Assembly (NCBI GenBank): GCA_965262715.1
Contig: OZ253553.1
Span: 768,001-832,000 of the forward strand
Source of the DNA: Bdellovibrionales bacterium
Lineage (GTDB): Bacteria; Bdellovibrionota; Bdellovibrionia; Bdellovibrionales; JAUICD01
DNA length: 64,000 nt
Direction of reading: 5' to 3'
Under the pieces are notes generated by a model. That model did no database searches, was not told where the DNA came from, and was given only the letters and a program-made list of their open reading frames with translations. The translations under genes and the position numbers were made by a program. The stretch's first letter is position 1. Each line of letters starts with the position of its first letter. This document shows positions 1-64,000 of this stretch, piece by piece.

Positions 1-1759
1 ACCCCTTTGATTGTCTTATATTAAAGGGATCTTCGTCAGAGAAAACATTACTTCTAAGGTTTAGCAAAATACTGCCATCATCTGCAGACTCAACCTCAAA
101 ATAGGTTTGATCTGCCTTCTTTTCATTGAGGAATAAAGAGAGGTTTGAAACTTCTATATGGTTAGAAGACTGTAAGATTAAAGGGTGTTTTTTTACATTG
201 TTGATTAAGCTTTCAAATTCATATCTTACAAGAATTTCAGAACTGTTTGGAGGAGGCTCTTCAAAAAATATCTGTCCATTTTCAATAAAAAAGTCGTTTC
301 CTATTTTTTGCCTAACTCTATTAACTGTTACAGTGACATTATCTTTCTTGATATCTGGTTCATTTAAAGGCCAATGAGATAGTAATTGGTCAGCACCTTC
401 CGGTAGATTGGAATGAATACTTTGAACTTCTATTTGAACATCTTCTTCATGAGAATTTTGTATTGTGGTTGTAGTTAAGTTGATTTCTCTGTCTTCTAAA
501 GCTAAGAAAGGATTTAGTCCTTCTTGATATTCAACAAAGTATTCTATTTTATAGAATATATTAAGTTGCTCTCTAATGTGGTTAAAAATATTTTGTATAT
601 TTCTTTCTTCAAGAGTTTTAATATTAAACCACTGGCCTGATGTTGCTTCTACAAGAGAAGGGCATTTGAAATAGTCTTTAGAAAACCCATTGTAGTCTTG
701 AGTTAAAGCAAAAAGTTGTATATTACTTTCTTTCAGCGCATTAAGAACAGTTTGATAATCAGGTGCCTCTCTTGATTCAGGACGTGAATTGTAAAGTGGA
801 ATCCAAAAAAGGGCATCTGTAGCAAGAATGATCATGCGTTGATTACCAGGATTCCATGGAGTGTGTCTAATTGCTTCAAGCATTCCTCCTAATACATTTT
901 CATGATATTCATTATATCCTCTATGTAATCTTAGACGTGAGATATCATCTAAAAATTTTAAAACATTTTCATTTTGAAGTGTTAAAGGGTTATCTGGGTA
1001 AAAGAATCTGCATCTCTTTTCTATTGAATCTCTAAATGTAACAAGGCAGAGATTTACATGCATTTGATCTTCTTCTAGTTTATTGACCAAATAGGTAATA
1101 TTATTTTTAATCATATCAATATATCTTTCCATAGAGCCTGCTGTATTGATGACAAAGACTACTTCTAATTTATGATCAAGTCGTTCTCTTTCAGAAGATA
1201 GTGTGTAACTTTTTATGTCAATTTGATTTTCTGAAAGATGTAGGTCATCTTTTTGTAAGTCTCTAACATTGAAACCATAATGATCAAAAGCTTGAAAAAA
1301 TAAAGTGGTTTTATTGTTTTCATTTGTTATTTGCTGAAATGATTTTTGAATCCATCGATAGGGAAAAAAGTCTTGAAATAAATGATGAGATTTTTGTTGT
1401 GCTACTGGAGCAGCTTTAGGAGGAAGAGGAGTGGTAGTAATACTGGGAGCAGGAGAAATAGAGAAGGCAGTGATAGTAGGAGCAGGAAATATAGAGGAGG
1501 TTGGTTGTATGGGGTTGGTAGGTATAAGTTGTTTTGAAGGGATATTAGGTGAGTTTTTCTTTGGTATAGTGTTTTGTACAGGTGATTTAGAGTTGATAGA
1601 TTGATTTGGTTTTACATTAAAAGCAGGTCTTTGGGCATTATGTTTTAGGCTATTTGTCTGTCTAATGGGCTTTGTATGAAAAAGTGCGTTCTTACTGCAT
1701 CCTAATTGAAGAGTTAGAATTATTAGTGATAGTGATAAAAAAAAATTATTTTTCTTCAT
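1..1759 (-). CDS. VWA-domain lipoprotein with Pro/Thr/Ser-rich linker (3' end runs off the window; absent from the ORF track)
   Basis: Manual translation from ATG at 1759: MKKNNFFLSLSLIILTLQLGC (lipobox), Pro-rich linker, then VVFVINTAGSM (MIDAS-like DxSxS variant), LCLVTFRD and MIILATDA; frame stays open to the window edge. Confidence 0.75.
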   Translation of the reverse strand, partial: MKKNNFFLSLSLIILTLQLGCSKNALFHTKPIRQTNSLKHNAQRPAFNVKPNQSINSKSPVQNTIPKKNSPNIPSKQLIPTNPIQPTSSIFPAPTITAFSISPAPSITTTPLPPKAAPVAQQKSHHLFQDFFPYRWIQKSFQQITNENNKTTLFFQAFDHYGFNVRDLQKDDLHLSENQIDIKSYTLSSERERLDHKLEVVFVINTAGSMERYIDMIKNNITYLVNKLEEDQMHVNLCLVTFRDSIEKRCRFFYPDNPLTLQNENVLKFLDDISRLRLHRGYNEYHENVLGGMLEAIRHTPWNPGNQRMIILATDALFWIPLYNSRPESREAPDYQTVLNALKESNIQLFALTQDYNGFSKDYFKCPSLVEATSGQWFNIKTLEERNIQNIFNHIREQLNIFYKIEYFVEYQEGLNPFLALEDREINLTTTTIQNSHEEDVQIEVQSIHSNLPEGADQLLSHWPLNEPDIKKDNVTVTVNRVRQKIGNDFFIENGQIFFEEPPPNSSEILVRYEFESLINNVKKHPLILQSSNHIEVSNLSLFLNEKKADQTYFEVESADDGSILLNLRSNVFSDEDPFNIRQSKG

Positions 1760-1950
1760 AGTGGTTTTATTTGTTTAGTTATAATTGTTTAATATTTCGG
1801 TCATATTGATAGATAAGACATCGCATTAAAGTCTTAATAAAGTCTAGAAAACCTTGTGTTTTATACTATGTATAAAGTGGATAGCTTTTTAAGAAACTTA
1901 CTGACTGGTCTTATGCAAGACATTTTAATAGGGTCAATTGTTAAGATGGC

Positions 1951-2379
1951 TTAAAAAGAAGGTTTGAGTACAGCAATGAAAATAATAAGGACTAAAAAAA
2001 GTGTTGGGATGTGGCTGATCAAGCGACATTGCAAAGAGGATAAAAATATCTCACCTTTAACAAATCGGGATAAAGTATAGCCAACAAAGAAATGATAAAA
2101 AATGAGTAAAAATAGCAGAGTCAATTTGAGATGAAACCAACCCATCTTCATATAAAAGAAACTTTGTAAGAGAAGAGCAAAGCCAAAAATAAGAGTTAGG
2201 ATCATGAAAGGGGTTGTTACGAAAAAATATAGACGATAAGACATTTTTTGCAGAAGAGATGTGATTTCTTTAGATTGGGCATTTTCTATATAGTATCTGA
2301 AAATATAGAATATGTAGATAAGTCCAGCAAACCAGCCTACCATAGAGATCAAATGTAGAGCTTTAAGAGTTAAAAACAT
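1951..2379 (-). CDS. hemJ: Protoporphyrinogen IX oxidase HemJ (UPF0093/CopD-like membrane protein)
   Basis: LKALHLISMVGWFAGLIY N-terminus, GWFHLKLTL, C-terminal AVLKP; four hydrophobic segments. Confidence 0.75.
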   Translation of the reverse strand: MFLTLKALHLISMVGWFAGLIYIFYIFRYYIENAQSKEITSLLQKMSYRLYFFVTTPFMILTLIFGFALLLQSFFYMKMGWFHLKLTLLFLLIFYHFFVGYTLSRFVKGEIFLSSLQCRLISHIPTLFLVLIIFIAVLKPSF

Positions 2380-2601
2380 ATCTTACCTCATTTTAAAATC
2401 AAATTTTATAGATATATAGCTTATGAGTCATCATGGCTTTTGTGTATTAGACAGTTTTAGATGGCTCTGATTTAAGTAATTCTAAGGTTATTTGTTTCAT
2501 CTCATATTTATGTAGAAATTCTATTGTTATAGATTATGAATTAAGTGTATGCTATCAATATAGTCATAAATATGTCAAGGTGGGCAAAATAGGAGAATAT
2601 C

Positions 2602-3606
2602 ATGGAATCTCAAGATGAATTTCAATTTAAACCCATTAATGAGGGTTTAGGTTTTCATAAGAAGAAACCAGTTATTAATTTAGATTTTGATGAAAATATG
2701 AGCCATCAGGAACTATCGACTCAGCCGGGGATAAATAGAACGCAGTTTGACAGTCAGTATCAACAAGGCTCTTCACTTCATGGGACTTTTCAACAAAAAG
2801 ACAAGGAAATACCTTATATAACAGATCCGGGGATTCAGTTTGATAGTGAAATTGACAAAAATGCATTTGATGAAACTCAAAGCATGATGACTTACCAGGG
2901 TGATATTTTTTCTTCTCACTTGCAACCTGAACCGTCAAAAAAAACCACTCAAGTATCAAATGCTAAAACCACAGATGTGATGCCAAACGCTGCTATAAAT
3001 TCTTTTTCTCAAAAACACCACTTATCACAACAACAACATGCAGATCAACAAGCCTCTTATTCTAATCTTTCTCAATCTATTCATCCTAATACTCATTTTA
3101 ACTCAACTTATCAGGCCGATCTAAATTCTCCAAAAGAGATGCTATCTCATAAGATGGCTGAAAATATTGCATCTCATCAAAAGGTTCAAAACCTTGCTCC
3201 TCATTTTGGAGCATGGTTATTAGATTTGTTTGTAATTATAGGTCTTGTTCACATTTGTGTTGTTCCTTTACTATTTATCACTGAGTTGAGTGTTTCATAT
3301 ATCTTAACAGGTATCCAAACAGACTTTGCCTTGCAGATCAGTTTAGGCATTTTATTTCTTTCTGTTTTGAATTTTTATTTAATAACTACCAGAAACTTTT
3401 TTGGAGCTACATTAGGGGAATGGTCATTTGACATTGCTGTAGGGGATTTAAAGAAGAGGCAATCTTCTGTTTATCCTATTTTGGTAGCCTGGAGATGTTT
3501 GTTGATGAATATAACGGGTATTATTACCTTACCTTTTTTGGGATTGATCACCAGGACAGACATATTAGGAAAACTCACTTCTGTCCGGCTCACAAGATCT
3601 CTTTAG
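2602..3606 (+). CDS. RDD-family membrane protein with long low-complexity N-terminus
   Basis: N-terminal FQFKPINEGLGFHKK; C-terminal membrane region with AWLLD, GATLGEW and WR motifs typical of RDD. Confidence 0.65.
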   Translation: MESQDEFQFKPINEGLGFHKKKPVINLDFDENMSHQELSTQPGINRTQFDSQYQQGSSLHGTFQQKDKEIPYITDPGIQFDSEIDKNAFDETQSMMTYQGDIFSSHLQPEPSKKTTQVSNAKTTDVMPNAAINSFSQKHHLSQQQHADQQASYSNLSQSIHPNTHFNSTYQADLNSPKEMLSHKMAENIASHQKVQNLAPHFGAWLLDLFVIIGLVHICVVPLLFITELSVSYILTGIQTDFALQISLGILFLSVLNFYLITTRNFFGATLGEWSFDIAVGDLKKRQSSVYPILVAWRCLLMNITGIITLPFLGLITRTDILGKLTSVRLTRSL

Positions 3607-3689
3607 AAGCCATCTCAAAAATAACGTTCTATAACATTTAAGAAGTCGAATTGCAAAATGCAAAATATTATTTTATGAGATGGCTTCTA
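3604..3689. repeat. Family A MITE-like element, complete short copy
   Basis: TAGAAGCCATCTCA (3604-3617) and its reverse complement TGAGATGGCTTCTA (3676-3689); related ends near 3826, 4905, 24926, 27062, 27160, 56012, 58496, 59010, 59348, 62944. Confidence 0.75.
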
Positions 3690-3690
3690 G

Positions 3691-3766
3691 TCAAAATGGA
3701 CGGACTCTTTTGAAGTGCGTATGTGCACTTTAAAAGAGCCATAAGGGTCCATTTTGAGTGAGACAG
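3691..3766. repeat. Family B structured repeat, short variant
   Basis: TCAAAATGGAC pairs with GTCCATTTTGA, enclosing CTCTTTT-GAAGTGC / GCACTTT-AAAAGAG; the end GAGTGAGACAG resembles other B copies. Confidence 0.55.
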
Positions 3767-3901
3767 TCCTTTTATATAGAGTCTAAACTAAGAGGTTGTT
3801 TTGAAAACGTGATGACAGGAAGTAATTTTGAAATGAGTTCTAAAATCACTTGCGCATAACATCTCATTATGGCATTTTTTGAACATAATGGAGTTAGATG
3901 A

Positions 3902-4894
3902 ATGTCATCCTTAGATAAAGCTTTACTTTTAAAAATATATGATCTCATGGTACAGTCACGTATTCTTGAAGAGCGCATGATCAAAATTTATAAAAGTGGT
4001 CAGGCTTATTTTTGGATTGGAGGCCCTGGTGAAGAGGGGTTTGGAGTTCCATTAGGATTGTTAGTCTTAAAAGGTTCTGGGGCTAATTACGATTATTTGC
4101 ATTTACATTATAGATCTTCATCTACTTTGCTGGCAATGGGAATGCCATTTGAAGTGGCTATTCGTTTGATTATGAATAAGGCAACAGATATGCAAACAGG
4201 AGGGAGACTTTTTGCCAGTCACTATTGTTATCCTCCTTGGAATGTCATGCCTGTCACATCTCCTATAGAAGTTCAATATTCTTTGTCTATTGGAACAGCT
4301 TGGGCTCAACGTAGAAGAAAATCTCGTGGGATCACTATAGTTGGTGGAGGTGATGCTGGAACAGCAGAAGGAGATTTTGCAACTTGCTTGATATGGTCAT
4401 CTCGACCTAAAAATGAATTACCTCTTTTGATTATAGTTCAAAATAACCGGCATGGAATTTCAACATCTTATGAATCACAGCATGGAGAGGAGAAAATAAC
4501 TCATCGAGGTGAGGCTTTTGGTATGAGAACAGCTGTGATCAATGGTATAGATCCTGTTGAATGTTATCTCAAATTAAAAAGCGAAATAGACTATATACGA
4601 AAAAACAAACGTCCTGTTTTAGCAGAGGTTGAAGTATCTCGAATGTATGGGCATTCTTCTGCAAGTGGGGCAAACTTAGACCTGTCTGCTCCAGACCCTT
4701 TAAAAGACTTTGAATTGAAGCTGCTTAAGGATAATTTAATAAAGGAGGCAGATATTAAAATTTTATATAAAAAATACTATGATATTTGCCTTAAAATCAC
4801 TGAAGAGGTGCGTTTGGAAGCTGACCCTTCAAAAGAGTCTATTTGGGATCATGTTTATTATGGAAATGAAAATGCTAACTGGAGATACTTTTAA
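3902..4894 (+). CDS. TPP-dependent 2-oxoacid dehydrogenase E1 alpha subunit (branched-chain/pyruvate type)
   Basis: GDAGTAEGDF...QNN TPP-binding motif, GEE, LHYR, RMYGHSSA. Confidence 0.9.
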   Translation: MSSLDKALLLKIYDLMVQSRILEERMIKIYKSGQAYFWIGGPGEEGFGVPLGLLVLKGSGANYDYLHLHYRSSSTLLAMGMPFEVAIRLIMNKATDMQTGGRLFASHYCYPPWNVMPVTSPIEVQYSLSIGTAWAQRRRKSRGITIVGGGDAGTAEGDFATCLIWSSRPKNELPLLIIVQNNRHGISTSYESQHGEEKITHRGEAFGMRTAVINGIDPVECYLKLKSEIDYIRKNKRPVLAEVEVSRMYGHSSASGANLDLSAPDPLKDFELKLLKDNLIKEADIKILYKKYYDICLKITEEVRLEADPSKESIWDHVYYGNENANWRYF

Positions 4895-4940
4895 ATATCT
4901 TTCTTTTGGAGATGGCTTCTAATTGTTGTAAGTGATAACT

Positions 4941-5312
4941 CTAAAAAGGTTTTTTCAATTGGCATTTAGTACTTATTTTATATCTATTTTTTGCCAATTT
5001 TAAATAAACAAAATTAACCGCTTTTCTGAGGGGCCAGGGCCAAAGTATCCATCCAATAAGAAATAAGAGTGGAAGTTTCTGGCAAATCTTAAGTACAGCA
5101 TCACCACCTCCATATATTTTTTCACTAGAACTAATAAGCTTTATTTCTCTTTCGCATTTTTCAGGTTTAAGTGTAGAAAATTCTAAGTATAAACTTTGGT
5201 CTTGAGATGGGCGACACTGAAATCTATCAAACCAATCTAGTTTTTCTAAAAGTAACCGGGATTTTTCACATATTCCACAATCTCCGTCGTACACAACAAT
5301 CATTTTCTTCAT
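4941..5312 (-). CDS. DCC1-like thiol-disulfide oxidoreductase (DUF393)
   Basis: N-terminal VYDGDCGIC (DxxCxxC) and C-terminal Y..LAKNRY. Confidence 0.85.
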   Translation of the reverse strand: MKKMIVVYDGDCGICEKSRLLLEKLDWFDRFQCRPSQDQSLYLEFSTLKPEKCEREIKLISSSEKIYGGGDAVLKICQKLPLLFLIGWILWPWPLRKAVNFVYLKLAKNRYKISTKCQLKKPF

Positions 5313-5377
5313 AAAATCATACCTTGATAGGATGCCTTATCTCTGGATTTATTGACCAGATCTTTTGCAGCATCTTC

Positions 5378-6277
5378 TCATTTTGGAAATTCAAATTTAA
5401 ATCCATTATCGATTAATCTTTTAGGTAACACATATCGACTTTTTAACAGAAGTTCTGAATCTGTTCTTAGGAAAAAAGCTCCAATCTCTAACATCCATTT
5501 TGTCAAAGGAAAACAGATGGATATTCCCCAAGCTGCTCGAAGAGAGGACATAAAATGTTTTTGTGGTAGTGGGTTAGGTGAACAAATATTGATCACACCA
5601 CTTATACTTTTTTTGCTAATTAAAAACAAAATAGCATGAACAAAATCTTTTTCATGAATCCATGAAATATATTGAGATCCGCCATCTACAGGCCCACCAA
5701 GACCGAATTTTGTAAGTGATAAAAGAGTATCAAATATACCTTTTTTATCTGGGCTCATAACTATTGAAGATCTTAAGGCAACTTTCCGTGTATTAGGTGT
5801 ATTAGACTCAAAAATAGTTTTTTCCCATTGAGTAGCAATTTTAATACTAAAACTCCAATAGCTAGGTACATTTGGCTCATGTCCACCAATAATCCCTGTC
5901 TCTTCATCATTCGGTTTCTCGTAAGAATGGGCATAGATGGTGGCTGTACTCATTTGTAACCAAAGTTGAGGTGGATTTTTTGCCTTTGCGATGGCCTCAC
6001 TAATGACTTTTGTTGAATCTATCCGTGAATTTAGCATGTCAGTGAGATTTTGATCTGAATATCTGCAATTAACATTTCTTCCTGCAAGATTGATGATAAT
6101 ATCACAGCCATCTATTTTTTTATGCCAAGGCCCTAGTGTTTTGCCATCCCAATATAAGTAGTTGTCTTTTTTATCTGCTGAACGTGTGAGAATGTAAACT
6201 TCATAATTTTTACTTTGAAACTCTCGAAGTAAAATATTTCCAATTTGTCCAGATCCTCCAGCAATAACAATTTTCAC
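5378..6277 (-). CDS. TIGR01777-family NAD-dependent epimerase/oxidoreductase, C-terminally shortened by a premature TGA
   Basis: KIVIAGGSGQIG Rossmann motif, INLAG, SRIDST, SWIHEKD, PKRL..GFKFEFP. Likely GTG start at 6277 after GAGGTG. The frame continues past the TGA at 5380-5378 to a TGA at 5311-5309 overlapping the next ATG. Confidence 0.85.
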   Translation of the reverse strand: MKIVIAGGSGQIGNILLREFQSKNYEVYILTRSADKKDNYLYWDGKTLGPWHKKIDGCDIIINLAGRNVNCRYSDQNLTDMLNSRIDSTKVISEAIAKAKNPPQLWLQMSTATIYAHSYEKPNDEETGIIGGHEPNVPSYWSFSIKIATQWEKTIFESNTPNTRKVALRSSIVMSPDKKGIFDTLLSLTKFGLGGPVDGGSQYISWIHEKDFVHAILFLISKKSISGVINICSPNPLPQKHFMSSLRAAWGISICFPLTKWMLEIGAFFLRTDSELLLKSRYVLPKRLIDNGFKFEFPK

Positions 6278-6284
6278 AATCACC

Positions 6285-7028
6285 TCAACGGCCAAAGCTT
6301 TTTCCAGCAATCCAATAATGTTCAATGTTTTTCATAATTAAGGCATGATCAAACTCTATGCTCCCAGTTGGAAATAGTTTTTGATTATTAAAATAACTAG
6401 AGTCTATTTTCTCAACATGCAGAGGTTTTACCTTCCAATTGTCTGTTTTAAATTCTAATGATTGAAAATTTCTAGAACATCTTGTTAGAGAGTAGCCAAT
6501 AGATCCCTTTTTAAAAAAATTTGATGCTTCCTCTAAAGAGGAGAACATCGAATTTTTGGGAAACTCGCTACCTTCATTACAATTTATCTTTAGATAAGTT
6601 CTATCTTTTTTATTTCGAAAAGAAATTTCATAATTTTTTTCATATTCATTCACATTAAAGTCAGAAGTGTAATGAACTCCAGGGAACAATCGTCCACCAA
6701 ATATAGAATTGAGAATTAATGAAGTGTCCCTTCGAGGAATATATACACCCTTTTTAGTCTCTCCTTGATCTTCCCATTGAATAGCAAAGCGATGAGCAGC
6801 ATTTTCAGATTTTATACCAATAAACTTTGGAAAAAATAAAGGTCTAGTTTGCTTCAATTTAATCAAGCAGACTCCAACTGAAGCGTATCCATTGTGGACA
6901 ATTGGAGTAAAAGGTGTCGGTAAGAGATTTTTTGCCACTATAGGATCCAGTTTGTAATTGATAAGGATTCTCCTATCTATGATTCCTTTGATTTTAGTAA
7001 AATAAACCTTATTCATTTTTTTCCTCAT
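6285..7028 (-). CDS. DUF2071 (YqjF-like) protein
   Basis: RRILINY, LLP.PF.P, GVCLI, SENAAHR, GVYIPRRDT, GGRLFPG motifs; operonic with TetR, TIGR01777 and DUF393. Confidence 0.7.
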   Translation of the reverse strand: MRKKMNKVYFTKIKGIIDRRILINYKLDPIVAKNLLPTPFTPIVHNGYASVGVCLIKLKQTRPLFFPKFIGIKSENAAHRFAIQWEDQGETKKGVYIPRRDTSLILNSIFGGRLFPGVHYTSDFNVNEYEKNYEISFRNKKDRTYLKINCNEGSEFPKNSMFSSLEEASNFFKKGSIGYSLTRCSRNFQSLEFKTDNWKVKPLHVEKIDSSYFNNQKLFPTGSIEFDHALIMKNIEHYWIAGKSFGR

Positions 7029-7684
7029 AGATTTGGCAAAAAATCTCTTAAAAGCGAGATAACAGTTTTTCTGAAAGGTATTGATATAGGACTTTTAAAA
7101 GCTTGGTTCAGAGAGTTTATTAAAGGCACAGTCTTATTGATAAGTTTAAAAGTTTTTTTAGATTTTTTTGATTGATCATAAATCCAATACAAAATAACTC
7201 CCATTTGATAGAGCCAAAGATATTTAGGAAGTAAATCTTTTAAATCAGCACTGAATTTGTCATCACTACCGTTTACGACATCTTCAAAGATCTTTAGTGA
7301 TTTAAGCCTAAGTTTTTTGGATTCATCACTAAAAGGTGATAAGGGGCTTAGAGGATTTGCCGCAATTCTGTATAAGGCAGTAGCCATTTTTTTGTAGGGT
7401 AGTGCTCCTTCAATTTTACTGGTTACAACTTTATGTAAACGTTTTTCAAAAGACTTTTCTTCATTTAAGAAGTTTCCTAACTCTTCAATATGTTTATCAT
7501 GAGACTGCTTGTAATACTCATAAACAAAACTTTCTTTACTTTCAAAGTAGTAATAGGCAGCACCTGGTGTCATACCTGCCTCAGATGCGAGCAATCTCAT
7601 TGTAATTCCCTCAAAACCTTTTTCAGAGATCATCGCAGTTGCGATATTAAATAGTTTTTTTTTGGTTATTTCTGATTTACGCAT
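7025..7684 (-). CDS. TetR/AcrR-family transcriptional regulator
   Basis: GFEGITMRLLASEAGMTPGAAYYYFESKE helix-turn-helix; C-terminal LWLYQMGVILYWIYD. Confidence 0.92.
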   Translation of the reverse strand: MRKSEITKKKLFNIATAMISEKGFEGITMRLLASEAGMTPGAAYYYFESKESFVYEYYKQSHDKHIEELGNFLNEEKSFEKRLHKVVTSKIEGALPYKKMATALYRIAANPLSPLSPFSDESKKLRLKSLKIFEDVVNGSDDKFSADLKDLLPKYLWLYQMGVILYWIYDQSKKSKKTFKLINKTVPLINSLNQAFKSPISIPFRKTVISLLRDFLPNL

Positions 7685-7692
7685 TTTTCACC

Positions 7693-7763
7693 TTTTTAAA
7701 CATGTTTAAAAATTAACAGGCACAGAAGAAGAATGCAAGTATTTTTTTAAACATACTTAAAAA
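7693..7763. promoter_or_regulatory. Two candidate TetR operator palindromes upstream of the tetR operon
   Basis: Perfect 20-bp palindrome TTTTTAAACATGTTTAAAAA at 7693-7712 and near-copy TTTTTAAACATACTTAAAAA at 7744-7763. Confidence 0.65.
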
Positions 7764-8323
7764 ATATACATAAACTATTAATAATACTATTATATTTTTT
7801 TTAAAAAAGAAGAGTTAATTCTAAATACTGTGGATTTAATGAAATTAAGTTTTAGGAAAAGCCCATCTTTATTGATTAATCAATGAGTCAAAAGCTAAAA
7901 AGCTACAGGAAGAACTCTGCTACTGTGTTAGAATTTTTATAATTATTCGTCTCATACAACCTTCACTTTACAAATAAGAAAAGTCGATAATGCTGGCTGT
8001 TTGCTCTTTAGTTATTACCTCTTTTTCATTTATTTTGTATCAATATAAAGTGCTTGGAAATAAAAGAATTAAACTTAAATAGTAATGATAAGGGTTGAAT
8101 TTTTGCATAAGTAATGAAAGATAAAAATATTTTCTATAGCATCATTTCAAAAAAAAGGGGTTCATAGCATCTTGTACATTCTGTAACCTATGTCTCAGAA
8201 TGTGCAATATAGATGAGATCAGTTTTTTTAATATAGAGATGAAATTAGTGCTAGCTAATAAAATTTTGTATTGGTACATTGATATAATCAAGGCAAAAAA
8301 ATTATGTTGAACTTAAGATTTTT

Positions 8324-8989
8324 ATGAAACAGTTTTGGATTTATATTTTTTCATCAGTTGGACAAAAACAGCTTATGGCTCTATCAGGTTTAGGCTGGGG
8401 TCTATTTGCTTTAACTCATATGTTAGGGAACTTACTGATCTTGTGTGGAGATGAAGCCTACAATAAGTACAGCCATGCACTCGTGAGTAACCCTGGTATT
8501 TTTATTGCTGAGCTTGGCCTGTTCGCTCTGCTGCTCACTCATGTTTTTTATGGGATCAAATTATCTCTTGAAAATAGTAAAGCAAGAGCAATGGGGTACA
8601 GTGTGAATAAAACAGCAGCCAAGGAGGCTTCTTTAGCTTCTCGCACGATGAAATACCAAGGTATTGTGATACTGTGCTTTATTGTTTTGCATTTGATCAA
8701 CTTTAAGTTTGGAACAGAGTATATGATCACTTATGATGGAGCTGAAATCAGAGATATTTTTCGCTTAGTAGTTGAAAAATTTCAAAACCCTCTTTATGTG
8801 GGGATATATATTATCAGTGTTTCTTTATTAGGGTTTCATTTAAGTCATGGTTTATATTCATCTGTTCAATCTCTTGGGTTTTATCACGATAAATATATGG
8901 TTTGTATTAAGAGGTGTAGTGTTATTTATGGTTTTATTATTGGTTTAGGTTTTAGTATCGCTCCTATTTATATATATTTCTTTTATTAG
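8324..8989 (+). CDS. sdhC: Succinate dehydrogenase cytochrome b558 subunit
   Basis: SSVGQKQLMALSG, HMLGNL, SRTM, LHL, FHLSHG..S.VQSLG heme-ligand pattern. Confidence 0.9.
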   Translation: MKQFWIYIFSSVGQKQLMALSGLGWGLFALTHMLGNLLILCGDEAYNKYSHALVSNPGIFIAELGLFALLLTHVFYGIKLSLENSKARAMGYSVNKTAAKEASLASRTMKYQGIVILCFIVLHLINFKFGTEYMITYDGAEIRDIFRLVVEKFQNPLYVGIYIISVSLLGFHLSHGLYSSVQSLGFYHDKYMVCIKRCSVIYGFIIGLGFSIAPIYIYFFY

Positions 8990-9068
8990 CAGTGTTTGCT
9001 GCGCAAGTATTTTTATCATCAACTTTTCTTTTAAATCTCTATTAGTTTCCAGCAACTGGGAAATAAAA

Positions 9069-9182
9069 TATTACTTATATCCGTTGTAGCCGGAATTCCG
9101 GATCCCAGAAGCCGGAAACTGATTGCCGTATTGCCTGACTCCCGGTTTCCCGGAAAGGTTCTACCAAGGAACATAGGTAACA
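9069..9182. repeat. Family C element (TGTAACCTATGTCTC-type ends around CCGG-rich 8-mer repeats)
   Basis: TATTACTTATATCC ... GGAACATAGGTAACA imperfect inverted ends; GC-rich interior with CCGG/GCCTGACT units. Confidence 0.6.
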
Positions 9183-9330
9183 TTTATATCAGAGACTATG
9201 TAAACTTTACAATTGGCTATAGAATTTTTTCAAAGCCTATTGCCTTATTAAAAAGAATGAATTAAAATACATAAACTAAAAAATCTAAAAATCAATATAA
9301 GGAATAGAGATTATAATTATTATAAAACAG

Positions 9331-10059
9331 TTGTTTATAGCACTATTTTTAACCACTATCTTTGCTGGTTGTGGGAAGGTTCCAGTGATTGGACTGATAG
9401 ATGTGATAAATAGAACCGATACTCCTAATCCTTTTAATAATTCTTTATTTGCAAATTATGAAACTTATCAATCTGCCTTACAAGAATTAGATGAGGTAGA
9501 CTCTATGACTGATACTGAGCTGGAAGACTTTTTATTTAGCGAAGATTACAGAGTCCATACTGAATTTTTGCCATATATTGATGAGTATGAACAACTTAAA
9601 GAATGGTTTACAGGTGAATCGACAATAAGAGGTAACATTAAATTTGTAATGACAGATTTAGAAAATATTGCAACAGAGGCGGATTTTAGAGAGTTTAAAG
9701 ATACAGATAGATTAAAAGGTATAGCAGGTGAATGTCGCTGGAAGAGACTAGACAATGAAAAGCCAGTAAGGCTCATTAAAATAGATTATACTTTTTGGGT
9801 TCTTAGTTCTTCATTAAATCAAATGAAAACAATATTTCATGAACTAGGACATTGTGACTTAGATCGTACTGATGAACCAGATGACACTCCCTCTTTGATG
9901 GCGTATAAGGGCAGGATTATTTCTGACTTTAAAAATGACCGACTACCGAAATATCGAAAAACAAGACTTTATCAAGAGCTTTTCGATTTTGAAAAAATGA
10001 ATAATAACGAGTATGATTTTTTTAGAAGGTATGAAGAGGATTATTTTTCTAACAACTAA
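9331..10059 (+). CDS. Putative lipoprotein zinc metallopeptidase (zincin)
   Basis: Lipobox FAGC; TIFHELGHCDL; PSLM Met-turn-like; TTG start uncertain. Confidence 0.7.
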   Translation: MFIALFLTTIFAGCGKVPVIGLIDVINRTDTPNPFNNSLFANYETYQSALQELDEVDSMTDTELEDFLFSEDYRVHTEFLPYIDEYEQLKEWFTGESTIRGNIKFVMTDLENIATEADFREFKDTDRLKGIAGECRWKRLDNEKPVRLIKIDYTFWVLSSSLNQMKTIFHELGHCDLDRTDEPDDTPSLMAYKGRIISDFKNDRLPKYRKTRLYQELFDFEKMNNNEYDFFRRYEEDYFSNN

Positions 10060-10224
10060 TGAGCTTGTTGAATAAATATCAAGTTTAAGGATTTAATCTT
10101 ATAGGCTACAGCTAATTATCATTTGATCCAGAAAACAATGAACAAATAATGGATTATAACTTAGGATATTTTGGTTTAGAAAATAAAAAATTAACGGCTC
10201 TGGAAAATCCTTTTGGGCCAAAAG

Positions 10225-10311
10225 TGTAACCTATATCTCCAGAATGGACCGACTGAAGTCTGCCCGAGTGCCTGACTGCCAGATCGGTCCTGCCCAGGGA
10301 TATAGATAACA
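10225..10311. repeat. Family C element
   Basis: TGTAACCTATATCTCC ... GGGATATAGATAACA inverted ends enclosing TGCCCGAG-TGCCTGAC-TGCCAGAT 8-mers; an extra ATAGGTAACA follows. Confidence 0.7.
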
Positions 10312-10524
10312 GATTCTCCAAGGCAATAGGTAACAATTTTTATTATCAAAAATAGGTAATAGGGTTGTCCGGCATCAATGATTCTTTTATAAACTGTAAA
10401 TATTTATTCAAAGACTATAATTATTTTACAATTAAATATAGAACTTTTTCAAAGTTTATTGTTTAATTAAAGAGAGTAGTTTAAAAACAAGCTAGAGAGA
10501 AGTAGTTATAGATAAGAACCTTTT

Positions 10525-11430
10525 ATGAAATATTTATGGTTGTTTTTTATAAGTAATGTATTTGCGCTAAATGTCTTTGCTGATGATTTTTGTGATCCAT
10601 CTTGGGCAGCGAGTTTAACAAGAGATGAAGTACTAAGACTTATAGACCAAAAAGTTGATTTTGAACAGAAATGTGATGAAGTCTATACTCCTTTAGAGCT
10701 AATAAAGATATATAATTATGATGTGGAAGTTCATTTTACTTTAGAAGAGTATTTTGATTATATAATCCCCGATATTTTTAAACTAGAGCTGGCAAGCATA
10801 AACTTGCCAAAAGATTGTAGATTTTTTTCAACAGATAATTTAGGTAGGAACCTTTCTTGGGCTCACTTTCCAATTGTCTTATGGCTACAATCGAGTATGC
10901 CTGATAAATATATAGAATCTTTTCATACGGCAGCTCAGGTTTGGGAAGATAGATTTAATACAAATTTTTTTGATTTTCAAAGACTAAGGGAAAAATCTTT
11001 AGTAACTTCTTGGATATCCTCTCTGGCCTCCTTTTTTTCATTTGATTGGCCTATTGCAAGTGAAGAAGAAAGCGGTAAATCTATTATTTATTGGGATCAA
11101 AATTTGAATGAAGACAATAGTTACGTGTATGTAGCTAAAACCCATCATGATCATGTGGAATCTCGAATTATAAAATCTACTGTTCGTATCAATGCTACAC
11201 TTTATAGATATTACACAAATACAGATATTGCAAACGATAGAATTGGAGAGGATGATTACCATTTAGAAAGTATAATTATACACGAGCTTGGGCATGTTTT
11301 AGGTCTTGCTGATAATGATAGAGAAGATAGTATTATGGGCCCTTTCCAGCCAAAAGAAGAAATAGAAGAATTAGAAGAATTTGATTATAGAAATATATTA
11401 TGTGAATATGACTTTATTAGTGACTTATAA
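10525..11430 (+). CDS. Secreted matrixin-like (M10-type) metalloprotease
   Basis: Signal peptide ending VFA; AAQVWE; HELGHVLGLADND (third His replaced by Asp); SIMGP Met-turn. Confidence 0.8.
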   Translation: MKYLWLFFISNVFALNVFADDFCDPSWAASLTRDEVLRLIDQKVDFEQKCDEVYTPLELIKIYNYDVEVHFTLEEYFDYIIPDIFKLELASINLPKDCRFFSTDNLGRNLSWAHFPIVLWLQSSMPDKYIESFHTAAQVWEDRFNTNFFDFQRLREKSLVTSWISSLASFFSFDWPIASEEESGKSIIYWDQNLNEDNSYVYVAKTHHDHVESRIIKSTVRINATLYRYYTNTDIANDRIGEDDYHLESIIIHELGHVLGLADNDREDSIMGPFQPKEEIEELEEFDYRNILCEYDFISDL

Positions 11431-11638
11431 TTTTTTTTCAAAGTCTTTGGTGCTAATTTTCTGGAAATCTGACAAATGGGCAATTAAGTTTCTGGCAGAT
11501 GTTTTCGATTGCTAGTTTTGCCAGATCCCAGAAACATAAATATATCTCTTAATAATGAATGTGATTTATATGGTATAGTAAAACTTTAGTAGCAATTAAA
11601 AATTGACTGAGAATTCATTGTAATGAGAATATAGAGAA

Positions 11639-13558
11639 ATGAGTGACAGTCTTCTTAATTCTCAAGTTCCAAATGGAGATATAACAACTCTTTGGCAAGA
11701 TTATAAGTCCAAAATGAGTCTTGTTGCCCCTAATAATAAGCCTAAATACACAATTATTGTTGTGGGGACGGGACTTGCTGGAGCCTCTGCTGCTGCGTCA
11801 TTAGCGGAGCTTGGGTATCAAGTTAAATCTTTTTGCATTCAAGATAGTCCACGAAGAGCTCATTCCATTGCAGCTCAAGGGGGTATTAATGCTGCGAAGA
11901 ATTATCAAAATGATGGTGATAGTGTTTACCGTTTGTTTTATGACACGGTGAAAGGGGGAGATTTTCGCTCTCGTGAGGCCAATGTTTATAGGTTGTCAGA
12001 ACTTTCTGTGAATATTATTGATCAGGCTGTAGCTCAGGGAGTTCCTTTTGCCAGAGAATATGGAGGATATTTAGATAACCGTTCTTTTGGTGGGGCTCAA
12101 GTTAAACGCACATTCTATGCTCGTGGGCAAACGGGACAACAGCTTTTACTTGGAGCCTATTCTGCTTTATGTCGCCAAGTTGAAAAAGGTTGTATACAAC
12201 TCTTTCCACGTCATGAAATGTTGGACCTAGTCGTTGTAAAAAATAAGGCAAGAGGAATCATTACACGAAACTTGGTAACAGGTAAGCTTGAAAGTCATAA
12301 AGCTGATGCTGTTTTATTGGCTACAGGAGGTTATGGAAATGTCTTTTATCTTTCTACAAATGCAAAAGCTTCAAATGTGACAGCAGGCTTTCGTGCCTAT
12401 AAAAGGGGAGCATTTTTTGCAAATCCTTGTTTTACTCAGATCCACCCTACCTGTATTCCTGTTTCAGGAGATTACCAATCCAAGCTCACATTGATGTCAG
12501 AATCTCTACGTAATGATGGAAGAGTTTGGGTACCTAAAAAGCTAAATGACAACCGGAATCCAAAAAATATCCCTGAAAGTGAAAAAGATTATTATTTAGA
12601 GCGTCGTTATCCTAGCTTTGGCAACCTTGTTCCGCGTGATGTCGCTTCTCGTGCTGCTAAAAAGGCTTGTGACGAAGGTTTTGGGGTTGGATCTACAAAA
12701 CTGGCTGTTTATTTAGATTTTCAAAAAACCATTGAAGGGTTAGGTCGCGATGTTATTGCCAGTCGATATGGAAATCTATTCCACATGTATGAAAAAATCA
12801 CAGGTGATAACCCTTATGAAGTTCCAATGAGGATATATCCAGCTACTCATTACACAATGGGAGGATTGTGGGTTGATTATCATCTGATGACAACTCTATC
12901 TGGTCTTTTTGCATTAGGAGAATGCAATTTTTCAGATCATGGAGCGAATCGTTTAGGGGCATCAGCCCTTATGCAAGGTCTGGCAGATGGCTATTTTATC
13001 ATTCCTTATACCTTAGGTCATTATTTAGCCAACCATGATATAGAAGATGTATCTGTAAATGATGACGCATTTCAACAGGCTCAAAACAGTGTGAATGAAA
13101 AAATACAAAGATTATTAAAATTAAAAGGAAAACAAACAGTAGATGATTGTCACCGTAAGTTGGGACATATCATGTGGGATCATGTAGGCATGTCCAGAAG
13201 CAAAGAAGGTTTAGAGCAGGCACTCACTCAAATTGTAAGCCTTAAAGAAGAGTTTTGGAATGATATGTGTGTTGTTCCAAATAAGCAATGCAATGCTGAA
13301 TTGGAAAAAGCAGGTCGTCTTTTAGATTTTTTAGACTTAGGGCAGATGATGGCGCAAGATGCTTTGGATAGAGAAGAGTCTTGTGGAGGACATTTTAGAG
13401 AAGAATATCGGACAAAAGAGGGTGAAGCACTTAGAGATGATAAAAATTTTTCACATGTAGCTGCTTGGCAGTATCTGGGAGAAAATCAAAAAGCTAAGCG
13501 ACATAAAGAAGATCTGCAATTCTCTTATGTCAAATTAGCTCAAAGGAGTTATAAATAA
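11639..13558 (+). CDS. sdhA: Succinate dehydrogenase/fumarate reductase flavoprotein subunit
   Basis: [11 protein letters not shown] motif, [39 protein letters not shown]. Confidence 0.97.
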
Positions 13559-13571
13559 TGCAGAGGCTGTT

Positions 13572-14327
13572 ATGACGCAAACATACAAACTGCACCTTAA
13601 AGTTTGGCGACAAAAAGGCCCTTTTTTTGAGGGGAAGCTTGTTGATTATGATTTAGATCATGTTAATCCTGATATGTCTTTTTTAGAAATGATGGATACA
13701 CTCAATGAAAAGCTTGTTAAAAAAGGTGAGGACCCCATTGCTTTTGATCATGATTGTAGAGAGGGTATATGTGGCACCTGTTCTATGACAATCAATGGGG
13801 ACCCTCATGGCCCCAAAAAAGGCACAACAGTTTGTCAACTCCATTTAAGACACTTTAAAGATGGAGATACTATTGTTGTTGAGCCTTTTAGAGCGAATGC
13901 TTTTCCTGTTATTAAAGACCTTATGTTGGATCGCTCTGCTCTTGATCGCCTTATGCAATCAGGAGGTTATATTTCTGTGTCAACAGGCAGTGCTCCTGAA
14001 GCTAACAGTATTCCCATCAGTAAACCATCTGTGGATAAAGCATTTGACTTTGCTACTTGTATTGGTTGTGGAGCTTGTGTGGCTGCCTGCAAAAATGCGT
14101 CAGCTATGTTGTTTGTGGGAGCCAAAGTGTCTCAATTAGAGCTCCTTCCACAAGGTACTGTTGAAAAAGACAAAAGAGCCTTAAATATGGTAACAGCTAT
14201 GGATAAAGAAGGCTTTGGAGCTTGTTCTAATACAGGGGCTTGCTCAGCTTCTTGTCCTAAAGAGATCACTTTAGAAGCTATTGCTAAACTGAATAGAGCT
14301 TACATGAGAGCTACATTAAAAAAGTAA
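13572..14327 (+). CDS. sdhB: Succinate dehydrogenase/fumarate reductase iron-sulfur subunit
   Basis: [20 protein letters not shown] and [12 protein letters not shown]e-S motifs; follows sdhA. Confidence 0.97.
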
Positions 14328-14349
14328 TAGCTTTTTACTTCTTCGCCAT

Positions 14350-14373
14350 AAGTCTGGCAGCTAAGCCAGACTT
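14350..14373. terminator. Hairpin between convergent sdhB and the HTH gene, probable terminator
   Basis: AAGTCTGGC-agctaa-GCCAGACTT 9-bp stem. Confidence 0.6.
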
Positions 14374-14399
14374 TATCTGTGGCAAATTTTTAAAAAAGG

Positions 14400-14789
14400 T
14401 TATCTTTTTTTCTTTTTCTTTGTGATTTTCTTTTTAGGGGTATTTTTTGTAGCCTTTGATTTAGAAGTGGTCTTTTTAGATTTCTTTTTACTTGAGCCTT
14501 TCCTCTTAGATCTTATATTTAAATCGACTTCTAGTTGAAATGGATCTAAAAACTTCTGGAGTGTTGCTATTTTAGGAATGGCATCTTGAGATAACATTCT
14601 AGAAATATTAGGAGATTTAATTCCTGATATTTCTGAAAATTCTTTTGTTCCCATACAAGATATAGTATATTTAAGGGCTTCCATTACACTCTTACCTTTT
14701 TTGATAGCACCTAGGATATAAGTCTTAGAATAGTGGTTTTTTTTAAGCTTTTTTGATAATTTATCATCGAAAGTTTTTCTTCTGTACAT
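14400..14789 (-). CDS. XRE/antidote-like HTH protein with Lys-rich C-terminal tail
   Basis: GTKEFSEISGIKSPNISRML...PKIATLQKFL HTH; tail KKKSKKTTSKSKATKNTPKKKITKKKKKR; likely ATG at 14789 after AAGGAG. Confidence 0.65.
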   Translation of the reverse strand: MYRRKTFDDKLSKKLKKNHYSKTYILGAIKKGKSVMEALKYTISCMGTKEFSEISGIKSPNISRMLSQDAIPKIATLQKFLDPFQLEVDLNIRSKRKGSSKKKSKKTTSKSKATKNTPKKKITKKKKKR

Positions 14790-14959
14790 AATAATATCTC
14801 CTTTAAAAAATTGTAAAAATAATATAGAATGAAATACTAACCAGGGTGTCTTATTAGACAACATGTATATAATTAATAATAACTATAATAATGTCAAATA
14901 AAACGTCTTTACAAATAAATAATTTAAAATATAATTGAAGAGACAGGGGTACAATTATA

Positions 14960-17407
14960 ATGAATCATCTTCCTTTTAACATTCCTTATATTCCTGATGT
15001 TTTTTGTTGGTCTTTTATTGGGCTTGGCCTGATTTGTCTTTTAGTATTTGGATATAAAGGGCTTCCTCTTATTGTTTATGCTCTTTTTATCGTTTTTTAT
15101 CTATTTATGCTCCAAGCTCCTGTTTGGATTATTTCTATTGTTTCTTTTATTTTTTTAATCTTTTTAGTTAAGCCTGTGCGTACTTTGTTGATATCGAATT
15201 CTATTATGAAATTAATTCAACGCATCAATTTGGTGCCTCAAATATCTGCAACTGAAAGGGTAGCTGTTGAGGCAGGGACATTATGGATTGATAAGGATTT
15301 ATTTTCAGGAAAGCCAGATTATCAAAAATTGATGTCTGAGCCTTATCCAGAATTGACTCAACAAGAAAAGGGGTTTGTTGATGGCCCTGTTGAAGAGCTA
15401 TGCCACATCATTCATAATTTTGACATTATGAATAAAAGGAGAATCCCTCAAGAGATTTGGGATTACATTAAAAAAGAAAAATTTTTTGGAATGATCATCC
15501 CTAAAGAATATGGAGGCTTGGGTTTTTCAGCTCTTGCCCATAGTGCTGTCATTTCAAAGCTAAATTCTCGTAGCTCTACTGTTGCTGTCACTGTTATGGT
15601 TCCTAACTCCCTTGGGCCGGCTGAGTTATTAATGCATTATGGTACAGAAGAGCAAAAAAAATACTATTTACCTAGATTAGCAGATGGCAGAGAGATACCT
15701 TGTTTTGCTCTTACAGAGCCTGAGGCTGGAAGTGATGCTGGTTCTATTCAAGCATCTGGAGTGGTGTTTAAGGGTGAAGATGATAAACTTTATATACGTT
15801 TGAATTGGAATAAACGTTGGATCACACTAGCTGCTATTTCTACAGTCATGGGAATGGCTTTTCGACTTAAAGATCCTGATCATTTACTTGGTGGTAAAGA
15901 AGATATAGGTATTACTTGCGCGCTAGTTCCATCTCAAACTAAAGGGGTTGTTTTAGGTGAGCGTCATAATCCTATGTTTGTACCTTTTTATAATTGCCCT
16001 ACACAAGGGAAAGATGTGATTGTTCCTATTGATGCTATTATTGGAGGTCAAAAGCAGGCAGGGCATGGTTGGCGTATGTTAATGGAGAGCCTTGGTGCTG
16101 GTAGAGGTATATCTTTACCTTCGCAGTTATGCGGAGGCAGCAAGATGACCTCAAGAGTTGTAAGCAGTCATGCTGTAATTCGCAAGCAGTTTGGATGTTC
16201 CATTGGCAAATTTGAAGGTGTTAAAGAACATCTTGCTAAGATAGCAGCCAAAACTTATATGATTGACGCAATGAGGGTTTACACCTTAGGGGCTTTGGAC
16301 AGTGGGATTAAACCACCTATCATCACTGCTATTGCTAAATACCAAACTACTGAAATTGGCCGGGATATCATGAATAATGTTATGGATATTATGGGTGGTG
16401 CTGGACTTTCCTTAGGACCACGTAATTTGGTGGCTCCTCTTTATATGACCACTCCTATTGGTATTACAGTGGAGGGGGCTAATATTTTGACCCGAACACT
16501 TATGATTTTTGGTCAAGGAGCTATGAGAGCTCACCCTTATGCTTTTCAAGAGATAAATGCTTTAGAAAATAACAATGTTAAAGATTTTGATAAGGCTTTT
16601 TGGAGTCATGTTGGGCATGTTTTTTCTAATTTATGCAGGAGCATTGGCTTAAGTTTAAGTCGTGGACTTTTATCTAAACCTTATGGTGATCGTCATACAA
16701 AGAGATATTTTAGAAAACTTTCGTGGATTTCAGCTTCCTTTGCATTAATGACAGATGTTGTGATGGCTCTTTTTGGTGGAGCACTTAAAAAACGAGAGAT
16801 GTTAACAGGACGATTTGCTGATATTTTATCACATATGTATATGGCAACATCTGTTTTAAGACGTTATGAAGCAGAAGGTCGCAGAAAAGAGGACTTACCT
16901 TTCGTCCATTACTCGATGAAGTATTGCTTAAATGAAACACAAAAAGCTTTTGATGGTATTTTTTGTAATATAGAGGTTAAGGGGTTAACTTGGATATTTA
17001 AATTTTTTTTACGCATTTGGTCAGACATCAATACATTAGCAGAAAGTATCAGTGACACTCTAGTTTACAAAACTTCTAAGGCTTTTTTAACAGATGGTCC
17101 AGCTCGCAACAACCTAACCAGTGGTATTTACCTTCCTGATGATAGAACACAGCATATAGCTCGTTTAGAGCATGCTTTTCAGGTGATTTCACGTTCAGAA
17201 AAATCAGAGCGTAAGATAAGAGATGCTATTAGGAAGAAGGAACTACCTAAAAAGAAAGTCCGTTTTGTTATTGATGAGGCTCTTTCTAAAAACATTATTT
17301 CTCAAAAAGAATACGATGAGCTTAAAGAAAGCGCAGAGTTAAGACTTGATGCTATACAAGTAGATTCCTTCACTCAGGAAGAATACCTCAATCCTTGGAC
17401 TTCATAA
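14960..17407 (+). CDS. fadE: Acyl-CoA dehydrogenase FadE (long membrane-anchored type)
   Basis: 815 aa, N-terminal TM segments, MVPNSLGPAELL, CFALTEPEAGSD, RKQFG, ITVEGANILTR. Confidence 0.93.
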   Translation: MNHLPFNIPYIPDVFCWSFIGLGLICLLVFGYKGLPLIVYALFIVFYLFMLQAPVWIISIVSFIFLIFLVKPVRTLLISNSIMKLIQRINLVPQISATERVAVEAGTLWIDKDLFSGKPDYQKLMSEPYPELTQQEKGFVDGPVEELCHIIHNFDIMNKRRIPQEIWDYIKKEKFFGMIIPKEYGGLGFSALAHSAVISKLNSRSSTVAVTVMVPNSLGPAELLMHYGTEEQKKYYLPRLADGREIPCFALTEPEAGSDAGSIQASGVVFKGEDDKLYIRLNWNKRWITLAAISTVMGMAFRLKDPDHLLGGKEDIGITCALVPSQTKGVVLGERHNPMFVPFYNCPTQGKDVIVPIDAIIGGQKQAGHGWRMLMESLGAGRGISLPSQLCGGSKMTSRVVSSHAVIRKQFGCSIGKFEGVKEHLAKIAAKTYMIDAMRVYTLGALDSGIKPPIITAIAKYQTTEIGRDIMNNVMDIMGGAGLSLGPRNLVAPLYMTTPIGITVEGANILTRTLMIFGQGAMRAHPYAFQEINALENNNVKDFDKAFWSHVGHVFSNLCRSIGLSLSRGLLSKPYGDRHTKRYFRKLSWISASFALMTDVVMALFGGALKKREMLTGRFADILSHMYMATSVLRRYEAEGRRKEDLPFVHYSMKYCLNETQKAFDGIFCNIEVKGLTWIFKFFLRIWSDINTLAESISDTLVYKTSKAFLTDGPARNNLTSGIYLPDDRTQHIARLEHAFQVISRSEKSERKIRDAIRKKELPKKKVRFVIDEALSKNIISQKEYDELKESAELRLDAIQVDSFTQEEYLNPWTS

Positions 17408-17508
17408 CCTTTATCTCCTTTTTAAAAATAAACAAGATTTAAGAGTCGGCTTTTTATTGAAAAGATATCTTCTGTAGTGTAAAAATCTTCATGCTAAGTG
17501 TTATAGAT

Positions 17509-17679
17509 GGAGATTTCAGCAAGCTTCTTTCAAAGGCGACAGGCAACCCCTGCGCATCACATAATGTAAAGATGAAATATTATTTGGTAGAATGAAATAT
17601 TTCTTAGAACTTTAACTTTTTAAATGCGCTGGCCTGAGGTGGCTCGCCACAACCAAATCAAAAGCCTGCTGAAATCTCC
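17509..17679. repeat. Family D hairpin-bounded repeat
   Basis: GGAGATTTCAGCAAGCTT ... AAGCCTGCTGAAATCTCC terminal inverted repeat; internal CAGGCAACCCCTGCGC shared with copies at 25423 and 62992. Confidence 0.65.
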
Positions 17680-17756
17680 TAATTACTAGGTAGGTTGATT
17701 TATATAACAAAGTGATTTCAATATATTATCTCGAAATGGCAACAGCCTTTAATTTT

Positions 17757-18703
17757 TTAAAAATTTGTGGAATTTAAGCAGGCATGCGTTAATCCACTCT
17801 CTACATATTCTTGATGTGCTGATCCTCTAAGAACAATCCCATTACCTTCTTGCTCCAGTATCAATCCGATGGCAAAGTTGTCTCGTTCTTGACTGATTGT
17901 ATCCAATTCATTTTCTAAATTAACAAAACCTCTAAGTTTTTCTATAGCTTCTAGGTCCTCTATTCTCTGTGTTTTAAGAAATTCTTCAAAATCTTGAGGT
18001 GCAATTAAAGCAGTAGGATCTTTTTCATTATGAGTGGAGATAAAAAGATGAAATTCATCGATTTGTTCAGGTGTAAGATTCATATTATTATTGGAAATGA
18101 TATCTGTATATTCTCTCATGAGGTTTGTTGTTATTTCATTTGCTTCCAAATACAAATCCCTGTCTTCTAAGGGAACAATTCTCGTCCCACCTATTCCATT
18201 AAGGACAACATCAGGTTGTTCTACTAAAAGTTTTATTGAAATAGGATAGAGAAGATATAACAAGTCATCAGCATTTTCTTGACTCCAAAGATGTGGGACG
18301 ACATTGTGGAATGTATTAAATATTTCTTTACTTGTTTTATATTCCTCGACTTTTCCTTCAAAATCGGTTTCAGGAGGATATTCAATGCCTACCCAATCTA
18401 TTTTTTTAGATCTTAATAATGAGGTGATTTGTTGAAATTCAGATTTTTCTGAGTTGATCCTATCAGTGTAGTCATCAAGAAGCTGACTCCATGTGGTGAG
18501 TACTTCAGTTATATTAGCGCCATTGAGAACGGAAAGAAAGGTACGTACTTCTTCTTTATCTAAGTGGGGGCAAATAGGGTATAAATTTGTCTGTCATTGA
18601 TATTAGCCACTCTGATATCTCTAGAATAGGGATGAAAATAACAACTAAAAGCGTTGCTTGTAAAAAAGGTAAAGGTAAAGAACATAATATAAAAGTTTTT
18701 CAT
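17757..18703 (-). pseudogene. Secreted TIKI/TraB-like paralog 1, frameshifted
   Basis: ATG at 18703 (MKNFYIMFFTFTFFTSNAFSC) reads to LFAPT-stop. One extra C in the C5 run (G5 at 18566-18570 on +) restores APHL and joins the frame containing IDWVGIE and ORF 17757..18263. Confidence 0.8.
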
Positions 18704-18814
18704 ACAAATACCTTTATAAAGGTTTCTAAATCCTTTAGAATAATTGATTTATCTATTACACCTTTTAGAACTTGTAAATAGTAAAATTAAGGTTTTTATA
18801 GAAAAAATGTTTTT

Positions 18815-19813
18815 TTATAAGTCTCTAGAATCTAAGCAGACCTGTGTTAATCCACTTTCTATATTCTGCTGATGTGCTAATCCTCTAAGAACAAGCCCAT
18901 TACCTTCTTGCTTTAATATTTCTTGCACAACAAATTCATCTCGCTTCTGATCCATTGCAATAGTTTCTAAATTCAATTCATTTTCAAAATCAACAAGATC
19001 TGTGAGTTCTTTTCTGACCTCTGGGTTTTCTATCTTATTGATTGTAAGAAATTTTTCAAGCTCTTGAAGATCAATTAAAGCAGGGGTACCTTTTTCATCA
19101 TAAAAAGTATTAATAAGATTCTCAAAAGCAGATATTTGTTCATGTGTCATGTTTATATTTTTGTTTTTGTTTATACTAATTCTTTCTTCAGCTCGTCTTG
19201 CATGTAACTCAGATAACTCGAATGTTGCCTTATACAAAGCTTCATTTTCTAAAGGAATAACTCTTATTTTATCTGTATCCGTTATATCTAAGGTAATATC
19301 ATTTGGATATTCTGCTAGAAGTTTTACCTCAACAGGAAAAAGGCGATAGAGAAAATCATGACTGTTTTCTTGAGTCCAAAGGCCTGGAATATTATTCGAA
19401 ATTGCTTTTTTAGTTTCTCTATAAGATTCTATTTGTTGTTCAATTATCTGCATATCGGAAGGAGATTCAACTCCTATCCATTCTATTTCTTGAGAAGTTA
19501 ATAAGCGACTTATTTGTCGAAAATCAGATTTTTCAAAGTTAATCGTATCAGCATGCTCAATAAGGAATTGATGCACTAAAGCCAGCTTCTCACGCTGGTG
19601 AATGTCTGAAATTGAAATATTATAAAGGGTATTGTAAATGGATTGACCTCCATCGCTGAGATCTAAATGAAAGGTGAATAAAGTATAGATCTGTCTGCCA
19701 TTGATATCAGCCACTCTGATATCTCCAGAGTATGGACGGAACCAGCAGTGATAACCAAAAGCATTACTTGTAAAAAATATAAAAGTGAGGAATATAATAT
19801 AAAGATTTTTTAT
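18815..19813 (-). CDS. Secreted TIKI/TraB-like paralog 2 (ancestral start codon reads ATA)
   Basis: Frame extends upstream of the track's GTG (19714) through the signal peptide (I)KNLYIIFLTFIFFTSNAFGYHCWFRPYSGD to ATA at 19813, behind GGAGG; motifs FTFHL, WIGVE, IPLE, KRD, VLRGLAH. Confidence 0.75.
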   Translation of the reverse strand: MKNLYIIFLTFIFFTSNAFGYHCWFRPYSGDIRVADINGRQIYTLFTFHLDLSDGGQSIYNTLYNISISDIHQREKLALVHQFLIEHADTINFEKSDFRQISRLLTSQEIEWIGVESPSDMQIIEQQIESYRETKKAISNNIPGLWTQENSHDFLYRLFPVEVKLLAEYPNDITLDITDTDKIRVIPLENEALYKATFELSELHARRAEERISINKNKNINMTHEQISAFENLINTFYDEKGTPALIDLQELEKFLTINKIENPEVRKELTDLVDFENELNLETIAMDQKRDEFVVQEILKQEGNGLVLRGLAHQQNIESGLTQVCLDSRDL

Positions 19814-20011
19814 ACTAAAAGTACCTCCAAAAAATGTCTAAGTTCCTTAAAATAATAGAGGTATGTCTACTATATCTCTTAGGTATTGTCAATACAAATA
19901 TAATGAAATAATTTACAAGCTCCAAACAAACAGATTGCCAGATTTCCGGTCTCCCGGGATCCCGGAATACCGGAAGATGGCTAGATCTAGATAATGTAAC
20001 TTAAGATAAAT

Positions 20012-21335
20012 GGTGGATTCAAGTTGTAAGTGCAACTCCTTGCATAGTTGTTTAAAGCGGGTTAGAGGAATACTCTAGTCCATACGCTTTAAACACAGAA
20101 AGGAGTATTCCATGAGCTACACTCATCTAACCCAAGTTGAGAGATACCAGATTTTAGTTCTTTTGCAAAGTGGAAAATCAATAAGTTCAATTGCTACTCA
20201 GCTAGGTCGAGATAAAAGCACCATATATAGGGAATTGAATCGTAACAAAGGTTTGCGAGGTTATCGCCATCAACAAGCCCATGAAAAAGCGGTTTATCGT
20301 CTTCAAAACTCTCATAGACATATAAAGATAACACAAAAAGTCATTAATAAGCTTGAGAGGTTTCTTCGTGATCGTTTGAGTCCGGAACAGATATCCGGTT
20401 TTCTTAAACGAAAAGGTTTGTCTATAAGTCATGAGAGTATTTATCAGCATATTCTTGGAGATAAGCAATCAGGAGGAGATCTCTACAAATTTTTAAGATG
20501 TCAGAGGCAACGGAAGAAGCGATATGGTACAAGTAGATTTGATAAAAGGGGTCAGATAAAGAATAGAGTGAGCATTGATAAAAGGCCTAAGATAGTAGAT
20601 AAGAAGAGTCGGATAGGAGACTGGGAAGGTGATCTAATGATAGGTAGACATCATAAAGGAGCTTTAGTCACGCTGGTAGATAGATGCTCTAAGAAGACGA
20701 GGATCGTCAAAATAGAATCTAAGAGATCTGAAGCCGTTTTTCATGCTATTTCTAAAGCTCTTAAAGGAGAGATTGTTCATACGATCACATTAGACAATGG
20801 TAAAGAGCTTTCGTGTCATGAGAAGATCAGTGAATATACCGGATGTAAAGTTTATTTTGCACATCCTTACAATTCTTATGAGTGAGGTTTAAATGAGAAC
20901 ACAAATGGTTTAATCCGTCAGTATTTTCCAAAGAAGACAGATTTCAGAAAGATCACTCAAAAGGATGTAAAAAGAGTTGAAGTTCTTTTAAACCATCGTC
21001 CTCGAAAGAGTTTAGGATTTCTAAGTCCTAATGAGTTTCATAGACAGAAGATGGTTTGCTGAAGTCATTATTAATTCAATGTTATTTAATCCTATATAAC
21101 AGTTTTTAGTAAGTAAAGCTTGATGTTTATGGCAAAGGATCGTTCTTCCGCAGAGCTTTAGCTCGAGGACTACGAGACTTTGCCATAAATATCAAAATAC
21201 ATTCATTCAAATTAAATAATTTACAATAATCTTTTATGATAATTAAAACTTTGTTGGAATATTAATCCTAAAATGATACAACTTTTAAAAATATCTATAA
21301 ACACAAAAGAGTTGCACTTACGATTTGAAGTTACA
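20012..21335 (+). mobile_element. IS30-family insertion sequence
   Basis: 27-bp imperfect IRs GGTGGATTCAAGTTGTAAGTGCAACTC (20012-20038) and GAGTTGCACTTACGATTTGAAGTTACA (21309-21335); AAT on both flanks. Confidence 0.9.
20112..21062 (+). pseudogene. IS30 transposase with in-frame nonsense codon
   Basis: YTHLT..ERY HTH, GDWEGD, TLDNGKE; TGA at 20883-20885 in PYNSYE*GLNENTNGLIRQYFPK, where Arg is usual, so the catalytic Glu lies beyond the stop. Confidence 0.9.
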
Positions 21336-21385
21336 AATGAATAAACAATAGACTTCTTAAAATTATAAAGATTACGTAGGATGAA

Positions 21386-22321
21386 TTATAAATTTCTAAT
21401 ATCTAAGCAGGCCTGTGTTAATCCGCCTTCTACATTTTCTTGATGTGTCGAGCCTCTAAGAACAAGCCCATTACCTTCTTGCTTCAATATTTCTTGCACA
21501 ACAAATTCATCTCTCTTCTGATCAATTATGATCTTTTCGTTCAATGAATCAACAGCAACTCTGATTTTTTCTATTAGCTCTGGGTTTTCTATTCTATGGG
21601 TTTTAAAAAACTCTTCAAGAAGTAGAGACTCTACTAGATCAAATGGCATATGATCGTTGAAAAGAAAAGTATTAAGAGCATTCTGTTGTTCAACTGTTAT
21701 GTGAGTATCATAAAGAACCTCATCGAACCTTTGATTGAAAATTATTGTTAATTCCACTCTCCTCATGCCTAGATTTTGATCTTCCAAAGGAATAACTTTT
21801 ATTCCGTTTGCCCCATCTAGAACAATATCATTTGGATATTCTGTTAGAAGTCTTATCCAAACAGAGTGAAGAAGATAAAGCAAATCATCAGTTGTTTCCT
21901 GGTTCCAAGGACCAACTGAATTAAATGATTCTTTGGCAGTTTGATAATTTTGTGCTTTTTGTTCAGTCGCCTGTATGCCCTTAGGATTAGATTCAACCCC
22001 TATCCAGTCTATTTCTTGAGAAGTTAATAGTGAGGTTATTTGCTGAAATTCAGACCTTTCAAAGTCAATTGTATCCTTGTTTTTATCAAGAAACCTATAC
22101 AGCACAATTAACCCTTCATTAGGATCAATATCTAAATTCAAAATATTGTTAAGTTCTTCAGGTTCGTTAACTAAATGAGGGGTGAATAAAGTATAAACTT
22201 GTCTGCCATTGATGTCAGCTACTCTGATATCTCCAGAATATGGGAGGAACCAGCAGTGATAACTAAATGCATTGCTGGTAAAAAACACAAGAGTGAGGAA
22301 CATAGTGTAGAAATTGTTCAT
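21386..22321 (-). CDS. Secreted TIKI/TraB-like paralog 3
   Basis: Signal peptide to SNAFS; YTLFTPHL, IDWIGVE, VIPLED, QKRDEFVV, GLVLRGSTH. Confidence 0.75.
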   Translation of the reverse strand: MNNFYTMFLTLVFFTSNAFSYHCWFLPYSGDIRVADINGRQVYTLFTPHLVNEPEELNNILNLDIDPNEGLIVLYRFLDKNKDTIDFERSEFQQITSLLTSQEIDWIGVESNPKGIQATEQKAQNYQTAKESFNSVGPWNQETTDDLLYLLHSVWIRLLTEYPNDIVLDGANGIKVIPLEDQNLGMRRVELTIIFNQRFDEVLYDTHITVEQQNALNTFLFNDHMPFDLVESLLLEEFFKTHRIENPELIEKIRVAVDSLNEKIIIDQKRDEFVVQEILKQEGNGLVLRGSTHQENVEGGLTQACLDIRNL

Positions 22322-22434
22322 GTCAAAATATCTCTGGAAAGCTCCTAAACCTCTTCTTAGTATATTTATATCTTTTAAAACTTGTAAATACGGTCATAAT
22401 AAAATTAAGAGGTTTTTATAGAAAAAATGCTTTT

Positions 22435-23361
22435 CTAAAGGTTTTTAGAATTTAAACAGACCTGTGTTAGTCCACTTTCCACATTCTGTTGATGTGCCGA
22501 TCCTCTAAGGACAATTCCATTGCCTTCTTGCCTTAATATTTTTTGCACAACAAACTCATCTCGCTCTTGATGAGCTGTAATAGTCTCATTGAGTAAGTCG
22601 ATATAAGTTCTGATTTTGTTTCTGGTCTCTGGGTCTTCTATTCCATGAGTTTTAAAAAAATCCTCAGTATCTGAAGAATCAATTAAAATAGATGTATCTG
22701 ATATAGGATTAGAAAGAAAATCAACAAGGGCAGAGGTCTGCGGGCCTGTTAGATTAATATTATCATGAATAAATTTTATACTTAGTTGTGCAATCATTGT
22801 TAATGTCCCAGCTCTTGTATACAAAGTTTCATTTTCTAGAGGAATAATTCTTATTCTTCGATTCAGAACAGCATCACTTAAATGTTCTGTTAGAAATCTT
22901 AACCAAAAAGGGTAAAGAAGATAAAGCAGATCATCAGTCTTCTCTGGATTCCATAGGCCATTGCTTATTTGGTTAAATGATTCTTTAGTATTTTGATAAG
23001 ATTGCACTACTCGTTCAATTGTTTGTAGATTGGGATAATATTCAACTCCTACCCAGTCTATTTCTTGAGAAGTCAACAGTGAGGTGATTTGTTGAAAGTC
23101 GGATCTTTCAGAGTTAATTCTGCTAGAATAGTTATCCATAAATCTATTTGTTTTTTCAATGATGTCAGTACCTGAGTTTAAAATATCTTGAAATTCATCA
23201 GCTTTCCCCTTTGAGTGGGAGCCAAATAAAATGTAAATTTGTCTGCCATTGATATCAACCATTTTGATATCTTCAGAATACGAAAGGAACTGACAGTAAT
23301 AGCCAGAGGCATTGCTGGTAAGAAACATAAGAGTGAGGAACATAGTATAGAAATTGTTCAT
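22435..23361 (-). CDS. Secreted TIKI/TraB-like paralog 4
   Basis: Start MNNFYTMFL at 23361 by comparison with paralogs; YILFGSH, IDWVGVE, IIPLEN, QERD, GIVLRGSAH. Confidence 0.75.
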   Translation of the reverse strand: MNNFYTMFLTLMFLTSNASGYYCQFLSYSEDIKMVDINGRQIYILFGSHSKGKADEFQDILNSGTDIIEKTNRFMDNYSSRINSERSDFQQITSLLTSQEIDWVGVEYYPNLQTIERVVQSYQNTKESFNQISNGLWNPEKTDDLLYLLYPFWLRFLTEHLSDAVLNRRIRIIPLENETLYTRAGTLTMIAQLSIKFIHDNINLTGPQTSALVDFLSNPISDTSILIDSSDTEDFFKTHGIEDPETRNKIRTYIDLLNETITAHQERDEFVVQKILRQEGNGIVLRGSAHQQNVESGLTQVCLNSKNL

Positions 23362-23637
23362 GTCAAAATGTCTCTGGAAAGTTCCTAAACCTTCTCCTAG
23401 TATATCTAGATGTTTTAGAGCTTGTAAACACAAATATGATGAAATAAGAGTTTTTATAGAAAAAATGATTTTTTCTATAGAACCGGAAAAATAAAAACTT
23501 AATAAACATTGTCAGAGATTCATAACTTTATCTAACATACAATGCATATCAGTGTTCATCTTCGTCTATAAACCTTTGTGCCTATTACCTCTAATTTCTT
23601 GTATAAAAGGGTTATCTTCCAAGATGAGCCTGCTTTT

Positions 23638-23814
23638 TTTTCACTAAAATGCATCTGACGTCTCGAGGTGAGCCTCTCGAGGTGAGCCTCTGGTCACTTT
23701 CTGGCAGTAAGTCCGACGGTTCTTACGGCCGTCGGCAAATAGCTTACTGCCTAGGAAGGCTAATGCATTTTAGTAGGGAGGATATTCTTGTATCTTAACA
23801 CAATATTAGGGAAA
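23638..23814. repeat. Family B structured repeat, full copy
   Basis: Nested stems ACTAAAATGCAT/ATGCATTTTAGT, GGCAGTAAG/CTTACTGCC, CCGACGG/CCGTCGG; tandem CTCGAGGTGAGCCT units; tail AGGGAGGATA...ATATTAGGGAAA. Confidence 0.85.
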
Positions 23815-23937
23815 GTGTAGATATTGAGACATAGGTAACAGGTAGGTTAAATTTATAAATATAGGATATAGTTTATTTTTTATTGAAAGTTTTTCAAGTA
23901 GGAATGAACTTACTTGTACTTGTAAAGGTGTTTTGGT

Positions 23938-24885
23938 ATGAAAAAATTTTATATTATATTCTTCACCTTTGTGTTTTTCACAGGCAATGCCTTTGGTTAT
24001 CATTGTTGGTTCCGCCCATATTCTGGAGATATTAGAGTTGCTGGTATTAATGGCAGACTAATCTATACTTTATTCACTTTTCACCTATCTAATGAATACA
24101 AAGATTTTTACAATACTTTAAACTTAGACATTTCTATAACCGATAAGATAGCTCTATGGCATGATTTTCTTAATAAACATGCTGATACAATTAACTCTGA
24201 AAGCTCTGATTTCCTACAAATAAGCTCACTGTTAGCATCTGAAAAAATCGATTGGATTGGAATTGAACATTTCTCTGACACACAGGAACTTAAAAATCAA
24301 GTGCAACGGTATCGATTAGATAAAGAAGGGTTCGATTCATATAGTGATATCTCAATATTTTGGAATGAAGAAAATACTGATGATTTGCTCTATCTTCTTC
24401 ACCCTGTTGAGATAAAACTTCTAGCAGAATATCCAAATAATATCACTCTTGATCGAACAGATAAAATAAGAATCATTCCTCTAGAAAATAGAGACTTACA
24501 ACTGAGATCAAGTGAATTAATAGTAGACTTAATGCAAAAAATTGAAGAGATGTCGGATACGGGTCACATAACAGATGAACAAGAAGTTGCTTTTATTGAT
24601 CTTGTCTTTGATGATGAAAAAAATCCCTCCAGTTTAATTGATTCTCAAGATGTTGAAGAATTTTTTACAAACTTTAGAATAGAAGATTCAGAGATTATAA
24701 CAAAGCTTAGAGAGTTTATTGATTTGCAAAATGCATTTGCTATAACTCATCAAGAGCGAGATGACTTTGCTGTTCAATCTATACTAAACCAAAAAGGTAA
24801 TGGAATTGTTCTTAGAGGTATAAGTCATAAAGAAAGTGTAGAAAATGGATTAACACAGGTCTGTGTAGATTCTGGAAGTTTATAA
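23938..24885 (+). CDS. Secreted TIKI/TraB-like paralog 5 (inverted relative to the others)
   Basis: MKKFYIIFFTFVFFTGNAFGYHC; FTFHL, IDWIGIE, IIPLEN, QERD, GIVLRGISH. Confidence 0.75.
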   Translation: MKKFYIIFFTFVFFTGNAFGYHCWFRPYSGDIRVAGINGRLIYTLFTFHLSNEYKDFYNTLNLDISITDKIALWHDFLNKHADTINSESSDFLQISSLLASEKIDWIGIEHFSDTQELKNQVQRYRLDKEGFDSYSDISIFWNEENTDDLLYLLHPVEIKLLAEYPNNITLDRTDKIRIIPLENRDLQLRSSELIVDLMQKIEEMSDTGHITDEQEVAFIDLVFDDEKNPSSLIDSQDVEEFFTNFRIEDSEIITKLREFIDLQNAFAITHQERDDFAVQSILNQKGNGIVLRGISHKESVENGLTQVCVDSGSL

Positions 24886-24995
24886 GCTATTCCTTATAAA
24901 CTCTCAACATTCATAGAACATCTATGAAGCCATCTCAAAAATGCTACTAGAGATAACAGTTTTAGAAAAAACACCAGTTTTGCATTATACAAACT

Positions 24996-25152
24996 CACTC
25001 AAAATAAACCAGCCTCTCGAGGCTAGCCTCTGGCTGTTTTTGGGCAATCAGCGTGACGGTTAACACCATCAACAAAATGCTGATTGTCTCAAAAACCCGT
25101 TTATTTTAGTAGGGAGGATCTCTTCGTTCTTTTACATCATATTAAGGAAAAT
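24996..25152. repeat. Family B structured repeat, full copy (family A end at 24926 precedes it; partial B at about 25165-25210 follows)
   Basis: AAAATAAAC/GTTTATTTT outer stem, GGCAATCAGC/GCTGATTGTC inner stem, CCTCTCGAGGCTAGCCTC unit, tail AGGGAGGATC...ATATTAAGGAAA. Confidence 0.85.
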
Positions 25153-25422
25153 TTCCTTCATTCTGTTTTACTCAAAATGAATAGCCTTTCTAGGCAATGG
25201 TCTAATGGCAAGAATAAACTGTAACCTATGTCTCAATATGTAACAGATCCCAGAAAAAAGAATGCTTAACTAGATTATGAGCCCTTATTATGAATATTCC
25301 ATGTTATAAGGTGACAGCCGGTTGCCTTTTGTTATAAGAGTATGGCGTATATTTTGTAAATTTTACATTTGATTTTATACGAGCTTTTGTTGCATCAATA
25401 TTAGTAGGTATATAGAGGTTAG

Positions 25423-25576
25423 AGAGTTATGGCAGGCTTCTGGAATAGGCCTAGGCCAGTGCCTCAGGAGATAAAGATTTTATAAAATACTTTATTCTAT
25501 AATAGGTTTTTAAAATAATAGAAATAAAAGGCGCGGGGGATGCCTGCCGCCTATGGAAGAAGCCTGCCATAACTCT
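25423..25576. repeat. Family D hairpin-bounded repeat upstream of dnaB
   Basis: Perfect 19-bp IR AGAGTTATGGCAGGCTTCT (25423-25441) / AGAAGCCTGCCATAACTCT (25558-25576). Confidence 0.8.
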
Positions 25577-25667
25577 TTTATAATGTTTATGCCACAAGGC
25601 CATTTTATACATGTAATTTTTACAAGATGCTCTTATTTAAGTAAAATATAAAGTATTTGGATTTTTT

Positions 25668-27053
25668 ATGAAATTACCTTCACCTCCACATAATGTAGAA
25701 GCTGAAATGTCTGTACTGGGCGGCTTGATGCTAGATCCTAAAACTATGGACCATATAGAAGGCTTTTTAACTGCTGAAGACTTTTATATGCCAGCGCACA
25801 TCAAGATATTTGAGACAATAGAGCAGCTTTATAAAAGTAGACAACCATTTGATATTGTTATGGTATCAAATCATCTCTCAGATCGTGGAGAATTTGAATC
25901 CATAGGAGGTGCCAATGCTTTAACAGAACTTTATGAAAACACCTTTTCAACAGCTAATATTGAATCTTATGCGCGAGTTGTTAAAGATAAATCTCAACTC
26001 AGAAAAGTGATCACAATTTTAAATAACCTTTCTACAGAAGCTTATGAGCCCACAAAACATGAATCTGTAACTGACTTTATGCGTTATGTTGAGTCTTCTA
26101 TTTATGCTTTAGCGGATGAAAAAAATGTATCAGGTTTGCTATCTGCAACTGATGTTATCAAAAGCAGTATGGAGCGATTAGAAAAGCTATCTAGACAGCA
26201 AACAGAAGTTACGGGTATACCCACAGGTTTTGTGGATTTGGATAAAATGACAGCAGGTTTTCAACCACAAGAGCTTTTAATTTTAGCAGCTCGTCCTTCT
26301 ATGGGTAAAACAGCTTTAAGTTTAAACATTGCAGTTAACTCCGCGTTAAGAGCTGGTAAGAAGGTGGCTTATTTCTCTTTGGAGATGTCTAAGGAGCAAT
26401 TGATGTTACGTATTTTAGCATCAGAAGCTCAGGTGGATTTATCTAAATTACGTGTAGGTAAAATTCCAGATAAGGCATGGTCTCAACTTATTTCTACAGC
26501 AGCAGCTATTTCAGAGTCTGATCTTTACATTGATGATACTTCTGGTGTTAGTCCTTTTGAAATTCTAGCAAAGAGCCGAAGGCTTAAAAATCAAAAAGGC
26601 TTAGACCTTATCATTGTAGATTATTTACAGCTTATGGATTTAAAACAAAAAGTAGAGAGTCGAGAAAGAGCTGTTTCCGAAATTTCAAAGACGTTAAAAA
26701 AAGTAGCAAAAGAACTTAAGGTTTCTATATTAGCGTTAGCTCAGCTTAACCGTTCTGTTGAATCGCGCACTGATAGAAGGCCTATCCTTTCTGATTTAAG
26801 AGAATCTGGTTCTCTTGAACAAGATGCTGATGTAATAATGATGATTTATCGAGAAGATTATTACCAACCTCAATCTGAAGATAAAGGAATAGCAGAAATT
26901 ATTATGGCCAAGCAAAGAAATGGACCTGTAGGTATCATTAAGCTAGCATGGAAACCTCAATCTGGTATTTTTATGAATTTAGCTCCTGCAAGTTTGACTG
27001 GACCTAACCCTTCTGATGTATTGTCAGGACTAGAGCCTCTCAATTTTCTTTAA
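25668..27053 (+). CDS. dnaB: Replicative DNA helicase
   Basis: PPHNVEAE, AARPSMGKT Walker A, FSLEM, IIVDYLQLM, LAQLNR, SDLRESGSLEQDAD, KQRNGP. Confidence 0.98.
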   Translation: MKLPSPPHNVEAEMSVLGGLMLDPKTMDHIEGFLTAEDFYMPAHIKIFETIEQLYKSRQPFDIVMVSNHLSDRGEFESIGGANALTELYENTFSTANIESYARVVKDKSQLRKVITILNNLSTEAYEPTKHESVTDFMRYVESSIYALADEKNVSGLLSATDVIKSSMERLEKLSRQQTEVTGIPTGFVDLDKMTAGFQPQELLILAARPSMGKTALSLNIAVNSALRAGKKVAYFSLEMSKEQLMLRILASEAQVDLSKLRVGKIPDKAWSQLISTAAAISESDLYIDDTSGVSPFEILAKSRRLKNQKGLDLIIVDYLQLMDLKQKVESRERAVSEISKTLKKVAKELKVSILALAQLNRSVESRTDRRPILSDLRESGSLEQDADVIMMIYREDYYQPQSEDKGIAEIIMAKQRNGPVGIIKLAWKPQSGIFMNLAPASLTGPNPSDVLSGLEPLNFL

Positions 27054-27061
27054 AGATTATT

Positions 27062-27176
27062 TAAAAGCCATCTCAAAAACCGTGAATCTGTGAGTCTACC
27101 AGTCCCTGAGATAATGATGGTTTACTATTTTAACTTTTAACTCGCAAAAGCAAAATACAAAATGAGATAGTTTCTA
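27062..27176. repeat. Family A MITE-like element
   Basis: TAAAAGCCATCTCAAAA ... AAAATGAGATAGTTTCTA; interior CGCAAAAGCAAAATA resembles the 3604 copy. Confidence 0.6.
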
Positions 27177-27267
27177 ATATAACCCAATTGCCATGACTTT
27201 ATTGAAGGCTATACTTCAATTATTTGTAAATAGATTCAAGATGATCTATTTTTTCTCTTAAAAATAT

Positions 27268-28695
27268 TTAAGTGTGAGGTGGCTCTTCTGCATGATTGCG
27301 GAGTAAAATATTTGCAATGAATATCAAAGCAATAGCTGTGAGGCCAAGTGCAGCAAAGTAAGGCCATGCATCTCCTACAGAGACTTGAGTAGATGGGGCC
27401 TTATTAATTTTCCAAAGTCCTTCTACTAAGTAAAATGGTAGAATGGAGATAATAGCACCAAGTTTCATTCTTTGTTCACCAATTGACATAATAGTTTTTT
27501 TTCCAAGTCTTTGCCTTACATTGTGGGGGAGAGTTGTGGAAGCTTCATGAATACGGCTTGCTGCATAACTTTTAAATAAGGGACGTAGTGCACCATATAG
27601 AGTGCGAGCAAAAAATATAGACAACCCTAAAGCAATAAGACGAAGAACTGTTGAGGGGATGAATAATGTAATAGGAATCAGAGCTGATACAAAAGCATAC
27701 TTTAAGGTCATATTACGGAGGTTATTGATGGAGTTTGTCGTTGGAATAGGCCGAATTAGAAAAGGTGCAATGAAGTGAATTTTGGAGCTCAAATAGAACA
27801 GGGAATTCCTGACAAAAGGTGTCTTGTAAGCTGCGCCTATTAAAGATGGTAGCCATAAACAACCAATAACAATGATTAGGGATTCAGCTTTTGGACCTTT
27901 GCTAAGAACATAATATGTTGGAATAAGTCCTTCCATAGTTTGCGCTAAGCCATAAACAATTGCTAAAACCCAAAAGACACGATTAACATCTGGCAATTCT
28001 TGTTGAAGTAATGGTTTTGCTTCTTTAACTAACTTCCAAAAGTCTTTATTTTTTAAATGATCTTTTTCTGTTATTTTGAGTTTATTATTTGTTGATTGTT
28101 CTGATTGAGACTCCTCTATTATTAAAAGGCAAATTGCAGATGCTATAAAAGCGCAAATACCAGAAATAATGAGACTGATTTCTTCGCTCAAGAGGAGTGA
28201 TACAATTCCTCCAAAAGTCAAGCTTATCCAAAAGAAGGTTTCTGAATATGTGAAAGCCGCGTCACTCTGTTCTTGATCAATGCATAAGCTGTGTAACCAA
28301 ATTTCAAAGTTTCCACTTAGAAGTGTAAATGCAGCTGCAAAGCTTACTAATAATATAATGCTTATTAAAAGGTATAATCCAAGGTCAGTGGGAGGAAAGT
28401 ATATCATGAAGACAGCTGTTCCAATTGAAAAGAAGCCTTTTAACATAAAACTACTAGCAAATGTGGACTTGGAACCCAATTGATCTGCTGCAGCGCCACC
28501 AAAAAGCTCTAAGGGATACTCAATAAGAAAAAGCAATCCTATCCATGTGAGTCCAATGAGCTTAGGATCAAGGTCAATGAAAAAAGATCCAGTTTGACCA
28601 AATATAGCAATATATACATTAATGTAAAGTCCAGTATGCAGGCCGAGAAAAAATTGAATAATATAGGCTAACAATCTAGCTTGTTTAAGTTTCAT
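27268..28695 (-). CDS. MFS-type transporter
   Basis: About 12 hydrophobic segments in two halves; ELFGGAAADQLGSK motif-A-like; LLSGNFEIW. Confidence 0.75.
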   Translation of the reverse strand: MKLKQARLLAYIIQFFLGLHTGLYINVYIAIFGQTGSFFIDLDPKLIGLTWIGLLFLIEYPLELFGGAAADQLGSKSTFASSFMLKGFFSIGTAVFMIYFPPTDLGLYLLISIILLVSFAAAFTLLSGNFEIWLHSLCIDQEQSDAAFTYSETFFWISLTFGGIVSLLLSEEISLIISGICAFIASAICLLIIEESQSEQSTNNKLKITEKDHLKNKDFWKLVKEAKPLLQQELPDVNRVFWVLAIVYGLAQTMEGLIPTYYVLSKGPKAESLIIVIGCLWLPSLIGAAYKTPFVRNSLFYLSSKIHFIAPFLIRPIPTTNSINNLRNMTLKYAFVSALIPITLFIPSTVLRLIALGLSIFFARTLYGALRPLFKSYAASRIHEASTTLPHNVRQRLGKKTIMSIGEQRMKLGAIISILPFYLVEGLWKINKAPSTQVSVGDAWPYFAALGLTAIALIFIANILLRNHAEEPPHT

Positions 28696-29008
28696 ATTCT
28701 TTTCTCTTCACATGAAAATTTATAATTTCATAAGTTCAAATAGCAAGTGCAGCTTTTTTATGATTATAGATACTTTTAAAAAGTGTATAATACTAGGATC
28801 AAGATTCCAATAGGAAAGTTAATTGTCATGAGAGGTTATTGTAAGTTATTTGAGCTGATAGATCTTCTAAAAAAAACTTAATAATTTCTTTAAATTTAGC
28901 TTCTAAAATTCTTGAATGAACAAAACACCTATTTTTCATAGTTATATAGATTAATTTTGGAAGTCAATTTAAAGTGCCATGAATTTAATGTAAGTAATAA
29001 TAAATGCT

Positions 29009-29986
29009 TTATAAGCCTTCTGGATAGTCACCCCAGCAGTGACTATTATTTTGTGCATTCTCTTCTACTCTTAAACAACTGTAATCATCATTTGCTGTAA
29101 TAGATTGAATAGATAGACCCTGCATAGCTTCAGGAATTTCAACTACGACTGGTTTAAGGCTTTCATTGATGTTGTTGGAAACTCCTAATTGTCCTTTTTG
29201 ATTGTCTCCCCAACAAACAACCTTCTTTCTACTTTCCAATAAACCACAACTATGTTTTTTGCCAAGAGCGAGTGAGATAATACCATTGAGTCTATTATCT
29301 TCTAAAATCTCATCTGTATGACATTCATTTGTATTATCTTCTTTGACAACATAATTTGCATTTTGAGCTTGTTTATGAGAGGACTTACAGTTATTTCCTA
29401 ACTGTCCATGCTCATTGCTACCCCAACATTGTACATATTTTTTGGTTCCTGTAATACGACAGGAATGATTTATATCATTATTTAAAGAATTGTTTAATCG
29501 TAAGGAGCAACACGCACCAGGCTCAGTATCATAAATTTGGGATACTGGTACATTTACATCAACTGTATAAAATTCAGGATTGTTGCAATGGTGGTCTCTG
29601 CCAAGTATGACACCTGATGTTTCTAGGTGAGTCCTAAGTTTTTTCTCACATGAAGGAAGGCATTGTCCTTCAACTTCTTTGTAATCTGGTAGTGTTTGAT
29701 TCTCAGAGCAGCCTATGTTTCTGGTTGATAAAGATGAAAAGCCTATAAGGTTTGATTGCGCAGATGTGGTCGTTGTAGTAGATGCAGAAGTCGTGGAAGT
29801 TGTAGAAGAAGAAATTGTAGAGGCAGTTGTGGTAGATGAAGGAGGAGGAGAAGAAGAATCTAATGTTTTTTTAGCTTCCCAGCTACAACCTGCAAGAGAG
29901 CAAAGCAAAATAAGAGAAAGAGGTAGTGATAAAAAATGATTGAAAAGCTGATAAGCAGACGCTTTAGGTTTTTTTTGATTATTCAT
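29009..29986 (-). CDS. Lipoprotein with Ser/Thr-rich linker and RCC1/BLIP-II-like repeats
   Basis: Lipobox LAGC; SSTTTAST run; CWGSNEHGQLG, LGKKHSC, VCWGDNQKGQLG. Confidence 0.8.
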   Translation of the reverse strand: MNNQKKPKASAYQLFNHFLSLPLSLILLCSLAGCSWEAKKTLDSSSPPPSSTTTASTISSSTTSTTSASTTTTTSAQSNLIGFSSLSTRNIGCSENQTLPDYKEVEGQCLPSCEKKLRTHLETSGVILGRDHHCNNPEFYTVDVNVPVSQIYDTEPGACCSLRLNNSLNNDINHSCRITGTKKYVQCWGSNEHGQLGNNCKSSHKQAQNANYVVKEDNTNECHTDEILEDNRLNGIISLALGKKHSCGLLESRKKVVCWGDNQKGQLGVSNNINESLKPVVVEIPEAMQGLSIQSITANDDYSCLRVEENAQNNSHCWGDYPEGL

Positions 29987-30247
29987 AACTCATCTCTTTT
30001 TTAGCAAAATTAGGTATTTTATGGATTATTATTTTATTCCTTATATTTGAATCGTAATTTTACATAAATATCTTTATATTTTTTGCTTAAAGATATTTTT
30101 CAAAGTTGTTTTCTCGACTTATATCGTGTGATAGATAACAAGCTTTCGTCTTGCTCTTCTTTGATTTTTTACTAAGGAGGTAATTTGATATTTTAAGTTG
30201 GTATTATAAGGATTTGAGGTGATTTATTAAGGAGTGCAAAAAAAAGG

Positions 30248-30411
30248 ATTTCCTTAACATTATGTAAAGAAAGAAGGGTATCTTCCTCCTAAAGATAGTC
30301 AAGCTTTCTAGAGGGCAGGCTACTTGCTGACAGTGCAAACTGCCTGCGCTTACTGTCAGAAAGTTGCCAGAGGCTCGCCTCGAGAGGCGAGATGCAGTTT
30401 AGGGAAACAGC
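30248..30411. repeat. Family B structured repeat, opposite orientation, abutting the mltG stop codon
   Basis: ATTTCCTTAACAT...CAGAGGCTCGCCTCGAGAGGC...TTTAGGGAAACAGC. Confidence 0.8.
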
Positions 30412-31425
30412 TTATTTCAGTTGGTATTTCTTAACAGCTTTTTTATGCTCGCTATAGGTCTTTGAAAAGTAATGTGTACCATCATTACGACTTACAAAAT
30501 AAAGATCATTTATTTTTTCTGGAAAAAGCACAGCATGGAGTGCTTCTCGACCCGGATTAGCAATAGGTTCTAAAGGCAATCCATGAATAGTGTAAGTATT
30601 ATAAGGATTTGGGTTTATGATATCTTTTTTTCTAATATTTTTGATGAGTATACCTGTTTGAGCCAAAATGCCATAAATGATGGTCGGGTCTGACTGCAAC
30701 ATCATTTTTTTGCGGAGTCTATTTAAAAACACAGCAGCAATACGAGGTCTTTCATGTGGCGTGCCTGTCTCTTTTTCTACAATACTTGCTAAACGAACAA
30801 TATCATGTCGATTAAGTTCAGTTTGACTATTTTTTTGCTGCATGACCTGCGAGTAGACAACTAAAAATCGTTTGACCATTGTTTCAATCACTGTTTTAGG
30901 ATTTGATTTTTTTTCAAAATGATAAGTTTCAGGGAAAAAATAACCTTCAAAACTCAAAAGTTTTTGATCTAAAAGATTTTCAATAAAAGTTTGATCTTTA
31001 GATAGTTTTAAGAACTCACTTTTTTGCAGGATATTTTTTTCTTCTAAAATATCTGCGATTTCGTATAAGTTAATACCTTCTGGAAAGGTGATGGGATAGG
31101 AAACACTCTTTCCAAGAGTGATGATATTAAGTATTTCTGGCATTGTCATGGCCGCTGATAGGTGGTATTCACCAGCTCGAATTTTCTCCCCTTGCTTATT
31201 TAACCGACTGTAAACTTTAAATAATGTTGGATCTCTGATAAATTCTTCTTGATATAGTTTTTGCGCAACTTCTTGAGTTGATTGACCTTTTGTGATCTCA
31301 AACACTTTAGATTCTGCCTGTTTTTTGTAGGGACTAGTGATCCACATAAATATCTGACAAGCAAGTCCAATGACAAGGACGCAAATAACAATGCTTAAGA
31401 AAGTAAAAATTCTTTTTATCATCAT
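30412..31425 (-). CDS. mltG: Endolytic peptidoglycan transglycosylase MltG
   Basis: N-terminal TM, ITFPEG, EGYFFPETY, LASIVEKET, NRL..LQSDPT, YNTY..GLP..PIANPG, LYFVS. Confidence 0.95.
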   Translation of the reverse strand: MMIKRIFTFLSIVICVLVIGLACQIFMWITSPYKKQAESKVFEITKGQSTQEVAQKLYQEEFIRDPTLFKVYSRLNKQGEKIRAGEYHLSAAMTMPEILNIITLGKSVSYPITFPEGINLYEIADILEEKNILQKSEFLKLSKDQTFIENLLDQKLLSFEGYFFPETYHFEKKSNPKTVIETMVKRFLVVYSQVMQQKNSQTELNRHDIVRLASIVEKETGTPHERPRIAAVFLNRLRKKMMLQSDPTIIYGILAQTGILIKNIRKKDIINPNPYNTYTIHGLPLEPIANPGREALHAVLFPEKINDLYFVSRNDGTHYFSKTYSEHKKAVKKYQLK

Positions 31426-31662
31426 AAATAATACAGCTTTTACCTTTTGTAAAAAACTGAGTCTTTACAAAAATAAGCTAAAAGGTTACTTTAAGTCAAA
31501 ATATCTCTTCTTATGCAGTAAATAATAAAAGATAGAAATTAAATCAAGTATTTTCTTAAAAAATAATAAGAACTCATCTCAAATTTGCTTTTTATGCTCA
31601 CATCTCCAGAAACATTTTTGGATTACTTCTTTAAAATACTTATTCAATAAGGCTACCGTTTA

Positions 31663-32124
31663 TTATCTTTTAGAATCTCTTATAATATTTTGAAAAAAGT
31701 TTTTTAGGATTTGAGAGCACTCTTGTTCCATCACATTTGTAATCACATGTGGTCTATGATTAAGCCGAGGATCACTTAAGGTTTGATAAAGAGAAATAAC
31801 AGCACCTGCTTTAGGATCTAAGGCTCCAATAACAACTTTTGGAATGCGTGATTGCAGGATAGCACCAGCACACATCAAACAAGGTTCTAGTGTGACATAG
31901 AGCGTGCAGCCTTCAAGTCGCCAATTTGAGAGTTTTTGTGAGGCTATCTGAATGGCCAATATTTCAGCGTGTGCTGTAGGTGAATTGGATATTTCTTTGA
32001 TATTATGAGTTTCTGCTAAGATGTCTTTTCTTTTAGCAATCACAGCTCCTACAGGAACTTCTTTTTTTTCAAAAGCTTTTTGAGCTTGAATAAGAGCTAA
32101 TCTCATGCCTTCTTTATCTTGCAT
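31663..32124 (-). CDS. tadA: tRNA adenosine(34) deaminase (not the Tad pilus ATPase)
   Basis: EVPVGAV, PTAHAE, WRL, YVTLEPCLMCAGA, DPKAGA, LNH. Confidence 0.95.
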   Translation of the reverse strand: MQDKEGMRLALIQAQKAFEKKEVPVGAVIAKRKDILAETHNIKEISNSPTAHAEILAIQIASQKLSNWRLEGCTLYVTLEPCLMCAGAILQSRIPKVVIGALDPKAGAVISLYQTLSDPRLNHRPHVITNVMEQECSQILKNFFQNIIRDSKR

Positions 32125-32127
32125 TAT

Positions 32128-35100
32128 CTATCTATTAAGGTTCAATATACTTCCTGGACTTGATGGTTCATTTTCAGGAGATATGGGTTGTTGTTCGCCA
32201 GTATTATCCATCTGTCTTTCATTTTCTTGTCTCTCATATCTATCTGCCTGCGATTCCACGACTACACGGATATCATTATTTTCCACAATAAGTCTGGTAC
32301 GAAGGCCTGATGGAAAAAAACCATCTTCATCAGTATAGGCATTAAGTTGCCTTTGTCTTTCAACATTCAACATCTGGACATAACCACGGATACCCCTAGC
32401 TCCTTCATTATTTGCTGCTATTATTTCATAAACTTCATTGGCTTCAACAGTCCAGTTTCTATTTGCAATCATCAAACTTGCAATTTCAGTTAATTGAGCT
32501 TTAGTTAATTCTGGTATATAGAAAGCTTTTTCGACCTGTACACGATCTTGGAAAGATTGTGGAGTATTTTCTTCTAACCACTTTATCGTAGTTTCTTTTG
32601 AGTTTGCCTGCATTTTAGATGGATCAAGTTTATTAACTGGATTAAAATCGAAAATCCAATGAGTTTGTTCAAATGATACAACACGTCCTTTTTCATCTGT
32701 TATTTTTCCATACTCGAGAATGCTTTCAAGAAGTTCTATTATGTTTGGCTTTAATCTATGAAATTCATTGACATAAATGATTGCATTAGGATATGCGCTA
32801 ACATATCCGGTTAATGATTCTTTATCTACACGAGAGTCTTCTGATCTGCCTGGAATAGTTGGTTCTCCTAGTATTTTTGTTGAGTTAGTTTGATTATTAG
32901 CATCTATATGAAAATAAGGCTTATCTAAATGAGGGAAAAGCCATCTTGCAATAGCTTCTATAAGTATAGTCTTTCCAGTACCAGGAGGGCCCCCTAAAAT
33001 TGTGATACTATAAGGACGAGCATTATCATCTCCTCCACTAGGTTTATTGGAGGAGAGTAAAATGCGTTCTAATATATCCATAATTAAACTGTTGTCTTGT
33101 ACAACTGTTTTCCTAACATGTTCTAAAGCACCTCTGGTATCTCTATAAATTGAACTGCCATTATATCCCACCGTTCCTTCTTTATCCCTCCTTTCTATAA
33201 TAATGGGCTGATTATTTAAAAAGCTTCTACTAATAATGGCATATAGTTCATTTTCTGATATTGTAATGTCTGATTGTCCATTCTGTCTTTTATTTTCCTT
33301 TAGTGTTTGAACTTCTTGAAAAACTATATCTGTTGTTGTCTGTAAATCTTTAAAGTAAGTTAATCTATGAGTGTTATATGTTTGATATAGATATAAAATT
33401 CCCTTAATGATCATTGCTTTTTCAATATTACTAATATTATTGTCATTATTCATTTCAATTCTTCTTTCAACCATAAATTCAAGAACCTTACCTATACCTT
33501 CCATATTAGGAGGGCTTTTTATAACTTCTCTAAAGAGCGTTCCAAGCGAGCTATCTTTGAATGCTCTATGTGTTGCTGGCTCTGTATATCCTAATATTTT
33601 TAATTGTCCTGGATATTGCTCTATAAGCCTTATTAATCCATCTCTCATCTGAGTGCCACTATCACCTTCTGTTTTTCCAAAATTCAATAAAGTGTTAAGA
33701 GGAGTATGAGAGATATGTAGTATAATCATAGCGTCTCTGTTATTAGATAATGCGTTCTCTATAGATTCTATAAATTGTTCTGTGTTTTTAGAGATAACAC
33801 CTACATACCTTGTTTCTCCTTCTGTCATAATCTTAGATGGGTCAAAATGAAAAACATAAATATTGACTGTGTTAGAAGTTGTTTGTTCCTCTGCATTAGG
33901 GGTTTCTTGTTCATCTTTCCTGTTTTCTCTTTGTCGGTGTTGTAATTCTATACTTTCAATACGGTGAGCTTGTGTTTGTTGTACTTCTCTCATCACGAGA
34001 GAACCTAGAGAGTGACGACCAGAGCCTATATCTCCAGTAATAACAATGCTATGAGAATTTATAGGGTTTATCAAGTCAGTAGCTAGTTTTTTATATAATG
34101 AAGGATCTAAAGGATAAAGATTTACTGATTGTGTTTCTGTTGGCCGGCTTGTGAAAGGAATATTTATTTCTGATGTTGTATTTTGTCTTTCTCTATTGGA
34201 AAAGAATGGAGGACGTGATACGTTTGAAGGGTACTCACTTGTTGTGATACCATCTTTTTGATCTTCTGATCTACTTATTTCAATGCCTTTATAAAAAGCA
34301 TTTTCTACCTCTTGTTGCTGCCTAGTGGAAAGATCATTAGAGAAATATTCTTTAAGCCACTGTATTCCAGTAGCATCTTTTGGAATACCTGCAAATATAT
34401 TTTGAAGACCAAGTCTAGAGATGCTTTGATTATTAATCATCGTGGTTAATGCTAAAAGAATATGTTCTGGGCTAATATATCGATTTACAAAGGATGGATT
34501 GCCGTTTTCTTGTCTATACTTAGCTTCTTTATTTTTTGCCTCTACAGCCGATATAAGTATACCTCTAGTTGCTGGTCCCCACTCTACATTTCCCCAGTTG
34601 ATAGAGTTGAAAGAATTATAACCACCCTCATGCAGTCTAAAAGTTACCCCTCCATCTTGCATAGTTTCTATTTCGAAAAGTTTTTCTCCGTCTGAAGATC
34701 TCACTGTCGTAACATTTGAAATTTCTTGAACGCTATCACTTCTTGTAATTAGGTTTTGATAACCTTCTAAAATTTTTTTAAAAAAGCTCTTAAAAAAATC
34801 TTTATGTGTATTTCTGGATACCCTGGAAAAAGTACCACCGGTATAATTATTATTTGGATTTGGGTTATGCGAGTTAGCTTGACCAACTTGATCAAAGAGA
34901 ACTTCTATTTCACCATTTTCTTTAACCCTTTCAACTTTTGCCATATGGGCAAGTAAGAAACTTTCTGGAGTTACAGTAATTCTTAAAGAGGTATCTCCAT
35001 TAGTTAGTTTTAATAGAGCTGCTATTCTAACAGCGAAATCGCTGACATCTTTTCCCTGTAATGTTTGTTCTAGGAAAAATGAGTGAGCCTTTTCAGAATG

Positions 35101-35217
35101 AGGATTATTAGAGCATATTCCTATTGCTTGATTTGGTAATAGAAAGGCGAATGCTATAATGATCCCAGCATTTAAAAGAAAATATATCTGAAATAAAGAA
35201 GATAAATTAATTCTCAT
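32128..35217 (-). CDS. Divergent Clp/Hsp100-like AAA+ protein with N-terminal signal-like segment
   Basis: Hydrophobic N-terminus; ClpN-like ISPEHILLAL; degenerate NBD1 (GDIGSGRH, ETRYVG); NBD2 GPPGTGKT, IIYVNEF, GKITDEKGRVVSF, EGARGIR; start uncertain (35217-35295). Confidence 0.7.
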   Translation of the reverse strand: MRINLSSLFQIYFLLNAGIIIAFAFLLPNQAIGICSNNPHSEKAHSFFLEQTLQGKDVSDFAVRIAALLKLTNGDTSLRITVTPESFLLAHMAKVERVKENGEIEVLFDQVGQANSHNPNPNNNYTGGTFSRVSRNTHKDFFKSFFKKILEGYQNLITRSDSVQEISNVTTVRSSDGEKLFEIETMQDGGVTFRLHEGGYNSFNSINWGNVEWGPATRGILISAVEAKNKEAKYRQENGNPSFVNRYISPEHILLALTTMINNQSISRLGLQNIFAGIPKDATGIQWLKEYFSNDLSTRQQQEVENAFYKGIEISRSEDQKDGITTSEYPSNVSRPPFFSNRERQNTTSEINIPFTSRPTETQSVNLYPLDPSLYKKLATDLINPINSHSIVITGDIGSGRHSLGSLVMREVQQTQAHRIESIELQHRQRENRKDEQETPNAEEQTTSNTVNIYVFHFDPSKIMTEGETRYVGVISKNTEQFIESIENALSNNRDAMIILHISHTPLNTLLNFGKTEGDSGTQMRDGLIRLIEQYPGQLKILGYTEPATHRAFKDSSLGTLFREVIKSPPNMEGIGKVLEFMVERRIEMNNDNNISNIEKAMIIKGILYLYQTYNTHRLTYFKDLQTTTDIVFQEVQTLKENKRQNGQSDITISENELYAIISRSFLNNQPIIIERRDKEGTVGYNGSSIYRDTRGALEHVRKTVVQDNSLIMDILERILLSSNKPSGGDDNARPYSITILGGPPGTGKTILIEAIARWLFPHLDKPYFHIDANNQTNSTKILGEPTIPGRSEDSRVDKESLTGYVSAYPNAIIYVNEFHRLKPNIIELLESILEYGKITDEKGRVVSFEQTHWIFDFNPVNKLDPSKMQANSKETTIKWLEENTPQSFQDRVQVEKAFYIPELTKAQLTEIASLMIANRNWTVEANEVYEIIAANNEGARGIRGYVQMLNVERQRQLNAYTDEDGFFPSGLRTRLIVENNDIRVVVESQADRYERQENERQMDNTGEQQPISPENEPSSPGSILNLNR

Positions 35218-35612
35218 GATTATCTTGTATAACATAACTTGTTCATTTCTGATAGTGTAAAAGGCAATAAACATAACATTTTGTAAAAATAACAAAAGAC
35301 TGTGAAATTTTTACATGGTTAGCTGTTTTTCCAAAGATGGCTTTGCCTCTGATGATTTTCACTATCAGAAAATAGGTAATGCTTAGAAAAAATAGTCATT
35401 TTTGGGAGAAAGATACTCTCTGTTTTTTTACACAATGATACCATGTTTTATGATTTCAAACACAGCCTACTGACTGCTTTGACTGCCGGATTCCAGAACA
35501 AGGAAGGCCTAATTAGTTATAGGTTAAATTATAAGATTGATAATCTTAAAAAGAGTAAAAAAAATTAATCGTAAAAGTTAACTGCTTAAGATATTACGAA
35601 CCGATTTATTAC

Positions 35613-37127
35613 TTATGGTATCTCTTTTTGACAATCTACTGTTACGCCGTCAGCAGTACCTATACATTGCCATCTGTAATGAGTGTCTGTGTCTTCCAAA
35701 GCTGAATCATCAGCAGTTCCATAAACACAGCTATTTCTTATAGAGTTATCACAAATACCATTTCTTGCTCCTGCTGCTGATATTTCTATTTGACAATCTA
35801 TTGCAGTACTTCCACCACTTGATCCCTCACAATGCCATCTATAATGTGTGTTTGTATCTGCTATGATATTGTCATTAGCTACTCCAGAGGCACAGCCATT
35901 TTGGACAGAGTTATCGCAAGAACCATTGATAAGAACTCTTCCGGAATCATCTTCTTCAGATTGACATATATGATGACTTTGCCTTTCAGTATCAAGTCCA
36001 AGATAGCAATAATTACCATCTTGTGGGCAGTAATTATAATATGTTTGGGAGACTTCTTGTGAACCTGCTTCATCCGAAGCAGAAAGATTGATTGTTTCTT
36101 CAATACAATCAGAGCTTGAATCTAGGCTGATATTTATCAGATCGTCATGACAGGTAAAATCAGTTTTATCGTCTTCATCAATTTGATATTTGCAGGTATA
36201 GCCATGCAGAACCTCTATTTGTAGATACTGACTAGTGGCTCTTCTGTATTTATAAATATCATTATTTTCTAATGAAGTGGCTATTTCATCTGTGCCATCA
36301 GTGAGAATAACAGGATTGAAATGAGGATTTAAGCTAGAAGTTACATTAAAGTTTTGTCTTCTATATGTAAGGCATTCACTTTTTGACGGATCAGAACTTG
36401 TCGCAGAAGATTCAATCACTAACGCTCCTTCATTTTCATCAAATGAAAGTTCAATTGTATTTGCAGTTTCTTCTACAATATCCCCAGATGGAAAAGTGAC
36501 TTTCCATTTGGTAGAAGAAAAATTATCACTATCTTTTAAACTAAAAGTAGCAGAACTATCAGCTGTTAAAGAACCTGATAGGAGTTCTATTTCTAAGATA
36601 TCAGTAAGGTCGCAAGAGTCGCCGGCAACAAAGCGTTTACTCGCTGAATTTAAAAGTGTTTCATTTTGATAAGATTCAGTAAAAACATCATAAGCTCCTG
36701 ATTGAGAAAATGTTGTTTCATATGTATCTAAAGTGACAGGATCATTTGTCACAATAGATTCGAAACCTCTCGTTATTGTCCATTTGTAACTATCAGAATT
36801 AGAATGGGCATTTATAAATTTGAATTTTGTTTTAGAATCAATAGAAATGAGGCTGTCTTCTACCACATCTTCAGTTGCAATATCTATCTGAACAATATAA
36901 CCATGGCCTTGATCATAGGTTATAGGTTCAGAAGGTTCCTTATCAGTCTCCATAAATTCTGATGGGGAGGTATTGAGGTCATTTTTCCTGCAACCTTGAT
37001 AGGTCATAAGCAAAAAAGGGAGAGTAAAAATTGTGATGTAAACACAAAATTGACTGTTTGGCATTTTTTTTACAGCAAAGACAATATCTTGTAATTTATT
37101 TTGATAAAAAGTTTTTAATTTTTTCAA
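35613..37127 (-). CDS. Acidic Cys-rich surface lipoprotein-like protein with a PKD-like domain and two C-terminal Cys repeats
   Basis: Hydrophobic stretch ending MTYQGC; SYKWTI...TFSQSGAYDV; two NG.CDNS..N.C..G.A.D....DT.THYRW.C.G repeats; start uncertain. Confidence 0.6.
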   Translation of the reverse strand: MKKLKTFYQNKLQDIVFAVKKMPNSQFCVYITIFTLPFLLMTYQGCRKNDLNTSPSEFMETDKEPSEPITYDQGHGYIVQIDIATEDVVEDSLISIDSKTKFKFINAHSNSDSYKWTITRGFESIVTNDPVTLDTYETTFSQSGAYDVFTESYQNETLLNSASKRFVAGDSCDLTDILEIELLSGSLTADSSATFSLKDSDNFSSTKWKVTFPSGDIVEETANTIELSFDENEGALVIESSATSSDPSKSECLTYRRQNFNVTSSLNPHFNPVILTDGTDEIATSLENNDIYKYRRATSQYLQIEVLHGYTCKYQIDEDDKTDFTCHDDLINISLDSSSDCIEETINLSASDEAGSQEVSQTYYNYCPQDGNYCYLGLDTERQSHHICQSEEDDSGRVLINGSCDNSVQNGCASGVANDNIIADTNTHYRWHCEGSSGGSTAIDCQIEISAAGARNGICDNSIRNSCVYGTADDSALEDTDTHYRWQCIGTADGVTVDCQKEIP

Positions 37128-37715
37128 AATAACTCCTTTTTATTTTTTTTCGACTTAAATATAGTTATTAAGTTATATTAATAGTCCATCATAATAATAA
37201 GTGTATAAATAAGGTTCGGTTGGAACTTCTTATAACATGAGAGAAAAATTGGATTTTATTGATAATTTTTCTTTAATTTGGAACATATTTAAGAAATTTG
37301 AACTTTAAACTAAAATAATCTATATTATAACTCTTAAAATGATTCAAATTGAGATAATAGAAAGTTTTTTATAAAAATACTTGATTTTTTTAAAAAGTAA
37401 GGTTACTATATTAATATAAAGCAAAGGTTAATATTATAATTAATTTCTGTACGTATCCTCCTAAGGCTTTCCGCCTTTTAAATAGCACGTCAAAAATACT
37501 TTCTTTTGTGTGTAAAAGCTCACTTAAAAATATGGTGTGATTTGTGTATGACTTTATCACCTAATCATATAAGTAAAGAGAGTTTTATGTAAAGGGATTG
37601 TTGGGTCTATTTAAGTAAACAGAAGATACAAACAAAAAGACTCTGGCAATATGGTTTAGGTATTTATTAATAGCTGCTCATAGGGCAGTTTAATCTAAAG
37701 TGTAAGGAGTTTATC

Positions 37716-37919
37716 ATGTTAAAGAAGTTAAATAAAAAGGTTAAAAACTTAGCTGTAAGAATTTGGAAAGATGAGTCAGCACAAGGTATGACAGAATATA
37801 TATTATTAGTTGTTGCTTTAGTTGTTGTTTTAACATTTTTTAAAGGTCAATTCGACTCAACAATTCGAGATGCAATAACTGGAATGACTGACAAAATCAA
37901 TGTTTTCATAGGTGGTTAA
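37716..37919 (+). CDS. flp: Flp/Fap type IVc pilin
   Basis: 67 aa; KDESAQGMTEYILLV prepilin motif followed by a hydrophobic helix; AAGGAG RBS. Confidence 0.88.
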   Translation: MLKKLNKKVKNLAVRIWKDESAQGMTEYILLVVALVVVLTFFKGQFDSTIRDAITGMTDKINVFIGG

Positions 37920-38027
37920 GGTTTAGATTTATCATCTCAGCTTATGAAACATAAAAACAACTTGAATTTACTCATATCATAAAGATTCAATTTGATACAT
38001 CAAAGGTCATGCATATCACAGATTTGG

Positions 38028-38060
38028 AAAGGCAAAGCAGGTAAGCTTTGCCTTTTTTTT
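38028..38060 (+). terminator. Rho-independent terminator after flp
   Basis: AAAGGCAAAGC-aggtaa-GCTTTGCCTTT followed by a T run. Confidence 0.8.
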
Positions 38061-38401
38061 ATAGATTTAATATCGTTTTACTTAAAAGACCGAATTGAAA
38101 TCTTTGATCTATCCAAAATTAATATTGGTTCATGACACTTTAAAGTGATTCTTAAGGGTATTAACTTATTGTTATAATTATGAAAAGGAGGTATTTTGTC
38201 CGTTCCCAATTTTCTTAAGGTGAATTTTAGAGAAATTAAGAGTTCAAGTGTTCTGGCATAACTTATAAAGATAAGCACCTAGCTTATTAGTTTCTTTTAT
38301 GATGGTCTGTACCCCATAAACTGGAGAGTTAAGTGATAAAGTAACTCACTTGAGATTCCTGAATTTTAGCTATAAAAAGCTATAAGATCAGGAGGAAGAT
38401 C

Positions 38402-38752
38402 ATGGGCAAAGTAAGAAGACGATTTAATGTTGAATTTAAGGAAGCTATTTGTAAATCGATGCATGAAGGCAGATCTTTGTTAGAGATTTGCCGGGAGCAT
38501 CAACTTCATCGCCAAACAGTCTTAGAGTGGTTTAAGAAGTATCAACAAGGGACACCTTTGGGAAACCCTTCATCAAGGGAGAGATCTCTAGAGAGACAAA
38601 TATATGCTCTTCAGGCAAAGGTAGGACAGCTCAGCTTAGAAAACGAGTTTTTAAAAAAAGCCAAAAAGGAGCTTCAACAGAGGAAAAGCGTAGGATCGTC
38701 GGTAATCACTGGAAAGAATTTGGATCAATTTCAAAAACGTGTAAAGCGTTAG
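38402..38752 (+). CDS. IS3 transposase OrfA
   Basis: RRRFNVEFK HTH, W..KY, KVGQLSLENEFLKKA. Confidence 0.9.
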   Translation: MGKVRRRFNVEFKEAICKSMHEGRSLLEICREHQLHRQTVLEWFKKYQQGTPLGNPSSRERSLERQIYALQAKVGQLSLENEFLKKAKKELQQRKSVGSSVITGKNLDQFQKRVKR

Positions 38753-38823
38753 GGTTACCTTTAAGTAGCTACTATTACAAGAGAAAGATTTCACAGCAAG
38801 AGCGAGAGCAAAGGGATTTTGAT

Positions 38824-39606
38824 TTGAAAGAGCAGATTGAGAGGATACAGTGTAAATACCCGATGTATGGAATACGTCGTATTCAATTGGAACTTGAGCA
38901 AGAGAAGAGTATTAAAGCCAACCACAAGAGGATTGCTCGCATTATGCGGAAATACGGTTTAAAGGCTTTGATTTACAAAGGTTTTAAGGTTTCAACCACG
39001 GATTCTAAACATTCAAATCGAGTTTATCCGAATTTAACTTTTGGCATTGAAGTGAATAGACCCAACCAGCTTTGGGTAACAGATATCACATACATTAGGA
39101 TTCAAGATGGTTTTGTTTTTTTAGCAGTGATTTTAGATATTTTTTCAAGGAAGATTGTAGGGTGGGCTATTTCTAGAGAGATCAACACAGAGCTTTGTTT
39201 AGGAGCTTTAGAGATGAGTTTAGAGCAGAGATCAGATACTAAAGGATGTATTCATCATAGTGATCAAGGTGTGCAATACACCAGTAAAGATTATACCTAC
39301 AAGCTTAAAGAAAAAGGCTTTAAGATCAGTATGTCGAGAAAAGCCAATTGTTGGGATAATGCATTTGTTGAATCTTTCTTTAGCTCTTTAAAACGAGAAG
39401 AGGTTCATCTGTGTGAATATAAAACTTTTGAAGATGTATTAAGAAGTATTCCAAAGTTTATCGAAGGTATGTATAATAAAAAAAGGCGACATTCTTCATT
39501 AGGTTACTTATCACCTAATGAATTTGAAGCTAAATGGAAAACAGGAGAATTAACAACAATGGGAATCTCAGCAGTGAGTAAAATATGGAACGGATCCTCC
39601 AAATAA
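38824..39606 (+). CDS. IS3 transposase OrfB (DDE)
   Basis: YGIRR, WVTDITYI, HHSDQGVQY, DNAFVESFF..LKRE, RRHSSLGY.SP. Confidence 0.95.
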   Translation: MKEQIERIQCKYPMYGIRRIQLELEQEKSIKANHKRIARIMRKYGLKALIYKGFKVSTTDSKHSNRVYPNLTFGIEVNRPNQLWVTDITYIRIQDGFVFLAVILDIFSRKIVGWAISREINTELCLGALEMSLEQRSDTKGCIHHSDQGVQYTSKDYTYKLKEKGFKISMSRKANCWDNAFVESFFSSLKREEVHLCEYKTFEDVLRSIPKFIEGMYNKKRRHSSLGYLSPNEFEAKWKTGELTTMGISAVSKIWNGSSK

Positions 39607-39848
39607 AGGGTACACCTCACTTCCTACTTGAATCCACCTAATAACAATGGGTTACTTTTTATTTTTATCTTCCATATCTAAAAAATCAAAACAACCTGCT
39701 TTTAATAAGTTATCTAAAGCTTCTTTAGCATTACTGAATATCTCCTTATCATTACTTTTTAAGTCAACTCCTAAGCAGTTTTTATTTTATTTAAAGGCAC
39801 CAAGCTCCTTCTGTTGCTTCTAATACAACAAATTTTTTAAATGCATCT

Positions 39849-40400
39849 TTATTTTATAAATTTATCTAAAAATGTTTTTGCCTTCTTCTTTAAAACATTT
39901 GTGCTTTTGTTAAGGAGTTGATCTCTAGCTTTTGGAACATCACCTCTTAGAGCGTTTTCAATAATTGTCTTTCGTTTTTTAGGCTCAAATTGATTGCGAT
40001 GGATTTTTTCTTTTATTTTACTTAACTTTTCTATTTTACAATTTAAGATACATTGAAGATCTTGTGTTTTATATAAAGCAAAATCTTTTCCATTACAAAC
40101 GACAAAAAGAGTAATATTTAAATTCAAAGCATAAGATCTTGCTTGGGCCATTATTTTTTTGTTTGAGATATTTTTAGTAGAGTCTTTAGCCTCAATGACA
40201 AATCTTTTTTTTCTATTAACCAATATAACATAATCAGCAAAGCATTTTTTGGGATCTCCACGACCAGCCTGAATATCTACTGGAAATTCTCTTTGAATAT
40301 TACTATCTTTATAGCCTAATTTTTTTAAGATTGCGTCAATCTTTACTCTTACATCTGCTTCTTTCATAATTCCCTCATCATCTAATATAATATCCTTCAA
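39849..40400 (-). CDS. Stand-alone type I restriction enzyme HsdR N-terminal-like PD-(D/E)xK nuclease
   Basis: EADVR, LGY, QREF, ADYV, VIEAK, QARSYA, VCNG; no helicase domain; TTG start. Confidence 0.8.
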   Translation of the reverse strand: MKDIILDDEGIMKEADVRVKIDAILKKLGYKDSNIQREFPVDIQAGRGDPKKCFADYVILVNRKKRFVIEAKDSTKNISNKKIMAQARSYALNLNITLFVVCNGKDFALYKTQDLQCILNCKIEKLSKIKEKIHRNQFEPKKRKTIIENALRGDVPKARDQLLNKSTNVLKKKAKTFLDKFIK

Positions 40401-40410
40401 ATATAATAGT

Positions 40411-40647
40411 CGTACCTATGGCAAGAAAAAGATGAATAGTCAAACAGTGGATCACAAAAAAGAGTTAAAAACCATTGAGACCATCAAAAACCTTTATATT
40501 AAAGGCATCAATCCAAATACTATAGCTAAGGTATTAAGCACTATGAAAATACCTACTAAACAGCATAAAAAAGAGTGGCATCATCACACAATTATCAATC
40601 TTCTTAAAAGAGAAAATCTTTACAAACAAGTAAAATCAACAGCTTAG
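40411..40647 (+). pseudogene. C-terminal recombinase-domain remnant of a serine recombinase
   Basis: RTYG immediately upstream in frame; E..TI..I..L...G...IA..L....IPTK....W....I..LLKRE pattern; catalytic N-terminal domain absent. Confidence 0.6.
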
Positions 40648-40656
40648 GAGGAAATC

Positions 40657-40830
40657 ATGGAAACATTCATTAAAATTATTATAAATACATCATTGTTATT
40701 TGGATCAGGTTATTGTGCTAAAAAGCTTTTATTTGATGTTGAAAAAATGGCTACTAACAGGATAGGAAAAGGACTTTCACCATCAGAAAGCTTTGCGAGA
40801 AAACTCACTGACACAAAGTTATCTTTCTAA
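40657..40830 (+). CDS. Small hypothetical protein (57 aa, hydrophobic N-terminus)
   Basis: AGGAGG RBS; METFIKIIINTSLLFGSGYCAKKLLFDVEKMATNRIGKGLSPSESFARKLTDTKLSF; below the ORF-track cutoff. Confidence 0.55.
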   Translation: METFIKIIINTSLLFGSGYCAKKLLFDVEKMATNRIGKGLSPSESFARKLTDTKLSF

Positions 40831-41087
40831 TGATTTAAAGAACAAAGGCACTAATATCATAATATCATGAGTAATATAATAAATTTTGTTTTTTATTACT
40901 TTTTTATAAGAAGTTCTATTGACTCTAAAAAAAAGTTACCAATATATATTATATATTGAAGTCCATAGCTTTTAAGGAAAGTGAATTTTCCCAAAAAAGA
41001 CTACTTAACAAAGAAATAATTTGCCGGAATTGGAAAAACTTTGGGAACAATACAAAGCAAAGGTTCTATCTCTAAACTAAACATCCC

Positions 41088-41297
41088 TATAGAATCCTAT
41101 CCCCTGATGGTAGGAACGAGAAGGCTCTATACACTAGCACTCCTTAAATCCCTCTCAGAAAGAATAAAGAGGACATAGGAAAAGGATTTGACCTCATTGT
41201 TGAGACAAATACACGAGGAATCATTGCTGCAGGACTTGTTGCTGGGTTAGAGATTGAAAAGATGATGGAGATTTATAGAGATAAAGGTAGAAGAATA
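41088..41297 (+). pseudogene. Eroded patatin-like phospholipase N-terminal remnant
   Basis: YRILSPDG (cf. ILSLDGGG) and FDLIVETNTRGIIAAGL...MMEIYRDKGRRI (cf. FDLIxGTSTGGIIA); stops and frameshifts present. Confidence 0.6.
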
Positions 41298-41393
41298 AAG
41301 GATTGGAGTTTTGGAGTTCGCCCTTTAGAATTTTCCATGAATGCTCAATTTCTCAGATTCAATTTTATGTGTGATTTTTAGCAAAAAAACTAG

Positions 41394-44300
41394 GTGAATA
41401 TGGGAAAAATTGATCCAAAGTCGACAGGAGGAGAAGGCTTCGATTTTGAAGACAAGATTGGTGCATATTTCTTATCTTTTCTCTTAGTAGGCAAAAACCC
41501 ATTCTCCTTATTGTCCTTGGGGCGATTTACAACTATAAAATTTCAGAGGAAAGTAGATGGTTGGGAGTTTGACGACATTATCCTTGAGTTCGATTCAGGT
41601 AACCTAGAAAAGAAAATTGCGTTTTCCGTGAAAAGCAATTCTCAAATCACAGCCAATAAGTTTCCACCTGATCTCGTGGAATCAATCTGGAAGCAGTTTT
41701 GTAAGACAGAGGGAAATCCTTTTAGGTCCAAACATGACTACTTGGGGCTTGTAACTTCAGGTACATCCACCGCGGCGATTGAATCATATCGCAAGCTTCG
41801 CAACTTTGCCTCAAACCACAAAGGAATGGATATGGAAATACATATCAAACAGCCAGAATTTACAAGTCAACAGGTTCGAAACCTGTTCGATAGTTTTGTA
41901 AAACCATCAGTAGTAGACTGCAACCAAAACATACAACGAGCCGAGATTATTGAACGATTAATTCACTTTGACGTAAATCTTGATGATCCAACGTCCCCTT
42001 ATTTGCAAAATGCATTTGGCAATTTAGCTTCGGCACTAGTCAGTGGTGAAGCGAACAACCTTTGGGTAAAACTTCAGCACATGGTAAAGACATCTCGTAC
42101 AGTTTCCGGTGAGATTACCTTTTCTATTCTTATTAAAGAACTAAATAATTCATTCAAAATTAAAGGCCACTACGATTTAGATTCCGATTTAGAAAAGCTT
42201 AAAGAGTTTCAAGAAACTGAAATTGGAAAGATAAAGTCTACAATTGGAAGTAGCTTTTCAGTTGAAAGAAAAATGGATTTTTCTGAACAGTTTAAAAAAG
42301 AACAAGTCAATGCCCTCATAGGAGAATCGGGAATTGGAAAATCTGTTCTCCTCAAACAATGGGTTTGTAAAGCTGGGAAACCCGTCATTTGGTTGCCGTA
42401 TTCAATCTTCAATGCCAGAACACTTGTCGAAGTTAATACTTTGTTAGGGATAAAGAATAATTTGTTTGACATCCTTCAATACGGCCCTAGTGAACAGATT
42501 ATTATAATTGATGCCGTTGATAGACTTACAAGTACGGAAAATCGCGAATTACTAAAGTCCTTCCTAGTAAAGTTCCAAAAAATTTCAAGAAATCGCCACC
42601 TCTGTATTATTAGCTCACAAGACCAGATTTGGAGTACACTAGTTGGAAACCTCTCAACACAGGAATTGCTTTTCAATGTAATTTCAGCACCAATGTTTGA
42701 GGAAGATGAACTAAGGATAGTTGAAAATAGATTCCCCAATCTCACAGGCATACTTAAAGAAAGGTCAACAAGAGAGATACTAAAAAATCTGAAATATCTC
42801 GATATTGCAATTCAAATGGCAGAGCGATCTTCACTCGATACTAGTAGATCCATTAGTGAACCTGTACTAATACGTGGATTTTGGAGTTTGCTCAGCGATG
42901 GCGGAGCCAACCAAAAGCAAGTTCTCCTAACAAAGTTGGCCATTGATCAAGCTGATAAGAATGACTTCCTTTCACCTTTTAAAGATTTATCTACTCCTGA
43001 ATCTCAGTTAGTGGACATTTTGGTACGAGAAGGGATTCTTAAAATCCAAGATGGTTACATACGATTCTCACACGATCTATATGGCGATTGGATACGACAA
43101 AGATTTTTACTCTCCCAGAGAACCAAAACAATTCATGAGATTCTTAAACGGAAAAATAACGTTTACTGGCAACAATCAATAAGACTTACGTCATTAGAGA
43201 TTCTAGAGTCAGATGGGTTCGATAGTTGGAAAAAAGAAATAGAGTCATTAAATGAAAGGGGAGATGATGTTCTAGTTGACCTATTTCTTGATATTGCTAT
43301 TACTCCTCTTAATCAAAGATTTATCCTAAAAACTATTAAGGAGTTACTTTTTTCTGACAACTTTAAGGTATTGGATCGATTTCTCAAACGATTTCTTGCG
43401 TATGCTACAGTTCCCAATCCTCAAATTATGAGTATGAGAGAAGAGTTTGAGCTGGATGAACTGACGGCAGCCCAAGTCGATCGAGTCCCTTTGTATACCT
43501 ATTGGCCAAATCTCTTGCAATTTTTGGCAGAAAATTTTGAGAATACAATTAGAGGCAGAGTTCAAATGTCTCAAATCGCTGAGAAATGGTTAAAATTTAC
43601 TCCCAAAGACTTCCCATTTCGTAAAGAGGCCGCAAAAATAGCACTTAATTGTACAAAATGGATTTTTGAGTTTAAAAGAACACCTTATAGCTACCTCGAA
43701 GACGACGCAAACAAGAAGTGCTACCAAGCACTATTGGCTGCATACCCCGAATTACCTAACGAAATAGAAGATCTTTGCCTCAAACTTATTGGCTTGCGTG
43801 AGGATGGTATTGAACGTCCTCCACTGACAGTAATTCCATCAAATTCAAAAGTTTCTCCGCCAATTAATACATTTTCGATCACTCGTAGAAGAATAGAGAA
43901 AAAAGTTCTTCCTAATGGTCCTCAATTTAAGAAAGATCGTGAATTTAGGGATGTATGTCTGGAAGGGCAACCTCTTTGTTATCTAATACAATTTAATCCG
44001 TCGTTAGCGTCTCAAGTTTTGCTTGCTTCAATAATTGATGCTCCCCAAGAATATGAGGATTTATATGATGACGGGCAAATGGATAAACAATTAGGAACAG
44101 ATTATACTCAGGAGTTCTATCCACCGCTTTATTCAAAAGGTCCTTTCATATATTTTTTTAAAACTGCACCTCAACAGGCTCTTGACGCCTTGATTTCCCT
44201 GATTTCACTTGTAACCGACCAATGGGCAGAGAGGGAAAAGAAGAGAGGAAATAACGTATTTGGATTCGAGATCGAAATCAACGGAAATAAAAAATTTTGG

Positions 44301-46619
44301 AGAGGAGATGCACAGGTATTTTTATGGGCCATGGATACGACACATTGTCCTAATGTAGTTGTAGCCTTTCTAATGGCTTTAGAAAAATGGTTTTATGAAA
44401 AGATTGACGCAAAAGAAAATATCGATTCTTGGATTGATCAAATTGTAGAAAAAAGTGATTCACTGGCATTACTTGGCATCTTGGTCTCTATCGCTAAGTA
44501 TAGTCCAAAACTATTTCTGGAAAAGCTTCAATTTTTATCAGTGCTTCCCTATGTAATATGGTGGGACCAACAGTTTTTGTCTCAGAATCGCTTATCAAAT
44601 GTTTATATGATTTCATGGTCTCTACAAGATCGTTTTATGACCAATTTGGCCGTAAAGTGGTTTGAGATGGTACATCGAAAAATCTCTCTCGAACAGTGGG
44701 CAATATATTTACTTTTAAATATTCCCAAAATGCAAAATTTTTTCGCAACTGCAAGGTTTAGTTGGGAAAAAAAATTACAGAAACAACCTAATCGACAACT
44801 AGAGGCACTCTTATGTAAGTTCAACCCGGACAACTATAAAGTTGGCCAACTACCGGATGGCACTCAAGTATGGAACTATACTGTTCCTTCATATCTTCTA
44901 GAGAAACACAAGAAAAGATTTGAAGAGGATGATGCTCAGATGAACATGTTTATGTTCCCAATGAATGTGGAAAAGCTTCTTGATGCCGATTCATTTTCAA
45001 GAGATGAGTTTGCAGTGTTAGTATCAACTATGGAGAATATTAATAATACAGTCAAAAATAAATCCAATGATCCAATATTAGCAACTCCAAAGGATTGTAA
45101 TCTTGCAATAGATGGACTAACGCTTATTGCTGTGAAAAGAAAAGTTATCTCGGTCGATGCTACAACCTTGAGTACAGCAAAGGAAAAGATCGAAAGGGCA
45201 TTAGAAAACCTTTGGAACGATCATGGAGTTACAGGTTACCCTTTTTCAGACCAGAAATATGATATAATTCTGGCAAAAGTAATTGGTCAATTAGCTGAAG
45301 GAAATGAAGAAGATATTTGGATAAGAACACAAGTAGCACGTTTGGTTTGTGGCCCACGGGCAAACTCGATAGCTGCTCTTATTAAGAGTGCAGTATCAGC
45401 CAAAGTTGAACATGCATTTCTCTTAGAGGTTATGGCACTTTTTTTTGAATATTCAAAAATTTGCACTGCTTGGCATAATGTTGATTGTGCTGAAAAGTAT
45501 CCTTATACCAACCAAAAATCGAATTTTATTAAAGCCTTCCTTTGCCGGAATAGTTTTCTCAGAACTAAAGTGTTTCGTGCTTACACACTTGAAGATAGAA
45601 GAAGCTTATTTAGAAATGAAGTTTTTCTTCTTGTTAAAAAGTTTATCAATGACAATTCTATTAAGGCATGGCCAGACTTGGGTTTTAACCCTTATGATTA
45701 CGAATTTACACATGGGCTTAAACTACCTAGAATTAAGAGAGATGTAATTCATCTAGAAGATTTCACTCAAGCTGCTTCATATCTTCCTCCAATAGAGCAG
45801 TGGGATGGTAACTTGTTAGCAGGATGGATTAACTTTTGCACTTCTAGCATGGACCAAATCTCTAGAAGGCTTTCAAAATCAATTGAAGAGTACGGAGATG
45901 TCAAGGATACGCCATATGAGCAGGATAGATGGATAATCAATGAGTTTGCTACTACCTATTATTGGCATGATGACGCAAGACTTGATCAGTCCTTGAGGAC
46001 ATTCTTTGAAGTTGGTGCAGATGGACATTACTGGATTGATGGTTTCGGCAGAAAGTTTTTCATATTAGGTCTTAAAAACACTAATCGCTGGGAAGAACTA
46101 AAATTCAAAATGCAGAAGATATTTGATCTTGCCCTTTCCGTAAAACAGCTACAATCTTCTCGAAGGTCATGGGATGCTGACAAAATTTGGTGTTCCTTGG
46201 TAGGATTGGATGGCTTCACCATTCAATATTTGCCAGACGACTCAAAGCCCTTAATAACAGATATCTTACCTCTTTATAAACGCCTAATTGAAACTCGAAG
46301 TGGCTCCAACGAGTGCCTTAGTCGATTTATCGCTTTATTGTGCAAAGGAGCTGCCGTGAATATTCGCTTAAAAGGACTTGCGATTGTAGCATCCGAACTC
46401 AAAGGGATTGATTATACCGACTACTGGCAAAAACGTTATATTTCAACATATTCATGCTTTTTAACTACTCTCTGGCACGAAAACCAAAATGAGTTGCGAA
46501 GTGATGAGATCGCCTTGGTTAACTTTCAGCAGATTCTCAACGGGTTAATTTCAGTTCAAGATCCTACAGCACTCGAGTTAGCGTCTCAGATCAACTCCTC
46601 GCGACTATCATCGGAATAA
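41394..46619 (+). CDS. Large nuclease-STAND/NACHT-like ATPase, candidate Avs-type antiphage protein
   Basis: N-terminal STGGEGFDFE...FDD...SVK nuclease-like region; Walker A GESGIGKS; Walker B IIIIDAVD; FSHDLYGDW; long C-terminal region. Confidence 0.7.
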   Translation: MNMGKIDPKSTGGEGFDFEDKIGAYFLSFLLVGKNPFSLLSLGRFTTIKFQRKVDGWEFDDIILEFDSGNLEKKIAFSVKSNSQITANKFPPDLVESIWKQFCKTEGNPFRSKHDYLGLVTSGTSTAAIESYRKLRNFASNHKGMDMEIHIKQPEFTSQQVRNLFDSFVKPSVVDCNQNIQRAEIIERLIHFDVNLDDPTSPYLQNAFGNLASALVSGEANNLWVKLQHMVKTSRTVSGEITFSILIKELNNSFKIKGHYDLDSDLEKLKEFQETEIGKIKSTIGSSFSVERKMDFSEQFKKEQVNALIGESGIGKSVLLKQWVCKAGKPVIWLPYSIFNARTLVEVNTLLGIKNNLFDILQYGPSEQIIIIDAVDRLTSTENRELLKSFLVKFQKISRNRHLCIISSQDQIWSTLVGNLSTQELLFNVISAPMFEEDELRIVENRFPNLTGILKERSTREILKNLKYLDIAIQMAERSSLDTSRSISEPVLIRGFWSLLSDGGANQKQVLLTKLAIDQADKNDFLSPFKDLSTPESQLVDILVREGILKIQDGYIRFSHDLYGDWIRQRFLLSQRTKTIHEILKRKNNVYWQQSIRLTSLEILESDGFDSWKKEIESLNERGDDVLVDLFLDIAITPLNQRFILKTIKELLFSDNFKVLDRFLKRFLAYATVPNPQIMSMREEFELDELTAAQVDRVPLYTYWPNLLQFLAENFENTIRGRVQMSQIAEKWLKFTPKDFPFRKEAAKIALNCTKWIFEFKRTPYSYLEDDANKKCYQALLAAYPELPNEIEDLCLKLIGLREDGIERPPLTVIPSNSKVSPPINTFSITRRRIEKKVLPNGPQFKKDREFRDVCLEGQPLCYLIQFNPSLASQVLLASIIDAPQEYEDLYDDGQMDKQLGTDYTQEFYPPLYSKGPFIYFFKTAPQQALDALISLISLVTDQWAEREKKRGNNVFGFEIEINGNKKFWRGDAQVFLWAMDTTHCPNVVVAFLMALEKWFYEKIDAKENIDSWIDQIVEKSDSLALLGILVSIAKYSPKLFLEKLQFLSVLPYVIWWDQQFLSQNRLSNVYMISWSLQDRFMTNLAVKWFEMVHRKISLEQWAIYLLLNIPKMQNFFATARFSWEKKLQKQPNRQLEALLCKFNPDNYKVGQLPDGTQVWNYTVPSYLLEKHKKRFEEDDAQMNMFMFPMNVEKLLDADSFSRDEFAVLVSTMENINNTVKNKSNDPILATPKDCNLAIDGLTLIAVKRKVISVDATTLSTAKEKIERALENLWNDHGVTGYPFSDQKYDIILAKVIGQLAEGNEEDIWIRTQVARLVCGPRANSIAALIKSAVSAKVEHAFLLEVMALFFEYSKICTAWHNVDCAEKYPYTNQKSNFIKAFLCRNSFLRTKVFRAYTLEDRRSLFRNEVFLLVKKFINDNSIKAWPDLGFNPYDYEFTHGLKLPRIKRDVIHLEDFTQAASYLPPIEQWDGNLLAGWINFCTSSMDQISRRLSKSIEEYGDVKDTPYEQDRWIINEFATTYYWHDDARLDQSLRTFFEVGADGHYWIDGFGRKFFILGLKNTNRWEELKFKMQKIFDLALSVKQLQSSRRSWDADKIWCSLVGLDGFTIQYLPDDSKPLITDILPLYKRLIETRSGSNECLSRFIALLCKGAAVNIRLKGLAIVASELKGIDYTDYWQKRYISTYSCFLTTLWHENQNELRSDEIALVNFQQILNGLISVQDPTALELASQINSSRLSSE

Positions 46620-47008
46620 TTTACGAATAGAGAATTATTTTAAATTTGAAAAGTTTTTGTCTTTTTTTCTCATTTATGGCTATTCCATTACTATCTTTTT
46701 TCCATTGAATTATATCAATCATTTTTGTCCTCCTGAACGTGGAGCGTATCCCATTTTTACTGTTTTGACAGCTATCCAAAACTTTAGAATATTGTTTGTT
46801 CATCTATTTGAGATAGTTAGTAGAAAGAGGTAAATAATTAGAGCTACACCCATCCTTGCTTTTCAAACTCTTCATAATAAGGTTTCATATATCTATCATA
46901 AATATTTTTTAAAAATGGATTACTTTTATATTTAGTATCTAAAGTGGATTCTTTAAATATCTTCAATAGATAATCTTTAAAAATGAAACATTTTTCAAAT
47001 GGTGATTT

Positions 47009-47050
47009 TGGTCTGTACCCATAAACTGGAGAGTTAAGTGATAAAATAAC
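47009..47050 (+). mobile_element. Isolated left end of the second IS3 copy
   Basis: TGGTCTGTACCCATAAACTGGAGAGTTAAGTGATAAAATAAC, nearly identical to 38303-38345. Confidence 0.85.
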
Positions 47051-47094
47051 TTTCATCAATTTCAATTTCTCCTTTTGAAAAAACACTCTCTTTT

Positions 47095-47277
47095 TCACAA
47101 AACGCAGCTATTCTTAATCTTATTTTTTTTTAAGATGCGATTGATAGTATTGATGTTTAATTTTGTAAGATGAGCTATTTGTATAGCAGTTAAATCTACT
47201 GAAAAATAACGAATAATTTCTCTAAATTTCTTCTCAGAAATTCGAGAACGAACAAAATACTTGTTTTTCATAGTCAT
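47095..47277 (-). pseudogene. IS1595-family transposase N-terminal fragment
   Basis: KNKY..RSRISEKKFREIIRYFSVDLTA.QIA.LT.LN.NTINR; truncated and frameshifted. Confidence 0.7.
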
Positions 47278-47566
47278 AACAATAAGTTAAACCCTCTGAA
47301 AGTCAACTTAAGTAGTTATGAACCAAAAAATAAATCAAAAGATGAATGCTTACGCCTCGCATTAAAAGTAATATTTATCTTGAACTAAAAGTTAAAAGAT
47401 AGTATAAGTGACTCTTCTTAAAAAGAGTGAAAGATAATTATAAGGGAGGGGTCAAATATAAGTTTAGGAGGTAATTAAAATGAGTAAAGAAGATAAAAAA
47501 GCCATTTTAATAGGTGTAGGCATAGGTATCGGAATAGGTGTAGTTGCTGTTGCTACGGCCCCGGCT
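47255..47566. repeat. 312-bp direct repeat, left copy (IS1634 target duplication)
   Basis: Matches 49523-49834, AAATACTTG...CCGGCT; ends exactly at the IS1634 IR. Confidence 0.92.
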
Positions 47567-49522
47567 CCTGAGTTTGACAGTTGCGAAAATAAAGTTAAGT
47601 TATTTTAGTTAGTTACAGTGGATGTGTGATTTTGTACCACTACATTTTGATTTTGTGGTAGAGATTTAAGAGATTGTTTGTAGGTCTAAGTAGATTCTAC
47701 TTTAAGTTGTTTTGATGGGATCTTTGCTCCTATAGCTTTAAATACATCAGCATTGTTACCGTTAATATCTGTTCTGATCCAAAGTGTCTTATCCTTTATC
47801 CTCACAGGTATAGCTCGTACTTCTTTCAGCTTTGACATAGCTTCTGCCACACTCAATGGCCTTGACTTTATTCTCTTGTCTGTAATTGCTTTATCTTTTA
47901 ATGTGATGTTTCTCTGATGTAACTTCTTTGAAAAATAAGCCTCACATAAGTAAGATAAAAAACACACAACTAAATGTCCTAAGATCCTCTTATCTGTCCA
48001 GTGGAACATAGGACGTGTCTTTAATGTACCTTTCAATTCTCTAAATGAATTCTCTACCTTCCATAATTGCTTATAGTTCGTTATAATCTCTTCAGAACTT
48101 AAACTATCTGTATTTGTAATGATTCCAAAAAAACCATCTGTCCTCTCTGATTGTTCTATGGCTGACTTATTTAAAGTAGGCTTGCCTTTACTCTTAGGAT
48201 GAATAATATACTTCTTATAATTGCTATTAGATACAAAATCCTTTGTGCTTGATGACGATTTTGAAAGCTTATCTTCTAACTTAGATAGAATATCTTCTCT
48301 TACTTTCTTATCTCGTTCTGCTCTCTTTCTTGACCAGGTAATTATACAACGATTATCATTATAACTCGTCTCGTATATAGCTAAATTTTCATTTATAAAT
48401 TTAAAATTCTTTAAATTGTATATCTCTGCATGACGATCCTTTAATAAACCTAGCTTTAATCCTACTATAAATTCATCTCCCTTTGCTTTTACAGATTGTA
48501 AATTCTCATTAGAAAATAAACCTCTATCTCCTACTAATATAAATCTTCTGATCTTAAACTTCTTTTTTAGTTTCTCCATAACTGAAGGTATGGTTTTACC
48601 TTCAAAGGTATTTCCAGGATAAACATCAAAGCCTAAGGGCATACCTTCTCTATCTACTAAAAGTCCAAATACCACCTGGGTACAATCACTCCTCTTCTCT
48701 TTGCTATAACCAAATCTTCGAAGATTATCTAAATCCTCTCGGGTACTCTCAAATCTCAATGTCGTTAAATCATACAAAATAACATCACACTCATTGAAAA
48801 AACTTAACTGAGACTTACCTTGTGTATAAAGAGTCTTCTCTATATCTTCCTTATGCTTACTTAGAATATCTAAAGAACGATAAATGTCTTGAAGATGAAG
48901 CTCCTCTTCTAAAAAATCAGGGTAAAATAACTTCTGCCAGTGTGAAAATACTTTAAGCTTAGAACATGGCTCTACAAAACGGCTTATAACCAATGTAAAA
49001 ATAATCTTAACAAAATCAAATTGTACTTTAGGGTGCTTTTGTTTTAAATCTGTTAATAATTCATAGAGATTTAATTGTTTGAAAATAGCATCTATTATAA
49101 GTAAGGGACCTAATATAAAAGTGTCTTTAACATCAATCTCTTTTAATAACTTACTAGCAGGAATTATCTCTAACTCTTTAGATAATACTTCTAGAAGCTT
49201 CTTCAAGTTAACTTCCTTATCCGCGGCTTTACCTAAAGACATTAGAATCCTTTGCTTCACTTGAGAACCTAATCTGTAGCTCTCAACAAGATGATAATAT
49301 ATGTCTCCTCTCGGATTTCTTGTAGACCTTATGAACATAAAAATACATTACAAGAAAAATATAAAAAATAAAAGAAAATAAGGTATATGACGCGTAGTTT
49401 ATGATAAATAAGTACACTACACTTTTTGACCAAAATACAAACACAATAACCGCTAATGACTATAAATACAACATTCCTTGAAAAAAATATCACGAAAATT
49501 CAAATTAAGTGTCAAACTCAGG
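47567..49522 (-). mobile_element. IS1634-family insertion sequence
   Basis: 13-bp perfect IRs CCTGAGTTTGACA (47567-47579) and TGTCAAACTCAGG (49510-49522). Confidence 0.92.
47686..49338 (-). CDS. IS1634-family transposase
   Basis: LVESYR..VKQR, YDLTTLRFE, FGYSKEKRSD, VGDRG, YKQLWKVENSFRELK..L.TRPMFHW. Confidence 0.93.
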   Translation of the reverse strand: MFIRSTRNPRGDIYYHLVESYRLGSQVKQRILMSLGKAADKEVNLKKLLEVLSKELEIIPASKLLKEIDVKDTFILGPLLIIDAIFKQLNLYELLTDLKQKHPKVQFDFVKIIFTLVISRFVEPCSKLKVFSHWQKLFYPDFLEEELHLQDIYRSLDILSKHKEDIEKTLYTQGKSQLSFFNECDVILYDLTTLRFESTREDLDNLRRFGYSKEKRSDCTQVVFGLLVDREGMPLGFDVYPGNTFEGKTIPSVMEKLKKKFKIRRFILVGDRGLFSNENLQSVKAKGDEFIVGLKLGLLKDRHAEIYNLKNFKFINENLAIYETSYNDNRCIITWSRKRAERDKKVREDILSKLEDKLSKSSSSTKDFVSNSNYKKYIIHPKSKGKPTLNKSAIEQSERTDGFFGIITNTDSLSSEEIITNYKQLWKVENSFRELKGTLKTRPMFHWTDKRILGHLVVCFLSYLCEAYFSKKLHQRNITLKDKAITDKRIKSRPLSVAEAMSKLKEVRAIPVRIKDKTLWIRTDINGNNADVFKAIGAKIPSKQLKVEST

Positions 49523-49834
49523 AAATACTTGTTTTTCATAGTCATAACAATAAGTTAAACCCTCTGAAAGTCAACTTAAGTAGTTATGAACCAAAAAATA
49601 AATCAAAAGATGAATGCTTACGCCTCGCATTAAAAGTAATATTTATCTTGAACTAAAAGTTAAAAGATAGTATAAGTGACTCTTCTTAAAAAGAGTGAAA
49701 GATAATTATAAGGGAGGGGTCAAATATAAGTTTAGGAGGTAATTAAAATGAGTAAAGAAGATAAAAAAGCCATTTTAATAGGTGTAGGCATAGGTATCGG
49801 AATAGGTGTAGTTGCTGTTGCTACGGCCCCGGCT
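49523..49834. repeat. 312-bp direct repeat, right copy
   Basis: Starts exactly after the IS1634 IR; matches 47255-47566. Confidence 0.92.
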
Positions 49835-49927
49835 TGGTTACCTGCTGCACAAGCGCATGCTTTGCAAGCTGCTGCTGTAGAAAGTGCAAAATATTTATTA
49901 GCAAGTAGTGTCGTTAGTGCTGTTTAA
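49748..49927 (+). CDS. Small hydrophobic Gly/Ala-rich peptide (59 aa)
   Basis: AGGAGG RBS; MSKEDKKAILIGVGIGIGIGVVAVATAPAWLPAAQAHALQAAAVESAKYLLASSVVSAV; truncated duplicate at 47480-47608. Confidence 0.55.
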   Translation: MSKEDKKAILIGVGIGIGIGVVAVATAPAWLPAAQAHALQAAAVESAKYLLASSVVSAV

Positions 49928-49960
49928 AAAAAGACTTTACATTTTGTGTTTTTAATATTG

Positions 49961-50212
49961 TGAAATCTTTCTTTAGCTCTCTAAAACGAGAAGAGGTTCA
50001 TCTGTGTGAATATAAATCTTTTGAAGATGTATTAAAAAGTATTCCAAAGTTTATTGAAGGAATGTATAACAAAAAAAGGCGACATTCTTCATTAGGTTAC
50101 TTATCACCTAATGAGTTTGAAGCTAAATGGAAAACAGGAGAATTAACAACAATGGGAATCTCAGCAGTGAGTAAATTATGGAACGGATCCTCCAAATAAA
50201 GGGTACACCTCA
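49961..50212 (+). mobile_element. 3' remnant of the second IS3 copy (OrfB C-terminus and right IR)
   Basis: SFFSSLKREEVHLCEY...WNGSSK, near-identical to about 39372-39619; ends GGGTACACCTCA. Confidence 0.92.
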
Positions 50213-50254
50213 TGAAGTTATAATGACCAATGATATCTAATATAGCTTGAACTG

Positions 50255-50401
50255 GTTTCACTCAAAATAAACCAACCTCTGGTTGCTTTCTGGCAATGAT
50301 CCTGACGGCTAATGCCCTCAGCAAATAGATCATTGCCTAGAAAATCTGTTTATTTTGAGTAAGAAGATACTCTTCATTTTTTAATACCATGTTAGGGAAA
50401 C
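50255..50401. repeat. Family B structured repeat overlapping the 3' end of the four-helix-bundle gene
   Basis: ACTCAAAATAAAC/GTTTATTTTGAGT and GGCAATGATC/GATCATTGCC stems; tail ...CATGTTAGGGAAAC. Confidence 0.8.
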
Positions 50402-50615
50402 TATTTAAGTTATATCTAAGTGACCCAAGACTAATCCTATAGAACTTTCTGCGTTCTTTAGCAGTTGGTTTAGCACTGCCTTCAGCTAAGTTAAGCACAA
50501 TACTTAGAGAAGCCCTATGGAACTGGTTTTTAAGGGGTTCTCTTAGATTTAACTTTCTAGAGTTACGATAAAAATTAATAGCTAACTGATAAGTTTTGAA
50601 TTTTTGCATCGTCAT
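50337..50615 (-). pseudogene. Four-helix-bundle protein (23S rRNA IVP/Avd-like), C-terminally truncated
   Basis: FKTYQLA, LKNQFHRASLSIVLNLAEGS, ERRKFYRISLGSLR; similarity stops there and the rest is read mostly from the B repeat; ATG at 50615 after AGGAGG. Confidence 0.8.
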
Positions 50616-50690
50616 AAAAATTTCCTCCTTTATAAAACCCGCCAGGGCTTGGGAGGAAATTTTTAAGGTGCAATAATTCAAATTATGGGT

Positions 50691-51130
50691 GCCGGACATT
50701 TTGATTCCGGGTACTGTTTGCCCGATTGCCAGATCCCGGAATAAAGAGGGTTTAAAGTGTCATGAACCTTAATATTTATACAATAATGCTAATGGATTTT
50801 ATAACTTTTGAGGGCTTTGTTGCACAAATATCAATTTTACTTTGTGTGCTAGAGATTTATATGCCTCCTTAAATCTTTCTAAAACAAAGCCATTTTTGAT
50901 GATAAAAACTTTTAAACTGTTTCATATTGATCCTGGATTCTGACAAACAGGCAATCGGACAACGGTTCCCGGGATCAGCTTGCCGGAATGCTTGACTCCC
51001 AGACCGTCAGAAGGGTGCATTTATATATATATATTGAGACATAGATAACAGTTTAAGATGATGCCTGATACTGATGCCAGTTTGCCCGACTGCCAGATCT
51101 CGGAATAATATGTACTGTACATTTTGAGAC
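50691..51130. repeat. Cluster of family C CCGG-rich repeats
   Basis: TTTGCCCGATTGCCAGATCCCGGAATA (~50717), TTTGCCCGACTGCCAGATCTCGGAATA (~51081), ATATTGAGACATAGATAACA (~51031). Confidence 0.65.
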
Positions 51131-51187
51131 ATTTTAATATCGAGTATTTAACCTATATTCTCTTTAAAGAAAGCTATAGATAAAGTT

Positions 51188-51215
51188 TAACTTTATCCCT
51201 CGAAATAACCGATAA
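51188..51215 (+). promoter_or_regulatory. Possible sigma-28 (FliA)-type promoter upstream of the Tad genes
   Basis: TAACTTTA-N12-ACCGATAA versus consensus TAAAGTTT-N11-GCCGATAA. Confidence 0.35.
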
Positions 51216-51340
51216 ATTAAGTACATTCATAATGTTTGTTCATATTAGATTAAACTATTTTTTGTTTAAGCGATGTGAACTGATTTTTTGATGTAAAATA
51301 TATGAATACTTATGAATTTAAATAAAGAGGAGTGTGATAT

Positions 51341-51559
51341 ATGACTATAGAAATGATAATCTTAATAGTCATTACAACATTTGTAGCATTTGGTCCTGAT
51401 GGTGAAAGTGGTATTTTTAAGACACCTTTAAATACTTTTAAAGAGGCAGGTTCTTATCTTGGAGGTCGAATTGAAAGGCAATTAGATACAGCTGCAGGGT
51501 TTCAAGAAAAAGCTCTTGATACTGCAAATCCGGGCAATCGGCTTAATTGGTCTAAATGA
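51341..51559 (+). CDS. Small TadE/pilin-like protein
   Basis: MTIEMIILIVI pseudopilin-like N-terminus; in the Tad locus. Confidence 0.55.
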   Translation: MTIEMIILIVITTFVAFGPDGESGIFKTPLNTFKEAGSYLGGRIERQLDTAAGFQEKALDTANPGNRLNWSK

Positions 51560-51640
51560 AATGAAAGTAAGGAATATTAAGTTATTCATGGTTTTGGGTA
51601 AACTTATAAGATCTCATGAGTTTTATTTTATAGGATTATT

Positions 51641-52162
51641 ATGAATATGAATGAACTATTTATCTCTATATTACTTCCTTCTTTGATCCTGATTATAGGA
51701 GTTGTGGATGATATTTACTTTCGTAAATTTCATAATTGGTTATTTTTATCTCTTTTTGCATTTACTTTATGCTTTTCGATTTTCTTTAATGGATTTGATG
51801 GATTTGTAAAAGGAGCTTATGGACTCGCTCTTGTTTTTGCTCTTACCCTCCCTCTTGTTCTATTAGGCATTTTGGGAGGTGGAGATATGAAGTTACTAAT
51901 GGTTTTTGCTTTAGCCACAAATACACAAGCCGTTTTTAATGTTATTCTTATCTCTTTTTTATGGGGCGGTCTTATGGGCTTTATGTATGTTATTATCTCA
52001 GGTCAATTTACCGAGCTTTTATACAATTTAAAAGGATTGCTTTTTTATCAGATTAAACCTTTAAAGTCATCATTACATGTGATCCCATACACTGTTCCTC
52101 TGTGTTTGGCGTGGTTCACTTACCTTTCTCTAGAGTCTTATGGAGTGCAAATATGGTTTTAA
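51641..52162 (+). CDS. cpaA: Prepilin peptidase CpaA/TadV (A24 family)
   Basis: VVDDIYFRKFHNW and LGGGDMKL aspartate motifs; IPYTVP; multi-TM. Confidence 0.88.
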   Translation: MNMNELFISILLPSLILIIGVVDDIYFRKFHNWLFLSLFAFTLCFSIFFNGFDGFVKGAYGLALVFALTLPLVLLGILGGGDMKLLMVFALATNTQAVFNVILISFLWGGLMGFMYVIISGQFTELLYNLKGLLFYQIKPLKSSLHVIPYTVPLCLAWFTYLSLESYGVQIWF

Positions 52163-52221
52163 ATTTTATAAAACAATATTTTATGAATACATTATTATCT
52201 TTAAAGATAAAAAATTGTTTG

Positions 52222-52521
52222 ATGAAAAAAAATAACTACTACTCATTTTCAAATAAGAAAGGACAAGCTACAGTAGAGATGATTTTGTTATTATCTTTAT
52301 TTCTCCTTTTTTCAGCTACTATATCAACAGTTCTTAAAGATTCAGAAGTTGCAAAAACAATTATTGGCAAACCATGGAAGGTAGTCAGTGGAATGATAGA
52401 AAGTGGAACTTGGCAAGAAAACCCGGGTACCGATATACATCCTTTGCATCCTGCTGTGGATCCTGCTGTGGATTCTGCTGTGGATTCTGTAAAGAGGCGC
52501 TTATCTGTTGAGGGTGAGTGA
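52222..52521 (+). CDS. TadE-like pseudopilin
   Basis: NKKGQATVEMILLL motif; PW..VSGMIESGTW; start uncertain (52155-52222). Confidence 0.7.
   Translation: MKKNNYYSFSNKKGQATVEMILLLSLFLLFSATISTVLKDSEVAKTIIGKPWKVVSGMIESGTWQENPGTDIHPLHPAVDPAVDSAVDSVKRRLSVEGE
52448..52489 (+). repeat. In-frame 12-bp tandem repeat (about 3.5 units)
   Basis: ATCCTGCTGTGG x2, ATTCTGCTGTGG, ATTCTG; encodes PAVD-PAVD-SAVD-SV. Confidence 0.85.
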
Positions 52522-52530
52522 GGTGATTCG

Positions 52531-53100
52531 ATGAAGTTTTTAAAAGATGAAAAAGGAGTTTTAGCTTTTGATTTTTTATTTGGATTAATGATTATGACAG
52601 GTTTTTTTATATTGGTCATCATGCTGAATTTTACACTCTCTGTTATAGAATCGATACAATATATAGCCTTTGCCACTTCTAGAACTTACTATGCAGCTGA
52701 TGAGAATGTTACTAAATCAGAAGAGGCTGCTGAAAAAAAGTACAATGATTTAAAAGAGGAAGGAATGTTAAAATCCTTACTTAGAGAAAAATGGTTTAAA
52801 ATGTCACCAAAACCGGTTTTTAAAAAAGATGGATCAACTAAGGGAGTACGTTTAGATGTTACAGCTAAGGTGTTGTCTTTTAATCTACCTTTTTTCTTAG
52901 GCAATACAGGAGAAGCTAATTCTTTTAAGACAAATGTGAACTCTTATATAGGAAGAGAGCCATCTATGCAGGATTGTATAGATTATAATGAAGTAATTAA
53001 GGATGAAATATTAAATCTTGATTCCTCATATCAGGATTCTACGATTTCTGGCCATATGAAGGCAGCACCTATAATGGCAGCAGGAGATAATGGATGTTAA
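52531..53100 (+). CDS. TadE/TadF-like pseudopilin
   Basis: DEKGVLAFDF plus hydrophobic helix; C-terminal GREP...C...DNGC. Confidence 0.65.
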   Translation: MKFLKDEKGVLAFDFLFGLMIMTGFFILVIMLNFTLSVIESIQYIAFATSRTYYAADENVTKSEEAAEKKYNDLKEEGMLKSLLREKWFKMSPKPVFKKDGSTKGVRLDVTAKVLSFNLPFFLGNTGEANSFKTNVNSYIGREPSMQDCIDYNEVIKDEILNLDSSYQDSTISGHMKAAPIMAAGDNGC

Positions 53101-53594
53101 AGACATGTATTTCAAAAAAATATTTTAAAAAGCAAAAAGGGATGGCCTCTATTGAGGCTGTGGTTTCTATTATACTTTACCTTGCATTGTTGAGTTTTAG
53201 CTTGGGATCTTTTGGTGTAGTCCACTCGGGGATTGTTAATTCTATTGCAGCACGTAATTATGCTTTTGATACCTTCAATAACCGAACATATCTTAAATAT
53301 CATAGAGATACCCTTTTTGGTGGTGGTCTTCACTCTCATAAGAAAAATGGATTTAGGTTGCACACTATTACATCAGAAACAAGTCCGCCAAATAATGAAG
53401 ATTTTATAGCTACAAAAAGATATATTGCTTTTGCAAAAGTACATAATGATAAAGAGAAAGGAAATAATAGTGATGAACATGAAAAAATGGTAGAAGATGC
53501 AAAAGATGGTGTCAATGAAGGTTATTCATTCAACCCTGTATGGGTCAAAGCAGCTTATGGCATTTGTTTAAATGCTAATTGTAAACCTGAATAG
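53094..53594 (+). CDS. TadE-like pseudopilin
   Basis: QKGMASIEA plus hydrophobic helix; SIAARNYAF; terminal GICLNANC. Confidence 0.7.
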   Translation: MLKTCISKKYFKKQKGMASIEAVVSIILYLALLSFSLGSFGVVHSGIVNSIAARNYAFDTFNNRTYLKYHRDTLFGGGLHSHKKNGFRLHTITSETSPPNNEDFIATKRYIAFAKVHNDKEKGNNSDEHEKMVEDAKDGVNEGYSFNPVWVKAAYGICLNANCKPE

Positions 53595-53608
53595 ATAAGG
53601 AGTACAAA

Positions 53609-54433
53609 ATGAACTCAAATCCAACAAGAACATTATTTTTATCTTTAGGTGCTGGTATTTTTGCGATGTTTCTTGTGTACAGTTATTCACAGGAGAAGAA
53701 AGCGGAATATGACAAAAAATATGGTACAACTAAACGTGTTGTAGTGGCCACAACAGAGATTGTAGAAATGCAAACTATAGATGATACAATGGTGGAATAC
53801 AAAGAAGTTCCTATTAGTTTTGTACAACCAGGAGTTGTCACCGACCCAGAAGAAGCGATCAATACTATTGCTGCTACAACTATTTTAAAGGGTGAACAAA
53901 TTCTAAAAACAAAACTCTTAGCCCCAGGGCCTATTACAGGTCTTTCTAGTCAAATTGCTCCTAATAAAAGAGCTGTTACTATTTCTGTGGATGATGTGAG
54001 AGGAGTGGCAAAGCTTTTAAGACCAGGTGATCGTGTTGATATACTGGCATCTTTAACCAGTGGTGATAGCAGAAACCGTAAGGTTGAGGTTAAAACTATT
54101 ATGCAAGATATTGTGATCTTAGCTACAGGCGTGAATATCACAAATAATCTTCCTCGTTCTCCAGAGTTGGAAAATGGAAATTTGATTGGTTTTAGAAATC
54201 TTAATGGAGATACCTCCTTTAGAACAGTGACTTTAGAAGTTAGCCCTAAACAGGCGCAAGATCTCGTGTTTTTGCAGGTGGCATCACCTGGAGGTATCTA
54301 CCTTATATTACGTAATGGGATTGATCGTCAAAACTCAAGGCCTCCAAAAAGTGATATGAATTCTTTATTGGGAAGAGTGGCTACGCAGGCTTATAAACGT
54401 CCACTTGAATCTTTAAAGAAAAGGAATAATTGA
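53609..54433 (+). CDS. cpaB: Flp pilus assembly protein CpaB/RcpC
   Basis: TM, SAF domain (VVVA...I.KGEQI), KRAVTISVD..GVAKLLRPGDRVDI, VTLEVSP.QAQ. Confidence 0.92.
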   Translation: MNSNPTRTLFLSLGAGIFAMFLVYSYSQEKKAEYDKKYGTTKRVVVATTEIVEMQTIDDTMVEYKEVPISFVQPGVVTDPEEAINTIAATTILKGEQILKTKLLAPGPITGLSSQIAPNKRAVTISVDDVRGVAKLLRPGDRVDILASLTSGDSRNRKVEVKTIMQDIVILATGVNITNNLPRSPELENGNLIGFRNLNGDTSFRTVTLEVSPKQAQDLVFLQVASPGGIYLILRNGIDRQNSRPPKSDMNSLLGRVATQAYKRPLESLKKRNN

Positions 54434-54439
54434 TTATTT

Positions 54440-56014
54440 ATGAAAAGCAAAACTATCATTCTTTTTTTACTTATCTGGGTATTTTCTATCGGAAATAATA
54501 CAGATTTTAAAACCTACCTCTCATCAAATTGGGTATCATTTAACTTTGCAAATGCTCAGCAGAATAATGAGCAAAAAAAAGATAGAAAATACATAAATCT
54601 TGTAGTAGGGCTTGATGAAAATATAAAAGTGCCTTCAATGCCAAGAGGATATAAACTTAAAGGAGATTTTAAAAGACTCACATCTGTAACATACGTCAAA
54701 AGTCTTGAAACTTTGCGTTTTTCACCAAAAAAAGTAGGTTCTGCTACTTTGACTATCGAAGATGCTAAAGGCCGTATTATTTCAGAACTTTTTCTGACTA
54801 TTAGAAATAGTGATCTTAACAAAGTGGCGAAGGAGATACAGCTACTTCTTTTTGAAATTGATGGTATCACAGTGAGAATCATTAACAATAAAGTGATTGT
54901 TGATGGACAGGTTTTACTTCCTAAGGAATTAGGCCGTATTTATTCTGTTGTTCAGCAATACGGGGATAAAGCATCTAACCTTGTAACTTTAAGCCCTATT
55001 GCTCAAAGAAAGATTGCAGAGTATATAGAAAGAGATATTAATAATCCACAAATCCATGTAAGAAATGTCAATGGTAAATTTCTTTTAGAGGGCATTGCAG
55101 ATATTGGTTCTACAGCAGAAAATGAAAGAGAAAGAGATCGTGCCGAGGCTATTGCCAAAGTTTACTTTCCTGATATAGAAGTTGTTAAAGGAGAAGGTAA
55201 AGTTATTAAGAGGATTTCATCTCAGCATGTTATTAACCTTATTAGAATACCTCCAGAAGAGCGACCAGCTGCTCAGAAAAAACCACAGGATAAGTTGGTT
55301 CAAATTATTGTTCATTTTGTTGAACTCAGTAAGGATTATGAAAAATTTTTTCGATTTGATTGGACTCCTCAAATTGGTGATAAAACAGGGTATGACTTTA
55401 AGACACAAGGTGGTAGTGGTTTAGGGGGAATTATTGGTTCTATTTCAGGAACTATTTCAAATCTTCTTCCTAAACTCAATTGGGCTAAACAACATGGTCA
55501 TGCCCGTGTCTTACATAGTGCCAGTGTCATGGTAAAAGATAAAAGTCCTGGTACAATCAATTCTACCTCAAAGATCCCTTTTGTGGGTATACAAAGTACT
55601 GGAAATGGTGGAGTAGTTCCTGGAAATCAATTTACAGAACCTGTTGGAATTGAGTCAGTTATTACTCCTAGAATCATAGGAGCTAACGATAATATTCAGC
55701 TAGAAGTGTCTTTTAAAGTTTCAACTCCTAGTTCAGGCTCACCTCCTACTATATCTACAAACTTAATAAAGACAGTTGTGATTGTGAGATCTCGTGAAAG
55801 TGCAGCTATTGGAGGTCTTGTTTCTCAAGTGAGTGCAACAGGTTATAATAAACAGCCTAGAAGCGGTGATAATCCGCTTATATCTCTTTTTGCATCAAAG
55901 GATTTTCGAAGAAGGCAAACACAGTTTGTTGTTTTTGTCACTCCTATCATCAAAGCTTCTGCCAGTTCTGGATCTGACCGTATCAAACATAAATTTCGCC
56001 TTTACAATAATTAG
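54440..56014 (+). CDS. cpaC: Flp pilus secretin CpaC/RcpA with BON-like domains
   Basis: Signal peptide; VIVDGQV and FLLEG BON-like segments; VHFVELSK, GHARVL, AAIGGLV, LF.SK.F, FVVFVTP. Confidence 0.85.
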   Translation: MKSKTIILFLLIWVFSIGNNTDFKTYLSSNWVSFNFANAQQNNEQKKDRKYINLVVGLDENIKVPSMPRGYKLKGDFKRLTSVTYVKSLETLRFSPKKVGSATLTIEDAKGRIISELFLTIRNSDLNKVAKEIQLLLFEIDGITVRIINNKVIVDGQVLLPKELGRIYSVVQQYGDKASNLVTLSPIAQRKIAEYIERDINNPQIHVRNVNGKFLLEGIADIGSTAENERERDRAEAIAKVYFPDIEVVKGEGKVIKRISSQHVINLIRIPPEERPAAQKKPQDKLVQIIVHFVELSKDYEKFFRFDWTPQIGDKTGYDFKTQGGSGLGGIIGSISGTISNLLPKLNWAKQHGHARVLHSASVMVKDKSPGTINSTSKIPFVGIQSTGNGGVVPGNQFTEPVGIESVITPRIIGANDNIQLEVSFKVSTPSSGSPPTISTNLIKTVVIVRSRESAAIGGLVSQVSATGYNKQPRSGDNPLISLFASKDFRRRQTQFVVFVTPIIKASASSGSDRIKHKFRLYNN

Positions 56015-56450
56015 AACCGGTCTCAAAAATAAAGATTTGATAAACATTTCCAGTGATTTATAACTTTATCTAACTACTTTCACTAAAATGCATCTGACCT
56101 CTCGAGGCGAGCCTCGAGAGGCTTGTCTTCTATTCATTTTGAGTAGAAGCAGGATGAAGGAAGTTTTCCTTAACATGATGTAAAAGAACGAAGAGATTCT
56201 CTCTACTTAAAATAAACGGATTTTTGAGGCAATCAGCATTTTCTTGAAGGCGAGAGCCTTCAGGCTGACTGGTAAACAACAATGATTTCCTTAACATTTT
56301 GTTAAACAACGAGGGTAGTCTCCCTCCTAAAAATAGACAAATTTTTTAGGCAATGATCATTTTACGAGGATGTTAGTCGTCGTGATCATTGCCAAAAAAC
56401 AGTCAGAGGCTGGTCTATTTTTAGGGAAATAGATATTAGAAGCCATTTCT
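56012..56450. repeat. Composite repeat cluster: family A end plus three family B modules
   Basis: TAGAACCGGTCTCAAAA at 56012; B modules at about 56078-56148, 56164-56272 and 56286-56430 (AAAATAGAC/GTCTATTTT, GGCAATGATCA/TGATCATTGCC); TAGAAGCCAT at 56437. Confidence 0.8.
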
Positions 56451-56533
56451 TTGGTTTTGCTTACTTTTTTAAGAGCTTGACAGGTCTGTAAAAATAAAGT
56501 TAAGTGAATTCAATTATTTACAAGGGTATCCTC

Positions 56534-57919
56534 ATGGCATCTGTAAAGACTGTTTTTGTTTGTCAAAATTGTGGAAGTCAAAGAAGTAAGTGGGAAGGTA
56601 GATGCACGGACTGTGGCCAGTGGAATACTTTTCATGAGGAAATTATTGATAAACAACCCTCAAAGCAAGGCATAGTGCTTGGAGGCAACACTTCTCAAAT
56701 TATAAAGTCTAGTCAAATACTTAAGGAAGTGGATATTGTTCGTTTTCCCTCTGGTTTTGCGGAACTAGATCGCGTTCTTGGGGGAGGTATAGTTCCTGGT
56801 AGCTTTGTTCTATTAGGAGGAGATCCTGGAATAGGAAAGTCCACATTACTGTTGCAAATGACAGGACATTGCGCAGCTAACAAACAAAAGGTTCTTTATA
56901 TTTCTGCTGAGGAGAGTGTTGGGCAATCTGCACTGAGAGCGCAGAGACTTGGCATCTTTGAAGATGATTTAGAGATCACCAGTGAAAGTAATTTAGATCA
57001 TATTATGACACTTGTTAAAAAGCGTCATCCTGTTTGTTTGATTATAGATTCTATACAGACAGTTTTTACACCTCACATACTTTCTGCCCCTGGTACAGTC
57101 TCTCAAGTGAGAGAATGCGCGGCTTCTTTGATGGGACTTGCTAAAAATGAGGGTATTGCTATTTTTTTAGTGGGTCATGTCACTAAAGAAGGGGAGCTTG
57201 CTGGTCCAAAAGTGTTAGAACATATAGTTGATACTGTATTGTCATTTGAAGGAGATAATAATTACCAATACCGACTATTAAGAACTCTTAAAAACAGATT
57301 TGGCGCAGCTCATGAACTTGGTGTTTTTGAGATGACATCTTCGGGATTACGTGATGTGCAAAACCCCTCAGAAATATTTCTGCAAGATCGCTTAGGAACA
57401 TCTATAGGTTCTGCAGTTATGGCTTCTGTCGAAGGAACACGTCCTGTTTTATGTGAAATACAAGCTCTTTCTGTTAGGTCTTATACGACTCTGCCGCGTA
57501 GAACTTCTTTGGGAATTGATGTCAATCGCTTATTTCTAATTCTTGCTATTTTAGATAAGTTTATGCATTATGATTTTTCCAGAAAAGATGTATTTGTTAA
57601 TGTCGTTGGAGGTTTAAGAATTAAAGAGACAGCTTCAGATTTAAGTGTTTGTGGAGCATTGATTTCATCAGAAATAGGTATTTCTTTGCTTTCCAAGTCT
57701 TGTTTTTTTGGAGAGGTGGGTTTAACAGGTGAAGTTCGAGGTGTAGCATTTGCTGATGTGCGTTTAAAGGAAGCGCAAAAATTAGGGTTTAAAGAATTTT
57801 ATTTACCAAAATCTAACTTAAAGCATATAGAAAAAGAAATAGTGAATAAAGCTAAAATACATGACTTAGATCATATCTCTCAATTAAAAGACTTATTAAC
57901 ATTTGAAAAACTTAAGTAA
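56534..57919 (+). CDS. radA: DNA repair protein RadA/Sms
   Basis: CQNCG...CTDC zinc finger, GGDPGIGKST, IIDSIQT, KNRFG, GEVGLTGEVR. Confidence 0.97.
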   Translation: MASVKTVFVCQNCGSQRSKWEGRCTDCGQWNTFHEEIIDKQPSKQGIVLGGNTSQIIKSSQILKEVDIVRFPSGFAELDRVLGGGIVPGSFVLLGGDPGIGKSTLLLQMTGHCAANKQKVLYISAEESVGQSALRAQRLGIFEDDLEITSESNLDHIMTLVKKRHPVCLIIDSIQTVFTPHILSAPGTVSQVRECAASLMGLAKNEGIAIFLVGHVTKEGELAGPKVLEHIVDTVLSFEGDNNYQYRLLRTLKNRFGAAHELGVFEMTSSGLRDVQNPSEIFLQDRLGTSIGSAVMASVEGTRPVLCEIQALSVRSYTTLPRRTSLGIDVNRLFLILAILDKFMHYDFSRKDVFVNVVGGLRIKETASDLSVCGALISSEIGISLLSKSCFFGEVGLTGEVRGVAFADVRLKEAQKLGFKEFYLPKSNLKHIEKEIVNKAKIHDLDHISQLKDLLTFEKLK

Positions 57920-57934
57920 AGGGAGACATTTTTA

Positions 57935-58498
57935 ATGGTAGATTTTTCTTTATATAAAAACCTTCCTAATTCCTTAACAATCATGCGTATTCTACTCACT
58001 CCGGTGATTGTTGTTTGTTTATATTTTGAAACAGGTTTTTGGAATAACATAGCTGTCTTCTTTTTTATCATGGCTTCTATCACAGATTACTTTGATGGTT
58101 ATTTAGCAAGAAGGTATCAACTCAAATCCACATTTGGACAACTGATAGATCCTGTAGCTGATAAAATCTTGATAAACAGTGTATTGATCATGTTAGTTGC
58201 ATTAGGACAGTTAGATGCTGCCATAGTTATTGTATTTATGATCAGGGATACTTTTGTGCAAGGAGTGCGCTCATGTGCTGCTGCTGAAAACTTGATCATT
58301 GAAGCTGTTGTTATTGGAAAATGGAAAACCTTATTTCAAATGATAGGATTAGTTGCAATCATTATAAATTTGCCATTTATTACGCTACCTCTTTACCAAA
58401 TAGGTTATGGTCTGCTTTGTCTTAGTGTTATCTTAAGTCTTATTTCAGGATATCAATATTGTTTTTGTTATTATAAGAATACATTTAAAAAAAACTAG
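57935..58498 (+). CDS. pgsA: CDP-diacylglycerol--glycerol-3-phosphate 3-phosphatidyltransferase
   Basis: NLPNSLT..R, TDYFDGYLARR, FG..IDPVADK, GKWKT..QM. Confidence 0.93.
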   Translation: MVDFSLYKNLPNSLTIMRILLTPVIVVCLYFETGFWNNIAVFFFIMASITDYFDGYLARRYQLKSTFGQLIDPVADKILINSVLIMLVALGQLDAAIVIVFMIRDTFVQGVRSCAAAENLIIEAVVIGKWKTLFQMIGLVAIIINLPFITLPLYQIGYGLLCLSVILSLISGYQYCFCYYKNTFKKN

Positions 58499-58651
58499 AA
58501 GCGGTCTCAAAAATAAAATATTTGCATTTTACAATATCTCTATTCCGGGATATGGCAGTCCGGCAAACAGGCAATCACTTCCCGTCAAACTGTTTCACGG
58601 ATTGCCCGACTGCCAGATTTCCGGAATATTTGTACATATTGAGGTAACAGC
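58496..58651. repeat. Family A end plus family C hairpin element between convergent genes
   Basis: TAGAAGCGGTCTCAAAA; TATTCCGGGATATGGCAGTCCGGCAA ... TTGCCCGACTGCCAGATTTCCGGAATA inverted repeat; TGTACATATTGAGGTAACA end. Confidence 0.75.
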
Positions 58652-58927
58652 TTATTTTTTAAGATATGATTCAAAGGGAATATGAGGGTCTTTTTGATTC
58701 CATACAGATGGACTTGATTGTAAAATAGATCTGAAAAGAAATCGGATATCTGTCCATTTATCGTTTAGAATTAGAGATAGAGGAACATGTACAACTCTTC
58801 TATCTTGAATAAAATGTAGATGTTGATCTTTTGCGATAACTTTGAATTTATCTAACTGAAAAGCATCTAAGATATTGCAGGCCATTTGTTTTTGCTGCTC
58901 TGTCATTTGGCTATCTAAACTGTTCAT
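58652..58927 (-). CDS. Hypothetical protein
   Basis: 91-aa ORF with an AAGAGG RBS; no recognised motif. Confidence 0.55.
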   Translation of the reverse strand: MNSLDSQMTEQQKQMACNILDAFQLDKFKVIAKDQHLHFIQDRRVVHVPLSLILNDKWTDIRFLFRSILQSSPSVWNQKDPHIPFESYLKK

Positions 58928-59009
58928 TTAAAAAAACCTCTTACTTGTTTGAAAATTATGTCAATGATATTTTCTTATCATAGTATCACCTTATTAACAA
59001 CTAGTTTAC

Positions 59010-59364
59010 TAGAAGCCATCTCAAAAATAAAGTTTTATATCACCCGTTCAGAAATAAAAGCATTTCCCTTAACATTGCGTAAAAAAATGAAAGATATCTA
59101 CCCTACTCAAAATAAACGGATTTTTGAGGTAGTCAGCATTTTACTGACAGGAATACATCCCATAGGAATAGATCCCGTAGGGATACATCCCGTAGTGTGA
59201 ATGGTCAGGCTGGTTACCCAAAAACAACCAAAGTTTCACCTCGGGAGGTTCACCTCGGGAGGTTCACCTCGAGAGGCTAGCCTCGAGAGGCCAGTTCATT
59301 TTTAGAGAAACAGGTTGTTTTGAAAAAAACATGGACATTAGAATTAATTTTGAAATGAGTTCTA
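59010..59364. repeat. Family A element enclosing an expanded family B module
   Basis: TAGAAGCCATCTCAAAA ... TTTTGAAATGAGTTCTA ends; B module about 59062-59314 with 3x15-bp (59149-59193) and 4x14-bp (59235-59290) tandem units. Confidence 0.8.
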
Positions 59365-59365
59365 T

Positions 59366-61210
59366 TTAAAATTGAGTGCTAATCCCTAACCATTTGGCTT
59401 GTAGTCTTAAAAGAGGTTTATAATTTTTTGATAAATCATAGGCTTCCTGAAAATATTCTTTTGCTGCAATGCGGTTTTGTTCTATTTCACTAATGCGAGC
59501 AAAACTGGTTTTGATTTGGAGTTGAAAAAGGCCTGATAGTAGTAAGTTGTCTAAAAGCGTTTTTCTAACTTCTATATCTTTTATACTAGTAGAATTGGTA
59601 CATAAGCGTTCTTGTAATAAGATTGCCAGATGATATTCATGTCGCTTGAGTATTCTGCAGGCTTGTTCCACAAAACCTGATTTATGATCTATATAAGCAG
59701 ATAAGGTTTGAATTTTTTGATTACTTTCGTCTAAATTAAGAGCTTCATTGATCTGATTTTTACCTTCTTGTTTATTTCCTGTTTTAAAATTCAAAAACCC
59801 GTAAACAGCAAGTAGAATAGGATCTTTTCCCCATTCAGCAAAATTTTTAATTTCATTAAAAATGAACATAATGGTATTTGACCAAAGTAATTCATCGAGA
59901 TAATAGTAAAGTGGACTGTGAAAATGCTGATCTGTTAAATCTAAGTCTAATTCTAAAATATCTTTTAGTAAGTCTTCACTAATGTCTGTCTCGCCTAATA
60001 GTAGCCGTAATAATGCTCTCATTATTAATGCTTCTAATTTGAAATCATAGGTTCTTTCTTGATATTCTTCTAAAGAAACAGCTAAATCATCTAAATCTTC
60101 ATCATTTATATCACCTCCTGAGTTTTGTTCATTGCCTTCTTCTTTAGCTTTTAAGCTCAAATAACTTTTAGCGGCATTTGCAGCTCGATGTAGTAGTAAG
60201 ATGCCCTCAAATTTAGAATAATCCTCAGGTGGAGTGTTAGCTGAAGTTATGATATCTGAACTGTATTGTTCTGCTGCTTTTTTATATTCTTCATTTAAAA
60301 AATAAAGAGTGCCTAGATTAATGATGGCAGGGAGAAAAGATGGATTTTGCTCGAGCGTATTATTAAGGTTTTGCATTGCTTTGGAAAGTTCTTTTGTTTG
60401 TAGATCGATCAAAGCCATATAGTGATATATACGATATTTTACATTTGATACTGTATTTAATGATTTATCATGTAGAAGTCTTCTGGCTTCTACATACTTT
60501 TTTTGAAGAATAAGAACTTCTATTAAATGGGAAAAAGCTTGCAGATGATTTGGTGCTGAACTTAAAATACGTCTAAGGTCTCTTAGTGAGTTCTCATAAT
60601 GCCCAAGTTTTATATTTATTGTAGATCGATCGAAGAGCATTTTATTTGTTTTTTCTGTTCCAGCTTTTTGCTGCACTATAAATTGTTGTTGAGAATAAAA
60701 TAAGTAAGCTCCAATTGATATAAGCCCTATCAGTAGAAGGAGTGGTTTTTGTATAGATTTATATTTTTTAAATAAAGTAGATGTTTCTAATATCTCTACA
60801 GGTTTTGGCTTTTTCTCTATTTTCTTTTTTTCAGCAACAGAGGCTTTTTTTCGAACGATTCTCTTCTTATCAATAGTGGTACTTGCAGGTAGCTTCTTAT
60901 AGGGTAATCTTGATGTTCCTTTTGGCTTTTGTACAGTGATGTCAAAAAAACCAGTAACAGAAGGGTCCACTTGGTCGATCTTTTCTGTGGCATCTGTGTG
61001 TTCTATTCTGCTAATTTCTGTATGATCACTAATTTTAAACAGAAGGTTAAACTCTTCACAATTTTTTAGAAATCCAAATCTTGAAAAAGGAGCGGCTATT
61101 TGATCTGTTTCTAAGATCTCTTTATTATTGATCTGAGCAATAATTTCTGCTTGATTGAAAGGACCAAGAATTTGTGATCCTTCCTTAATAATCCAAATTT
61201 TATCACTCAA
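59366..61210 (-). CDS. TPR-repeat membrane-anchored protein with N-terminal GYF-like domain
   Basis: WIIK...ILGPF N-terminus, single TM, TPR-like helices (PAIINLGTLYF..EYKKAAEQY); TTG start. Confidence 0.7.
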   Translation of the reverse strand: MSDKIWIIKEGSQILGPFNQAEIIAQINNKEILETDQIAAPFSRFGFLKNCEEFNLLFKISDHTEISRIEHTDATEKIDQVDPSVTGFFDITVQKPKGTSRLPYKKLPASTTIDKKRIVRKKASVAEKKKIEKKPKPVEILETSTLFKKYKSIQKPLLLLIGLISIGAYLFYSQQQFIVQQKAGTEKTNKMLFDRSTINIKLGHYENSLRDLRRILSSAPNHLQAFSHLIEVLILQKKYVEARRLLHDKSLNTVSNVKYRIYHYMALIDLQTKELSKAMQNLNNTLEQNPSFLPAIINLGTLYFLNEEYKKAAEQYSSDIITSANTPPEDYSKFEGILLLHRAANAAKSYLSLKAKEEGNEQNSGGDINDEDLDDLAVSLEEYQERTYDFKLEALIMRALLRLLLGETDISEDLLKDILELDLDLTDQHFHSPLYYYLDELLWSNTIMFIFNEIKNFAEWGKDPILLAVYGFLNFKTGNKQEGKNQINEALNLDESNQKIQTLSAYIDHKSGFVEQACRILKRHEYHLAILLQERLCTNSTSIKDIEVRKTLLDNLLLSGLFQLQIKTSFARISEIEQNRIAAKEYFQEAYDLSKNYKPLLRLQAKWLGISTQF

Positions 61211-61281
61211 ACTTTAAATTCCTTTAATGAGGTTAGGGTTTATAAGAAGAGTTTATAGAACAATTGTATAAAATTCAATTC

Positions 61282-62805
61282 TTAGTGTAGAAAATGTCTT
61301 TGTCCTGTTAGAATTAAGTTGATTTTCAGCTGTTTTGCCCTTTGAATAACTTGATGATCGTTGATAGATCCTCCTGGTTGCACGACCCATTGAATCTTCT
61401 CTTCAAATGCTTTTTCTATAGCATCAGTGAAAGGAAAAAAGGCGTCACTTGCTAAAATAACATCTTGTTTATCTTTGTGGCATAATTTCCAACGTGAAAT
61501 AGCATGGCAAAGGGCATCTATGCGATTTGTTTGCCCCATACCTAAACCTAGTGTTTGTTGTGCTGATGTGATGGCTATGGCATTACTTTTCAAACAAGCT
61601 ACTGACTTCCAGGCAAAGGCAATTGCCTTGCGAATTTCTTCAGATGGATCTTGACCTAAGACCTGCCAAAAATTTGACCAAGGTTGAATTTTATCTTCTG
61701 ATTGCAAAACATATCCACCAAAAATATCTTTTATAGACATTGTTGGAGGTTTATCTTCACACATTTGATCCCAAGCAAGGACTCTTAAGTTCTTTTTTTC
61801 TTGGAGTATCTTTTTAGCATCTGGTTCAACTTGAGGAGCGATCACACATTCTAAAAAGATAGATGTTAGCTTTTTTGCAATAGATGGAGTGATAGGTGAG
61901 TTTAAGGCGATGATACCTCCAAAAATACTTATAGGATCTGCAGACAAAGACATAGAAAGAGCCTTCATTGGGTCTGAATTTGTTGCAATGCCGCAAGGGT
62001 TATTGTGTTTTAATGAGATCACAGTTGTTTTATCTTTAAAAACTCTTAATGTTTTCACCGCAGCGTTAATATCTAAAATATTGTTATAAGACAAAGGCTT
62101 ACCTTGTAAGACTTGAGCTTGATGGAGCCCCCACTTTTCCCCTCTATATTTAAACCAATATCCTTTTTGTAGAGGATTTTCTCCATACCTTAAGGGTGAG
62201 TGTTTTTGACCTCCTTGACCCATTTGAGGAAAAACTTTTTGAGGAGCAAGTGTTTTAGCAATCAGCGCATCATAGGAAGAGACATGATGAAAAGCCTTAG
62301 CACTTAAATATCTTTTTTCTTCTAGTGAAAATTCATCTTGATTGAAAAGAAGATTATAATCTTCTGGGTTGCAAATGACCAAAAGAGACTCAAAATTTTT
62401 AGCAGCAGCTCTAAGCAATGCCACTCCTCCAATATCGATATATTCGCTTAATTGTCGGTAATTTATTTTCTCTTTTATATTTTCTTCAAAGGGATAGAGG
62501 TTGCATATCAATAAATCGAAAGCTTGTATATTCATCTCTTTTAAAAGGAGTTGATCTTCCTCATGAAAGTGGCGAGCAAGCAAAGGGATATGTATATGAG
62601 GATGAAGTGTGCGGACACGCCCATCCATAACTTCTGGAAACTCTGTTTGTTGAGAGACAGGTATAGCATTAATACCATTTTTTTTAAGATAGTTTGCACT
62701 GCCATCTGTTGCAACAATGCGAGTTTTATCTTGAGATAGTTTTAAGGCAAGATCTAATAGCCCTGTTTTGTCAGATACACTGATAAGCACGTTTTTAAAT
62801 TTCAT
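61282..62805 (-). CDS. purH: Bifunctional AICAR formyltransferase/IMP cyclohydrolase
   Basis: LISVSDKTG, GRVRTLHP, NLYPF, IDIGG, LRYGENP.Q, KHNNPCG, KSNAI, ASDAFFPF, QPGGS, RHFLH. Confidence 0.97.
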   Translation of the reverse strand: MKFKNVLISVSDKTGLLDLALKLSQDKTRIVATDGSANYLKKNGINAIPVSQQTEFPEVMDGRVRTLHPHIHIPLLARHFHEEDQLLLKEMNIQAFDLLICNLYPFEENIKEKINYRQLSEYIDIGGVALLRAAAKNFESLLVICNPEDYNLLFNQDEFSLEEKRYLSAKAFHHVSSYDALIAKTLAPQKVFPQMGQGGQKHSPLRYGENPLQKGYWFKYRGEKWGLHQAQVLQGKPLSYNNILDINAAVKTLRVFKDKTTVISLKHNNPCGIATNSDPMKALSMSLSADPISIFGGIIALNSPITPSIAKKLTSIFLECVIAPQVEPDAKKILQEKKNLRVLAWDQMCEDKPPTMSIKDIFGGYVLQSEDKIQPWSNFWQVLGQDPSEEIRKAIAFAWKSVACLKSNAIAITSAQQTLGLGMGQTNRIDALCHAISRWKLCHKDKQDVILASDAFFPFTDAIEKAFEEKIQWVVQPGGSINDHQVIQRAKQLKINLILTGQRHFLH

Positions 62806-62943
62806 TCGGCTATGCCTTTTTTATATGCCTTTTCTAACAAATATCGTTTTGAGTAAATATTATTTTTTTGATGTGCTCTATCAAATATGAAAAGTCATCA
62901 ATTGTCTACAATAAACTTAAAATAAAAAGGTTTGACTCATAAC

Positions 62944-63330
62944 TAGGAGCGGTCTCAAAAGTGCTAGGGTTAGTATTTAAATTTACGATCTAGAGTTATG
63001 GCAGGCTTCTTACATAAGCAAACAGGCAACCCCCGCGCCTTGTATTGTTGTTATTTTATAATTTTATTATAGAATCAAATACTTTAATAAAGACTTTAAC
63101 ATTTTGTTAAAAAACGAAAAGTATCTGTTCTACTCAAAATGAACGGATTTTTGAGGCAATGATCTGATGGCAAAGATAAAGTTCCTCTAACATTGTATCA
63201 AGAGATAAAGATATCCTCCCTACTAAAATGCATTATACTTTCTAGGCAGTAAGCTGTTTTGCCGTCGGGCATACTGCCAGAAAGTGGTCAGAGGCTAGCC
63301 TCGAGAGGCCAGACTATTTTTAGGGAGAAG
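62944..63330. repeat. Composite repeat cluster: family A end, truncated family D, partial and full family B
   Basis: TAGGAGCGGTCTCAAAA (62944); D copy 62992-63098 matching the reverse complement of 25423-25576; B modules at about 63093-63170 and 63181-63330. Confidence 0.8.
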
Positions 63331-63338
63331 CATCAATG

Positions 63339-64000
63339 CTATTTTAAGAAGTTAGAGGAGGTACTTTGTCCTCGTGCTTCACACTGCCTGGATAATCTCT
63401 CTGGTAAAATCACTTGGTTTATGCCATCTCCTAAAGGACTTTGATATTGACCCCAACAAAGGATTTCTCCACTTTTAGAGACACATGTCACATTTTTTTG
63501 AGCGTTCAGAGAGCTGTCATCAATATTTGCTAAAGGAATGTGTTTATCAGTACCAAATTCTAAAAGAACTGGTAATGCCTTATATTCAGGATCTCCCCTT
63601 GTTCCACCTCTTCCAAGTTGTGCGTCTGAGCTATCTCCCCAACAGACAACCTCATTTGTATCTTGTACAGAGCAAGATCTGACAGCGCAGGCATGGGTCC
63701 TTCCAGCTGTGATAAACTCCACATCAGCAAGATCACAGGTTTTCTTGTTGCACCCTTCTACATCGATAGAATCATCTGAACTTTCGATATCAACAAGTGT
63801 ATCAGTTCCATTACATGTTCTTATTGATTGTGGTACTCGAACATGGGGGTAACATTCTTTTTCAATTTCTGACTTCTTATTACCTCTCACATCTGGATTT
63901 CCCCAACATCTTATTTTAGAACCAGTGTTGTTATTTTGTTGGGTTATCTTTGCGCAAGTAAAATCCCCACCAACAGCAATTTGCCGAACTCCAGACATGC
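63339..64000 (-). CDS. RCC1/BLIP-II repeat protein, C-terminal part (5' end probably outside the window)
   Basis: VGGDFTCA, IRCWG, AGRTHACA, VVCWGDSSDAQLG, ILCWG. Confidence 0.8.
   Translation of the reverse strand, partial: MSGVRQIAVGGDFTCAKITQQNNNTGSKIRCWGNPDVRGNKKSEIEKECYPHVRVPQSIRTCNGTDTLVDIESSDDSIDVEGCNKKTCDLADVEFITAGRTHACAVRSCSVQDTNEVVCWGDSSDAQLGRGGTRGDPEYKALPVLLEFGTDKHIPLANIDDSSLNAQKNVTCVSKSGEILCWGQYQSPLGDGINQVILPERLSRQCEARGQSTSSNFLK

Follow-up and report, generated by a model that had tools for sequence, protein, structure and literature searches.

A dispersed three-way-junction repeat of two Bdellovibrio-like bacteria, best read as a non-autonomous REPIN/YPAL-like element

The spread of small non-coding repeats without a matching transposase, among them CGTC REPs, YPAL and RPE, is a long-standing open question. 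The integron attC site folds strand-specifically as DNA, with a tip that varies and unpaired bases that are conserved, and IS91-type rolling-circle elements are precise at one end, are read through at the other and make no target duplication. REPINs, known to nest and to form tandem clusters, and the REPs that go with RAYT proteins are hairpins present in hundreds of intergenic copies, for which a single-stranded route has been proposed (PMC3116915, PMC3733652). YPAL elements are described as producing target duplications of 3-26 bp (PMC2229807). In phages G4, St-1 and alpha3, DNA mini-hairpins of sequence GCGNNAGC are described at the sites of single-strand priming (PMC13037366). Four-helix-bundle cassettes (PF05635/TIGR02436; S23p, XCC0516, PDB 2GSC) consist of a small gene present in multiple copies and flanked by heptamer tracts, and the cited account gives no known enzyme for them (PMC4990558).

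The repeat family described here is carried by two uncultured Bdellovibrio-like bacteria. It was noted in a 64-kb window (the whole stretch of DNA analysed, in contig OZ253553.1) of the source genome, G000, and was followed into a single congeneric genome, G001; both assemblies are only 90-93% complete, G001 about 90%. A profile search (nhmmer, E<=0.01, whole genome) gives 483 matches in G000, 310 of them full, and 0 in the reversed sequence, and DNA folding z-scores are -8.8 and -10.5 for two copies and -3.9 for a damaged one. The family is therefore not due to chance, and the dispersed copies in both orientations seen in the first-pass annotation are real. G001 has 1,245 matches (677 full) within the 2.4 Mb searched, and the two genomes together have over 1,700. 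The repeat fills 2-6% of the host genomes, in nested piles, with a mean identity between copies of about 70%. It had been reported as a ~170-nt unit; the repeat stands, but the unit is ~150 nt (core ~146-150 nt) and is longer only through added 14-nt units. The stems, 14-nt units (four at about 59238-59297) and tail that had been listed are present in the sequence (Table 1). A copy proposed near 3691 does share the outer stem and TC end, but is otherwise a rare simplified variant, embedded in AGAAGCCATCTCAAAA-type short repeats and found at four loci in G000 and none in G001.

Among 151 genomes of the order, the repeat was detected in three. The third, G004, is not counted as a host, since its matches are confined to small contigs 82-95% identical to G000, whereas its large contigs are about 65-72% identical; these matches most likely represent DNA from a G000-like organism that was binned in. 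Neither JGI metagenomes nor IMG/VR gave any match in exact-pattern scans, and blastn against phage and plasmid records also gave 0. A GTDB pattern scan gave at least 80 loci and, among the matches listed, all are in one Bdellovibrionales record. No Rfam 15 family matches the window at the gathering threshold (five loci gave only far-below-threshold scores), and no account of the repeat was found in the literature searched, a scope that excludes subscription papers and supplements.

Table 1. Repeat copies and an interrupted gene in the 64-kb window; for copies, the strand is the one starting TC(A/C)CT
Feature	Position	Strand	Match or score
Simplified variant: outer stem and TC end kept, inner hairpin different	3686..3768	-	fold z -7.5
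Full copy, two 14-nt units in small arm	23639..23814	+	nhmmer 104.8 bits, model 2-148
Full copy, one 14-nt unit	24995..25150	+	nhmmer 120.3 bits
Inverted partial copy abutting GGAA end of the 24995 copy	25128..25209	-	model 69-146, E 2.7e-4
Full copy directly after stop of ORF 30412-31425	30248..30408	-	nhmmer 93.4 bits
Partial copy without TC end, missed in the first-pass annotation	35338..35439	+	model 39-141, 39.1 bits
Full copy inside four-helix-bundle gene, near codon 67-70	50255..50400	+	126.9 bits
Interrupted four-helix-bundle gene (TIGR02436 / PF05635), 5' part, aa 1-67	50415..50615	-	
Short TC-start fragment, then 14-nt units	56078..56104	+	weak match, model 2-30
Partial copy without TC end, adjoining the 56286 copy	56165..56274	-	model 39-148, 93.5 bits
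Full copy	56286..56429	-	114.1 bits; fold z -10.5
Full copy, four 14-nt units and expanded apical hairpin	59064..59311	-	82.1 bits
Partial host copy; 63182 copy nested in its apical loop	63095..63170	-	model 70-144
Full copy, shortened apical hairpin	63182..63328	-	86.9 bits

By description the repeat resembles YPAL/RU-2 of Yersinia, CIR, RPE, ERIC and Correia elements in its size of ~150-170 nt, its internal inverted repeats and the absence of a terminal TA; unlike YPAL, it displays deep covariation at about 70% identity (PMC2229807). Nested covarying stems had been proposed. The pairing holds, but the fold is a three-way junction with four helices and not only nested stems. It is maintained across copies: in 174 G000 copies, seven nested Watson-Crick pairs covary above the maximum of 40 tree simulations, and in 188 copies from both genomes, seven pairs distributed across all four helices surpass the highest value from 60 simulations, which no off-structure pair does. 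Pair-preserving double changes on branches of the 188-copy tree number 226, with about 40 co-occurrences expected, and 95.4% of alignment cells are paired in register versus 32-45% when slid; a count of further pair types is not above shuffles (436/500). Covariation thus survives a tree-based null, but one tree corrects only partly for kinship because arms are swapped between copies, as the rpsQ-rplN site shows. The AG(T/G)A letters of the outer stem are themselves paired and covarying, so that these GTAG-like letters are not an unpaired REP tag. REPINs differ also in consisting of two inverted REPs, where this repeat is one asymmetric three-way junction with no RAYT beside it or shared by its hosts (PMC3116915, PMC3733652).

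The repeat is mobile, as corresponding sites carry a copy in one relative and lack it in another. Three sites are filled in only one of G000 and a relative 82-95% identical, and the 50255 insertion can be compared with an intact paralogue at G000:2560995; between 49000 and 64000 of the window, comparison of four read runs gave no clean empty site. Ortholog gene sides are occupied in one genome only in 359 cases and in both in 35. As with YPAL, mobility appears recent without a proven transposase, and targets may lie beside hairpins (PMC2229807). The clearest targets near dyad symmetry are the loops of the repeat itself, with isolated examples at a CRISPR repeat and at a tRNA end.

The two ends behave differently. 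The TC end is sharp, and the GGAA-side end is variable, trailing into shared flank families. This polarity of a fixed and a variable end, like the strand-specific GNNA loops considered below, sets the repeat apart from YPAL as described (PMC2229807). The five bases before TC are CTGTT, CTGTC or TTGTT in 89 of 181 independent copies, and TTGTT, CTGTT or TTGGT in 195 of 404 in a second set. Copies nest into the loops of other copies, with restarts at the TC end that fall in loops and junctions; the period of 26-27 that corresponds to the small-arm loop has 27 occurrences in G000 and 135 in G001, where periods of 19 (26 times) and 53-55 (18 times) are also found. Arrays consist of the element and its GGAA-side flank, amplified in tandem.

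Target duplications are scarce, and here too the repeat departs from YPAL (PMC2229807). There is no positional signal of a fixed-length duplication in 181 copies and no excess of variable ones over shuffled flanks at scores 6-8. Flanking direct repeats are present in 29 of the 181 copies, but most are array units, and long duplications were rejected as an insertion signature. A duplication of at least 10 is found in 2/56 and 0/37 solo copies, the two cases being 21 and 25 bp. One copy, accompanied by a 25-bp duplication, lies where a CRISPR array ends, and there is one related copy; spacer insertion of the Cas1 type was set aside, as this case is not general. The 50255 junction had hinted at a target duplication in inverted form, which was likewise rejected (5.19 vs null 5.12).

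The distribution of copies bears on a reading considered very unlikely, in which the repeat is a host-retained regulatory structure (an mRNA stabiliser, terminator or nucleoid site) spread by recombination or gene conversion. Such a role would suit copies that are nearly all intergenic (only 8/483 in G000 are mostly within long ORFs), a slight over-representation of convergent gene pairs among repeat sites (47/193 vs 207/1,205), shared ortholog sites at twice chance level (p=0.001) and the exchange of arms at the retained rpsQ-rplN site. It is opposed by the interruption of genes and other repeats, by the amount of the genome taken up by nested piles, by positions that are mostly lineage-specific and by the failure to find the repeat in 148 of the 151 genomes.

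The strand quoted in the first-pass annotation proved to be the wrong one to fold. G·T wobbles sit on the opposite strand (in the long arm, the quoted strand has A-C vs G-T counts of 64:25 and 92:19), and the apical loop of that opposite strand is GNNA, often the DNA mini-hairpin GCGNNAGC. Among distinct full copies the latter is found there in only 48/245 in G000 and in 474/592 in G001, and on the quoted strand in 0 and 1 copies of the same sets; versions of the octamer are GCGAAAGC, in 181 G001 copies, and GCGTTAGC, in 8 G000 copies. The phage priming-site mini-hairpins share this octamer class, likewise in an apical loop and on one strand only, although here it caps a chromosomal repeat and priming would be by analogy alone (PMC13037366). 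Parsed loops in G001 are GNNA in 409 of 417 copies; all four third bases occur, and 149 of the loops have a pyrimidine there (GNYA). This freedom fits the DNA mini-hairpin rule as described (PMC13037366) better than the RNA GNRA rule, although GNRA loops are still the majority (76/113 and, in G001, 260/417). Wobble on one strand fits RNA equally. Taken with the GNNA and GCGNNAGC loops, the wobble strand favours single-stranded DNA over RNA and points to a folded strand that acts as the former more than the latter. Lagging-strand counts show no clear bias by global skew (99:94); by local skew they are 86:57 and 33:15, and genes tilt similarly, so that the two are not separable.

An unlikely alternative takes the folded strand as RNA. 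Read-through transcripts would be cut back to the foot of the outer stem, so that their 3' end is fixed while their 5' leader varies, and would be reverse-transcribed into targets in the manner of a bacterial SINE with an Avd-like four-helix-bundle cofactor. The fixed 3' and variable 5' ends of the GNNA strand do resemble 5'-truncated retrocopies, and the GNRA majority, the wobble pairs and a weak sense bias (66:44, p=0.045; 75:61) are all compatible with a transcript. G000 has three reverse-transcriptase matches, among them the RTs of a group II intron and of a retron, and Avd works with an RT in DGRs (PMC6182149). However, the genome with most copies, G001 (about 90% complete), has no PF00078 match and no RT-like ORF in its first 2.4 Mb (phmmer/tblastn), and the GNYA loops and the solo copies without target duplications also argue against this route. 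Where the annotation had left the choice between a REP/BIME-like element and an ncRNA, the latter is the weaker reading, given four third bases, the weak sense bias and one host without an RT.

Movement in trans had also been proposed; the behaviour fits, but no cognate enzyme common to both hosts was detected. No RAYT/Y1 protein, reverse transcriptase or IS110 is common to G000 and G001, nor any IS whose ends match, a negative that covers named families, most of the 1,070 proteins common to both being unannotated. Nor do copies flank a RAYT or IS200-type gene, an arrangement that the annotation had put forward for checking: the single Y1 gene in G000 belongs to an IS200 that has hairpin ends of its own and lies about 1.8 kb from the closest copy, and G001 has no Y1 gene. 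The repeat ends are unlike those of G000 IS1634, IS30, IS5, IS256 and IS3 (IS1595 was left out, its ends being undefined), and only IS1634 and IS256 are common to G001. No candidate common to both came from AEP primase, Y-family polymerase, Rep_trans or PDDEXK_3, nor from GIY-YIG, present as one ~650-aa ORF in each genome. PF02486 is absent from two of two genomes with a working control. In comparison with IS91, Y2 transposase (PF04986) gave no match in five genomes, with a control that was also silent. The TnpB zinc ribbon occurs only in ~1,350-aa ORFs beside cas1. Rpn nucleases, multicopy in both genomes, showed no consistent arrangement and were set aside. Unlike integron attC, the repeat shows no cassette-like gene arrays, copies being dispersed in both orientations and not one per cassette; the two tyrosine recombinases in G000 (320 and 185 aa) are at most candidate integron integrases.

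A MITE/REPIN-type element whose transposase was lost, or is missing from both incomplete assemblies, appears quite unlikely. Nesting and arrays would then be recombination debris. In profile logos the ends form an imperfect inverted repeat of ~10 nt, REPINs have nests and tandem clusters of their own (PMC3116915), and CGTC REPs are described without a dedicated transposase (PMC3733652). Against this reading are the lack of a fixed target duplication, the mismatch with the IS ends and the lone IS200 Y1 gene, as well as an internal structure kept while sequence varies and ends that are asymmetric in behaviour. No autonomous parent with an ORF between split repeat ends was found in G000.

The repeat is best read as a non-autonomous, REPIN/YPAL-like selfish element that is copied one-endedly. 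The more specific proposal, in which a non-coding repeat folds as single-stranded DNA and a host-encoded or unrecognised enzyme copies it starting from its one fixed end, is given a probability of about one half; its copying chemistry is deduced, since no enzyme has been identified. The GNNA-bearing strand would be the template, and synthesis of the TC-start strand would begin at the base of the outer stem. Microhomology of 1-5 nt, (C/T)TG(T), may attach the new strand to the 3' end of a target, preferably in loops and junctions of hairpins, other copies included. Synthesis would pass the unit and a variable length of donor flank before microhomology rejoins the chromosome, with a few to tens of target bases usually lost or replaced, and repetition at the donor's own TC end would produce arrays. 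With its large number of matches, conserved structure, defined active strand, polar junctions and candidate partner, the family is unusually informative. It generates arrays and gene disruptions in small genomes, and it makes a single-stranded route assisted by a host enzyme or a four-helix-bundle protein directly testable in vitro or heterologously.

Only one candidate partner, the Avd-like four-helix-bundle protein, is linked to the repeat by position. In G001 the repeat is physically coupled to the four-helix-bundle cassettes, and differs from them in being gene-less and far more numerous (PMC4990558). The protein is not sufficient, since PF05635 is found in 58 of the 151 genomes and the repeat was not found in 55 of these; co-occurrence in three genomes was dropped as an argument, G004 not being counted. 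A bolder and unlikely proposal is that of an enzyme-less DNA parasite, whose mini-hairpin-capped strand would make host replication or repair proteins prime at the TC end and so copy the repeat and neighbouring DNA, four-helix-bundle cassettes included, with no transposase or RT. Such a route may be general, and may lie behind the mobility of these cassettes and of lineage-specific hairpin repeats. The coupling is much weaker in G000, where only one of ten intact four-helix-bundle genes has the G001 arrangement. In G001, eight of nine intact PF05635 genes are followed by a co-oriented copy within 200 bp, against 79 of 1,442 other genes, and the heptamer tracts behave likewise, 183 of 347 having a co-oriented copy.

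The ~150-nt repeat, called family B by the first-pass annotation, is a real family and is not an Rfam family; there were no Rfam matches at threshold. The top strand starts with TC(A/C)CT(A/C)AAA and ends with ATGTTA(A/G)GGAAA, and the B strand is its complement. The source genome, G000 (2.94 Mb, 33.6% GC, single contig; the window is C1:768001-832000), has 483 matches to a profile built from the copies. These comprise 2.2% of the genome, and 310 are full; the reversed sequence gives none. Only eight of the 483 lie mostly inside open reading frames of ≥150 amino acids, which make up 74% of the genome. The window holds seven full and five partial copies, among the latter one at 35338 that had been overlooked; the copy near 3691 is a rare variant found at four loci. 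The congeneric genome G001 displays 1,245 matches, 677 of them full (6.1% of the first 2.4 of 2.57 Mb searched).

A covariance model, with 20 candidates scored in each genome, matched three of the 151 genomes searched in the order: G000, G001 and G004. The G004 matches are confined to small contigs that share 82-95% identity and some synteny with G000; loci on the large G004 contigs are about 65-72% identical to G000. Judged by these identities, the small contigs are probably DNA of a close G000 relative that was binned into G004, and within the genomes searched the repeat is thus limited to a single genus. It had no match in collections of metagenomes, viruses, phages and plasmids, and a literature search found no description of it.

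The fold consists of an outer stem, P1 (~13 bp), leading to a three-way junction with arms P2 and P3. P2 is a 5-bp arm that has the 14-nt units in its loop. The long arm, P3, contains a bulged T that is conserved and an internal loop that is asymmetric, and it is capped by the apical hairpin P4; beyond the folded unit comes a tail bearing two weak hairpins. Mean identity among copies is ~70%. In 29 copies, 95.4% of cells pair, as against 32-45% with partners slid, and 30 of the 43 pairs have changed on both sides; a measure of further pair types was not above shuffles. Against a tree-based null, seven pairs exceed the maximum of 40 simulations (174 G000 copies) and seven that of 60 (188 copies from both genomes). 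The latter seven span P1-P4, with none off the structure, and pair-preserving double changes on branches number 226 where about 40 are expected. The initial proposal that structure is kept while sequence changes is thereby borne out, with the proviso that copies recombine, so that one tree controls only imperfectly for relatedness: between the orthologous rpsQ-rplN sites the whole long arm has been swapped, with outer stem and flanks retained.

It is the B strand that folds. In P3, mismatches that read A-C on the top strand, hence G-T on B, outnumber the reverse by 64:25 in G000 and 92:19 in G001 (173 of 205 and 460 of 508 distinct copies parsed). The apical loop is GNRA on the B strand in 76/113 copies in G000 and 260/417 in G001, and never on the top strand; a wider rule, GNNA, holds for 409/417 in G001, 149 of these being GNYA. 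The octamer GCGNNAGC is carried on the B strand by 48/245 and 474/592 distinct full copies in G000 and G001, and on the top strand by none and one, respectively. As described in PMC13037366, GCGNNAGC is an exceptionally stable DNA mini-hairpin, weaker as RNA, and occurs at priming sites of phages G4, St-1 and alpha3. Because the GNNA rule and the octamer match this known DNA mini-hairpin, single-stranded DNA is favoured. RNA is still compatible, and retro-copying of an RNA is a possible but rather improbable origin of the copies. Orientation is of little help: it is 99:94 by replichore in G000 and 66:44 (G000) and 75:61 (G001) for sense versus antisense, and local-skew biases of 86:57 and 33:15 are matched by gene orientation.

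The repeat has been mobile. Comparison with the close relative of G000 shows two sites that only the relative has filled and one full copy that only G000 has. Of the gene sides compared between orthologs (2,140), G000 alone has a copy at 139, G001 alone at 220 and both at 35. The last figure, twice chance, might be expected of a structure retained by the host; with so many sides occupied in one genome only, that explanation is quite unlikely. At the TC end the boundary is precise to about six bases, and roughly half of the independent copies have (C/T)TG(T/G)(T/C) directly before it. Beyond the GGAA end, copies continue into tails rich in pyrimidines and into flank families that are shared between copies, for as much as hundreds of bases; 40 of 181 tails open with a short inverted echo of that end (~18 after shuffling). 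Where an empty paralogue is available for comparison, the target has lost a few to tens of bases or had them replaced. Direct repeats flank 29/181 copies, mostly array units, and only 2/56 and 0/37 solo copies. Arrays, found behind a tRNA end and within a ribosomal protein operon, have as their unit the element plus its own GGAA-side flank. A new TC end starts at the P2 loop of the preceding copy with a period of 26-27 (27 cases in G000, 135 in G001), and further restarts occur at the junction (period 19) and internal loop (period 53-55).

Fold, active strand, mobility, polar ends, nesting and arrays are the observed part of a mechanism to which we assign a probability of roughly 0.5, the copying steps being those we infer. 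The B strand would be a folded single-stranded template. Synthesis of the top strand would begin at the TC end, the new strand would be joined to the target 3′ end via microhomology, and synthesis would stop at variable points past the GGAA end. We presume a resemblance to integron attC and IS91.

The first-pass annotation saw no cognate enzyme in the window, and none was found in G000 or G001. G000 encodes one IS200 TnpA, two tyrosine recombinases and three RT genes (RT, reverse transcriptase): that of a group II intron, a broken relative of the latter, and that of a retron. A RAYT/IS200-type partner is not supported: the sole G000 Y1 is the IS200, with its own ends, and G001, the host with more copies, lacks both Y1 and RT. 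IS110, AEP primase, Y-family polymerase, Rep_trans and PDDEXK_3 had no matches in either genome; nor had Y2, in a search equally silent in control genomes. GIY-YIG and TnpB-ribbon matches are single large open reading frames. As the genomes are 90-93% complete and most proteins shared by the two are without annotation, absence of an enzyme is not proven.

The IS ends in G000 are unlike the repeat ends. An orphaned MITE or REPIN is an unlikely origin. Families without their own transposase, such as the CGTC REPs, are described (PMC3733652), and the earlier REP/BIME-like reading is right as to behaviour, but the repeat fails the defining tests of REPINs (PMC3116915). It is likewise similar in behaviour to YPAL-type repeats (PMC2229807) but fails the tests that define them. 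An autonomous parent, a repeat with an internal open reading frame, was not found.

The copy at 50255 breaks a gene of the PF05635/TIGR02436 four-helix-bundle family, present in 58/151 genomes of the order; the nearest solved structure is 2GSC. Copies lie within 300 bp of 20/33 such loci in G000 (background 15%) and 30/30 in G001 (background 32%), although many of these loci, as pieces of related composites, do not count as independent. A co-oriented B-strand copy follows 8/9 intact genes in G001, versus 79/1,442 other genes, and 183/347 heptamer tracts, but only 1/10 intact genes and 2/40 tracts in G000. The link is therefore real but lineage-specific. G001 also has recurrent units of 5′-truncated gene, tract and element. 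Heptamer tracts adjoin such genes in Coxiella, according to PMC4990558, and Avd is presented in PMC6182149 as the partner of an RT. The link may reflect hitch-hiking, a preferred target or a cofactor role.

Other repeats and genes are listed in the table. Family A has ~74 loci in G000 and none in G001. The ~190-nt module adjoins the GGAA end in 43 G000 flanks and the TC end in 15. The AGAAGCCATCTCAAAA-type motifs look like MITE ends, without an assigned transposase. The ~115-nt repeat has 66 matches in G004, none in G000-G003, and adjoins four-helix-bundle genes. One member of the clustered paralogous frames was scanned, with no Pfam or NCBIfam matches. In G000, the HTH-containing gene flanked by the repeat adjoins a four-helix-bundle gene. 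cas1 is found at 4-5 loci each in G000 and G001, and one locus per genome adjoins a ~1,350-amino-acid frame with a TnpB-type zinc ribbon.

Coordinates of repeat copies, other repeats and genes
Feature	Location	Remarks
Repeat copy at CRISPR array end, between truncated and full CRISPR repeat	G000:C1:482096-483059	with 25-bp duplication
Second copy, at isolated CRISPR repeat	G000:C1:490460	7.5 kb away
Orthologous HTH-containing gene, flanked on each side by the repeat in G000 and in G001	G000:C1:2621162-2622310; G001:C1:1220364-1221533	
G004 contigs	C1, C4, C11	82-95% identical to G000; include a ribosomal protein operon
Retron St85-type effector fused to its reverse transcriptase	G000:C1 about 2650500-2652300	one 590-aa ORF
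Family A, second ~155-nt hairpin repeat	window 25421-25580 and near 62992	ends GAGTTATGGCAGG / CCTGCCATAACTC
Third ~190-nt hairpin module	G000:C1, past GGAA end of 2170642 copy	42 similar flanks
Short AGAAGCCATCTCAAAA-type end motifs	window 3605, 59011	exact matches: 44 in G000, 0 in G001
Distinct ~115-nt hairpin repeat, constant ends, variable paired arms	G004:C12:183590-183800	on large G004 contigs
Five paralogous ~170-330-aa ORFs, clustered	window 17757-24885	family of 20 members genome-wide
IS30 transposase	window 20112-20885	
IS3 transposase	window 38402-39606	
Type I restriction R-like fragment	window 39849-40400	near 1,741-aa ORF
1,741-aa ORF	window 41394-46619	0 Pfam or NCBIfam matches
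IS1634 transposase	window 47686-49338	~40 related ORFs in genome
Tad/Flp pilus assembly cluster (CpaB, secretin)	window 51641-56014
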